Shown here piece after piece: positions 1 to 64,000 of a stretch of 64,000 nucleotides of DNA; positions within the stretch are counted from its first letter, which is position 1; every line of letters begins with the position of its first letter. Under the pieces are notes generated by a model. The model had not been told where the DNA came from. It ran no database searches and saw only the letters and a program-made list of their open reading frames with translations. Made by a program: the position numbers and the translations under genes. The DNA is taken from contig OZ249439.1 in assembly GCA_965235115.1 (NCBI GenBank), positions 17,670,001 to 17,734,000 of the forward strand, in the 5' to 3' direction. This DNA is from Laetmonice hystrix. Taxonomy: Eukaryota.

Positions 1-3
1 AGT

Positions 4-64
4 ATGGGTAACATCAGCTGTACGAGTGGGACGTGCTCAGTGATTGCTACCAAGGTCATGACAG
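4..64 (+). CDS. Candidate alternative first coding exon of the DLC-family gene (MGNISCTSGTCSVIATKVMT + G)
   Basis: ATG at 4, open frame to a strong CAG|GTGAGT donor at 64/65. The phase-1 G joins AG of the exon at 40878 to give ...KVMT-EIEAVEACKW. Upstream context lies outside the window, so it could be an internal exon. Confidence 0.5.
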
Positions 65-832
65 GTGAGTGTCTGCAGACAAACGTCAACAACAGGTTAC
101 CTCTCACAGATCCAGTTTCTTGGTTCGGGAACCGTGGCCCTGAACGTCACTCTCATTTCTCTAGATTTTCTCATTTGGTGAGAGAGATTATTAATTGAAA
201 AAAGAACAGGTTTGAACTAGTGGGTAATTTTCCTTGACATGAGTAATTTGAACCTCTTAAATTTGATATTTGGATTCTATTTAGTCCAAGACCGAAATTA
301 TTTAAGATTTTGAAAGAACTGCTGTTGGTTGAATTAACAGTTCATATCGTAACTGCTTATATAGACAAGGGGAGAAGGTTATAGACAGTGATTGCCAGCC
401 AATTTAAGGGACAGACCCCTTCACAGGGATCCACTGCGTAATTTCCTTACATTCAACGAAAGTTTTGCTGAAGTTATTCAAATGAAAATAGATTAGAGTG
501 TTTGGTCGTGGTCAGTGGAATTTAGACAGACCGTGAGAAGGTTGAATGTATATAATGTAATATAAAAAATATTCGAATGCCATCTAGATCAACAACTACA
601 TAATGTATATTGCTCATTATCATTACAAAGTGAAAGAACATTCAATTCAGGGTTGGCAAGAAAAGTTGCAGGCCAGCAGTTTCATGACCTGCATTCTCTT
701 CCTTTAAAAGATCATGACATTCTAGTGTGAGTGTGGACTTGTTGAAGGACTATAGCTGGCCTGGTGTCAGTGTATGTGCTGGTATATCATAAGGTCAGAA
801 GCGGTGTTTTTGGATAAAGGTGGCCGCGGGGG

Positions 833-864
833 CAGACAGACGGACAGACAGACAGACAGACAGA
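833..864. repeat. (CAGA)n microsatellite
   Basis: About 8 CAGA units, one of them a CGGA variant. Confidence 0.9.
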
Positions 865-3800
865 GATACGTCTCCATCACCATCGACCCAGAGAGTGTGT
901 GTTTAGCCTACATTAAGGTATCATCCATGCAGGCTGCTGGCACTCCTTACTGTCCTGCGGTCCAGATTTTGACAGATGATCCATTGTGATGGTAGGCAGG
1001 GATGCTCTCCATATATCACAATATGCTGCCACGGCAACGCTAACATACATCTTGGAGGTCAGATGGGATGATAGTGGTAGTGGCTATGGTGGTGGCCAGC
1101 ACCCGCCATGCTGACATCAGCTCATGTTGGCCGCTGACATGGAACCGGCTACTGATGATGAATTCCAGCGTATCGTGGGCAACCACAGATCTGTTAAAGG
1201 TTGTGTGAATTCCCGTTAAAATGTGATTGGTGTCAATAAAGGAATTGGACTGGGCTGGCAGGGATAGTATACTGACTGGAGAAAATTCTCCATCCTCTGC
1301 TCCTAGGTGTACATCTGTTACTGGTATATGTCGGTCCATCGATGTACATGTTTGTGTGCAATCGATGGTCAACAAGATTTTCGGGAAAGATGGGGGGGGG
1401 GGGGATCTCAGATAATCGGACATTACTGCATTGATCCCATTTTAGATAAAGATTGAATTATCTCAGATAATCTGTGACACCTTATATCGACTGATTCTCT
1501 GATGACAACTGTATATCGTCCAAGGATGACATTGTGATTCTGTAGCTTCAATCTTACACCAGGTGGTAAGAACAAAGATCAGAAGGTGAGTGTCGGTTGA
1601 TGTAGGTAACCACATTTGATCCAGTACCAGGACTTGGGAGGTGATTGTTGTTTGTTTGGGCTCCAGGTATCAGCAGTGGTAATCCGGAATATAATCTCTG
1701 AATTCCTACACATAACCCTGGACCAGATCAACAAGCAGGACAGGGGAGACAGCCGCTGTGAGACTGTTAGAGTTAGTATCAGGTTTTCGGGGTCAACCAT
1801 GAAACCCTTTGCATATACACTATAACCGCCGTAAGGCTGTGTGTTGCATGCAGGTTTGTGGGTGCATCTCCTCAGTTGCCCATGCAGTAAACTTTTTTTA
1901 GACATTTTTTCATACTCTCATCATAAAATATACGCTGTATAGGCCTACACGTGGAGCAAATGTAAGATATAGTTACTTATTTATAAATGTGGGTTCGCCA
2001 GTTGTAGCCTTGTTCGTTACAAGCAGGCGCTTTCCCTTTCAAATTTGACAACCATATCCATCGTGGCACTATCCCAAATGTGTGTGTCGTCTATCACAGT
2101 CGGAAATGTGGGATTAGATCATAGTTGTTTTGTTGACGTGATGCTGAAATGACGCCCTGACCCAGAGGGGCATGATAAACACCCCATACCCAGGCATAGT
2201 TGTCAACGTTATTACACAACCCGTATCAGTAACGGACGAGACCAAAAAAGTTGTAAATAAAAAAGGGTTTGCTTTACAGTTACTTCTTTAAAAGTACAAA
2301 AATATTTACTTTTATAAGGCAATTTTAGGGTTATCACTTTGATAGGCGGTGACAACACGGGATGGTTAACCAAAACATAAAGTTCTCAACTGGTCTTTGC
2401 TCCAGGCCACTTTAAGATGGAGTTTTACTCTCAGGGGTCTGACCCAGTTCTGTATTTGTGAATAATAGTTGGTTAATAGTGTGTAAATGGTACCACTGGG
2501 TGCTTCAGTTGCATAATTCAGATGAGTTAAGACCCAAATAAAATATTTAGCATTTCGATGAAATGTCACGAGCAGAAGCGTGCCGGCCGGCCGACCCCGG
2601 TTTAGTATGTACACACCCCGTGGTGGGCAGAGAAAAGGTCGTGCCCAAACGTATAGCTCTCGTACTGAGAGGCGAACAGGAAAGTGGTCCCCAACAAACA
2701 GTAAAGGTGGCACTCGCATTGATTCGGAACTTGCGAAACGAAAGTTTCGATGTGCCGTCCGAATGTTGGGAGACGCTAAAGGTGGAGGGACCAGGGTATG
2801 GATTACGATACTTGACTTTGTTAGTGGAAACTTTCTCCAGGATTATAGGATATTAATTCTTTAATCTCTATGATTGTTTGTATTGAAAACTAATACTGGT
2901 GAGAATGGGCTAGGCCTCTGGATCGCAAGTGTGCCGAAACCATAGACGAATCTATGCTGGAGATACAGTTTTCACTTGTAAGTGTCATGGATGTTCATCC
3001 TACTGCCGTCTATTGTTTGAGTTGGTTGGGGTCATCACCCCGACACCGGGGGGTTCTGTGATACCCTGTGACGGACCCACGTGTCCGGGACACACACACG
3101 TGTCCAGAGGTCGGTAGTCGGGGTTCATGGTGTTACCTGAGAGGTCCGTATCCATGACAGTTGTGAGGGTGGCCCAGAGATCCCTCATTGTGTACCAAAC
3201 CAGGTCCATTGTTGTCGGACGGGCACCCGTGGTGAGCAGTTGCTCCTCCTGGCACGTCAGCGGACACAGACCCCGAGAGAAGTGTTCCGTGCCGTGTTTC
3301 TGGTTGAGAATCTCTGTGGTGGTTTCCCGGTTCTCAGTGTACTAAACGTTCTCACTACAGAGATTACCAGGGAACTGTACTGAGGCGTGCAAGGTGCTGG
3401 CGGGGTCACTGCTGACAAGCAAACTTTGACGGCCGGGCAGCACTTTCATTGTTAAGTGGCAGAAATAGGTTTTTCAAAGTAAGGAACTCCAGATTGCCTA
3501 GAGAGGGATGCCCTTGGCGTTTTTCAGTTGTCTCGGAATACTAACATAATGGGTGTAAATAATGTATCTGAAGGCCAAGTTGATACCATTCTTTTATAGG
3601 TGTTGCAACTGTCAAGTACTTTTCACGGGGAGTCATGACAAATTAACTATCTCCAACTCTAAACATACTTGTGTTTCGCTGTTGATAGTAGGAAGTATGT
3701 AAGGTGAAAGAGAGTTCAAAGAAAGCAGAGAAAAACAACATCAAAGAAGAATGACATTTTAATTTTTTGTCAAGTTTTTGGTTTTCTAGCATCTAGATTC

Positions 3801-5086
3801 ATGTATGTTGCTGTGATTCGGCGGATTGTCGGCACGATGTATGTGTGTAAGGTTACACCTTGACATTGTTGAAGGTTAGCCTGTTTATCAAACGCTCGTC
3901 CTTGTCGAGGATCGGTTCAACTTTTGACCCAAAGTCTGACGTGACAGCGCCTTTAAGAATGGGACGACAGCGACTGACGAGGCGGGGAGCCCGGGTATTT
4001 TCTGACGAGATCAGAAGTACGATAAACACGCAGCAGGTATTGGGTGTGGCCTACCAACTTTGGTTTATAGAGGGGACAGATTCCACCAGGTGGGGTAAAA
4101 GTCGGTCGGCACAATCCCAAACCTGGTATTGAGCTCGTTATGGTGACAGCGCGCGAGTCGGGACGCCTTCCTCGGTATCTGACCGATTGCAAGACCGAGC
4201 ATTTATATCTTGATCCTAATCCTCCAGATCTAAACGTGAATCATTGTGAATTCCCGTAACAACGTTTAACGATGGAGTAGGGTATTATAAACCCTGCTAT
4301 GCTGACATGTTTTGTGTAAAGGTAAAAGTATGTTAATACCGTGACGTATGCCCCAGTGGGTGGACAGGGCGATAGCCCGTGGGTCACTCTCATTCAACCT
4401 TAATTACCCCTCCCCACTTTGGTCAATTACCGTAGACAAAGACTCTTTTGATGAAAAAGGCATTATCTCAGTAGACGGAGTATCGTCCCCAGTGTAGGGA
4501 CGGACAGCGGTAACCCGAAAAACCCTACCTCCGATGTCAATCACTCGCTGTGCAAAATCCATCGTAACTACTGCCAGTTGAGGTGTCAATTCTAACGCAG
4601 CCCATCTTTTGTTCCTCTGCTGCACACTTTTCCGAGGATTTTTGCCCAAAGTTTTAATAAATCAGACTTCCGAAATTGCGAATCGCGCTGTTTCACTGCC
4701 GTTAGCCGCCATACTGTTTGTTTTACTGCGCATGTTCAAAACACGCACACTGGCGACCAGCAGGGGAGCATTTATTATTCTAGACCAAACAGCAATTCCT
4801 CCATTATGGCGCCAAACTAGTAGCCAACGTTTGAAATGACTGCTCCCTTCGTGAGCTTGACCCCGGATGTGGATTTACAGAAATGGCGCCGGTTGTAAGA
4901 CTATGGAAAGTGGTCGCTTGGTTTGGAAAATTGGCCGAATCTGTTGCTTAGAGGAACACCAAGTAAGTTCATTGGGCTCAGTAGCTGAAGGTAAAGGCAA
5001 TCTTTTATTTGAAGTGACGGAAGAGGTGATGGCCCACATTCATTTTGCGGGTTGAACGTTTGGTCTCGTAGCCCGTTCGCTAGAGG

Positions 5087-5112
5087 ATAGGCCGTGTATA
5101 CACACGGCCTAT
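5087..5112. other. Perfect inverted repeat / hairpin
   Basis: ATAGGCCGTGT-atac-ACACGGCCTAT: 11-bp stem with a 4-nt loop. Function unknown. Confidence 0.8.
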
Positions 5113-6902
5113 GTTAGAGGCTATATCTCAGTAGTGGACACACCACTGAGTTCCCGAGGTCATATTTAAGCCGGCTCACATTTCATTAGCTGGGGCAGTG
5201 GACACAGCATGGTCCTTGCCTCCTGTGTCGACTCTGTCTACATGTGGTCACTGGACACCACCCTGTATCAGTCACTGGCGCCTGCGGTGGTCAAGTGTTG
5301 GTCAAGCGGCCAGTCGGGCGGGGCCGTTCCATTATCACGGCTGACCCAAGGCATGCACGCCGTCTCGCTGGACCGGTCAGACCCCAGTCGGCCGTACCTT
5401 GGCCATGCCGCCCGTCGGACTTCAGGACTTGGGATCAGGAATTTACACCCACAAACACCTGTTAGGGTTTGCTGTATGGAGATTGGAGGTGACAAGTTAA
5501 GGTGTCATCCACATGGTAGACCGTTCTGAGATCCATCCAGGAATCGTTAACAAATACAGGGTGAACCACTCAGAGTGTGGTTATAGCCCGGCCGTGAGGG
5601 CGTGTTTTACTGTGGACCGGCCGCCGTGTACCAGGACGGCTGTCTACCAACGTGTACTGGACCCGTGGTCCGACTCACTGTGCGCCTAGATCGGGACAGG
5701 TCCGGGTGGGGGAGAGCTACACCATGCTGGCCCACTGGGAAGGTAGAGTGAACCATTGCTGGCATACATTGTTTAAAAAAAGGAACCAGTTAATGTACTT
5801 GGACCTCGTATTTTTTTCTCCGCTCCAAACCCGCCTCGCTGTCATTTTTAATTTAGCAATATCATGGTCAGTCAACGTTACCGTAACCGAAGACTCAGAT
5901 ATCTGTTTTAACGACAAAACTTGAGACCTCAAAGCGTTCAGAATAAGGGTTTATACATTCACCCCACCCAGGGCACTTAACGTTTACTACTTAAGCACGT
6001 TCAAAGAGCATGCCAGAGGTTGCACTAATTTCACCTTTTACGTATATATGACCTCGTGCTTTCAACCCCGTACCACAATGACATTTCCTGACGGAAGTGA
6101 AAGGGGCCCACATTCGGTACCCCACATTCGACCGAGGCTGTGGCTGGCTGCAGAGTTCGGACGGATGTCCCGGCGCTGCTGGACGTAACATCCTGTCAAA
6201 ATACACCAACATGATTGAACTAACATCAAGTATATTATGATATCCTGAACATGCCGCGGTGACCTCAACTGCAACGTGACATCAGGACAACCGATCGTTT
6301 AGGCAATCTAAGAAGCAGGAAACTGTTACATCTTGATGTACACGCATGAATAGATTTTTGCCGAATCTGAATATTATGTGACTCTATCACGAGGTCATTC
6401 CGAGGCACAATGTCTGTGGTGAACCTCATTCAAACCACAATTTTATATTTCTGTAAACTATGGTTTTTGTTTTCGTTTCTACCCCCCCCCCCCTCAATAC
6501 CAAACTATAAAAAAATAAATAAAATAGACTTCAGAAGAATAAATGTCTGGTATCTATAGTAATAGAAACCTACAAATAATGGGTTATTGTACGTGAACAT
6601 GTACAATCCTGATAAAAAGTAATATGCAATTTATCTTGTATTTTTCAGGTATGTACAAAAGTCATGACATCTGTATCAGCAAATAGGTAGGCTTTGTTTT
6701 CGATATTGTGTCCTCTATATCATCCAACATTTGGAATCGGGAGAAACATGTACGGCCTAGTTACAGTCATGTTTGGAATTGTCCAGAGTTGGGATCAGGA
6801 TATGAACTTTGTCTGTTTGTTTGTATATTTTGAGTTGTGGGACGTTACCCAGCTACATGTTATATAGGATGGTGTGACGGGTGGTGGATGTGTCTGACAT
6901 GT

Positions 6903-7266
6903 TACCGGTCAGTGTGGGACCAGCCTGTGGCCAGTGTGAGGTCACCAGTAGTGGTACCGGTCAGTGTGGGACCAGCCTGTGGCCAGTGTGAGGTCACCAG
7001 TAGTGGTACCGGTCAGTGTGGGACCAGCCTGTGGCCAGTGTGAGGTCACCAGTAGTGGTACCGGTCAGTGTGGGACCAGCCTGTGGCCAGTGTGAGGTCA
7101 CCAGTAGTGGTACCGGTCAGTGTGGGACCAGCCTGTGGCCAGTGTGAGGTCACCAGTAGTGGTACCGGTCAGTGTGGGACCAGCCTGTGGCCAGTGTGAG
7201 GTCACCAGTAGTGGTACCGGTCAGTGTGGGACCAGCCTGTGGCCAGTGTGAGGTCACCAGTGGTGG
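6903..7266. repeat. 52-bp minisatellite, about 7 near-identical copies
   Basis: Unit CAGTGTGGGACCAGCCTGTGGCCAGTGTGAGGTCACCAGTAGTGGTACCGGT; period 52 (6904, 6956, ...). Confidence 0.97.
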
Positions 7267-10200
7267 TGTTGGTGGGCTGACCTGTGTCCCACGTGACCGG
7301 AGAGTGGGGATGTAACACGTGATGGGAATGTCGTTATGGGACTCCCTCTAACCGTTCAGTCAGACCCATGGGTCCCAACTCAGGGAAATCTCGGACAGGG
7401 TTTTCCTGGAAAATTAACCAACCTCATCCTAGACTTTGTCAGTCATAAAATACATGCATTCGTTGTTTTCGAAGTTCACTGATCTATGTTAATTGTGCAA
7501 CAAACAATGAAAATTAATGCAACAGCGTACGAATTAGGTTTCCTCAACGAATATTGGTTTATAAATATTTACATATTACTTTACATATTAATTAAAAAAA
7601 TCAATTATACCGAGGAGGAATGTTAATTATTGACGGAAAAAGCGATTTCTGTCTTTCTGTGTGATTACAATAAGGGGACATCCATATTGTAAGTTCAGTG
7701 TTTGTATTTATCTCACCTAAAACATTTTTGCATCAACCCCACTGGTGTGGAAGTTTTAAATACAGGGTTTCAAGGTCGAACCAACATTATTTTTAGATTT
7801 CTTCCATATCTGCCGAATAACAAATGTATTACTTACAAAGTATAGGATAACAGTAATTAGAAACAACTGAAATGTTTTGTGAAATGCAGAGACGTGGCAT
7901 GCGGCTGAATGCTGACCACGGTGAGATGAATGTTTGGGGGGTGGAGATCCCTGTGATGAGGATAAAGCCCACTCCCAGTTATCAACCGTTAAACGTGCTG
8001 GTATGACAATCTGAGTTTGACAGACGTGGTATTCTGACCTCCGTGTACCTGGCCGCTGACGGAATGTTATTAACCAACATGTCATAATTAGGTCTCTCAT
8101 CGAGCACCACTCGGGCTACCCACCCATCATTTGTGACCTGTCATTAGATTCTGTCCTTTCGGGTTCCGTCTCTCATGATTGCATATTTATCTAATACGAA
8201 GGAAGATTCCCAGTGTAAACTAAAGAAGCGAGACCGGTCCTATTCAAACAGTATACCAAGTAACAGAGAGTATACAACATAGGTGGAAAAAAATTGCAAT
8301 CCAGCGGCCCCATGTCTCTCACCAGCCCGTGTCTCTAGGGTCAATTACATAAATTGTTTTATTTCCGGAGGGTCATTTTCTGTAACTTATTTCGGAATCG
8401 GAATGAAGAAACGCTCATTGTGATCAACTTTGGAACGAATATGTCCTAAGTACGTTGTAAAAGAGAAGAGACCCAGTGGATGTGACGTACCGTATGACCC
8501 TGTCGGGAGAATCCTTACTGAATCAGTTGATGACCGTGTGTTCACGTGATCTATACGTACCTCCCCACAGTCACTGTATGATTGAGAGAATGGCAGGAGT
8601 AAAAACAAAAAATTGTATTTTCTCATGATTTACAGATTTAAACCACCATACACAGCAGGTGTTTGTTTATGTCCTATAGTCATAGGCCGCGAAGACAAGG
8701 GAGAGAAATAATAACATGGAATCCGACACTGAGTTACCAAGAACACGTATCTGGTGATGTTTACTGACCATGTTTCTAGTTACTTCACCCAATTAACGGA
8801 CAAATTTGAGCCAGATCTAGTAATAGGAAGAGAGGGGAAGTCTTGTAACCGGAAACCGTGTTTCTCTCCAAGTTTACCAGTATTCGCCAAGGGCGAGTTA
8901 GGCATGTAATGTCAGAACAGCTATTTGACTTTAATTGTTAACCCTTGTCTTTGAGGAAATGCTGGAAAGCCAGACACTGTAGACCATCTGTTCTTGTATC
9001 TATGTATGATAAAATCCTCCGCTTAAACCAGGGGCCTTTCTATAACAAGGGTTTGATAATGGAGCATATGTTTGTTGTTCCATGAAATTGTTTGGTAATC
9101 TCTGATAGATTCAATGCTATGAACCGCAGGAAATCTAAAAAAAAATGTGGAAAAGATTAGAAATAATGAAGGGTTAAACTTTTAAAAGTTCATTGCTGTG
9201 TTGGTCGGGTAAATTGATGCATGAGGGATCAATTACAGCGTGAGATAGCTTTAAGTACCCATGGGTCATGGATCAGTGAAGGTAATCCACAGGTAAGGAG
9301 TGGCCGGAACACTCTTGATAAGTGGTTCTAAGGGTTTAAATAGGGGGTTGTCGAGGAACCTATCTTTAACTAAACGTACCGCCTTATCAGTGCACCTTAC
9401 GGGTATGTTCCTCTGTCCTCAGGTGCTACATTTATCACCATTAAGATAAACTCCGTGTCCCTCCCCCTGAGCTCTCTCAATGATACTGCTGTATGTATAA
9501 GTTGATAACACAGGCTTGGCCCATACCTCTAACCCTAACTCCAAACTGAAACACTCCTTTACCGGATGGCTGAGGGCAACCCCAGGTCAGAGTGAGCATG
9601 ACGCCCCCGCTCTCCCCAAACGACAACGTAACCCAACAATCGACCTGAACTTCAATTCAGTGTTGGTAGTGTCGTCATGCAGCAGAATTAAGGGCATAGT
9701 CTTTATGTATCAGTTAACGCTACTACCATACTGTCCATGCTTCAGTCTATCGAAACAGGGGCAATAGATATACCTAGGTGACCCTTGCTATGGAAACAGG
9801 TTCGTATCCTTTCAGTATCAGTCAGCGTTTAGACTACCCATTATAACATCCTTGCGGCACTCATATTGGTACCCTCATAATTGCACTCATACAGGATGTG
9901 TAAGCTGAAGAGGTTGAGGGGTTTGGGTGCACCTCGTCGTAGGTGGCAGTGAGAAGGGAGAACTCAAAGGGAGTTCCACCTGGTGTTGCCTGACTCCCAC
10001 CCGTCCCCGTCAGCCGGTGGAGCGGGACCCTTTGGGTACTTGACCCCCGGGTGGGGTATTCCTCCCGACCCCGGGTCAACCAGTACAGGGTACGGATCAC
10101 GGAACCAACTGGGCTTTTTGCTTGTTGGTCACTCACAAGATTTCTCGTAGGATTCAGTGAGCATAAACCAGGCAAGGCTGGGGACAGACTGAATGCCACG

Positions 10201-10646
10201 ATGACCTGCCGTACTGGTGGGTTTCCAGTACACACTCGGGTTTTACAATGTGCGAGGGAGAAAGAAAATGGCCCGATTATTTTGGGAGACGAAACGCCAT
10301 TTTAGATGTATGGCCTCAACATGTGTTCAGTCAGTGTTGCGAGGGGAACTGATTTGTCTTCAGATGTCTGTGGGGAGGGGTAAGCTGCAGGAGTGGTCAG
10401 CTCCTCCGGTTGACCCGCTGACCCATGCTTGACATGGGCGGGGTAGGGGTTGGCTCGGCCATTCGCCCGGTCTGGGGCGGTAATTGGTCTGATGTCCAGC
10501 AGAGTGCAGCACCCTCTCTGGCGCGAGCAGCAGCAGTTAGTCAGATCTTGAACGTAGGAACTGGTCTATTTCGATGTGACACAGCTGGAGGAAAAGGTTG
10601 CAGGTGTGCACAGGACGTACTTCATATGATAAACCAACCCGGATCG

Positions 10647-10784
10647 TACCATCCAAACCTAGGCCTGGTCCTCCTGACCTACCATCCAAACCTAGGCCTG
10701 GTCCTCCTAACCTACCATCCAAACCTTGGCCTGGTCCTCCTAACCTACAATCCAAACCTAGGGCTAGGCCTGGTCCCCCTAACC
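10647..10784. repeat. 33-bp tandem repeat, about 4 copies
   Basis: Unit TACCATCCAAACCTAGGCCTGGTCCTCCTAACC with variants; period 33 (10647, 10680, 10713). Confidence 0.93.
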
Positions 10785-10943
10785 CAGGTGTTGCCGATCT
10801 GCCGCCCATGAGGAGGAGGACCCTGGAGCTCTGCCAGCCGGGTCCTTAACCGACAGACCTCTGATGCAACATTCATATGTGGTTGTCTGGTGTAGCAATA
10901 CCCACCTGGTAAAAACTGTCAAGAGGCGCGAAGGATGGCAGCA

Positions 10944-10951
10944 TATTTATA
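10944..10951 (+). promoter_or_regulatory. TATA-like / near-MEF2 element (TATTTATA), possible promoter
   Basis: TATTTATAG immediately 5' of a CAG tract and of donor-like sites at 11083 and 11167. Motif match only. Confidence 0.3.
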
Positions 10952-10953
10952 GT

Positions 10954-10954
<1 letters not shown>

Positions 10955-11004
<50 letters not shown>

Positions 11005-11008
11005 GCAG
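10955..11008. repeat. (CAG)10-AAG-(CAG)7 trinucleotide repeat
   Basis: Read directly from the sequence. Confidence 0.97.
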
Positions 11009-11945
11009 CCAGTTTGAGTATTATGCACTGAGGAAGAGAACAAGAGACAGGTTGGGCGGAGCTCGGCTCAGTGTCGAACCAAGGTATCTGTGAGAAGATG
11101 TCTACCCTGTGAGAGGTCTCATCTTCTGTCTGTAAGAAAACAAAGGAAAGGCGAACAGCGTCACAAGGTGGGCGCCTAGGGCGGGTTCAACGCCCTGTTT
11201 TCCCTAACGTCGTTTACACAGAGGCTGCAGAACACAGCAATGCTGGAGGGATACGGTTGCCTTGACGACATGGACTGGAACTGGAAGGAGACATGTATCC
11301 CCCTGGTGGCCGTCCAGGGAGCCTGATGACCATATTAGTGATCTAACGTTGGAGGCACTGTCTCGAGTAATGGGACATCGCCACGCCGCCATCAGCTGGG
11401 GGCTGCATGCCACAGTTAGCCGAGGTGAAAATCGTTGATCAGGGCTCCTCATCCCGGCAGGCCAGCTATATATAGTGACGGGAGCTGACAAAAACCAGCG
11501 ACCAGCGTAGTTGCGCGTTAACTGACATTTGCGTGGGGTGAGGCGATGCGTTAAGCTGAGCCGCTAATGACGAGCAAGCAGCCACATTCTACCAATCACT
11601 GGGTAGGCTACCGTGGTGTAGGCTGTGCCTCAAGGATATCTTTGTTAACTGACATTTCCGTTCACATTTCTTGTAAGGAGTAGTGCAGAATACCATGCGG
11701 GACCGCATATCACAGTCAAAGTAGCATGTCTGCAGATGTCTGGAAAATATTTGTCTACTATTGATTGTTGGTCCACGAGTTTCACAGCATTGCCTACCTG
11801 TGTGAGGCTGTACCACATTGGAGAAAGAAGTTTCCTTACAACATGGATGAAATCTACGTTAAATTATAGTAGAGTTTCGCCTTTGGATATTACTATTAGC
11901 TAAGGAGAGGGGTGTAAGAGATTGGTTTCGTGCCTGGATTTCATC

Positions 11946-12051
11946 ATGTTCCACCAGGAAACGTCTGGGGACACGAAAGCGCCTGTGTCCGGGGCGCACC
12001 ACCAGGTGGCTCTGGTGTTTCAGGAGATGTGTTGTGTGCTTCCTAATACAG
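11946..12051 (+). CDS. Candidate alternative first coding exon (MFHQETSGDTKAPVSGAHHQVALVFQEMCCVLPNT + G)
   Basis: First ATG after an in-frame TAA at 11901, with A at -3. 35 open codons to a CAG|GTGAGT phase-1 donor. A second in-frame ATG at 12027 gives MCCVLPNT. Confidence 0.5.
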
Positions 12052-14588
12052 GTGAGTGACACAGGGGGTCAACCTGCAGGTACACGTATTCTCAGTCACA
12101 ATCGGTGGAATGTATTGACGGTGTTTCTAGATAGATTTCTAACAAACGTTCTCACAACTGTTAGGCCCCCAGTAACCCACAACAAATACAAGCATGTCCA
12201 TCTGTCACTCACTTCCACGTCTTACTGACAGATTAATGACCTTGACGATGTTACTTATGAGACAGCCGGGTTTATCCCCTTGTCATCCGTGTTTCTTTAT
12301 GACATAATTTTTCATTACTCGCTCAGTTATTCCCCTGTTTACAAGCGGAGATGCTCCAGCCCATTTTATGTCCCATTGACTTCTTTGAAGTTGAATGACA
12401 TGCGTCACCTGAATGACAGCAGGGTCTGAATAAGTCGCCTGCTCGGTGAGGGATAACACTGACGATATACGAGGGCATACGACAACAGGTTGTTTGGGTA
12501 ACCAGCTGGGGTTGTTTGATAAGGCTGGCTGCAGCCCGCCCACGCTGGGGGTGGGTCGGGGTGGGGAAATGACCCCCAGAGCGGAGAGGGGGTCACCCCT
12601 TGCTGGTCCCTGCCCACCCCAGCAGGAACTACCGTCACCCAGGGACCAGTCCCTCAGTGAATGCCCACAGGGGGGCTGGTACTCTGAAACGTTCGCAATA
12701 AGATTTCATTGCTTCAGATTCTCGTGTCTCGTATGAGCACACTTCGTCGGCCTCTCGCACTGAACGAAAGGTGGAAGGACCTTTAATATTGCATGAACCA
12801 ACAGTTTATAAGACCAAGGAGTTGGATATGGATTATTTAAGTATAATCTCCGTTAGGTTTCTGGTGGCCATGCGAATAGACTTAAAATACTTTAACTTGA
12901 AGTGATACATTACAGTACAGATAGGGAGTATGGAAACTCAGTGATAGTGAAATGTGTCAGCTGAACAAAAAAAAACCAACCAGGAATCAGGATGTTGTAA
13001 CCATATGTAGATGGACCGTGTTTCTTTGAAGTGAGGTCCTGATAGTTGCATGTGATGACACGATGGTGTTGGTCTGGGTAAGTGTCCTAGAATTTGACTT
13101 TCACTTGGTGCCGTTAACACGGAGAAGGCCGACTGTGTCAGTGTGTACGAGTGTGTGTTGTAAAGCCCTGTTGCCAAGAGCAGCTTGTAAAATGGTCCAA
13201 TCGGACTCTCCTGTAGATGAGGTGTGATTTGAGGGTAGGAAATGGGATTGATCTTAATTAGAATCAGAATGCAGGTGTCTATTGACGTCATCAGAGGGTG
13301 TGATAACTCACCCCAACTAATTGTTCCACTCAGTGTGTCTCTAGACTAACAAGTATCCACTCTCAGATATTAATTGAACGTAAATGTTTTATTATAACTC
13401 TGTCTCGTGAAATAAGACCTGGTTTAAGCGCCTGTGACATTGGCGGGCCCGACGTGGACCGGTAGATCGTTATGTAATCTCTACTAAATTGTTAGAGAAT
13501 CTAGGCCGGCATAATTACCAAACTTGATAGTAGTGTATCTATTCATGGTCGGAACAGGTCGTTGGTGTCTGTCAAGAGGGGTCTATAATTTATGGATTAG
13601 AGTGGGTTTTATATGTACCATCACCCCGGTGGTTATGTAACTATAAAAGATCAAAATCACTTTTTATCAGTCTCTTTGTTGCATGTCATGCTTGACAGAA
13701 AGTCCAGTATTTAAGTGACACGCCTATTAGAAATGACGTAATGTAGATAGCAGAATATTTCATGCCAGTTTGTATTTCACTCTGATATCAAATAGTGAAC
13801 GAATGATGTAGTTTTACATCAGTAAATAAACAAACACTCAGAGGAGGCAAACATTTATTCGGACACGATTCGTCCATACTAGCTTGTGTATAGATTGTGT
13901 GACAGTGGTTCATCTCAAGTTAGATTTTTTTTAAATACCAAAGCTAACATCCCGGACTGTTTATTTGTTTCTCACACAAAATGACTCAAGAAATTTGGAC
14001 GAGGCGTTATTTGTGTGGGGGCAGAGAGGTATGCTGAGATCACTGTGGTTGTTACACAGCCATGAGTAGGAAATAAAATGAGATCAAAAGTTGGGGTGGG
14101 GGTGGGGGCTTCCCAACCCTTGCTCAGCTTTTATTGGTTGGTATTACCGCCGAAACAGAAACGGCTTAACCCGGTGAGTTTCCCCACACAGTTTGATTGG
14201 TCACGTGCAGATTATGGATTCTCGTCAATAAGTGCCATGCTGGGACCATGAAGTGTAGCAATGCTTCCTATGTCTGATTGACCGAGGATGGCGCGCTGGA
14301 AGAGTTAATAGTGTTAAGAGTGTTGCATGATGAGGATATGAAACCAAGTACCGGTATGTATAGTACCGTAATGAGACTACGTCCCCCGACACTTGTATCC
14401 TGCTAGACAGGTTGATTGACGGAACTTCGCCTAGCACAGGGCAGTCAATACAGCCGTACATATTGGCTGCATCGTCGACACTGAGCATATTGTCAGCTTG
14501 GTTGATCTCAGCGTGAGAGGTGTGGAATTAGTCGGGCCCACTGTGACCAGAACTGTTGTGAATGGGGAGGACATGAGCTGTGGTGAAG

Positions 14589-14628
14589 ATGTTCGGACCA
14601 GACTGCCCAGCCCATATTATCACCCAAG
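14589..14628 (+). CDS. Candidate alternative first coding exon (MFGPDCPAHIITQ + G)
   Basis: aagATG after an in-frame TGA at 14574; strong AAG|GTGAGT phase-1 donor compatible with the exon at 40878. Confidence 0.5.
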
Positions 14629-14779
14629 GTGAGTGTCTGGAACGTGTGGCTAGAGGTTCTCAGTTTATCGTCATGCCATGGTCGTCAGCATAATCCATAT
14701 CAAAGCTATCTGTCTGACTGCATAGAGCGAGGGAGCCTGTATCTCTGGCTGACACAGGTCTAGCTCTAGGTCTAGCACA

Positions 14780-15023
14780 GGAAACAGCCATGTGAAGCTC
14801 AGGTCAAAGGTCTAGCTGTTGAAAATGGCACTGGAAACAGCCATGTGAAGCTCTTGTCAAAGGTCTAGCGGTTCAAAATGGCACTGGAAACAGCCATGTG
14901 AAGCTCATGTCAAAGGTCTAGCGGTTGAAAATGGCACTGGAAACAGCCATGTGAAGCTCATGTCAAAGGTCTAGCGGTTGAAAATGGCACTGGAAACAGC
15001 CATGTAAAGTTCAGGTCAAAGGT
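14780..15023. repeat. 53-bp tandem repeat, about 4.6 copies
   Basis: GGAAACAGCC recurs at 14780, 14833, 14886, 14939 and 14992. Confidence 0.95.
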
Positions 15024-16392
15024 TGGATCCTAAAGAGCCGTGTTGCCAAGGGTTTTTAACATATAAACGGACACAGAAATGGGCCTGGAGAAAAGTCACA
15101 TTTCAAGCTTGCAATTGTGCATAGTAACCGCTACAGTCCACGGCATAGACCTCATAAGTTGTAGAGAATTTGACGGTGAATTGCTGATGGGCGCGTTACG
15201 TGTTGCTCCTGTAGACCACGAGAGAGGGGGACCGAACAATGAAAACGTGCCATGCCCGGAAAGGACATTGGCATCCATATCCTCTTGTTTTATAAACTTA
15301 TCTGTGATGTTTCTAATCATGAGGAGAGTGTGACATAGAGAGTTGGTGAGATGGGAGATGATAACGTGAATCAATGATGGATGCTAACCTATTTACTTGG
15401 ATCCTCCATGTGTATGACACGTGCGTGCCTGATGGCTGGCCACTTGATGCCCAATAACATGGAGCGCCAATGTCTGTTTGACTAGCGGTTCCCCTAGGCA
15501 CTGCTTATCAGGCACAGGCTATGCCCAAATATGGCGGGATAAAGAGAGTTTATCAGGGAAGCCATGTGGCTGTGCCGTGAGGGAGATGCTAGCCTGTAAC
15601 CCGTTCTATGGCCACCTCCAGCCAGGTAAACGACCGCTACCTATGTATTCACCGTATATGGCATACTGCTGGGCCAGGCCAACTGACCGGTCAGTCCCTC
15701 TGCCTATTTTATAGCCATCAATAAATAAGTAGATTATTGCATGTCTGGGTAGAGGGGTGCGGTGGGGGCGTTGTGGGGGCAGGGGGAGGCGGCATCAAGA
15801 CAATGAGTCAGAGCTGCAGGAGGGCGAGGTGGTGAAGGAATTAGGCCAGCTGGTTATCCAGAGGACATCCCCCAGCTCCCCCGACTGCCTCCATGCTCCA
15901 TCCAATGGCCTGTCAGCAGGCTCCGGCAGGCTCTCGGCTGCCTCTACCTGTATCTAGCATATTAGACGTGATCCACCAGCGCTGGCTGGCTGGCTGGCTG
16001 CCGTCCACTTCCACCAACCTACCCGGTGACAGCGCCATTGCCGCGCCTTCTACACCTTTCAAATCTACATAAATTATTTGACATACAGCAGGGAGCTGTG
16101 TCGGCTGGTTTGCTGGCTGGCTGGCAGGCTGGCAGGCTCAGAAAGCTGTCCTCTTTTGTGTAAGGCTTGAAATCCTCGTACTCTTATTAGGAGTCAGGTG
16201 CCATCGACGCGCAGCCTCGAGTAGGTTTACCTCGACCATCACAGACAACCATCTCATCCTCCTCGTCCAGCCCGGAGAGACGGAGGGACGGACGGTCGGG
16301 GTGTCCAGGACCAATCGGTCCCGTCCCATGGAGCCAGGTACGACTCCCTGGTCGTCCCGACTGATATCGACACACCCAGGCCGACTCCATAC

Positions 16393-16402
16393 ATGAATCA
16401 AG
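16393..16402 (+). CDS. Weak candidate first coding exon (MNQ + G) ending a GC-rich leader
   Basis: ATGAATCAAG|GTGGGT, phase 1, preceded by a GC-rich region of about 600 bp. Short enough to be chance. Confidence 0.3.
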
Positions 16403-18031
16403 GTGGGTTTAATCGGCGACCTCCAACAACATATTGCGACAGGGAGAGTGGAGGGATCGGGATATAGGCCAACTAACAGTGGCCATATGGTGACAACGGG
16501 AGCAGGGCTAGGGTGGGCAGTGACTGACAGGGTCGGGGGATCATGTCATCATAATCATCATTATCTTAACATCCCCGACTGACATACCCCTGAGGATGGG
16601 TCTGGCCATATCCACCAGTGGTCAGTAATTGATCCCGACTGGGACAGATGGTGAGAGGTCCCGGCAGGTCCAGCCATGCTGTTAGAAAACAGAGCTGACG
16701 CAACATGTGGCATTGCGGGAGTTGCCTAACCTCCCTCCAGCCATCCACAAGAAGAATTGAGCCCAAAGACCTAGCTGTGACTCGGTATTATATAATTGTT
16801 AAGATGAGGGGTTAATCGGACTGAATGTTTCATCACATAGACATGTATATTTTTATTACCTAAATATAGAAACTGTAGGTGCGTCTTAAATAACACATAT
16901 TTATAAACGATTGGTCCATGATTATCAAGCGAGAACGTACCGTGGACAGATTGAAGTCATATATGTAAACTCAGCCAGTACAACGTAAAAGGAGCTGCTC
17001 AGTGTTAATGTATGGGACATTACGTAATCCTGTACAACGCTTACAAGTCTGTCGGTAGAATTGTTGTAAGGGGAAGTTGAGAGTTGAAAAGAGCTGATGT
17101 TGCATGACGTCATGTTGAAAGGCGGCTGTTGCCCTCTGCCACCAGGGAGATCCGTCAGTGGGTGGAGGGAGGGCGGGACGTCTGTCTGGGATCGGAACAC
17201 TGCAGGGTACCACGTGGTGTGAGCAGGGACCGACAAACGGCGGCCTTATCGACCCAATCAACCTGCATACGAGTGATAATCTCCTGGACCATGCCAGACG
17301 TCTGTACCAATGGTAGAACTTCACCAACAACACATCCATTGCTGTCAGCGTCAAGCACAGTTACTGGGGCACATTCTTCCCTTCACATGTGTACTACTTA
17401 CTATTGAACAATCATGTCAGACTCTCATATCGATGACAAAGTTATATTATGATAAATTATTGAGCCCTCATGGCAGGGGGACATCTCCTATCAGGGTGTA
17501 AATCAAGTCTATGTATACAGGTGCACGTGCCCCGAATCCTTCCGTTTCGATTCTCGAACTCCTGAAGATTACACGTCGTTGTAATATCGGCAATGGTTAC
17601 AGCGACGAGTACGGAGACATGTTTTAAGGATCGTGTTTGGCTCCATCAGTGGTCAGAAGGTCTAGCTCCTCGTTGGTTTAGCATGGACAGATAGAAAGGT
17701 CGATGGTCGCTACATGCAGGGCACACCTCAGACGGTCCATGCCGTCAGGCAAGGTGACGATCTCAGCCGTCAACACCAGCTGACCGTATCTAGCGGACCC
17801 TGCCGACATGGGCCGAGGTGACAGTAACCTACCGATCTGGCCGGCTTACTGGCCGGCAGTGATGTATAGCCAGGTAATGAGACCCTGCTCCGGTAACTCG
17901 GTACGGGACCCGCTCAATGAGTGAATGATCGAGCTGCTGACACATGACTTATCTCAAGGGTCATCCCAGGTTCGAGGAGACCACTTGGAGACAGCTGTGA
18001 CCGAGGTTCATCTTGGAGTGGCCTGGTCACT

Positions 18032-19938
18032 CCAACGGTGGTCTCCCGGTCACCTACACTTGAAACAACGGTGGTCTCCCGGTCACCTACACATCAACCA
18101 ACGGTCCCAGTCACCTACACATCAACCAACGGTGGTCTCCCGGTCACCTACACATCAACCAACGGTCCCAGTCATCGACACATCAACCAACGGTAGTCTC
18201 CCGGTCACCTACACATCAACCAACGGTGGTCTCCCGGTCACCTACACATCAACCAACGGTCCCAGTCATCGACACATCAACCAACGGTAGTCTCCCGGTC
18301 ACCTACACATCAACCAACGGTGGTCTCCCGGTCACCTACACATCAGCCAACGGTCCCAGTCACCTACACATCAACCAACGGTGGTCTTCCGGTCACCTAC
18401 ACATCAACCAACGGTGGTCTCCCGGTCACCTACACATCAACCAACGGTGGTCTCCCGGTCACCTACACATCAACCAACGGTGGTCTCCCGGTCACCTACA
18501 CATCAACCAACGGTGGTCTCCCGGTCACCTACACATCAACCAACGGTGGTCTCCCGGTCACCTACACATCAACCAACGGTGGTCTCCCGGTCATCTACAC
18601 TTGAAACAACGGTGGTATCCCAGTCACCTACACATCAACCAACGGTGGTCTCCCGGTCACCTACACATCAACCAACGGTCCCAGTCACCTACACATCAAC
18701 CAACGGTGGTCTCCCGGTCACCTACACGTCAACCAACGGTGGTCTCCCGGTCACCTACACATCAACCAACGGTGGTCTCCCGGTCACCTACACATCAACG
18801 AACGGTGGTCTCCCGGTCACCTACACGTCAACCAACGGTGGTCTCCCGGTCACCTACACATCAACCAACGGTGGTCTCCCGATCACCTACACATCAACCA
18901 ACGGTCCCAGTCGCCTACACATCAACCAACGGTGGTCTCCCGGTCACCTACACATCAACCAACGGTGGTCTCCCGGTCACCTACACATCAACCAACGGTC
19001 CCAGTCGCCTACACATCAACCAACGGTGGTCTCCCGATCACCTACACATCAACCAACGGTCCCAGTCACCTACACATCAACCAACGGTGGTCTCCCGGTC
19101 ACCTACACATCAACCAACGGTCCCAGTCACCTACACATCAACCAACGGTGGTCTCCCGGTCACCTACACATCAACCAACGGTGGTCTCCCGGTCACCTAC
19201 ACATCAACCAACGGTGGTCTCCCGGTCACCTACACATCAACCAACGGTGGTCTCCCGGTCACCTACACATCAACCAACGGTGGTCTCCCGGTCATCTACA
19301 CTTGAAACAACGGTGGTATCCCAGTCACCTACACATCAACCAACGGTGGTCTCCCGGTCACCTACACATCAACCAACGGTGGTCTCCCGGTCACATCAAC
19401 CAACGGTGGTCTCCCGGTCACCTACACATCAACTAACGGTCCCAGTCGCCTACACATCAACCAACGGTGGTCTCCCGGTCACCTACACATCAACCAACGG
19501 TGGTCTCCCGGTCACCTACACATCAACCAACGGTGGTCTCCCGGTCACCTACACATCAACCAACGGTGGTCTCCCGGTCACCTACACATCAACCAACGGT
19601 GGTCTCCCGGTCACCTACACATCAACCAACGGTGGTCTCCCGGTCACCTACACATCAACCAACGGTGGTCTCCCGGTCACCTACACATCAACCAACGGTG
19701 GTCTCCCGGTCACCTACACACCAACCAACGGTGGTCTCCCGGTCACCTACACATCAACCAACGGTGGTCTCCCGGTCACCTACACATCAACCAACGGTGG
19801 TCTCCCGGTCACCTACACATCAACCAACGGTGGTCTCCCGGTCACCTACACATCAACCAACGGTGGTCTCCCGGTCACCTACACATCAACCAACGGTGGT
19901 CTCCCGGTCACCTACACATCAACCAACGGTGGTCTCCC
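18032..19938. repeat. 33-bp minisatellite (about 59 units) with 28-bp variants and higher-order structure
   Basis: Unit CCAACGGTGGTCTCCCGGTCACCTACACATCAA; short variant CCAACGGTCCCAGTCACCTACACATCAA. The final ~470 bp are a homogeneous 33-mer. Confidence 0.98.
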
Positions 19939-19986
19939 ATGAACTCCACCACCATCAGCCCTAAGAGACTTAAAGGTTGCTCGATG

Positions 19987-20342
19987 GACAACATATCTAG
20001 GGTTCCAGTTTAAGTCACCAAGCCACGGTTTATTGTCATCATATTCAGCAGAAGGTTACAACTGAAGGCGGTCAGCCTCCGAATAATTCGTCTCCGTCAT
20101 TTGACAGGTGTTTGTTGTATTTGTCTGAATGTGGGCAGGATTCGATATTAGAACTGTCCTGGAAGACAACATATCTAGGGTTCCAGTTTAAGTCACCAAG
20201 CCACGGTTTATTGTCATCATATTCAGCAGAAGGTTACAACTGAAGGCGGTCAGCCTCCGAATAATTCGTCTCCGTAATTTGACAGGTGTTTGTTGTATTT
20301 GTCTGAATGTGGGCAGGATTCGATATTAGAACTGTCCTGGGA
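19987..20342. repeat. 178-bp direct tandem duplication (2 copies)
   Basis: GACAACATATCTAGGG... starts at 19987 and 20165; the copies are nearly identical. Confidence 0.95.
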
Positions 20343-20544
20343 GACACGGTCGGAAGGTTGGATCATAGATATTAATGTCACCAGGCAGGCCTAAGTCGTT
20401 CCCACCTATTACAAAGGATACCTTCCAGAATAATGCCAACTGTCAGGTATCTAAATCCTCCAACACTTGAATATGGTGAGAAGTTTGAGAAAAGTGGCGA
20501 ATGTTTGACCTTGGCAGCAAGGTGATCTGCAAGGACTCGCAGCC

Positions 20545-20635
20545 ATGGCTCAGACCTTCCTTTCCATGTGTACTTGTTTCAAGGTGCACTTTGCCTCGGT
20601 TACCAGACTTGATCTAGCATTTAATATTCACAAAG
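20545..20635 (+). CDS. Candidate alternative first coding exon (MAQTFLSMCTCFKVHFASVTRLDLAFNIHK + G)
   Basis: gccATGG Kozak, first ATG after an in-frame TGA at 20506, 30 open codons, perfect AAG|GTAAGT phase-1 donor. Confidence 0.65.
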
Positions 20636-22851
20636 GTAAGTGATATGCTGGCTGCAACCAGTCGTTTTCTTTTTTCTCGGCAAACATACAGTATATTTTT
20701 GTCATTCAGACAAGCAGCAAACGACGAGACATGCATCTATATGTCTGGCGGTTAGGCTTTCACTGACAGAGCACCCGTCAACAGGTGGCGTGAATAAGAC
20801 AGCAGTGACTCGTTTCGTATACAGGATGGACTCGGATTTCACTTATTGATGAGATTGTAATCAAGTATAGTTTCGTGCTGTCAGGCTTGATGGCGATGAT
20901 ACACACCGCAAGAATTGGTCAGCCAGGTTTTTACAACGAAAATCTTGGACACGCGTTCCTTTCTCATGTGTCAATTCTAGGAGTTAGTAACATGCAAAAG
21001 AATTGGGACCATAAAAGCATGTATCCAGTTGGTAACACTGTAACTGATCGACTGGTCACTGATGGTAAAATAACTGGTAAAATATGTTTGGCCAATGTGT
21101 CAAACACATTTTACAGGGGCCAGATTAACATCAGAAAGCCATTATCGTGATGGGTTGTCATGTCTTGTAATTTTCACAGATGGCACATATTTTTACACAT
21201 CAGTATTGTGTTGGAAGAGACATAGATGACCTTGACCCTGGGTTCTGCCCCATGGAGATAATGAATTTGACTCTGGACTTGGCATGTGTTTGTTATCCCT
21301 GTAAACACGGGGGGCACATGTTGTAGGGGAGTGGGGTAGATTAGGGTGCAGAAACCCCACTGACCTGTGGAGCATTGAGGCCAACTCAAATACATATGTT
21401 AGCGTTTAAACGTCACATCTCAATGCTGTCTAACCTCGTTTGTTTTGCCTTGATAAGTCTGACCAGCAGAATAACAATGGGTTCCATTTTACTTGAGTTT
21501 CCTAACTGTTTATCAGAACCACTTACTAATGGTAGTACTGTATTCTGCGCAGTGTTGGAAATTTACGCAGTTCAAAATGTCTACTCGCTAGCACTACAAA
21601 AGTAGCAGCGTGCAAACCGAGTTGTAATATCCTTACATCTGTCAAGACGGTGATAAGATTATATTTGAGCAAGGAATCCGCTCCGGGTATAGCAGTAAGA
21701 ACTGCAGGCTGTGGTGGAGCAGGTGAAACGTTTTGTGGCCATCATGGCGGCGTGTTATGGCTGTACGCGTTCAGGTGTTGACTGCAGACCGTCTCCCAAC
21801 ATGTCCGCCGGGCCCAGCGCTGCAGGCTGCACTGTCGTCTTGTTGTGGATCAACATGGCTGCCTTGTCCGGACATGTGCCAGCCGTTAGGTAACCACAGG
21901 TACTATACAACATCTGGCAGCAGAGAACGTTAGGTGTACACGTGTGGTCAGGGAGAAACCCCCCACCATACACCAACTGATTATCACATCTGTCCCATAA
22001 ATTTCATGGACGAGTACCTTCACTAAAGACGCATGACGACCTGCCACGTGACTCTCTTTTTGGCGGATTGATCCTGGGTTTTTTCATCTGCCCCCGTTTA
22101 GTATCCCCCTCCCGCATCACCCGCTGAACGTTTGTAACGTGTCGGCAGAACACGGACGGCTGTTTCCCATCATGTTATCTTCTAGTGCTCGTTTATTGTT
22201 CAGAACGGTGAACGCTGAGAAGTATTATTTATCTGTCACACCACCTATAAAGACAACACAATAGAAGAAATTTGATGACTCACCATTTAGTCTAGGGGAC
22301 TATTCTAATGGAAACAAGGTACATCCCGGTGGTACATAAAGGGTTACTAGACGGTGTAGGCGGTGGAATTGCTGTCAGTTAAATTGACAGATCCTGCAGG
22401 GAACGACTCACGCGGAGTCGGTGGCCTTATCGACCTTGGGAATCATGTTTGTAGTCATTTTGCTGTGGCCTGAAAACAAGTTGGTAAGCACACGTTTTCA
22501 TGCGACTGATGTAAACATAATACTGATATAATTGAGGGTGCGGAACTCCGAAAGGAATATGAAATTTGTGGTCATGATGAAATATTTCAAATAAGAGAAT
22601 AGGGATTGACAGACCAAAAAGAGTTTGGAATAAGAGCAAGAGCCCAAGTACTTGCCCATGGGAATAAAACCCCGGGGAAATAACTTAAGGCCTTACCAAG
22701 ATGTCAGGTTTGGTTAATAGGTCAAAGATTCCCCATGGTTTTCATCAGCTAAATGGTCGGCCCATGGAAATATATTATCTTGAGGTTCCTAGGTCAGAAG
22801 CAGGGGACAAAAGCTCCAATTTCTTGTTATTAAATATTTATTTTCTCATAG

Positions 22852-23001
22852 AAGTGCATGTTTCTGGCGGTGGAAGAATGTATAACGGTCATGAAATATG
22901 CGCCAGGCAGAAAGAAGAGAGATTGAATGCATTACTTTTTCATGAGCAACAGTTTGTGTTTCCTGACAACACAAAGAAATACTGTTATTGGGGACCACCA
23001 C
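22852..23001 (+). CDS. Candidate 150-nt symmetric (phase 1-1) cassette exon
   Basis: Long U-rich tract ending CATAG, open frame (E)VHVSGGGRMYNGHEIC...YCYWGPP(Q), CAC|GTGAGT donor. Length is divisible by 3 and in frame with the SAM exon. Confidence 0.5.
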
Positions 23002-26000
23002 GTGAGTTGTGTGATGTGAGGAAGCGGTGCTGAGGGCGACTACCGCGGTCAGAGGTTGTTCTATACATGTGGCGGGTCGGAGGTTTTTTCTACACCTCGA
23101 TATTGACTGTTTGTTGGTCTGGGATGACCCAAAATGTCACAGTCACAGCTGGTTACCATTGACGCCCATGGTGGGTTTTCGGGCGGGAACGTTGTGACGA
23201 CTGTAGATCACTGAGCGAGCAGACATTCTGAGGTACCAGTGTACATGGCACATGATCTATAATGTTAAGGTATTGTAAGAATTTTAGTGAATCGAGATAG
23301 CGCTACGTGACAAGTTTTTCCATTGTATTGTTGGTAAAATTGGGAAATATGTTGCAAGTAATTCTTTCTATTTTTTCAGGTATGTATTTTGGTGATTCGA
23401 CTCTGATCTGGTAACTGGCTACTAAGGTAGGACAACGGCTTGACGGTCAGTTAGTTTATTAATCTAGCATTTCCTAATTTCACGATTTCTGAAGTCTTTG
23501 TCAAGGTTATTGACGTGTGACATATTTGTCATACCGTATTTTAAGTCCTGACCCAGTCGATACTAGATATGACCGTAATTAGTAGGAATGCCATATGTCA
23601 CCACAAGGAGAGGGAACCGTAGTAAGCAGGGAGCTTTGGGTGAGTTTTCTCATTCAACTGCTGGGTCATATGACATTAATATTTCAATAGAGGCAGGGAG
23701 ATCTATAAGTAAAGAATTCAGCTGCCTTGAGTCCACGGATTATAAACAGGACGAGGGCGTTACTTCTTTGGCTTCGATGATCATGTCATCTTTCCTCTCG
23801 CAAGTTAGCTCCAAACGTTGTGGTGTAATTCTAATGTATATCCATATCAATAATTGTCAGCAGATCACCAAAGGTAGAGACAAAATCGAAATGACAAGAC
23901 AAGTACAGACCTACTGACTTTTCTTCTGACTGAGAGGGTAGACTGAGACTGATGTTTTTGTGTACCCGGGTCAGTGATAATACCGGCCGAATCGTCCTAG
24001 AATGTAGGTGAGGGAAGATCCATGGAGCGGCCAGATTGGAGCGATGAACCTCAGGGTAGGGGTTTGGTCTGGGAGGGTGTACAACCCTGTGGAGTTGGGC
24101 ACATGTGTGGGTGTGGAGTGAATCCGAGGTGAACCAGGTACAACATCCAAACTGCCAATATCACTCGTCATAAGTCACCCGCACAGGTATTTCTAGGGTT
24201 TATAATGAAACATTGGACGGATTTTCATCAGAAAGAATTGCACTTGGAAATTGATTTTTCCCCGGAGTCCCGCAGTCTATCGATGTGTAGAACTTCTCCA
24301 CGGGGCGTTGTACTAACATATAGGACTGATCCTACGTACGACCAGTCTATGCCCCCCTCAACCAGAGCGTCGGCCGAGTCGGTGCGATGTTCTTGATGTG
24401 CTTCCACGTTAAGGCCATTTGTTTGCCATCAGTGTTGAAGGCATCAAATAGGAAAGGAAAGCATCTTATCTATAAACGTACATATAAAACATGTTTGTCA
24501 TGTGTAGCCGTCCTAGGTAATCACCTCTGTAATCTGGCCCTGGATGCCTGTACCAGGCTGGCATGCAGAGAGAATATTGAACCATATTAACTGTAGCAAC
24601 CTCTCGCTCGTAGCTCATGTATCGGTGCTCAGGTAGTCCGTGTCGTACATGTCCTCCTCAGGTGAGCCTGTAATTATGGGAGGCTGACCCCAGGGGTCAC
24701 CAGGTGCATTGTGTCGGCGCCTCACCTGAATGGTGTATGGCGGCTCAGGTACATTGACGAGGAGCACTCGAGTGTGTGCCTTTAACAAACAAACACCGAG
24801 AGGGGTCAGTTGGTTGTGGTTCAGCAGGAAACACCCCGTCTTTTCATGTGTTAAGTTAACACTGATGAGTCCACGTCAACTTGACACTTAACCACTTTTA
24901 ATTTCTTTGATACCATTAGATATGTGTATGTAGAGAATTGTGGCGATCGTTGCGGATAATTAAAGGCCACTTATTATTGGCATTTCTTGAACGTGCGCGA
25001 ATGGCGAGAGAATCATATTAAGTGATATCTAGAATCTAGTACATGAACAGGTAATTTAAACTATTTAAGGACCGAGGAGGAACATTTTCTCGTGAAGTGT
25101 ATTTTTCTGTAACTGTTCTGACATTACAACGGATTTCCACCCGAAGGTGGGAGACGTGGACGTTTGACATCTTTACCCAGCTGTCTTTACCATTTCCAGG
25201 TGTGCCAATAAGGGACCGACAAATTAGCCAAATTAAACCTTTGCACATATATTTGTCATGAGCCAAATTTGGACAGTTTGCCATGTGAGTGCTAACCAGC
25301 TTGGTACAAAGCTTGATACTTACCATGCCAATCAGTGGGGATTCAATAACGAATCAGCGCCAAGCTCGCTTCACCAAAAGGATAATATTGATACGTTAGA
25401 TCGTGTTTGTTGAGTAGAGGGTGGAACTTAAAATAAGACAGTCGCGGGCCTTTTGTTTCACGGCTGGTCTCCCATAATGTTCACCCACCACACCACACCC
25501 ACCCACCCACCCACCTGCTCAGGCTTAGGTGTGGAATTTCCATGTCATGAAAGGTGGGTTGGTAAGTAGGGTAGGCGTGTAATATTCATTGGCTGCATAA
25601 GTTTCTTATGTACTAGAAGTATCTGAAGGTGAACATGATGAGAGGTAGTCATGCCTGGATGAGAGGTAGCAGCAGCAGCAGTTGGGGTGGGTTGTTGAAT
25701 ATTGTGATGTCAGCGAATGTCAGGTGTGAGAGTAGACATCATACCTTGGCACGGCCACGGTTCACGACGACAAACTGTGGCAGACCTACCCACACCCGCC
25801 CAGCCACGGCCACCGATCACTGTCATAACAACTCACCTGTCTGGCACCTACAACAACACCCTCCGCCATCTACACACCCTGTCCCCATGTAAGCTATGGT
25901 TTATCAATGTACCGGTTCTGGGAGCCTTTTCAAGTTGGAGGCTTACCAAGGTATCTGTATCCATTACAGTTTATTGTAATGAAACAGTCGCTCACACAAT

Positions 26001-26076
26001 CCAGCAACGGACTGGGTGAAGTACTCTTCATTCTCTTTTTGTGATGATAAAGTACAAGAAATATACATGATAGGTG

Positions 26077-26159
26077 CAGGGATGCTGTGTTCACCGCGGT
26101 ATCAGGGATGCTGTGTTCACCGCGGTATCAGGGATGCTGTGTTCACCGCGGTATCAGGG
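26077..26159. repeat. 26-bp tandem repeat, about 3 copies
   Basis: Unit CAGGGATGCTGTGTTCACCGCGGTAT at 26077, 26103 and 26129. Confidence 0.95.
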
Positions 26160-26312
26160 GGATTCTATGTGGAGTACGGAATTGTTCTTTATGTAGCGTG
26201 AATTATCATATGACCTGGAGGAAAGAAGATCCTGCAGAACAGAGCGGCCAAGGGAATCCGACTTGTGGAGCACACCTTAGACACTGAGTGACATTGGCTT
26301 CCAGTTCTGTCT

Positions 26313-26544
26313 CCCCGCACACGTATCACATATTGAGGGAGATCTTGTGGAGCTCTGTGGGCAGAGAGCACCCCGCACACGTATCACATATTGAGGGGGA
26401 TCTTGTGGATCTCTGTGGACAGAGAGCACCCCGCAGACGTATCACATATTGAGGGAGATCTTGTGGATCTCTGTGGGCAGAGAGCACCCCGCACACGTAT
26501 CACATATTGAGGGAGATCTTGTGGATCTCTGTGGGCAGAGAGCG
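26313..26544. repeat. 58-bp tandem repeat, 4 copies
   Basis: CCCCGCA(C/G)ACGTATCACATATTGAGG... at 26313, 26371, 26429 and 26487. Confidence 0.95.
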
Positions 26545-26560
26545 TGCGTGACCGACCCTC

Positions 26561-26630
26561 TGGCCTGGACCTGGGCCTGGCCGTGGTCTGTGGTGGCCTG
26601 GACCTGGGCCTGGCCGTGGTCTGTGGTGGC
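26561..26630. repeat. 33-bp tandem duplication
   Basis: TGGCCTGGACCTGGGCCTGGCCGTGGTCTGTGG at 26561 and 26594. Confidence 0.92.
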
Positions 26631-29358
26631 ACTGGCTGAACAAACACTGACGTTTGGTCCTTATAATCCCCACTGACACCGAGGTAGCTAGATCTACCTG
26701 GGGCCTGGGTGTGCTGACTTGGCGGATACAGTCTCCCCTCCCGCCATTATCTGCCACACTCCGAATGGAAACTCACCTTGTCAGGCGTTAGCTGCCGAGA
26801 CGGACCGTTTAAAACAAATGTAAGTAGAAACATACATCATTCCCAGGTGCATATTGCTGGTACATGTAAACCCAACCCAACGTACGATCAAAAATAATCT
26901 TTCTGACCAGAATTTTAGATAATTATTCTAATTGTCTCAAATTGAGTGGTTTTCAGTAATTGGCGTGTAGACTTATGCAGAGCTGTGAAATTTATTCCTG
27001 AAAGTTTATGTTTGAAAGGGTATGATTAAAACAGATGGTGAACGACTGACTGACAGTAGGTCAGTGACTGCCAGTCCCGAGCCAAGGTATGCAGGCAAAA
27101 CGTGTGTTCACCTGAGACCAAGGAATGACGGTTATTAGAGTTAATCCCACACCCACGACTATCCCTCGAACAGGTGCTTATCTTTCTCTGCACACCTGGG
27201 AAGTGTTGACAGGATGGAGGAGGGTCCTGATGAAGTGTTTGCTCCAGGGGTTTGTGTGGAATACAAGTATATTGAGAATTAGACGGACTTCCTGCTTGTT
27301 TAATGGCTTACATTTGAAGCTGACTAAGAATATGGATCCATGAGACAACAGTGGTGAGAGCGAACGGCACAAATATAATTATAATAGCTGATAGAATTTA
27401 AACCTGGATTTGAGAATGGGGTTCGGATTGTGAACTTTCAGTTAACTCGTTCGGTCTGAATACGATAAGAGCGGGGAATCGTGCGTTTACTTGCTGGTTA
27501 GTACAGAGTTTTCAGTGGCGCCTAATTATTGATGACACCTACCACCAGGTTGGGGTCAGTTTGGAGAGGAGATGTAATTCTGGGATTCAGGGTTAGGTCT
27601 GTGCGAGGCTGGGGGTATAAAGTCGGACCCAATGATTGGGCGGGCCGCTATGGGATATACATGTACTCTCATACTCTGACATATGGAGTAACTGAAGTAG
27701 GCCGGAGACAGATGGCCGGCTGTGTGACCGATTATCATCTCCAGGATTGTATTATCCTAGGCATCATGGCGGAGTATACAAACCGCTCGCCGGGCTCCTA
27801 CACTACGGGTGCAAGTCATTGCTACCCCCGGGCTTGCCTAGGAGAAGAATCACCTTATTGTAGAACTCTCGCCAACCCAAGGTGTTGTGAGATCAAAGTT
27901 CATGAGAACCTTGTCTGATCCCCATGGATGAACCCTACTAAAAGACAAAGGACACAGGAGGAGAAGGGGCCACTCCAGTACCAGTAACCTCCTTGTCTTC
28001 TCATCATCTCCAGCAACAGTATAGACCGGGGCAGTGCAAACCGGGCCCCCCTCATACTCTTGTATACATTACACAGTGGCACTGGAGGGTCTCTATGGAC
28101 TGGAGGACAAGGGAATGCTTTCCACCCTGAGAGCATTAGGGCAGTGAAGGATCAGAAACTGCTGACAGGATCTGGAGACCAAACACATGTTAGAGACGAC
28201 TGGAGGAGCGGCTGGCTGGCTGGTGGCCGTCAGTAGGCAGAATTAGGATGATTTCACTGTGATCGGCAAGACCTTCAACTTCTCTCATCTCTCGCCTTGA
28301 TGACAACCGGACGAGCCGACGAGCATGGCAAGGATCCAGGTGTTTGGACTCCAGGCACGTGGGACCTGTATGACTTAGCTATTCTACCTTCTTGTGTAAA
28401 ACGGCTACCTACGATGATTGCAGAAGTTTACCCAGAATATTGTGGGTTCTCGGGTTCCGGCTTGCATTTACAGTGTGAAGCGATAAAGAAGAGCGGGTCA
28501 TCTTAAACGATGGGTTAGTCCTTACAAAGGTTACAGCGGTCTACCTCATTAATATTCCAACATCGTTGACCCCTGTTCAATATTGACGTCCGGGTGTGTA
28601 CGCCAAGTATTATATACACTGGGTCCATTTCCTACGCGTGAATTCGCTTCTATGGTTGTGGTCAGCTTTGTATAATGATTACAGTTTCCTGAAGAAGATT
28701 TTTCATGGCGGAGCTAGCCGCTACTCGCCTGAAGGTCTCGGCTTCCAGCTAACCTCTGACCGCCACTTGCTGGGACATATTTTGGTCGAGCACGTGCAGT
28801 TCGAAGTAACAGCCTGCCAACACAATGTTCACCTACCGATGACACGTAGAAAAACTATGGTGTCACAACACTGTAACGAATAGCGCCTACCCCCGCGGCC
28901 ACCAAACTCTCAGTGATGCAACACTGCAGTCGTATAACAAACACGGCAGTCGGACGGCGCTAAACTCAACAAGACAGTGCTTTCACAACATGGACGTGTC
29001 CCTTGTAAGTGGTAAACGCACATGGTGATAAGACGGCCTGCAGTGTGGGCTTCAGAAGACAGGAAGTTTCCAGCCACCTCTGCTCCTCCCCGGTCCACAG
29101 CTGGCTGCTACAGACAGTGGCCTGAACCCTAAAAGGCCGCTCTCAAAGGGGGCCCAGCTCGATATCTGCTCCCTACACGGTATGGGGCAGGCCAGCCAGG
29201 CCAGGACGGGACACACCCAGGTCATATGGTCTCAGTGAGGATTTCCTAAGGCACCACCTCAGTCCAGACTTACAGATCGAAATAGGAGGTGGTAATATGG
29301 ACAGCCAGACGTGCCGAGTGGTAGAGACGTGATGTTAGTGATTGTGTGAGCAGCGATT

Positions 29359-29488
29359 ATGGCCTCAGCATGCACACCACCATCGACATCAGCTACACCG
29401 TTAAGTCGGGTGGTCACCTCACCGAGAGATGAATGCCCCTGTGCTGACATATTCGCCATTTTGTCCATCTGGGACCAGTGCTGGTCAG
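29359..29488 (+). CDS. Candidate alternative first coding exon (MASACTPPSTSATPLSRVVTSPRDECPCADIFAILSIWDQCWS + G)
   Basis: attATGG Kozak after an in-frame TGA at 29347, 43 open codons, CAG|GTAAGC phase-1 donor. Confidence 0.5.
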
Positions 29489-31485
29489 GTAAGCTGGAAT
29501 GTAAAAACCCATAAAAAAAACTACTGTCAGTTTTTCCCATGGGTAATGCACAAGGCACACATAACTGACAGAGTGCACATAGCTCGCAGTATGCCAAGTC
29601 GGAAGGTCAGGATTATAGAAAACGCTATGTGTATCAGCTCTGTATCAAAGGTTTGTGAAGTTATTTAAGAGTATAATTTTCATATCATGCCATTAATGAA
29701 ATGATGGAAGGGAACCGCTGGGTAATGTGACTGGAAACTGGAGGGGCCAGCATACTTTCAAGATGGATATAAATTTTAATAAATATCTTCAGACTTCATA
29801 GGAAAACTTGTTGGGGCAGGTCAGACCTCCAGCATCTGTTGTGCAGGTTTTTCATGGAGCGCCGTGATAGCTTGTAGTGGTCCAATCTCATGTGCTGCTG
29901 GCACTGTACTACTGCCCCTGGCCTATAATAGGGGGCCCTGATAACCCGACCAACGGGAGAGATCGTTTGGGAAACTCCCAGCTATCAACAGTTATCAGCA
30001 TGTCCAGATTAGATGGTATTTCTCTGGAAAATACTGGGCATCTAGGCAGGGTTAGCAGACAGGGGTGTGATGTAGGGGCGGAGTTGATGGAAACAATGTA
30101 ATAGGAAGTGGGCTTTGGAGCCCAAACGTTCCGGCAAACCTCTACTCGTACAGTGGCGGGCAGATTGTGGGAGTTTGTAGGTGGGGATCGGCTGTAACAT
30201 ACACGTAGGGTACCACACTTAGCTCTGCAATTCTGAAAGGTCTGAATATTCTCGGACTGACTGAGAGTAAAGGAGATGACATTTAATCCGGATTATCCCG
30301 ATACCAAATCTCAGATTTTTTTAGTGATGATAATTGGATGATGCATATTTACATATCGATTCAGGTGCATTCGCTAAGGGGGCATATATATGGGGCATAT
30401 ATACTGGGACAGGTGAGATAAGCAGTAGGAGAGGTATGTATCGCTATGTATGTGTATTGGGATGAGATTAGGCAGACAACCCAACATATTCCCATTGACA
30501 TTCCCAGCAACTGTTGGGCTATTCTAGTCGAAGTAAGCAATACCAAGTAATAACAGTAGCCAGAGCCACAAGGTGGAACATATAGTGCGTCTTATGAGGG
30601 TCTGGTTTGCCTTTCATTAAATAGACACTCGTACTGATATTTTCCTGGTATGTATTGGTGTAACAGTTAGATCTGGGAGAAACCCAGATCGTCTTGAGAT
30701 GGGATATGATACGGTCGGGTTGGGGGTGGGGGCTGTTCCAGGCCAAACATCTTATCTGGCACATATATAAACATACATTCCGACTGCACACTTACCCTAT
30801 TGTTCCAGTTTGTCATCAAAACCCAGGCCGCGGGGTGGTGGCCGTAGTGAGTGTAACCCAGGGTCGGTAGGCCAGGCCTCAGCCCCCCCCTCCCCCCGAC
30901 ACGCCTACCCCGCCCGCTCCAGTCGGATCTCGGGTTCTGCTCAAGGTCATCAGATGTCATTGGCCCCTAGCAACTGTCCGACGCTTGGAGACGGACCAGA
31001 ACAAGATGTCAGAAATACCTCTCAGTCTTCATCATCATTGCACTGGGTTCGGATAGGTTAGCTGTCCCGAACTGAGAGAATCTTTCTGAATGCTCCATAT
31101 ATTCATTTCTGTTACAATATGGTATTATTGAATATAGGATCTCTAATTGTCATACATAAAGAAAAACAGGAGATTTGTTCTCTCTTCATCCAATACGTAC
31201 CGCAGCTTAGTGCAGAAACTGGGTGTTAGGAAAGTTGATTTGACGCAAATGTTTTGAGTGTGGTACGTTATAGAGCAATGCAAGGTCTCAACAAGTGATT
31301 GCATCGAGCTTTTCTGTTCAAATTCCTGCAGCTTTTTTCTTCGACAAATAGGCCAAGTGTGTATAGTTTGGCGACTGTGAGGATTATGGTCAGTTTGTAG
31401 AAGTGAAGCTGGAACTAGGTTTGGTCAAAGTTTGTAGAACTGGGAGCTTTGCCAACAAACAGATCTGTGTTTTGCCTTCAGCAAT

Positions 31486-31673
31486 ATGCACGGAGTAAGT
31501 GTCGATTTTTAATTCTTTGATGTTAGTCGTTCCCCCCCCCCCCCTTCTTCCTTCTCCTCTTGTTTCAGTCCCGAGGCTTGTGTTGTTTGAGTAACGGTTT
31601 TAGATCGGTCCGTGATGCCAGGCGGTTGCGTTGCGTGAATACGGAAGTGTATAGTGTCCAGCTAAATGTCGCA
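31486..31673 (+). CDS. Candidate two-exon start (31486-31494 + 31569-31673) split by a 74-nt intron; MHG-SRGLCCLSNGFRSVRDARRLRCVNTEVYSVQLNVA, phase-0 end
   Basis: GTAAGT at 31495, long C/T tract ending TTTCAG at 31568, second GTAAGT at 31674. The spliced frame is open. Confidence 0.4.
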
Positions 31674-32498
31674 GTAAGTACACGCAGGTTGGCCGGGGTT
31701 CCCTGGGTGAAGGTCGGCAGGGCTGGTCGTTTATTGTCATTCCATCTAGCTAGATTATCCCTTGCGTCAGGGGCTGACATCAATAATTCAGCTGGGTCGA
31801 GTCTGGGTATTAGGACTGGCGATGACCTGTAAATGGATTCGGCCTGTCACTGAGAAGATTGCACCAATGAGGAAGGAAGTTTGGGGACGTTATCTTTGTC
31901 CTAAATTGGGAGAATTGTGACGGATGGTGACAGGGATAACCATCTCCGGGAGTTTTTGCGGATTGTGTTGAACGCGATCTTGATGACTGTTTACACCAAA
32001 CACCTGATCCAGAACCTAAAGTCATTACTCCCCACTGAGCCGAATTGTTTCGCTCCCTCTACTGGACTTAGTATGCATCTGTTGGCAGCATTTGTGTACA
32101 CGTACGAAAGGCTATGTTGGCAAGCTAACGAATTCTTGACGTTTGTGTAAATGCAACCATTTCTTGTTTTTGTTTAATACGATTTGGAACGGTGCGCAGT
32201 TACTGCTGCGTAGTTTGAGATCTCTCCCCCCCCCCAAATCTCCCACTTAGGTTGACCCAGTCGGGTTGCTTGCCCTTTTGGATTGTACATGTACTCTACT
32301 TTACCAGGTTTATGGGCTTGACAAATAGTTTTAGGGCTCGGCGGACAAAATGGGTGGGCTTGGGTACTGTGGACGGAACCCTCAAGACATGAAATAGTTT
32401 ACAAAGCTTTTGCGGCAGGAAATGAATCAATGGCGTGGAAAATGATTGATGTATAGAACAATTAATGAGCGTTTATATGGGACAATAAGAAAACGAAT

Positions 32499-32514
32499 CC
32501 ACCGGATGGCAGCA
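32499..32514 (+). promoter_or_regulatory. CTCF-like motif
   Basis: CCACCGGATGGCAGCA, close to the CCASYAGRKGGCRS core. Motif match only. Confidence 0.4.
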
Positions 32515-33274
32515 CATCGGCCACAACAAGACAGAATATCGGAAAATAATTATTATTGACAATTATAAAACAGATAAAATGCTTTTGTAATCACAACACT
32601 GAAAGGAAAAGAAAAGGAAGTATTACTCATAAAGCATAATAAATGACGACTAACAGACAAAGTGCGTCGATGTTTACCAAAGGATGGCGGTCTGGGTGTT
32701 AAGTGTTTGGCTGTGTACAGACAGGCCCCAACCCCTGAGGGTCTACCGACTGGATCTGCAGTCAGTCAGGTGGTAGGTGAGCCCCACAGGTGATCGACCA
32801 GCCGCTATCCTGGACCTTGCTATCTACAGCAGTCTCTGATACAGAGAGCCAGGTGGGCCATATCTGGGTCTCCTTCCATCTGACCCCAACCCCAGCAGAT
32901 ATCAAGCTCAGGCAGTGGTCAGCTCCCAGCATTTTATACTCCGGGATCCGCAGAAGGATGCAGCAGGCTAGAGTGATAGTACTACTTGAATCACAACCGC
33001 TGGACGGTAGGTGGGGTCCGTCTTTGTCCTTTGTGTCACCAAGAATTACTGATGGCAATGCGTGGGGGCAGGTTTGCAAGGTTAACCAAAAACGGTGTAT
33101 GGAGGTGACCTGGTGGGTCAGGGTTTGCGGCCTCGATCTACCGTGTAGATATTGTGTGACTGGTGGTGACCCAGGTCAAGGCGGACCTCCTCAGGTAGAT
33201 GTGTTTGATGTGGCCGCCTCCTCCCACACTGCTACAGTTGAGAATTTCACACCCAACATTCAGGACTCCTTTAA

Positions 33275-33802
33275 AGGGGCATACTATGAAACACGTTTTT
33301 GAGGATTTCCGGCAATTATCCAACATGTCCGTGTACTAGGGATCCAAGTAAATAATCCTACCACAGCATTTTGTCCTCTGACGTGTTTTCGCTGCGTATG
33401 CAGCACAAGTAGGTTCTATACGACCACACCTATAGATTTCTCCCGATAGCACATCTCCCGCCATAATTTGGCGGACAACCTCCCATCAACCCGTGTAATT
33501 GCATACTGTGTCACATCCTGTGTGTGCACTCTCTGCATGTGCTTAGTCACGTTCTTCACTTAGTTGTAAACAATTCAGCAGTTGCACTCGATCATCCGAC
33601 ATCAGAATGCCACCCAAAAAATATTTTACGAAATCTGCAGAGAAGCGGGCTAGGGAGCTTCATAAACTTCGATTTCTCACGCAAAATAAAACTGATAAGT
33701 CTGTCTTTGTTTACCAAGCAATTTTAATGAAGGATCTCTTTATGAAAACCGCAAAAGTGCTATGAAATACCGATTTTTAACGTTTCCTCATAATATGCCC
33801 CT
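33275..33802. mobile_element. 528-bp non-autonomous DNA transposon (MITE), TTAA target, Kolobok/T2-like
   Basis: TTAA at 33271-33274 and 33803-33806 flank TIRs AGGGGCATACTATGA / TCATAATATGCCCCT (15 bp, 1 mismatch). TTAA duplication with AG...CT ends is typical of Kolobok. Confidence 0.8.
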
Positions 33803-34778
33803 TTAACAAAGTTTTAAGTGTGCACATGCCGAGAGTATAACCACTTTCAGGATCCCCTCTCTACATAATGCTGCATTGGAACACCCAGCATCCACATTGC
33901 TGAAGAAACAGGTGCGACAGAACTCCAGTGAACTTGGACAGCAATAGCGGGAGTTGTAAGTCCCCGAGACTTGCTGCATTCAGAAAAGATAAACGTGACA
34001 GAGAAAGCGCCACAAAAATGCCGAATCCCAAAATAATGCATGCAGATCACATCTAGACTTGTCATCTATGCAAATTGATAGATAGAGTAATAGGGCTTTG
34101 GGTTAGGACAAGATACCGGCTTCAGAAGAAAAGAATTACAAATTTACGGCCATGAAACGGTACGGGGTACAGGGACGGAGCTCAATGCGGCGCCTAACAA
34201 GGCTTGACAGACTGAGCTAACAGGTTTCAATCCCAAGTCTACCTGAAGATGACTACTCTCTCTGACGGTGTTCAAAACAGTGGGTGTCTTTATGTTCTGT
34301 AAGGACCGTGAACGTGTGTTTGTAGCCGATTGACAACTGGATACCTGACCGACTGCTGACCTCCCAAGGTCACGAACATTAGGCAGAAATTGCTACACCT
34401 CAAACCTTTGACCTAGTTCTTTGGTAAAGAATCTGGACGTTAGCCTCGAGCAATTGAGGTAGACTAGAGTATATTAATCGTGGAACCCTGTCCAGGCGTT
34501 GTGGAAACATTGTCTAAATTTATTTTTTGGCATGGGATGAAGTCACCACGCTTCATGTGGCCTCAAGGGGTCCCTCATTCACCCAATATGTATGCAAATG
34601 GCATCGTTCACTTCAAAAGCCTGTCTTCTCAGGACAAGACGCATGTAAATTACATTGTAAAGGTTAACACTACTGCAGCCATCCCCCATATCTAACACTT
34701 TCCTCCCACACTGTGGTAAACAGTTGTTCAGAGTCATACATTAGGCTACTTAGGCATGTCGTCGAATCCGGCCAAGTT

Positions 34779-34793
34779 AGCGCCATCTCGTGG
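34779..34793 (-). promoter_or_regulatory. CTCF-like motif
   Basis: Minus strand reads CCACGAGATGGCGCT. Motif match only. Confidence 0.5.
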
Positions 34794-37700
34794 AGAGGGG
34801 GTTAATTACGGGTGGTAAACGCTGACACCTGAAGGATGAAAGTGTGCGTCTCTCCGGGAGATAACATAGAACCTAAACGAGGACTGGTTCAACAATAATT
34901 TTTCATACAAACGAATCTTTGGAGTAGGCCTATGGACAGTTCTTCAAAGTTAATCGTAAACTGATTGGTTTTACCTCCAGACACTGGAGCAGCGACACTG
35001 TAATAAATAGGCCTGCTGATACGGGTTGTCGTTCCCCGGAGAAAGAGTTCCTGTTAGTAGTGTTACCTTATGCCCACCATGAGACTGTTTCCACCCAGGT
35101 CTGTCACCCTAGGTACGTCCTCCCGGATGGGCTGTCTAGGTTCAGAGGAAGTCAACTGCCTCCGGTGACAGGACTCAGTGGTTCAAATGAATCTTGCTGT
35201 CGGGAGGCCTTTTCACCACGAAGAGACTGAGTCCATGTAACTCAAGTGTCCGACTGTTATCAATGTCTCCACTGATATTCTTGTGGTTCTCCCCAGTGGG
35301 TGCATCACAACCTCCAACCTTTTTTTTACATTTGTAACTTTATCCAGCAGAAAAGGTATATTAAATTCAATCGGAATGTGGCATGGGCCAGGTACTTTGT
35401 GCTGATAAGGAAACCATGACCTTTATGTTATCGCGTACATCTGATATGTGACAGTGACAAATGTTTTAAATGTGGAAAATCATGGTTTGGTGGGTTTTTT
35501 TTAGAAAGGTCAATAAATTCTTTTCTATTGAGTATGTGCCATCGTGTAGTGAAGCAATACGTCTTGGCTCCAGCGATGCAAACATTATTTAGGTTACGAC
35601 TACAAATTGAGGCATTCAGTGAACGTGATGCTGCAGGGCGTTGCGGTAATGATATTGGCCCTCTGTTGACTAACAATGGAACTATTGATGCATAAGAAAC
35701 CAGGTGGCAGTACTGTGGCATATCTGGCCGAGGATCGTTGGTGAATGCACACCGCAGATCTACACCGACGCAGACGCGCGGCAATCAAACCTGTACCCAC
35801 TTTTCTTCAGGCCTGACCTCTACCGGCGTTAACCTTTCACGGCTGCTGTTTAATGTACTTGGTTTAGAGATGGTCCATTTTGATACGGACTTCCTCTGCC
35901 CTGGATGGTATCTGTCCAGCGTACCTGGTGAAACACTGCCCCGTCTGTAGCAGGCCTACTGATAGTCTGTCACTCAGGCCCGCCCGGCCAGTGTCCTGGG
36001 GAAGTCCATCCCCATCCCGTGGCCCTCCGCCTCGTCCCATGCCTATTTGCTGGTCACGCCCATAGTGTCCGCTGATGGTCACATACTTCAGCCCCAGTTT
36101 GTGACAGATACTTGCCTCAGGTCTCAACCAGACAGTGGGGATTGGTTGGAGGATGAGTGTCAGAACAATGTCCGACTTCTTTAAGTGAGCTGCGTGAAAC
36201 GGGCGTTAGGGCCAGCGTGTAATAATGAAAGGGTCGGGTGTTTAGGGGCCCAGGGCACTCTCTGCGGCGGCTCCGAGTGGGGAGTGACTGGAGGGGATAC
36301 ACCACAGCTGTTACACGTCCACGGCTAGGTTTACAAAACAACCCGTGCACGAGCCAAGTCTATGTTCCGGGCATGCTCTGTTTCGAGGCCAGGTTGTGTA
36401 GTTAGCAGACGGTAGAGCCGAGTGGCAGGGGGCACGCGGCGGTACTGGAAGGAGCTGACGTATAGACACGGTAGATAGCATCAGTTTGGTATCCAACCAT
36501 ACAACACTTGCTGGCTCAGCACAGGACTGGAGCATCCAGGAGAGGGTTCATTTTTAGACTGCCAGCTGCCCTCGGAGGGTGACACATTTGTAACTGACAG
36601 CCGGATTGGCATCCTTGTTTAGAACTGGGCAGAAGGAAAGGTCAACCCTCCATGGATATATATCCTCCTGTCAACTGGGCTCAAACCAAGCTGGGCGCGA
36701 GGTGAAAGTCGCCCTGAGGACATCAAAGTCATCAACAGGATGAGGCAGCTCAAGAATCGCCAAGAACTCTCTCCGTGAAATGAACAATTGAAAAGGAGAT
36801 ATTCTCACCAAATCAGTGAGGGCCTGCGGAGGTGGTCCCAGGTTGGCAGCAGTTGGTCGGAGTCATCACCTGTGACCATAGCCACGGACTAGGTGGACTT
36901 GTGGTACAATCTATGTCACCACATCAGTCGGACAAGTTGGCAAACAACAACAAAACAACGTGAAGGTAACAAAAAAGTCGGGTCATTCTTCCATTGATCA
37001 TCTTCAGGAAACGTGTGACGTAACATGTAACGTACGTAACAAGTGTTCACACAAAGGTATGGCCTTTTGATCTCTGGCCGTGAAGAAATGAACTAGCGGG
37101 TAAATTATGTGATGGAATAAGTTAAGGCTGAAAGAAAGAATGGAAGATAAATACGCGGTTACCTGTTTGCTATACAGCATTGCCTAGGGTCGTTAGGGGT
37201 AGCTTTTAGACATGAGTGATGAAGTGACGGATGACCGCCCGGGACAGGTCTAAGTTGATTCCCCTTATTCCCATAGACACTGGGACAACTACATCAATAT
37301 CCAGCGGGTTGGAGGAGAGAAGGGAAGATTTACTCTCATCAAAAACTGCATTTTAGATTAAAGTGTTCTTTTATTTCATATCCAGTCATATCTGGGAAAG
37401 CGGAAGTCACGAAGGGCGTTTCCAAATATTGATTTCAGAAGGTAGTTATGGTGCACCTGCTATTTGAAAGGCAAAGGCTTTAGCGGAAATCAATTTGAGG
37501 AATGGATTATGTGCTCTCGGTATGTGCGAAATTTGATATATCTGCAGCGTTCCTGCTGGTTAAAAAGGATGAGTTGAAGGCTACAGATGTCAGTTCAACT
37601 CTGGCGAAAGGTAGGATCCTTGCGCCTAGTGTAGGTGCCGCTGAGCTTGGCCCACATGTTGACTGTGACCGGCTCGTGGTGTGCCTTGTTATGTGCCATA

Positions 37701-38426
37701 CTGTCGGTGTGAAAGGCCGACCACACCGATCAGCATCGCTCCCCGCCCGGCCATCCGGCACAGGCTGGTGGAGATCTACTCGGCCTGAACAGCTGGTCCA
37801 CTGAATCAGATGTTTACATCACTATGGCCACCCAGGTGAGGGAACAACTCAAGATGGGTGAATGATAACGCCAAAACAACAGTAGGATTAATAGCTTTGT
37901 CATTTACTTTGTTAAAAAAAACTGGTCAAAGCAATTTGTGGCATATGAATGAGGGAAGGACATTGATGTTTTAAAAATATTGAAAAGACCACTATTCTCT
38001 CCAGGAAAGTTATCTCACTTTTTATTGTTGTGAGTCATATGCGGATAAATTATGAAACGCTCACCTGATTCAATGGAATCATGGATCCAGTATTTCTGTA
38101 TGGCCAGTTCAAAAAGATCCTGCTGTACGAGCTGTATCCAGACCAGCATCATTAACTTCGCTGGCTGAGATCTGTATCACCCTGCCGTTCACAGTGACGC
38201 CCTCTGACACCAGGGGTTGAGTTTATCTACCCCACTCCGCCTTGTATGGAAATATTTGAGGTTGAGATATATTAATTTGGGTATTCAAAAGCCTGTAAAT
38301 AAAGTGAAACATTTAAAGAGGGAAGGTGGGAGGTTATCTTGGCCGGGACATCAGAACGACCTGAGGGTTGAGTGAGGGAACCTGAACCTGCCTACAGACA
38401 AGAAGCTCTTACATTGTCTAGTGATA

Positions 38427-38584
38427 CCCAGTAAACCTGGAATACGACAGAATCACTGACGAGTAGTCAGTACAATAATACGGTTAGCTCCCGCCGCGCC
38501 TCATGCCCAGTAAACCTGGAATACGACAGAATCACTGACGAGTAGTCAGTTCGATAATACGGTTAGCTCTCGCCGCGCCTTATG
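38427..38584. repeat. 79-bp tandem duplication
   Basis: CCCAGTAAACCTGGAATACGACAG... at 38427 and 38506. Confidence 0.93.
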
Positions 38585-40300
38585 AAAACAGTCCATAGTG
38601 CAGGATTGTCTCAATGATTTATAAACCATGCCCAGGGGACATTTTTCTGTATTTCTATACGGATAGATGTTTGAATTATGAGTGACATGTTAAAATAAGA
38701 AGTGACTTGACGTGCGTGTTGATATATGATATGGTTAGAAGTGGACTGATAAAAATACGGGGGAAGTGATCCTAAACATATGGCTTAAAATAGATTTTGG
38801 GTCAGCCATCTGTTAAAGCGATCACTTCCTGTTTTAGTTCAACCGACAGATTCAACCTGAAATGGAAATCGTGCAGGTTTACTGGTTATAAGAGGGGGTG
38901 ATGTGTTGAGAGTGGAGAACACACCACCTCATCGATAGAAGGCACCCATACATGTAGATCTACCATCTATGATCTGTCATAACTAATCCGCAGGAACAGG
39001 TGCAAATTAAAGCAAGGCACTTACTTCCCTGAGCCCAGTTTTCTGTCAGATAAAAACTATATTTTATTGTAAGGAGTGTTAAGGACACACGTTCCTATTA
39101 AAAAAGATGGCAGGTATAGGTTGATTTATTCTGTCTACCACGCCCTGGTGTTAGTGGTAGAACATGGCAAACCACTTTGGTGACGAGGTACCATAGCTGT
39201 TAGGGGAAAAAGTGTATTGCTCCAAGGAATATGGGCGTTGAAAGAGTTGTCTGTGCAGTTTTTGAACGCATTCACAAGGCCCATGACCGTCAGTACTGTA
39301 GGGTGGATTGTTATAACGGTATATAAGTGGCAGTTTAGTAAACATTGCACGCCCTGTGGGATCTCTCAGATAGAGGAAGTTAGGTGTCGCCATCATGAAG
39401 ACAGCATGATGGGTCTAGCCGGCACACCTGGCCACACCTTGTGATTGGCTAGAGCGGAGGATTCCGCCATCACCATCTGCCTGTCTTCAAACACAATTCG
39501 CCCTCACGAATTACTCTTGTGTGGGGTTGTGCATTGATTTTGCCATGAACATCCTTGGATTACGATACCTAGGAAGATCTAATCCACGGCAACAAGCTGG
39601 GGAGTTGTTTGGATGAATTATAAAGGATTAGTCCAAGGTGTAATGTGGGAGACAGAGGAGTTCCCTGACCGTGACAAACCGTACCTAGGTTTTGGTAGGT
39701 CATGGTCCTTGTGAAATATAGTCAGAGGTTAGGTGATACAAGCTACACGTAAACAGGGTGGTTGTTTGGGGGTAGTCTCAGGCAGACAGGGCCGCGTTGT
39801 TCAGACCCGGTCGGACCACCGACATGCTACGAGACTTGCTGGCATTCTCATGGCATCAAAACCTGCCGAGTAAATAAGTGAGCACAGGTCAGTGATAGGT
39901 TTAAAGTTAACATCCGAGACATTGCTGAAACCAGTGAAAAAAATAGTAAACATGAAAATAAACAGCTGCGTCGAAGTAAATATGTATATGAACCACCAGT
40001 GTGACTGTGCATCCATGCATGCCATTCCTCTACTAAAGGTAATTTTTCAAAGTCCGTAGTCACTCAACCATGGTGGATTGGGTCAAAAAAGAGCGACCTA
40101 CACTCCCTGAAAACTGGGAGTGTTTCTCCGCACTCAAATGTGTTCAGATTGGATTGTGCCGTTAGAGTGATAGAATGGGGAGTGAAGTTGTCCCTGGTGA
40201 CGTTATTTGGATACAGTCCCAGTGTGGCGTCATCTGTGGATGAACGGACGGTCGACCATTACGTGGACCATTGACCAGGTGGTGTACCAGTGCTGCCACC

Positions 40301-40328
40301 ATGTGGACGTTCACCTCTATCCTGGCAG
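40301..40328 (+). CDS. Candidate proximal first coding exon (MWTFTSILA + G)
   Basis: GCCACCATG context and CAG|GTAACT phase-1 donor, 550 bp upstream of the SAM exon. Confidence 0.45.
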
Positions 40329-40877
40329 GTAACTCGGACATCTGTGACAGGTCACGATCTGGAAGGCCATAATTTGAGGTGTTCCTAGGAGAGGAGAGAC
40401 AAAGGTTGTTTAAACCGTGTGGAAGATGTAATCCATAAACCAGGGACGTTTCCATAGAATGTATTATACGTGTAATGGACATAATGACTGTAGCATTGAT
40501 TGAGGTAACCGGAATGTAAGTGTGTTGTAGCCTGCTGACTGGGTGTGACGAAGATGTACACGTATTCTATTCCAATGTGCTGTACACAGCTGATGTTAGC
40601 GACCTTGGTCTAATGAGATGATGCCTCGTGTCATCTTTTCCATGGCTGTTTTACGGCCATGAAAGCTGCTTCTTCAAGATATCACAATTATTGTAGTGTT
40701 ACATATCTTGTTATTTTCTGCAGTGATATGAAAAACGTGATTCGTGGAGCCCTGCGACCTCCCTGCAGTGTACCTTTTAGCAGGAGTCGGTCTTCTTTTA
40801 TCAAGACTATATTCTTGGAGTCCCTTGCAAACATAAACTTGACGCGATTCTGACCAAAAATTGTTGATGTTTTTCAG

Positions 40878-40949
40878 AGATCGAAGCAGTCGAGGCCTGC
40901 AAATGGCTGCGGGCGGCTGGATTCCCGCAGTATGCTCAGATGTATGAAG
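40878..40949 (+). CDS. DLC1/STARD13: DLC-family RhoGAP, SAM-domain exon 1: (E)IEAVEACKWLRAAGFPQYAQMYE
   Basis: TTTTTCAG acceptor, GAAG|GTAAGC donor. Peptide matches the recalled DLC/STARD13 signature EIEAKEACDWLRAAGFPQYAQLYE. Confidence 0.97.
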
Positions 40950-43900
40950 GTAAGCGATGTAAAGAACTTTCCACTTGGAACTTGGTTTATGGAGTTACGC
41001 ATACTAGTAGTTACGCTAGATTTAGGAAACCTTTTGCAGATGGTTATCACCGAATGGCCCATTTATACCTCGTGGATGTTGGCAGCAGATTTATCACGAG
41101 GATCTCTGCCTTGTTACAGGATTAAAACATGTACACGATGAAGACATCATGTTATTGTACACCTGCTATGAGAACATAAACACAGGAGTTACGACTAAAT
41201 TAGAGATTGGCATTTACGAGCTTACCTCAGTCTGGGAAATCTGAGCCCAAAGGTGTTAAGGGTTCAAGTAAGGGTCTTTAGCTTTCATTTAACGTCGATT
41301 ACCCTAAATCTGGGGGTGAAACCAGGGGGGACGTGGAAGGTAATGGTGTAAGAGGTAGGGACGTTGGCAGGTGACTGATAGATCTGGACGTCTCACCAGG
41401 TGGGTCGTCCCAGACTGTGGCAGCCTATCCATCACAGCCACACGGCGGCCCCGGCGCTCGTGCTCTCAGCTCTCTCCCGCTTATCGGAAGCAAATTGCGT
41501 GGTGGCCACGCCCAGAGGCCCCGGTCGGTGGGTAATGAGTGGAACACGGAGTTACAGGACGCTTCCCGTCTCACATAGACCGTGGTACCTGCTGGAGAAC
41601 ACGCCGGCCGCCCAGTACACACACCGACCTTGATCGAATTTACTTTGGGGAAATTCAGCACTGTGATTTTTACCTCGTGAAGTGTGAGGATAACGTCCTG
41701 ATCCTGTGTTTGAATTGTGGCCAGAGAGGGACGTCAACATCCTGAGTCCCTGAAACATGTTTTCTCGTAATTCCCCACTCAAAGGATCCATTGTTTCAGT
41801 CCACTCAGGAGTCGGATTCCTATATAAATGTTCTCAAACATATAATTGTAACAGGTTCATTTTACTAGCATATGGTACACGAAAATGATGATCCACCTGA
41901 AGAGATTTATTGTCTTTTGAGGGAGGTATTCCTGCAAGCAATTAAATTGTTTATGGCTCCCAATGGTAGCAAATGGTTGCCGATGGCCAAGTTACTTATG
42001 CTGGCCTTCATCTCGGAATCTATTGCAGGCTGCATCAATTTCAAGTAAAAGCACCAAAGATGTGCCAACCCCGTCCCACCCGCCCCCTCTCAAAAAAAGG
42101 GAGAAAGAAATCAGGTGTCTCAAAAAAAGGAGAAAGAAATCAGGTGTCTACGTTTTCCTCGAGGACTTGGCAAGTCGATAAGTGTGAATGTTTGATTTTT
42201 TTAGATTAAAACATTTTTGATGTTTAGCGTGGTAGTGCTTCTTTTCATTTTGGTTAGCGGGACAGCACTTGTGTTGGTTGCCTCAGTGAATAGGACTGAA
42301 ACCTGGTACCGGTGGGGGATAGTCGTACTGGTGATTACCTTAGATTGTAGCAGGTCATTTTGTTCAGTTTCAACATCAGAAATGGCTCTACTTATAAAAG
42401 TTTGAAGGTAACAAGAAGCAGTCGACATGCATGAGTATTCACTATGAAGGAAAACAGTGTTTTGAAGTCCAGTTTTCAACTTGATGACTTTTGCACCTGT
42501 CATTTTCAATCCCCTTGGTGAATGAAGGTTAATTTACCTAAACAATAGGTGAATTCTGTCGAAATGTGCGAACGGGCAAGTCAGCATAACTGGCTAAATT
42601 ATTCTTTTAAACCACAGATGGGGAATTCTTTTATGTGATGGTTATAATCGGGTTCAGGGGTACAGTTGGTGCGTCACTGACTGAGGCAAAGTGTGCTCAT
42701 TGACAGCCTCTATCTGTGAATCTGCTACTCGAAAGGTTTTGGATGAAAATTCTTTTTACTGCTTTTTACTCATTGGTGCTGTTGTTGTATTGTATGCAGC
42801 TGTTTTTAAAAAAAGAGAAAAGAGGTGGCTGAATTATCAGCGTTAGGATGAAATAAAATAATAAGCTGTCACTTGAAACGATCAGTATAGGACCTTTCCG
42901 AAACAGAAGAAGCTTGTTAACTAGAAGAAAATGAAGACCACAAGATGGCCTCTGGGAAAGATTAAATCATTGGGCTGAAATATGAGCGTCAGAGTTAATA
43001 TGGAGTATGTCGTTTTTAGGAGTTTGTGGGTAGACCATTGGAGGCGACGAGTGCCCCACCCCGACCCCAAACCTGGCGGTCAGGTCTCCGGGGAGGGGAG
43101 GAAGGTCAGTCACACAGGTGTGAGTTATGAGCCAGGAGCCAGGCTCCACAGGCTCCTCTGAGATTACATGTTACCCAGACGTTAGCCTGTGGACGTTATG
43201 CTCACATTGTGCTCTCAGCGCCAGCATTCTCCACTATCAATTTGTCGGCCATACACCGGCAAGGATAACCGCACACCGGCAAAAACTCGCATGTCGGCTC
43301 GCAGAAAAAAGGCGGCTCACTTGAGGGCCTCCACGTGTGGGGCTGTAGGTGGCACTGAAGGTCGCCCCTACCGACTAGAGGTTGGCAATGAGATATGACA
43401 GCATTTTTTCACCTCTGGCCACAGCTGGTGCCAAGAGCAACAGTAAAGAGCTTGGAGTATGGCCAGTTACAGATCTAAGTACCAACTGTCGGGCCATGTC
43501 TACCTACAGCTGAGCATGCTCTTCTTCCACCAGGTGAAACTTCCGGCAACACAGGCAAAAGTATTTTTATCCACAGAGTTTAGCGTCAGTAAACATAAGT
43601 ATGATTTACGTGGACGGGTCAGGTTTGTCAACAGACACCATGCTGAGATAAAAAGGCGCCGTCAGCCTCCCGCTGTGTGTATTGTAGACGTATACCGGTG
43701 AGATCTCAAGGATCAAAACCTGCTCTGCTATGTTTTTAAATGACCGTGGATTAAAAATAAAAGGTTATTCCCGTGTTCCCGCTGGTTCCGTTACTGTACG
43801 TGGATACCACTTTGCATTTTGATAGATACTGGATTACCATTAGATTGCGAGCCCGATTTGAACCACTAGGTTACACCTTGTACCACGCCCAACTCCGAGT

Positions 43901-45152
43901 GCAGTAGAAAGGTCAGTGGTGTCAGAGAAGAGCCCATACTCATGGTAGGGACATGGATTGTGTCAGGTAGACACTTGTAGCTTTACCAGATGAATCTCTA
44001 TTCTCGGCGCCAGTATCTGGTATGATTTGCAGAGGTTGCCAAATTACAGAATGGAGACAAGTTGGAACATGTTTTATCATGATGCCGTTTTGTCGTCCCT
44101 ACGATAACCCCTTGCAACCAGAACTAAGAACTGGGAGACCCGTTCGTGATGGCGAGTACTCAATGAGGACCATACAGATCTGCAGACTTTAGCTGTTAGG
44201 GACCCGCTACCCAGGCCCACGTTCAGCGGTGTATTCATGTTGATGTAGTGTCGGATGAAGATAAGAACTAGACCCAGCTGAAGGGGAATCGTGTGTAAGG
44301 GCACATGGGGGACAGATTGTCAGAAGATGTGTGTGCAGCTAATGGGTCTTTAATGTATCACGAGGCTGTCTGGGCAGTGAAGTTGTCATGTAGAGCTTGA
44401 TTTACTTATAAGTAACTATTGACAAAACCTAAAAGTAGACACTTGGACACAGATCGTGTTTTGACTGGGTGGATAGGGGTGACAGTTCACCAGCGGGATA
44501 TGTAGAGGTCACTCCAGCAAGCGACCTCAAGCTAAGAGGTTGACCCTGGGGTCAGGGGTCCCTAATCTGGCCACATCTAATCTGGAGTGAGATAACAGTG
44601 AAGGGTTGAACTCGGAGTAGCTTGACCAAGACAGTCTTTGATGTACAGATAACTTAGTATTTATCTTCTTTCTACACTAAAGAGCGAATCACTTATCGGT
44701 GCCGAGACAGGCCAAACTTGTGATTGTCCATCATCAAGTAACTTCAAAGAGGAATCCATGGAACCACAATTAGTAATTAAAGTTCTCCCCTGCATTCGTA
44801 ATAGGTTATAAACCTTGAATATCATTAATTCAACATGGTGGCCTTTTTTCTGTCGGGGATGGGGGTGAGATTTAGTTGTGAAAAGAACCACATTTGTAGT
44901 GGTGGGAGCACGGTTGTATGTTGTACCTATTATATAGGCCTAACGACTTGTAAATTGACCATCTGTGTATGTAATAAAGTAACCTGTTTCTTAAATTCAT
45001 TCTCAGGTGTGTGATGGCGGCCCGTGTTGCGGACATTGTGGTCTTAAAGTTTGCAGTGTCAGCCGTGAAGGGTGGAGAGAATGATGGGCGGGTTAAGGCG
45101 AGGGGGCGGTGAACGGATCATGACAGCACGGTGGTCGTGTCATTGTGGCAAT

Positions 45153-47090
45153 CAGTGGGGGAGACGTGTGCCCTCAGGCTGGTGGTATACGGGTGGGAGG
45201 ACCTCAACCATACAGTAGGGGAGACGTGTGCCCTCAGGCTGGCGGTATACGGGTGGGAGGACCTCAACCATACAGTGGGGGAGACGTGTGCCCTCAGGCT
45301 GGCGGTATACGGGTGGGAGGACCTCAACCATACAGTGGAGGAGACGTGTGCCCTCAGGCTGGCGGTATACGGGTGGGAGGACCTCAACCATACAGTGGGG
45401 GAGACGTGTGCCCTCAGGCTGGCGGTATACGGGTGGGAGGACCTCAACCATACAGTGGGGGAGACGTGTGCCCTCAGGCTGGCGGTATACGGGTGGGAGG
45501 ACCTCAACCATACAGTAGGGGAGACGTGTGCCCTCAGGCTGGCGGTATACGGGTGGGAGGACCTCAACCATACAGTGGGGGAGACGTGTGCCCTCAAGCT
45601 GGCGGTATACGGGTGGGAGGACCTCAACCATACAGTGGAGGAGACGTGTGCCCTCAGGCTGGCGGTATACGGGTGGGAGGACCTCAACCATACAGTGGGG
45701 AAGACGTGTGCCCCCAGGCTGGCGGTATACGGGTGGGAGGACCTCAACCATACAGTGGGGGAGACGTGTGCCCTCAGGCTGGCGGTATACGGGTGGGAGG
45801 ACCTCAACCATACAGTGGGGAGACGTGTGCCCTCAGGCTGGCGGTATACGGGTGGGAGGACCTCAACCATACAGTGGGGGAGGCGTGTGCCCTCAGGCTG
45901 GCGGTATACGGGTGGGAGGACCTCAACCATACAGTGGAGGAGACGTGTGCCCTCAGGCTGGCGGTATACGGGTGGGAGGACCTCGACCATACAGTGGGGG
46001 AGACGTGTGCCCTCAGGCTGGCGGTATACGGGTGGGAGGACCTCGACCATACAGTGGGGGAGACGTGTGCCCTCAGGCTGGCGGTATACGGGTGGGAGGA
46101 CCTCAACCATACAGTGGAGGAGACGTGTGCCCTCAGGCTGGCGGTATACGGGTGGGAGGACCTCAAATCATACAGTGGAGGAGACGTGTGCCCTCAGGCT
46201 GGTGGTATACGGGTGGGAGGACCTCAACCATACAGTGGGGGAGACGTGTGCCCTCAGGCTGGCGGTATACGGGTGGGAGGACCTCAACCATACAGTGGGG
46301 GAGACGTGTGCCCTCAGGCTGGCGGTATACGGGTGGGAGGACCTCAACCATACAGTGGAGGAGACGTGTGCCCTCAGGCTGGCGGTATACGGGTGGGAGG
46401 ACCTCAACCATACAGTAGGGGAGACGTGTGCCCTCAGGCTGGCGGTATACGGGTGGGAGGACCTCAACCATATAGTGGGGGAGACGTGTGCCCTCAGGCT
46501 GGCGGTATACGGGTGGGAGGACCTCAACCATATAGTGGGGGAGACGTGTGCCCTCAGGCTGGCGGTATACGGGTGGGAGGACCTCAACCATACAGTGGGG
46601 GAGACGTGTGCCCTCAGGCTGGCGGTATACGGGTGGGAGGACCTCAACCATACAGTGGGGGAGACGTGTGCCCTCAGGCTGGCGGTATACGGGTGGGAGG
46701 ACCTCAACCATACAGTGGAGGAGACGTGTGCCCTCAGGCTGGCGGTATACGGGTGGGAGGACCTCAACCATACAGTAGGGGAGACGTGTGCCCTCAGGCT
46801 GGCGGTATACGGGTGGGAGGACCTCAACCATACAGTGGGGGAGACGTGTGCCCTCAGGCTGGCGGTATACGGGTGGGAGGACCTCAACCATACAGTGGGG
46901 GAGACGTGTGCCCTCAGGCTGGCGGTATACGGGTGGGAGGACCTCAACCATACAGTGGGGGAGACGTGTGCCCTCAGGCTGGCGGTATACGGGTGGGAGG
47001 ACCTCAACCATACAGTGGGGGAGACGTGTGCCCTCAGGCTGGCGGTATACGGGTGGGAGGACCTCAACCATACAGTGGGGGAGACGTGTG
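45153..47090. repeat. 60-bp minisatellite, about 32 copies, intronic
   Basis: Unit CAGTGGGGGAGACGTGTGCCCTCAGGCTGGCGGTATACGGGTGGGAGGACCTCAACCATA; only scattered point variants. Confidence 0.99.
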
Positions 47091-50000
47091 ACGGATTCTG
47101 ACACAGGGATCAGTTTTATGGAAGACAGATTTTACTGGTCACACCACCAGTCGCAACTTCCGGTGGGAAATATTTCGATATGAAACAGGTTTTGGAAGTC
47201 ATGTCACGACTGGTTTCAATTATCAGAAAAAATAGATCAAGATAATTAGCGAAATTTTGCACAAATCTGTCATGGAGGATTATAATGTTAATGTACTATT
47301 GCATTTTTTCTTTGCATGGCTTACTTTAGGACCTATTAGAAAATGGTAGCAGCAGCGTAACACGTGCAGCTCCCAGTCTGGGACAGGGAAACAGTTAGCA
47401 GTTAGCTGTGAACGGTTAAACATGCTGTGGACATTTTGTAAGTTGGATATGACATCGATACAGGAATGTAACCACAGCCAGGCATGTTGGCACGGTAAGA
47501 CAAGTGTGGAGTCGGAGGTGGGGGTGGGGTTGTGGGGCTCTCAGACAGGAATGTCGGGGTCGACCCCAGGAGATGGTAGACCTCCGGCTCCGTTACGGGT
47601 GTGTACGCTATGGAGGGGTTCATTTAGTGGAGGGGACGGGGAGGGGGACTTTGTGGCCTTTGTCTGCGGGTGGACTGAGCACTGTGCCCCTCCCTCAGGA
47701 GGAATGGCAGGGGGAAATAGAGGTTGATCACTCCACAAGGTTGGTGACAGCACTCCGTCGTATAGCCCGGTGTATCAGGTTCGTATCACTGTAATCGGGA
47801 GGTTGATACGACACTGACATGGGTGGATCCTACCACTTGTCACCAGTCTGTCGCATACAATTGTGGAGAGTTGTATGTAAAAATGGCAGCGTTTCTGCAT
47901 GTATTTCAGTGACAAGTCTTTTTCTCCTTGTGAAATGCACGTAACCAGAGGTGATTAGAACTAGAGTAGACTACTGATAACGCTGCACCATGATAACCAC
48001 TCAGCTATTGCATGTCGACCTGTGTTAAAACAAAGTTATGTGATAAATATATTGGATGTTTCTGTAGAGAACATTAATTGTCTGATGTGACGATAGCTGG
48101 AAGTCTTGTTTCCCAGACCGTTTAACACACGTTACTAAAAGGGGAACAAGAATACCAGATTTCGGGAGGCAGGAGTGTCGGCCTTGTCCCCCACCCGCCA
48201 CCCCACCTGGAAGTTTACGATACACTCGTGTGAATGAGCGTGTTTTTTATACAGTCTCACGTCTCAAGATTTGTTGCCAAGGAGATGAAATACCTATATA
48301 ATACGACAGGGCACTCTACCATTTTGAATCGATCTGTTTTGAATCGGTTTCATTCCATTGTGTTTAGTATATAGAAGTTATGGTTGCCTCAAGGCGTGAT
48401 CCTCACCCCTCCTTGTTCCCAGGGCCTCGGACTGTGACACCCGGTGGAACCACAAACCCACAACTATCTCTGAGATACACCGTCGTTTACGGCCTCCATC
48501 CTCCTGCCTCACAGAAAAATGCTCCCCTATCAGCATCCAATAACACGAAACTTTACATAATGTTTTAAAGATGTTCACGCTTACAAGTGACGTCTGTGCA
48601 AGTATTGAGTTTGAAGCAAAAGAAGGAAAGAAAAACTGGACGCCGACAGAGAGTGAAAGCTAAGCCGAAGACAAACAGACACCAGGGGGCGACACTAAAG
48701 TAAATCCTTCGCGTAACTTGTGGTAAAATAAGGAATTCGGTATTTACTGAGTAAAGATTTCTCCAGTGGACCCATGGATTCGGATCATGCCGTCTGAATG
48801 TCCTACCTGACTCTGTTTATTCACTGATTGAGTTCTTTTAGCAGGAAACAGGCGCACACCTCGTGGGATTGTACTGAAAAAGCTGAGCGTGGAGGAGGCG
48901 GTAGATTATTTGAGGTAGTCGAGCCTCTCTCCCCACATTTATAGCCGCCTCGATAATACTGACGTCCACTGTTTATATACCGCAGTCTGTTTTTGGCTGG
49001 GTACATATTTCATTGGTATTCTACCTACACAGACAAAAGTAATGCCAGTCTAACATGCTGCATGATCAGAGCAGCAAACACCAGTGTATTTTCAGAGTAG
49101 GTGGAGTTATTCCGTGCATTGTGTCCGTAAATCCAGGCCCCAGTTGTGGAAGGGCCCGTCTACATGTTTCCCAACTCCATTAGAAGGAATGGGGGTGAGG
49201 GGCGAGGTGAGGATGGACAAGACAACGATGGCGACCCGTTGTCCTTACTGAGCCCAGCTCTTGTTTCTACAACCGGTCCTGATGGTGTCCATATGGACAG
49301 CCCGCCATGCTGTCTCGCCCCATGGTGGACAGTCGACATGTGGGAAGTCCTGACCAGCACTGAGTAAAACACGATTTGTTGGCAACAACCACGTCCGCAC
49401 AATAATCGCAGTGTAAAGAACATTCGCGGATTTACACTGGATGGTCAGCACTTCGTAGAACCAGACCTTGAATCATAACAGTATGGATCTTCCTCGTGGA
49501 CGCTCGATACTATAATACTGCCATGGTGATCCGTTGTAGGTTGACAGGAAACCGTCGCTGTATACTTGTCTGCTGGGTACATTTTTTTTGTTACCTTATA
49601 ATACACACGGCATGTTAAACATCATATGGTTTAACAAGAATTTGTCAGGCGCCACATGTAGAAGAAATGGAGCCCCCTCCCCCGTGTACGTCCCGTGACA
49701 CCGTGCGGGCACTAAGTTACGCAGGTCTTACCACAGCGGCATACACCCGTGTGAAATCGACCATTGTTTTAATATGTCGCGGGAAAGTACTTTCTGAATT
49801 GGGCATACACTCTGGCACCCCAGGGACCAGACCTCCAAACAGTCGGGGACTAATGTTCCAAATACCCGAAGTCCTCAGCCTGTGTGTTAATGCTAGGCTG
49901 GTGGTAAACAAAAGAAAACTGCACTTGTTGAATCTATCTAAATTAATGAGAACATCATTACCAAAGTAACATTACCGGGCCCTTAGGACAGCATATATGG

Positions 50001-50916
50001 AATTTTGAACTTGTTGAGATGTATTGCCGTAGCAAGTATTTAATATCTGAGTGACCGGAAGAAGGAAGGGCCTCCGTACATTCCACTGATAATTGAACCA
50101 GCAGAGACTGGCCGGGTAACATATAAATAGCTCAGCTAATGAACCCCCGGCCTGGAGATACCCATGTGTTAGTACGTAAGGGATGTTGGGCAGCAGGCGG
50201 TATCAGTAAAAGTTCACAGCAAATCTCACATTCGGGATCTTACACTGGCGATCAGCAGGACACCAAGGATCAAATGCTAGCTCATGCGATGTTTAACAGA
50301 TAGTGGCAAATCCGAGTTTGTATTCAGTACCGACATCATCCCTAGGCAAAGAAGATAAATCCCTGTATATATGTAATTGCCGTAGCCTCTTAGCAAGTGG
50401 GCACCCCCCAACAGGGGGTATAGTTTGAATAGGCGACCTCGCGCAGCATGTAGACATCCAAGCTGTAGGGTTCGCGGTTTAAGACGCTAGAGGGAGTGTT
50501 TGCTGCGTCTCCAGTACGTCAGTGGTGACATCTAGTGTACTGTCAGTCACCTTTCACTCCAGTCTCGGTCACCCGACTCTCTCTCGCTGAGAGTCTGGGA
50601 AAGTTTGTGTCTGGCGTTTGTTCGTCACAAGGTGGCGCAGTAATCACGCCCCGTGCTCCATGTCGTAAGCGATCTCAGAGCGGTGTTTGTTTTGGTCAGT
50701 TTGCCTGAATAAGATTGTTCTATAGTATTATAACTAAGAATAAACAGTGTCGTGAGATGATATTGATGTAACTCTTTATGACCTACGTCATGCTACATCA
50801 TGAATCTTGATGTCCCCCTGGATAGGGGATGGGATAATTAGGAGAATAGAATCCTATATTAGACTTGATGGGATGACCATTTTTACTTATGATGTGATGT
50901 GTTTGGTGTATTACAG

Positions 50917-50998
50917 ATCAGCAGTTTCCTATCGACATTACTTCAGTAGAAAAAGACCATGACTTCCTGGATCAGGACTCCATCCAATCATTGTTCAG
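50917..50998 (+). CDS. DLC1/STARD13: DLC-family RhoGAP, SAM-domain exon 2: (D)QQFPIDITSVEKDHDFLDQDSIQSLF(R)
   Basis: TTACAG acceptor and CAG|GTACGT donor, phases 1 to 2, in frame with both neighbours. Resembles DSQFPINIVAVKNDHDFLEKD of STARD13. Confidence 0.96.
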
Positions 50999-51060
50999 GT
51001 ACGTAACGACTTGTTACGAAACACCATAATTTCAAGACAACCCCCACCTATGTGTAACAT

Positions 51061-52619
51061 AGCGTCCCAGTTTCATCTTTGAACACATCTGAATACTCTT
51101 CAAGCAGATGTTTCAGTTTGTCCTCTGTTGACCTATATGTCCTCGGCCTGTCAACCTGTACAGCTTTAATGGCTGGCCAGTCCAGTTTTATTTTGCTCAA
51201 CCAGTCTCGTCCTAACAACGCTGGTCCCCGGGTGCTAACCGCATGTATACAAATCCAATGTCACTGTTTGGTCCTTGTATTTTACAGGCACCCTACTTGC
51301 CTTTTGGCTTGATCCGATACCCAGTGTATGAACGAAGCAAACCCTCTGTTGGTTGAAGATCCAAATGTTTGTACCGTTTCAAGTATTCTGCCAGTGAAAC
51401 AATGGAAACTGCTGATCCAGTATCCATCTCCATCTTCAGTGTTTTTCCCGCCACCATTGGTTGTACCCAGATTATGTCATCAACTTGGTGTAGATCTCTT
51501 ACAGTCATTCCGATGTTTGCAATAACAGAATCTGCCAAATCAGAATCAGAATCATCTTCACTTTCCTGACTTACACTATGCACTTTACTTGGCAGACACT
51601 TCCTTGCACCCCTTCGGTGACAGTAATTACACATCTCATTCTTAAAACAGCAGGCTTCTGGGTTGTGTCGCCTCCCACACAAGATTCACCTGTCTCCTGA
51701 TTTTCATATCTGTTGTTAGATCGAGCACTAGTGTCCTTCCTTTGCTCAGGCCTCCTACTGAGTTTGTCGACTTCGCGTTGCCCCCTATTTCTCAGTTCGT
51801 TTCCTTGGCAGCCGTTTCCATAGCCACTGCTAACTCAATAGCTCTCTTGACGTTTAGCTCAGTCTCTGATAACAACCGCGTCTGAATGGTTTCACTTTTT
51901 AGGCCACACACCAACCGATCACGCACTGCATCATCCAGATTGTCACCGAAATTACAATGGAGCGACAACTTTTTTAGTTCTGCCACATAGTCACTAATAG
52001 TTTCTCCATCCCATTGATCCCGTTTGTGAAACCGGAATCTTTCTGCAATGATGCTTGGATTTAAATAATCCTGAAGAATACAAACTAAATCCGCGTAACT
52101 TTTCGTGGACGGCTTGGCAGGTGCAGTCAAATTCCGCAAGAGTCCGTACGTTTCATTGCCGATGACGCTGAGTAGCTCTGGGACTTTCTTCTTCTCGCTA
52201 ATGGCATTTATCAACAAATACTGCTCGAGTCTCTCAGAATATGACACCCAGTCCTGTTGACTCTCCTCAAAGAGTTCGATGCTTCCGATATATCCTGCCA
52301 TCTCTCGTTAACGTTAACAAGTTGGGTCCGTGTCACGTGTCAGCGTGTACAGGCGGCGCGGTCCATCAATCAACAACACCACCATTGATCAAACACTTTG
52401 TTCTGGGAACCGGCAAAAGTCTGTTACGCTGGTTCAGCCGAGTTCAATCAATCAAAGTTTTTGCTGCAAGACATCCCATCCACGTCGCCAATATGTTGTA
52501 TATATTCCTAAGAGCAAACCCGGCATCCCCGAAACACAGACGCTCACGATGGCAGTCATTGACTAACTGGCACGTTTTAGTTCCTGAATTATTACGCCAG
52601 ACCACGTTACACGATAACA
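51061..52619 (-). mobile_element. Degenerate Ty3/Gypsy LTR retrotransposon fragment: 5' LTR, PBS, gag, zinc-knuckle remnant, aspartic protease; ends before RT
   Basis: Gag-like ORF 52301-51792 (DWVSYSERLEQY...IAERFRFHKRDQ...RDRLVCGL), CCHC remnants, protease MDTGSAVSIVS, then LLGRDWL...VFKDETGTL. Frameshifts and stops are present; no RT, integrase or 3' LTR seen. Confidence 0.93.
52494..52619 (-). mobile_element. 126-bp 5' LTR of the Gypsy fragment, with adjacent PBS
   Basis: Minus strand begins TGTTATCG and ends TACAACA (TG...CA), followed by TAT-TGGCGACGTGGATG (PBS-like, 52490-52477). Confidence 0.75.
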
Positions 52620-52719
52620 GTACCGCCGCTGAATCCAGGGGGTGTTCGGGGTGTTCGAACGAACCACCCTCTGGACCCATAGTCCCCCCTGAGAGGGGGA
52701 TACGGTCCCCCCTGACAGT

Positions 52720-53537
52720 CAGGCCCGTAGCGATGGGATGTTCGGGGTGTCCCCCCCCCTACGACATTTCACAATTTCTATCTTCCGATGCCAGGAATAG
52801 CATTTTTATGCCTTCTAAATTTAAAAATGTCCTGGTAAGGACCCCCAGAACACCCCCCCCCCCCCAATGTTATTGGTAAGCTAGGTTCAGACTTCTAAAT
52901 GCTTTGAGGAACTTCAAAGATTCTATCTTCAGATGCCAAGAAATCGTGGGGTTTTTTTGCCTTCTGAATTGAAAAAAAAATCGGGGCCTCACTGCACATG
53001 ATTGTTATTGCCCCCCCCCCCCCCCCCCCGAAAATTTCATGGCGCCTTTCCTGCCGATCATGAATTCGGACATTGGTCTTTGAATAGGTTATTTTGTGCT
53101 CTAAAATGCATCAGATTTCACAAAATTACACCCTGAATTTCAACATTTTCCAGTGGGCCAGCCCCCGGACCCCCCCCCCCCCCCCCCCCAGGAAGGATTC
53201 GCGCCTTCGGCGCGCGCAGACTTCGCGCCTTCGGCGCTCGTACAGTCGCGCCTGCGCCCCTAAAAACGTTGGACCACCCCCACTTGAAAATCCGATCCGC
53301 CCCTGCTAGCTATAGCGAAATGCTGTGAGAAACTTCACAATTTATATATCTCCAAATGCCAGAAAATAACGGGGGGATTGCCTTCTAAAATCAAACATTT
53401 TCTGGGGGAGGTCCCCGAGACCCCTGCGCATGTTTGCGTGGTTCACTTTGCCTCCGGCCCCAGACGCCGGGCTTCCTGTCGGTCCCCCTTTGGCCCTCCA
53501 CCGAACCACCCCCTCTGGATAGCTGGCTACGGGCCTG
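52720..53537. mobile_element. 818-bp composite non-autonomous DNA element (MITE-like)
   Basis: Perfect 12-bp TIRs CAGGCCCGTAGC / GCTACGGGCCTG, poly-C tracts, GCGCC-TTC-GGCGC hairpins, and an internal orphan end GATCCGCCCCTG. No TSD found. Confidence 0.55.
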
Positions 53538-55122
53538 AATAATACACCACATTTTTAAAATCAATGTCAGCAGCATGGCCCAAGGTAAATTTTTCAGTTT
53601 GTTTGTAATTAAAAGTGATTTTGGGGTACTTTATGTGGCACCCCCTATTTTACCCACCAAATGCGGAACTTAAGAATCGCCATTCCGAAGGCCCATACTC
53701 ACCCCCAATACATTCCACGCCTCAAACCTTTTGGACTTAAATTGCTAATTAAACCTCTCTGGGCTCCCCGACTACTGTATTGACACCCCTTCGTGAAGCT
53801 ACGTCACTGTTGCCATAGCATGCCGGATTCAATTGCAGAATATCCAGAAGATATCGCCTAAATATAGGGTGCCTATATGAAGTAGCCTACATATTTCCTA
53901 CGCGCACATGTATTGTGGGTAGATTGGCTTAGAATTTCCATTTAAAAAGTTGGCCACTGACCGAAGGTCTTGATAAATACTCCTAATTAATATGTGAATG
54001 GTGGAGATTCCAGCTCTGGAGACGCAGGGTGATTGGGTTCTAAAAATAAGCCGTGACAATGAGAAATCAATATTGTGGAGGGGTATGAGTCATCCTTATA
54101 GAATGAATGCGGTGAAGACTGGTTGTGAGTGAAGGTTGGCCGTTGTCTTCAGTGAACGAGGACTGAGGTTGCTGTATGTTGCGAGGCAGGGGACAGTGCT
54201 GTCATTGTACGAGACCGTCGGTGGAAGGACAGCTTCCGGCAGCCTACCTGCATACCGCCCCCACGGACACCGATGAGCGGACCACACCTGACTATATGTC
54301 AAGTGGCATACTGATGAGGGATCTAATAATCAGGCTAATTAATGAGTAGATCCACGGACTTTCTGGTGCAGCGACAAAGGATTTTCTGTTATGGACTGTC
54401 GAGAGTGGATGCGCAACCAATGCCCATTGTCCTGACAGCGGGCGGCGATGTTTATTGTCTCCCACTGGGCTACTGCTGCTGCTTCCGTCACTGCTGTCGG
54501 AAGTCTTGGTCTTCAGGCCGGAGTATAAAAGCTATGGCTAAGACTGAGAACGTATCAGACAGGCTGGTGTGTGCGAAAGTCCTAACAGACTCTCCCGCGT
54601 GTCAGATTTCAAGCTATATTACACAAGCATACGGCACCCGCAACAGATAGTGAAGAAACGACGATTTGAAGTAATCCGCGGCAATGTTTTTTATTCTCTC
54701 TTCATTGGTCCAGGACATTTACTGAGATCAACTGCAGGGGTCACGAGATCCACTCGCCTTCTCACCAAACGGCACTCGTCCATTTGGAGAGTAAACTTTA
54801 GTGAGCTGCTTAAGTCTATCCGGAAACATAGCAAATTGTGTTGGGACTGCATGGCAGGTATTTGTAGAGACTAGTGCAATTTGAATGGACAGTAGTGCCG
54901 TGGGTGAGTAGGGATGCCAACCCGGTCGAGACCCCTAAAGTACTTGTTTACTTTGTTTGTTTGTGTGTTTTTTTGTTTTATTAGGAAGGATGTTGAAAAT
55001 TGTGTCTGGCGGCAAGAGCTACTGCTGCCGGCATCAGAAACCATACAACGGTGACGGAGGTTGGAGAATGATCATTTCATTTGACGACGTCATAAAATTA
55101 ATATTCTATTATATATTTACAG

Positions 55123-55183
55123 ACGCCTAAACACTTTGAACAAGTGCGCCAACATGAAGATCGAAGCTCCACCTCGGAAATCG
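55123..55183 (+). CDS. DLC1/STARD13: DLC-family RhoGAP, SAM-domain exon 3: RLNTLNKCANMKIEAPPRKS
   Basis: TTTACAG acceptor and TCG|GTAAGT donor, phases 2 to 0. RRLNTLNKCA is the conserved family motif. Confidence 0.97.
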
Positions 55184-55610
55184 GTAAGTCGGACTATTTC
55201 CCGGAGTCCCGGTTGTAACAGTTTGAGGTTACCAGCATTTGTTTGTGTCTAATAGTGTGGGCTATGCCGCTTTATTATGGCTAGTATCTACACACACGTT
55301 AGGAGATGTGAAAGCATAAAATAGTCGGCTCTAGAGTAGCACTTAAATCTAACTTTACATAACCTTTGGCATTTGTATCAGAAATTCAGTATCAGTATTC
55401 ACACTTCTCAAAGGGTGCAGTAAAGATAGACTCTATAAGTTTGAGCATAGTTATTTCTATTAAAGATGTCAACGTATGGTGTTACTAACTCTAGGTCATG
55501 CATAGCCATACGCCTGGTGCATTATGCCTAGCCTTTAGTTGTCGGGTTGACTATATATCGGTAGGACGACATTAGTTGTGTTCGAAACGTAGCGTTTATT
55601 CGGAAATTGT

Positions 55611-56128
55611 GATTGCGCTGTAATAACCCGCGGTATCTGTACCCCGTTTCAGGCCGATGCGCTGTAATAACCCGCGGTATCTGTACCCTGTTTCAGGCCG
55701 ATGCGCTGTAATGACCCGCTGTATCTGTACCCTGTTTCAGGCCGATGCGCTGTAATGACCCGCTGTATCTGTACTCTGTTTCAGGCCGATGCGCTGTAAT
55801 AACCCGCGGTATCTGTACCCTGTTTCAGGCCGATGCGCTGTAATAACCCGCGGTATCTGTACCCTGTTTCAGGCCGATGCGCTGTAATAACCCGCGGTAT
55901 CTGTACCCTGTTTCAGGCTGATGCGCTGTAATAACCCGCGGTATCTGTACCCTGTTTCAGGCCGATGCGCTGTAATAACCCGCGGTATCTGTACCCTGTT
56001 TCAGGCCGATGCGCTGTAATAACCCGCTGTATCTATACCCTGTTTCAGGCCGATGCGCTGTAATAACCCGCTGTATCTGCACCCTGTTTCAGGCCGATGC
56101 GCTGTAATGACCCGCTGTATCTTACCCT
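55611..56128 (+). repeat. 44-bp minisatellite of the duplicated 3' splice site plus first 7 exon bases (left part, 11 acceptor copies)
   Basis: Unit GCCGATGCGCTGTAATAACCCGCGGTATCTGTACCCTGTTTCAG; the AG ends at 55652 and then every 44 bp to 56092. Confidence 0.98.
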
Positions 56129-58763
56129 TAGACTGACTGATTTAACGTTTGAGCCTCTGAAAAACCTTAATCACTCAACAAGTAATATTGAAACAGTTTT
56201 TAATAAAATCAAGAAGTCCGCACTAAAACTTTATAAAGATTTAATCATTGGTGTATGTTATCGTCCACCTTCGGGTGACAGGAAGGAATTTACTATTAAG
56301 ACTATCGAAATCCTAGACTCTATTAATCATGATCGTAATTATATTTATTTAATGGGTGATTTTAATATTAACCTATTTGAAATACATAATTCTGCAGACT
56401 CACTAAATTTTTACAACTCAATCCAGTCCTACCTGATGTTTCCGCAATTTAATCGGCCAACGCGAGTGACTTCGTTTACTGAAACACTTATAGACAATGT
56501 TTTTACAAACAACAATACAAATAAGCATTATAATTTCATTGTTACATCGGATATCTCTGATCATTTTCCGTTAATTACGTCAATACAAATGACTCGGCCC
56601 CAGGATCAGACAAATATGGGGTACTATCGATCATTTTCTCCAAGGAATATGCAATTATTTAAAGATGCTGTTACTACAGAAAAACTACTGCACATTACTG
56701 ATTCTATTTGCGCTCAGGTCGCCTATAGTAAATTACATAGTATATTACATGAAGCATATACTAAAGTTTTCTCTCTAAAACCAAAGAAGAAAATTTATTT
56801 AAATAGACACCCTTGGCTTACCAACGACCTTAAACAAAAAATAAAATGTAAAAATAACCTTTACCAGAAATATAGAAGGCGCCGCACCTCCCAAAATAAA
56901 ACCATATTTGATAATTATAAAAGAATATTAAACAGGGAAAAACGGCATGCTAAGCGACAGTATTATATAAATCAACTGCACCATAATAGGGGTAATTTGC
57001 GAAAATACTGGGCCATTATCAATACTATCTTAGCTAAGGAGACTGCAGCATGTTTTCCTGATCACTTTGATACAGATATAGGTCAAATATCCGATATCGA
57101 TGAAATCACTACTCATTTTAATGACTATTTTGTAAATATTGGTCCAAAACTTGATAGTAAAATTCCAGCGGCTAATAAGCATTATATGGACTACATGAAC
57201 GGGGTCTATAACAATACATTTTTTCTTGAACCAGTCTGTAACCAGGAGATTACAAAAGCGTATGAGACAATTAAAAGTTCTGCTTCAGGGTGGGACTTGT
57301 TTAATAAAAAGGTTATCGATGTAGTACTCGATACAATTCTCCCTTCTATCTGCCATATTATTAACCTATCCTTTGCTACAGGGGTAGTTCCACATGAGCT
57401 TGAGGTAGCTAAAGTTATTCCTCTACATAAAGGAGAAAGCCCATATGCCTTTACTAACTACAGACCAATATCAGTTCTACCGATTCTATCAAAGATTTTG
57501 GAGAAGTTATTTCACAAAAGGCTGTACTCCTTCATGACTACGAATAACATACTTTATAACAAACAGTTTGGTTTTCGACCTAAACACTCAACTGAAGCAG
57601 CTCTAACCGTTTTAAGCAGTCATATTTCTAAGTCTTTTGAGAGAAAAGAAGCTGTATTAGGAGTATTTCTAGATTTTTCTAAAGCTTTCGACACTGTTAA
57701 TTTTGACATTCTTTTAGGTAAATGCGAACATTATGGAATTCGAGGGATGCCACTTTGCTGGATAACAAACTACCTTAAGGACAGATATCAGTATGTCTCA
57801 GTCTCAGGTACCAATTCATCAGACCTACCAATCTCCACCGGAGTACCCCAGGGCTCTATTCTAGGTCCACTTTTGTTCTTGATTTACATTAATGACCTTT
57901 CCGAAGTGTGTGATAAACTTCAGCCGGTGATGTACGCCGATGATGGCAATTTTTTCGTTGCGGGAAATAAGTTAGAAGATTTATTCAACTGGGCAAATGC
58001 TGACCTTGAACGTATAGGCGATTGGCTGATGGCCAACCGCCTCTCTCTAAACGTATCCAAATCGAATTATATGATATTTTCTCATCAACATCAAATTCAT
58101 ACTAATCGAGTCCTTCGTATTCAGAATCAGTCCTTGCAACGAACTAATACTACTAAATTTCTAGGTTATGTTCTCGATGAAAAGTTAAAATGGAATTGCC
58201 ATATAACATATATCTCAAAAAAGGTTTCTAAGAATATTGGTATGCTTTATAAATTAATGAGAGTTGCAGACCACACTACCTTAGTAGAGGCGTATTATTC
58301 TTTTATACATCCATACTTTAGTAATGGCCTATCTATCTGGGGTTGTGCATCGGAGGGTAACTTAAACAAACTATTTTTATTACAAAAGAAAGCAATTCGT
58401 ATTATTGACAATGCTAGGAAATATACCCATACTGGACCACTGTTTGTAAAATATAATATCCTCCCCCTGGAGAGCCTCTATAAATACTCGGTGATTATTC
58501 AAATGTTTAAAGTGTACAAAGCTCAGTTGCCAACAGTCGTTACAGAACTTTTTAAAATACAGGCCATGTTTAATGTGAGAGACACTAGATCTGTAAATAT
58601 ATTTGAAGTACCTTTTACCCATCTGTCTTATATTCAAAGGAACATTCTCATCAAAGGTCCTAACTTATTTAACCATTATTCTAAACATGTTGATACAAGC
58701 TGTTCCCTGTTTACCTTTAAAAGACAACTTAAAAAACCATTGATTCTCGAGCACTATACCTGA
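56097..58763 (+). CDS. LINE ORF2: C-terminal part of an APE endonuclease plus complete reverse transcriptase (888 codons, no stops)
   Basis: EN motifs GVCYRPP, MGDFNINL, RPTRVT, LIDNVF, SDHFP. RT motifs NYRPISVLPILSKILEK, QFGFR, FLDFSKAFDTV, GVPQGSILGP, YADD. The first ATG comes from the host repeat. Confidence 0.96.
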   Translation: MRCNDPLYLTLRLTDLTFEPLKNLNHSTSNIETVFNKIKKSALKLYKDLIIGVCYRPPSGDRKEFTIKTIEILDSINHDRNYIYLMGDFNINLFEIHNSADSLNFYNSIQSYLMFPQFNRPTRVTSFTETLIDNVFTNNNTNKHYNFIVTSDISDHFPLITSIQMTRPQDQTNMGYYRSFSPRNMQLFKDAVTTEKLLHITDSICAQVAYSKLHSILHEAYTKVFSLKPKKKIYLNRHPWLTNDLKQKIKCKNNLYQKYRRRRTSQNKTIFDNYKRILNREKRHAKRQYYINQLHHNRGNLRKYWAIINTILAKETAACFPDHFDTDIGQISDIDEITTHFNDYFVNIGPKLDSKIPAANKHYMDYMNGVYNNTFFLEPVCNQEITKAYETIKSSASGWDLFNKKVIDVVLDTILPSICHIINLSFATGVVPHELEVAKVIPLHKGESPYAFTNYRPISVLPILSKILEKLFHKRLYSFMTTNNILYNKQFGFRPKHSTEAALTVLSSHISKSFERKEAVLGVFLDFSKAFDTVNFDILLGKCEHYGIRGMPLCWITNYLKDRYQYVSVSGTNSSDLPISTGVPQGSILGPLLFLIYINDLSEVCDKLQPVMYADDGNFFVAGNKLEDLFNWANADLERIGDWLMANRLSLNVSKSNYMIFSHQHQIHTNRVLRIQNQSLQRTNTTKFLGYVLDEKLKWNCHITYISKKVSKNIGMLYKLMRVADHTTLVEAYYSFIHPYFSNGLSIWGCASEGNLNKLFLLQKKAIRIIDNARKYTHTGPLFVKYNILPLESLYKYSVIIQMFKVYKAQLPTVVTELFKIQAMFNVRDTRSVNIFEVPFTHLSYIQRNILIKGPNLFNHYSKHVDTSCSLFTFKRQLKKPLILEHYT

Positions 58764-59118
58764 ACATTTATGTACTGGCATTTATTATTATACTATCATA
58801 CCATATCATACTGTATCATGTTAAATAATAATAATGTAGGCTATGTAGGAAATGTGTGGAAGTCCTGTATTTGTCTTTGTATTTGTTGTGTCCTAATTAC
58901 CCTGTTACTGTATATATGTTGAATGTATAATCGTTTTACTATTGTCACACCATCCCTAACCTCTATCTTGTAACATTTTTTAAAATATGCCTTTATCCAA
59001 TGTATATATAGACCCCTGTGACTAAAACAAGCACTTATACTGCTTTATTGTTCAGGAATATGTGATCATTAATTTTCTATGTATAATACTGTGACAATAA
59101 AACTCAAACTCAAACTCA
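56129..59118 (+). mobile_element. 5'-truncated non-LTR retrotransposon, CR1/L2 group (Crack/Daphne/L2-like), young copy
   Basis: Intact ORF2 remainder, AT-rich 3' UTR, AATAAA at 59096, (AAACTC)n tail, probable ACCCT TSD (56124-56128 / 59119-59123). The clade assignment is approximate. Confidence 0.95.
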
Positions 59119-59181
59119 ACCCTGTTTCAGGCCGATGCGCTGTAATGACCCGCTGTATCTGTACCCTGTTTCAGGCCGATG
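59119..59181 (+). repeat. Right part of the 44-bp acceptor minisatellite (acceptors at 59130 and 59174; the latter is the functional one)
   Basis: The same unit resumes after the LINE tail; only after 59174 does GCCGATG continue as coding GAGTCGGAC. Confidence 0.95.
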
Positions 59182-60495
59182 AGTCGGACGAAGAAGACCA
59201 GTGTGCGCTGAGTGACAAGTGGCGATTCCAACGTAGTAGTCGGCGCTGGTCACGACGGGACTTGGACGACCTGCTGGTGCCATCTGGCGACCAAACAACG
59301 CAACAAGCCGGCGATGGTGGCGACAAGATGGGAATCGGGTCGTGCAGCAGTCATGACAGCGTTCTCACCGACAACGAAGAGAGTTTGAGCCAACTTGACG
59401 ATAGTCCACTTCTCCGCTCCAAGTCGGTTCATGTCCAACGCCATCATGGTTACATGCCGGACTCGCCTTCCTCAGAGGAGGCTCACCAGTCCCCGGTCAG
59501 TCTGCACGCGCCCTATAGTGGCGGCAGTCAGAAGGGGGAGAGAAGGAGCGGGTCGCCAATGAGCCCCGGCCTGAGGCGCGCTGCCAGTGAAAGGTTCAGA
59601 GGTGCTAAAATCTTCTTGAAACGAATTGAAAGTTTCAAGTCTTCTAAAAAGTTAAAGAAAAGCAAGCACCAGACGCCTAGTACGAGTAGTACAGGGCCTG
59701 GTGTTAACAAGGTGGAGATCAGCGGGCCAGTAGTGGCCGACTCGACCAGTTTACAGGAACGTATGGAACGGTTGGGCTGTGTGGACATCAGTCCGTCAGA
59801 CGAAACCACTCCCCTCGTGGAGAATGTAACACTCCGCCAGAGATCAGTAGACTCGAGTCATTCACCACGTACCTCCTCTGACAGAACCCCGGACTCCTCC
59901 ACCGCCGGACTCTCTCCCTCCAGTAAACGAAATGGACGAATCTTCCTCGACTCGAGCAGCTCCTACCCGAGTGCCAGCTCCACCCTGAGTGAAGCTCAGT
60001 CCCAGTCAGAGGATCCCTTACTGATTCTTGACAATCATTTAACTCCTCCCCCGACAGTCTATCCAGGCGGCCATCGAAGGAACCACAGCAGTTCCGACAT
60101 TATGGACATTCAGGCTGGGGGTGGGGGTGACCAAAAACAGGGTTCTTTCCCCATGCTAGTTTCAAACGGCTACATCGAAATGGGAAATGGTAATCAAATA
60201 AATTATCGGACTGGAAGCTTTAATCTTGGTAGCGAGAGTGAGGACTATCGGGACAGTTTGGTACGGCGGAAGGCTGCCAGTAAGTCGGCACCCAGTGCTA
60301 GCCCAGAGAAAGTGGTCGAAGCTCCGACTCGGCGGCAGACACGTAAGGACGTCAGTACAGAGAACCGACTCAGTATCTACGACAACGTACCAGTGTCAGA
60401 CGTATCGGACCCCCAGCACGAGCTCGATATGATCCTTCATGACCTCTTCAAGAACATCAACGGACTGAGCCAGAGTTTGGGACAGTCGGTTCTAG
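59175..60495 (+). CDS. DLC1/STARD13: DLC-family RhoGAP, large Ser-rich exon (440 codons + 1 nt)
   Basis: Phase 0 from SAM exon 3. Encodes ADESDEEDQCALSDKWRFQRSSRRWSR, SSHDSVLTD, AKIFLKRIESF, EISGP, INYRTGSFNLG, RLSIYDNVP and ELDMILHDL, all collinear with DLC1/STARD13 blocks. TAG|GTGAGT donor. Confidence 0.96.
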
Positions 60496-61543
60496 GTGAG
60501 TCATATTTACCGGTACGGTTTGTTTGTTAGAAGTATCAACAATTTGTCTACTGTAACCGAAATCAGGTGCCACTGTGAGGTTTGATAATATCGATAGTAC
60601 TTTGAGAACTGCGTAGTTGATGTTTCTAGTGAGGGATCTGATTACTGTATACGTGATTACTTTCCTTCCTGGTCTCCAAAGTTATTACCTTTTTGCGGGG
60701 AATGACATGAACAGCTGCAGGAAAAGTTTATCACATTATTATGACTGCTGACGCTAGTATTAACGCAGAAGTGGAACGCTATGATAAAGAAGTCTAAAGT
60801 CGCTTTCCCACTGGCAGATAGTTTGCAAGGTAAAGAATTTATTAACATCAAATATCAACTGATCAAATGGTACACATGAACTGGCCGTTGCCAGGTCGAC
60901 ACGTGCATTGAGTATTGTGCGTCATAATCAGGTAATCACACCTGAGTGGGGAAAGGGGCGGAGGCTGAGCGTGGGGAAACCCATTGGCCGTGAGAGTGAG
61001 GTCTCCTGTCCGCCGGTACAGCCTTCACTTGATGGTCTCAGAGCCAGCCGCCACGGGCTGACAGGTAACCGAGGCAGTTGGCAGATAGTAGTACGCCATC
61101 TACAGTTTAATGAGACTGTCCCCGAGCCATAGACCGCCAAACGGTCCCAAAGTCTGGCTCATCAACGTGCAAGTCGCTGCTGTCCGAGGGTGAGAGGCTG
61201 AAGACGGCAGATGGCACCTGTTTCAGAGCGTATGTCACTTGCGTTATTCAGTCAACAGCGCAGGCAAGATGTCCTACGTAGTACGTGTATATCCTTGCTT
61301 CGTAGGTGTTTCCTGCCATAGACTTGTCACAGAAATTCGACCATATTTGTTTGTTCAAAGTTTGAGGATTAGTTTATTCTGTTGTATTCACATATACATG
61401 ATTAGACATAGAGCTATCATAGTACTCGATACCATATAATATTTAGATTTTCCATCAAGACGAAGTACTAAGGCCAACTATTTAATTCACACAGCAAGTG
61501 TCTGCGCGTGGTCAGGTGGTGGAAGTTATGAGTCACCACCCAG

Positions 61544-61558
61544 AGCGCCCTCTGGCGG
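61544..61558 (-). promoter_or_regulatory. CTCF-like motif
   Basis: Minus strand reads CCGCCAGAGGGCGCT, near-canonical. Motif match only. Confidence 0.55.
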
Positions 61559-63426
61559 AATGTGTAAGAAACCCTGTGGCCGCACCTGTACAGTATACCT
61601 GTCCAGATGACTTCTTATAGTACATGTACATGTGGTCGGGTCTACTTTCCAGATGAATGACTCCTAACGTTCCGGAAACACGTATCGCCGTAGTTTCCTT
61701 ATCCGCTGTTCAATTATTGAAGCTGTTTCAGAAGGGGGTTCAGAAGAAGGGGGTTCAGAACCAGAAGGGTCTTAATTAATAGAAGGCCAGAGACTTGTCA
61801 CAGAAACCACCCACCACCACCAAGTCGGGTAGGCCTTTTGTTGCCAAACTTATACAAGTTAGGCAGCTTACCCCCAGCCCCACCTCCTAGGAGTGGGTAT
61901 GTGTTCAGACACTGATGGGGATGAGGTGTTTTGTTCACTGGGCGTTGCTGTAGTTGTTTCGCAATGTTTCATTGACCTGCTTGCCACTGTAATGGCCTTC
62001 ATTTCTCCTTCCCATGGCCCGATCTGGTATGTCGTGTGTGGCCGTATTGTTTTTAATGGCCATTCTAATTCGGACTTGATCCGCCTAGATTGTATGGTTT
62101 TAGGCGTGAGTATGTAGTAGGGTGTTTTATTATGAACCAGTCGCAGAGAAAGGATGAGGTAGTGTTGTGGTTAGGGCGGGGACCACAGGCCCTGGCAGGC
62201 GGCGAGCCATCAGCCTACCGGCTGCGGGGCGGCAGAGGGCGCCGCGCTCCAGGTAACCTCAGCGCCACCTATCGTCGAGTGGACGCACAATGACCACAGC
62301 GCCACACCCTCTCTTGTACAATATTCCACATACACACACTTTGCTGACACAGAATGACTCACGACATTCCCAGACAAAAATTGGCAATTACTTGTGCAAT
62401 TGATCGTTCTTTTTGTGCAAAACGCCGGTCGACAATAGGGGGAGGGAGAGAGTAGGTAGGCATAAGTCGAGCATGTGTCGGGTCGTACACGCAGCGGTTT
62501 ATAGATGAGATCATAGAGACGTATTGCCAGTGTCCGTATCCCTCCTCACTATGGTATCAACCTGTGCCTTGATGAACCGGGTGGTTTTTCATGGTCACCA
62601 CCAGCCACATGAAAGATCTCGGTCGAAGTTACAATCATTTCAAACACTGGGCTCCTAGTGGGGGCATCTTGCTCGCACTTTTGAAACAGATAAAATACAT
62701 TATTTAATGGAAGAATGCCAATATTTTTCCGTTGGGACATTATGAGTGTCCCAGAATTTCACACTGATCGTATGAAACAAGTACATTGTGTGGTGAATTG
62801 CGCGCCAGTTGTCACACTGTGGGTGAGGCTCAGTGATGTGGGAGGCCCGTGAAGACGGCGGTCGGTGATGGGAGGGTGGTAGAGCCGTGAGCGCGGTGAG
62901 TCGTGCATGACACAGGGAAGTTTGTTCACGGTGTCTGGTCACATCCTTCATCCACTTTCTCCACGTGTCGGCCAAGTGTGCAGTGGTAAACTAGTGTAGA
63001 TCTCAACCGTTTGTTATCATAGACAGGGCCTCTGTACCCAAGGTGAAAGGTAGGGATGATAACTCGCAACATCCTAATGTAGAGAACCGTGCCGACTGTA
63101 CGAGGTCCTGCACTGTCTGCGTACATAGTGACACCCCAGGATCCAGAGTCATTCAGTGTACCAGTGAGAGCCACCGTACAAGGAAGTGGTTGGTTTCGGC
63201 CCTCCGCCCCAGAGAACACAGTGTATAACTACAAACGGGAAGGACAACATTAAGTGAGATTAGCCGGCATACGAACAGAAGGAGACTGACAGCCAGACTG
63301 AGTGCAGGATCCCGGGTGTCCCGGGGGTACGGCAGGTGTTGTTAGAATCGTGGTGGTACCTACCGGGTACTGGGTACCGCCCCCATCACGATCAGTACGG
63401 AGTCGTGTCTCTGTTGGTGCGGATTG

Positions 63427-63571
63427 ATGCCGAAGTGTTGTTGTTCTCACAAACGGCGACATGCGAGGAAAAGGAGACAGAGTTATGGGATCAGTCCGGT
63501 GACGAACAGCGACCATGGCAGCTCCTTACGAATAATGTGGACTTCGCCATCCTCTGGTCACGGCCCATCAG
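63427..63571 (+). CDS. Candidate internal first exon for a short isoform (MPKCCCSHKRRHARKRRQSYGISPVTNSDHGSSLRIMWTSPSSGHGPS + G)
   Basis: First ATG after an in-frame TAG at 63343, 48 open codons, CAG|GTATTT phase-1 donor (same phase as the large exon's donor). Kozak context is weak. Confidence 0.3.
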
Positions 63572-64000
63572 GTATTTCACCCCTAGCCTCGCTGCTATGT
63601 GCATGTTATCCATGCTAACCGGGGCAACAATCACATGTGTCATAGACTCAGACTTTTGGACTGATGTAAAGGGGGGGGGGATACAAGAGTGATAATGTAG
63701 CTTGGGTTGGTTGGATAATTACACGGGTCAAGGGTAGAGGTTTAATGACCTTAACCTAGGCGTTTTCACATGGAGACATTAACCGGGAGATAACAAATAA
63801 ATAAGGCATCGTGTGATAAAATTGTATTCCCTCAGAGGGTTGCGCCAATTTGAATCAATCGGGGAGGGCAGGAGGGGTAGGAATATGACCTGCACTTGTA
63901 GCATCTGTTGGTCTGTGCTGTCAAAATGTAAACCTGTATGGATGAGCCAATTTGTCTTAAAACAACGTATTTATTTCTTTTAACAACTGATAGCCAAATT

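Follow-up and report, generated by a model that had tools for sequence, protein, structure and literature searches.

A long intron upstream of a conserved exon raises the question of whether the open frames scattered within it are alternative beginnings of one gene or the random ATG-plus-donor combinations that any such intron contains. The window analyzed here, a 64,000-nucleotide stretch of Laetmonice hystrix DNA (contig OZ249439.1, positions 17,670,001 to 17,734,000 of the forward strand), poses this question for about 40 kb preceding a SAM-domain exon. A preliminary description had listed 13 donors there, six of them rated best, and all 13 exist as described, each an AG|GT site at the phase-1 end of an open frame that begins with ATG. 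Comparison with one related species, represented by two haplotype contigs (ENA contigs 342 and 359), identifies six ATG-bearing exons spread over the 40 kb as real alternative first exons, because they are kept as protein-coding sequence in that species.

The gene and its constant exons

Homology and splice-site reading identify the window as the 5′ part of an invertebrate DLC-type RhoGAP gene, an orthologue of DLC1/STARD13/STARD8 ("RhoGAP7"), whose nearest annotated homologues are found in molluscs and one annelid. The SAM signature EIEAxEAC.WLR...GFPQYAQ is split across three short exons on the plus strand, and DLC proteins of many phyla match it at 54–84% identity. The first SAM exon, exon A (40878–40950), is the common acceptor exon; it is entered and left in phase 1, and its boundary reads tttttcag|AGATCGAA... 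Exon A is 74–84% identical to DLC/STARD13 proteins of many phyla by tblastn and 95.5% identical in nucleotide sequence to the related species; sequence reading and tblastn agree with the earlier placing of the phase-1 SAM acceptor at 40878. The constant SAM exons B (50917–50998, plus strand) and C (55123–55183, plus strand) were located by reading their splice sites and by tblastn, with a consistent phase chain of 1 to 2 for exon B and 91% identity to the relative for exon C.

The SAM domain is followed by a large, constant serine-rich exon (59175–60495, plus strand) that starts with ESDEEDQCA.S.KW, as in the DLC/RhoGAP7 family. This exon shares 76% nucleotide and 83–85% amino-acid identity with the relative, the differences by codon position being 47/30/214. 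It has 109 homologues at E ≤ 1e-3, and the full-length matches are named rho GTPase-activating protein 7 or STARD13. The RhoGAP (PF00620) and START (PF01852) domains are C-terminal in every full-length homologue, and their expected place in this gene is downstream of the window.

Two further 5′ exons, both phase 1, lie upstream of the window. The RSFSER...RRLA exon (C4:17651925–17652042), about 18 kb upstream, is ancient and common to vertebrates; it encodes 39 residues, ends at RRLA|E, and is 46% identical over 28 amino acids to a gecko STARD13 N-terminus, with the same junction. The second, 7.4 kb upstream, is open over about 295 codons. When N-terminal parts of homologues were used as tblastn queries (12, then 224, then 154 of them), no protein homology was detected inside 1–40800, and they matched only the ancient exon some 18 kb before the window. 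The 5′ exons, six in the window and two upstream, are all phase 1, and the ATG and donor are conserved in all seven that the contigs of the relative cover. Counting these six and two exons, the gene is therefore predicted to supply the 40878 acceptor with at least eight alternative N-termini.

Six conserved first exons

The introns of the relative are unalignable with those in the window, and short collinear islands of conservation fall exactly on the six exons, all of which keep the ATG, the GT donor, and the phase-1 frame end in both species. All six are on the plus strand. E64 (4–64; 20 codons plus 1 base, donor cag|GTGAGT) has its ATG at position 4 and lies in an island (4–71, 76% identity) that begins precisely at the ATG. 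Its ATG–donor distance is 61 nt in both species, its dN/dS is 0.27, and the encoded peptide starts MGNISC here and MGNVIC in the relative. E12051 (11946–12051; 35 codons plus 1 base, donor cag|GTGAGT) is covered by an island at 11978–12058 with 88% identity; the ATG–donor distance is 106 nt in both species, 26 of 35 residues are identical, and dN/dS is 0.24. E20635 (20545–20635; 30 codons plus 1 base, donor aag|GTAAGT) again has an island (20545–20701) that begins precisely at the ATG, with 91 nt from ATG to donor in both species, 23 of 30 residues identical, and a dN/dS of 0.09. In E29488 (29359–29488; 43 codons plus 1 base, donor cag|GTAAGC), the island at 29425–29495 is 92% identical, 19 of the final 22 codons encode identical residues, and dN/dS is 0.14; the ATG is kept, and the ATG–donor distance of 130 nt here versus 115 nt in the relative is an in-frame difference.

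The remaining two exons, E40328 and E14628, are very short and give weak statistics when taken singly. E40328 (40301–40328; 9 codons plus 1 base, donor cag|GTAACT, ATG context gccaccATG) lies 550 nt before the SAM exon, in an island (40286–40332) with 91% identity. Its ATG–donor distance is 28 nt in both species, and the peptides are MWTFTSILA here and MWTFTAILT in the relative. E14628 (14589–14628; 13 codons plus 1 base, donor aag|GTGAGT) is part of a 58-nt stretch that aligns collinearly and without gaps (about 74% identity; z = 11.8 versus shuffles), with 40 nt from ATG to donor in both species and a dN/dS of 0.52. With 6 of 13 residues identical, it is weakly conserved and the weakest of the six.

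The coding signal is clear when the six exons are pooled. Across 129 codons, the predicted frame has a dN/dS of 0.21 and no stops, whereas the two shifted frames have values of 1.16 and 3.91, with 4 and 7 stops; the first, second, and third codon positions differ at 26, 14, and 47 of 129 sites, respectively (p = 4e-6). A reading of the sequence only had found real first exons of 9–43 codons, and the comparison with a related species yields exon coordinates ready for annotation. First exons of this size are usually missed by gene predictors.

Chance frames and the weaker candidates

The array could be explained by chance if such ATG-plus-donor frames occurred as expected in a 40-kb intron and the fitting ones had been picked by the reader. 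An unbiased position weight matrix (PWM) donor scan of the plus strand of 1–40877, for which 27.7% phase-1 ATG frames are expected from trinucleotide content, agrees with this explanation at a loose threshold, the share being 46/163 (28%, p = 0.47) at scores of at least 2. At stricter scores the share rises to 18/46 (39%, p = 0.06) at ≥4, 11/22 (50%, p = 0.02) at ≥5, and 4/5 (p = 0.02) at ≥8. The enrichment claimed earlier is hence present at strict donor scores but weaker than stated, and outside the six best sites it is at chance level: with these removed, the rate is 12/40 (30% vs. 27.7% expected, p = 0.43). The excess comes wholly from six sites, which are exactly those that had been listed as best (64, 12051, 14628, 20635, 29488, and 40328) and that show coding conservation in the relative.

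Conservation data overturn the chance explanation for these six sites, for which we give it only a slight residual probability. They keep ATG, donor, length, and codon-position pattern where the introns are otherwise unalignable, and among the 46 donors with a PWM score of at least 4, conservation was found in 6/18 with a phase-1 ATG frame versus 0/28 without one (Fisher p = 0.002). A conservation-first donor scan, run independently of the candidate list, found eight conserved donors on the plus strand, seven of them with an ATG frame in both species and all seven frames in phase 1 (binomial p = 8e-4); on the minus strand it found just three weak sites, with phases 0, 1, and 0.

None of the seven candidates that had been rated weaker was supported as a conserved coding first exon, and five of them lack convincing conservation of any kind. 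For 9281, 16402, and 25561, the conservation score was no better than that of shuffled sequence; 6648 lies in a region covered by the DNA of the relative, yet gave no match; and 23379 gave a low-complexity match only. The chance explanation stands for these five. The other two behave differently: 21889 is inside a conserved island in which the frame is not preserved, and at the doubtful candidate 24661 (24649–24661, plus strand) the relative keeps the donor but not the position of the ATG. Both probably belong to a conserved noncoding class. One more doubtful candidate, absent from the original list, was found at 32958–33006 on the plus strand, where, in both species, a weak conserved donor comes 49 nt after an ATG. 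Its peptide is poorly conserved (6 of 16 residues, dN/dS 0.60), and the surrounding island (32973–33174) shows no periodicity.

Noncoding islands and candidate promoters

About 30 other conserved islands, in or just upstream of the 40-kb region, are clearly noncoding. These islands, together with the probably similar 21889 and 24661, lend some support to the view that the six segments are themselves conserved noncoding regulatory elements, or belong as exons to a separate nested gene or lncRNA that has nothing to do with the DLC protein. We consider this view very unlikely, as codon periodicity and the dN/dS of 0.21 are confined to the phase-1 frame. In addition, all segments are on the strand of the gene, with strong donors and a phase matching the downstream acceptor, and they have no acceptor or terminal exon, as a separate gene would need.

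If the six segments are first exons, some of the noncoding islands may serve as their promoters. Noncoding islands lie 0.2–1.2 kb upstream of E64, E12051, E29488, and E40328. A candidate core promoter is the island at 39999–40076 (plus strand), which precedes the E40328 ATG by 225 nt; it aligns without gaps at 79% identity, lacks codon periodicity, and contains a GT at 40039 that the relative does not keep. About 1 kb upstream of E12051, the island at 10819–10961 (plus strand; 81% identity, no codon periodicity) is a candidate promoter or enhancer, and the island at 27698–28191 (plus strand), about 1.2 kb upstream of E29488, is 71% identical over 498 nt with 18 gaps and lacks codon periodicity. 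Upstream of E20635 are islands at 16052–16123 (plus strand; 90% identity) and 15716–15812; its nearest upstream island is about 4.4 kb away here and about 1.7 kb away in the relative. No conserved noncoding island was found just upstream of E14628. The upstream regions examined for promoter evidence contain no CpG islands.

First exons or internal exons

An arrangement with a different outcome is that the six are internal or cassette exons of transcripts starting far upstream, used serially or in a mutually exclusive manner, and not promoter-specific first exons. In favor of this arrangement, the gene has 5′ exons about 18 kb and 7.4 kb before the window start, and in abalone isoforms some first exons are followed by a small common exon ahead of the SAM exon. 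However, the ATG is kept in both species, conservation begins at or near it, and an in-frame stop is found 12–60 nt 5′ of the ATG in all five readable exons (for example, 45 nt in E12051, 15 nt in E14628, and 12 nt in E29488); the frame of E64 exits the window start. No splice acceptor conserved with the relative was seen at any of the six exons, nor was a conserved pyrimidine tract plus AG before them, and the one in-frame-fitting AG before E20635 loses the frame in the alignment with the relative. The upstream in-frame stops and the absence of conserved acceptors speak against the internal-exon arrangement, which we regard as improbable, although some of the first exons may use an intermediate mini-exon of the abalone type.

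These observations argue with good confidence that the six exons are alternative first exons, each probably joined to 40878 and giving rise to isoforms that may have promoters of their own. Phase and homology are the basis for joining each donor to 40878. In this model, the 40 kb upstream of exon A would be the long first intron of the upstream-initiated isoforms, in which the six first exons are embedded, each with its own ATG, 9–43 residues, and a phase-1 donor. Since they have no conserved acceptor, the six exons would be joinable only directly to 40878 and would be mutually exclusive by construction. The gene would thereby encode at least eight proteins differing only in a short N-terminal peptide before a shared body running from the SAM domain to the serine-rich region, and the nearby conserved noncoding islands suggest that each isoform is presumably under a separate promoter.

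A search of protein collections for spliced products, made with the large exon, yielded only single-exon genomic ORFs, from this species and relatives. The only public sequencing runs found for this locus, four from one sample matching the large exon, represent genomic DNA, because their coverage on 35050–41049 is even across intron and exon.

The variable N-terminal peptides most likely act in targeting, because ten of their eleven cysteines are conserved and E64 has a conserved MGNxxC start of the myristoylation/palmitoylation type. Conserved CC or CxC motifs are present in E12051, E20635, and E29488. Together, the MGN start and the conserved cysteines raise the idea that membrane targeting of the RhoGAP is set by its variable N-termini. 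As a speculative and rather doubtful extension, the eight or more promoter-specific N-termini might be address tags, several of them (E64, E12051, E20635, and E29488) lipid anchors, that send the single RhoGAP of this invertebrate lineage to different membranes according to cell type, a task that in vertebrates would be divided among three paralogues, each with several promoters.

Comparison with known first-exon systems

Mouse Dlc1 has 6.1-kb and 6.2-kb isoforms, and human DLC1 has five isoforms. In vertebrate DLC1, several first exons with their own ATG join one second exon that starts the SAM domain (PMC2839985; PMC5118400), and mouse first exons of 13 and 47 amino acids are both spliced to exon 2 (PMC2839985). 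Here, E14628 likewise encodes 13 residues, and the RSFSER exon encodes 39 and ends at the same RRLA|E junction. The earlier statement that DLC1 and STARD13 use alternative promoters joining this same exon is upheld by the mouse work (PMC2839985) and by database DLC/STARD13 proteins of many phyla, in which one and the same x|EIEA junction follows many different N-termini.

Compared to human DLC1, with three promoters over about 400 kb, the present gene has at least eight N-termini within about 59 kb; compared to mouse Dlc1, also with three promoters, it is one gene with at least eight N-termini, their splicing being deduced. Six of its N-termini have no detectable counterpart beyond the related species.

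Abalone RhoGAP7-like proteins (Haliotis rubra, H. rufescens, and H. asinina) and those of other molluscs likewise show varied N-termini at x|EIEA. This set includes at least six N-termini, with isoform names up to X8, and contains a short Cys-rich first exon of 15 residues as well as the RSFSER exon. By contrast, the shared mini-exon that precedes the SAM exon after some abalone first exons was not found here, and a search of 80 kb did not reveal the molluscan "MAxxC.Y.KSLS" first exon. The proposed variable-first-exon cluster is borne out as an array of phase-1 ATG exons before one SAM acceptor, but its "expansion" is only a matter of degree, because at least eight N-termini modestly exceed the five human DLC1 isoforms and the six or more of abalone.

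Mutually exclusive 5′ exons lined up before common downstream exons also recall the protocadherin and UGT1A clusters, a parallel that would imply tandem duplication, one promoter element in common, and exon choice that is stochastic or cell-specific. In those clusters the exons are large tandem paralogues that share a promoter element, whereas the exons here encode short, unrelated peptides of 9–43 residues with no domain, have no DNA or peptide similarity to each other, and form no repeat family; no 9-mer is common to three or more of eight 400-nt upstream regions. The lack of similarity among the exons rules out a duplicated array of the protocadherin type, to which we assign a negligible probability.

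The architecture is best read as one of alternative promoters, as in vertebrate DLC1 and the annotated abalone genes, and is not a new kind of gene organization. The many-promoter layout of RhoGAP genes of the DLC tumor-suppressor type would be older than vertebrates. Within it, the RSFSER...RRLA first exon spans from invertebrate to vertebrates, while most other first exons turn over within lineages.

Constant exons of the DLC-type gene

The window was placed at C4:17670001-17734000 on the plus strand. The homologues of its gene are DLC1/STARD13-type proteins annotated as 'rho GTPase-activating protein 7', the closest full-length ones being those of molluscs and an annelid, and only a distant likeness to vertebrate proteins is seen. 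The acceptor at 40878 is real, reading tttttcag/AGATCGAAGCA... in the sequence. It opens the first SAM-domain exon (exon A, 40878-40950, plus strand), which encodes (x)EIEAVEACKWLRAAGFPQYAQMYE and is in phase 1 at entry and at exit. The remaining SAM-domain exons (exon B, 50917-50998, and exon C, 55123-55183) and the large Ser-rich exon that comes after them (59175-60495) lie on the same strand.

Donors with a phase-1 ATG frame

The preliminary description listed six best and seven weaker donor sites upstream of 40878, and all 13 do have AG/GT and a frame that starts at an ATG and ends in phase 1. We scored a donor weight matrix at every plus-strand GT in 1-40877; the expected share with a phase-1 ATG frame, from trinucleotide content, was 27.7%. 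Such a frame was found in 46/163 donors (28%, p = 0.47) at scores of at least 2, in 18/46 (39%, p = 0.06) at 4 or more, in 11/22 (50%, p = 0.02) at 5 or more, and in 4 of 5 (p = 0.02) at 8 or more. These shares at rising cut-offs indicated that the enrichment is real only among strong donors and is smaller than the 'half of 29' first estimated. With the six best sites removed, the share at scores of at least 4 was 12/40 (30%), which is chance. The plus strand of 1-40877 carried about twice as many donor-like sites as the minus strand (163 vs 98 at scores of at least 2, 46 vs 24 at 4 or more); this surplus goes with an excess of G over C on the plus strand, a composition effect that needs correction in one-strand scans.

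Comparison with a related species

In the related species used for comparison, the large exon matches best (83-85% amino-acid and 76% nucleotide identity) within an ENA contig of 396 kb. Another contig from that assembly, reaching further upstream, is probably the other haplotype, and the two together provide the equivalent of window positions -10,700 to 64,000. The introns do not align with the relative at all, and alignment is confined to short islands arranged in collinear order. Each of the six best donors sits inside one of these. Named by exon end, the six candidate first exons fall in the plus-strand conserved segments 4-71 (E64, 76% identity), 11978-12058 (E12051, 88%), 14579-14636 (E14628, about 74% by local alignment, z = 11.8), 20545-20701 (E20635, 72.5%), 29425-29495 (E29488, 92%) and 40286-40332 (E40328, 91%).

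The GT donor is kept in both species in all six exons. The distance from ATG to donor is equal in the two species for E64 (61/61 nt), E12051 (106/106), E14628 (40/40), E20635 (91/91) and E40328 (28/28), and that of E29488 differs in-frame (130 vs 115 nt in the relative). The E64 peptides are related (MGNISC... here, MGNVIC... in the relative), those of E40328 are MWTFTSILA and MWTFTAILT, and the other peptide parts common to both species are ...VSGAHHQVALV.QEMCC.LPNT, MAQT... ending in ...LDLAFNIHK, and ...ECPC.DIFAILSIWDQCWS. Over the 129 codons of the six exons, the predicted frame has a pooled dN/dS of 0.21, compared with 1.16 and 3.91 for the shifted frames, both of which contain stops. 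Differences by codon position number 26/14/47, of 129 each (p = 4e-6); the large constant exon, taken as a control, has this periodicity too (47/30/214). Judged by this comparison, the predicted frame is under purifying selection. With ATG, donor and frame kept in the relative, the comparison argues that the six best sites are real, conserved and translated alternative first exons, as had been proposed.

A scan independent of the preliminary description took every GT that was donor-like in both species and lay inside a conserved island. On the plus strand it returned 8 sites; in 7 of them an ATG frame is present in both species, without exception in phase 1 (p = 8e-4). These islands yielded 3 weak sites on the minus strand, with phases 0, 1 and 0. 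Of the 46 plus-strand donors scoring at least 4, 18 have a phase-1 ATG frame and 28 do not; the donor is conserved in 6 of the former and in none of the latter (Fisher p = 0.002).

The seven weaker sites are unsupported as coding first exons in this comparison. The scores of those at 9281, 16402 and 25561 do not exceed those of shuffled sequence. The DNA around 6648 is covered in the relative and gives no match, 23379 has a low-complexity match only, and at 24661 the donor, though not the ATG, is kept in the relative. The site at 21889 lies in a conserved island but has frame-breaking indels and a weak, displaced donor. A further candidate at 32958-33006 has an ATG and a donor that is conserved but weak; conservation of its peptide is poor (6/16, dN/dS 0.60), and it is doubtful as a first exon. 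The idea of a variable-first-exon cluster was right in kind and overstated in degree.

First-exon status and candidate promoters

In five exons the upstream frame can be read, and it is closed by a stop 12-60 nt before the ATG; that of E64 runs off the window start. Conservation starts at or near the ATG of the six exons, and no conserved pyrimidine tract with AG was found before any of them in comparison with the relative. An exon with a donor and without an acceptor can only be 5'-terminal, and therefore the six are mutually exclusive by construction. We infer their splicing to 40878 from phase and family homology. Four public runs of one sample, the only ones in which the locus was present, cover intron and exon evenly across 35050-41049 and are therefore genomic DNA; in protein collections of this species and its relatives, the gene is present only as single-exon genomic ORFs.

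Four of the six exons (E64, E12051, E29488 and E40328) are preceded, at 0.2-1.2 kb, by a conserved non-coding island; these candidate promoters are -561..-464, 10819-10961, 27698-28191 and 39999-40076, the last belonging to E40328. The candidate promoters nearest to E20635 are 15716-15812 and 16052-16123, upstream of it by about 4.4 kb in this species and by about 1.7 kb in the relative. A search for CpG islands found none. A conserved AP-1-like site (TGAGTCA) lies inside 15716-15812. Further collinear conserved non-coding islands, 15716-15812 counted among them, are at 2428-2554, 3845-3987, 4381-4469, 5124-5284, 10035-10087, 10480-10516, 15716-15812, 21209-21320, 21774-21892, 23048-23161, 25233-25318, 32973-33174, 35650-35948, 36277-36673, 43125-43269, 43495-43619, 47419-47507, 48664-48719 and 62895-62940. 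They show 65-89% identity to the relative amid unalignable introns and are probably enhancers or promoters; codon periodicity was absent from those islands other than exons in which it was sought.

Upstream exons and family architecture

When the N-terminal segments of 154 homologues were compared with 104 kb, the sole match was the ancient RSFSER...RRLA first exon, which is common to vertebrate STARD13/DLC1, abalone and chiton isoforms. It lies at C4:17651925-17652042 (window -18075..-17958), some 59 kb before the SAM exon, and has an ATG, 39 codons plus 1 base, a phase-1 end and the donor cag/GTGAAT. It encodes ...RSLSERLRG...RRLA, is 46% identical to the N-terminus of a gecko STARD13 isoform over 28 residues and 35% identical to an abalone isoform over 37, and ends at the same junction as these. 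Its counterpart in the mouse is the 47-residue first exon of the 6.2-kb Dlc1 isoform (PMC2839985). A second upstream exon, a coding exon of about 295 codons at about C4:17661681-17662563 (window -8319..-7437), is probably the N-terminal exon of a long isoform. Its frame, 304 codons long here and 309 in the relative, is open in the two species (27% identity, E = 7e-17) and runs to a phase-1 donor, also conserved, that follows ...RVLAQ.I.SRWR. This tail recalls the vertebrate STARD13 junction ...SRILARHQL..KIQQ/E. Together with the six window exons, these two bring the gene's phase-1 5' exons to at least eight, spread over about 59 kb.

In mouse Dlc1, first exons of 13 and 47 residues are joined to exon 2, where the SAM domain begins, and their promoters lie as far as 133 kb away (PMC2839985); for human DLC1, five isoforms made through alternative promoters are reported (PMC5118400). 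At the x/EIEA junction with the SAM exon, a wide range of N-termini is found among database proteins of vertebrates, echinoderms, hemichordates, annelids and molluscs. Abalone annotations go up to isoform X8 and include at least six N-termini, among them a Cys-rich first exon of 15 residues. The alternative-first-exon architecture is thus a known property of the DLC family, and the present locus adds another, somewhat richer case. A cluster of the protocadherin or UGT1A type was rejected, as the six exons share no sequence, encode no domain and have no common upstream motif.

Features of the predicted peptides

Cysteine makes up about 7% of residues in the six peptides, and 10 of 11 cysteines are kept between the two species. 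The E64 start is MGN..C in both, which we take to fit the usual N-myristoylation pattern with a neighboring palmitoylatable cysteine. It is plausible from their sequences that the six peptides would serve as alternative membrane-targeting tags.

Repeats and mobile elements

Two large intronic minisatellites, at 18032-19938 (33-bp unit, about 60 copies) and 45153-47090 (60-bp unit, about 32 copies), give long spurious ORFs in several frames. A 79-bp tandem repeat at 38424-38581 has two copies; one contig from DNA run X2 skips exactly one of them (38472 to 38552), and copy number is therefore polymorphic among the sampled haplotypes. The intron between exons B and C holds Gag-like retroelement ORFs (51293-52301, minus strand). 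An intact-looking non-LTR retrotransposon ORF of 888 aa (56097-58763, plus strand) sits shortly before the acceptor of the large exon; the relative is without this insertion, and its exon C lies about 0.6 kb from the large exon, compared to 4 kb here.
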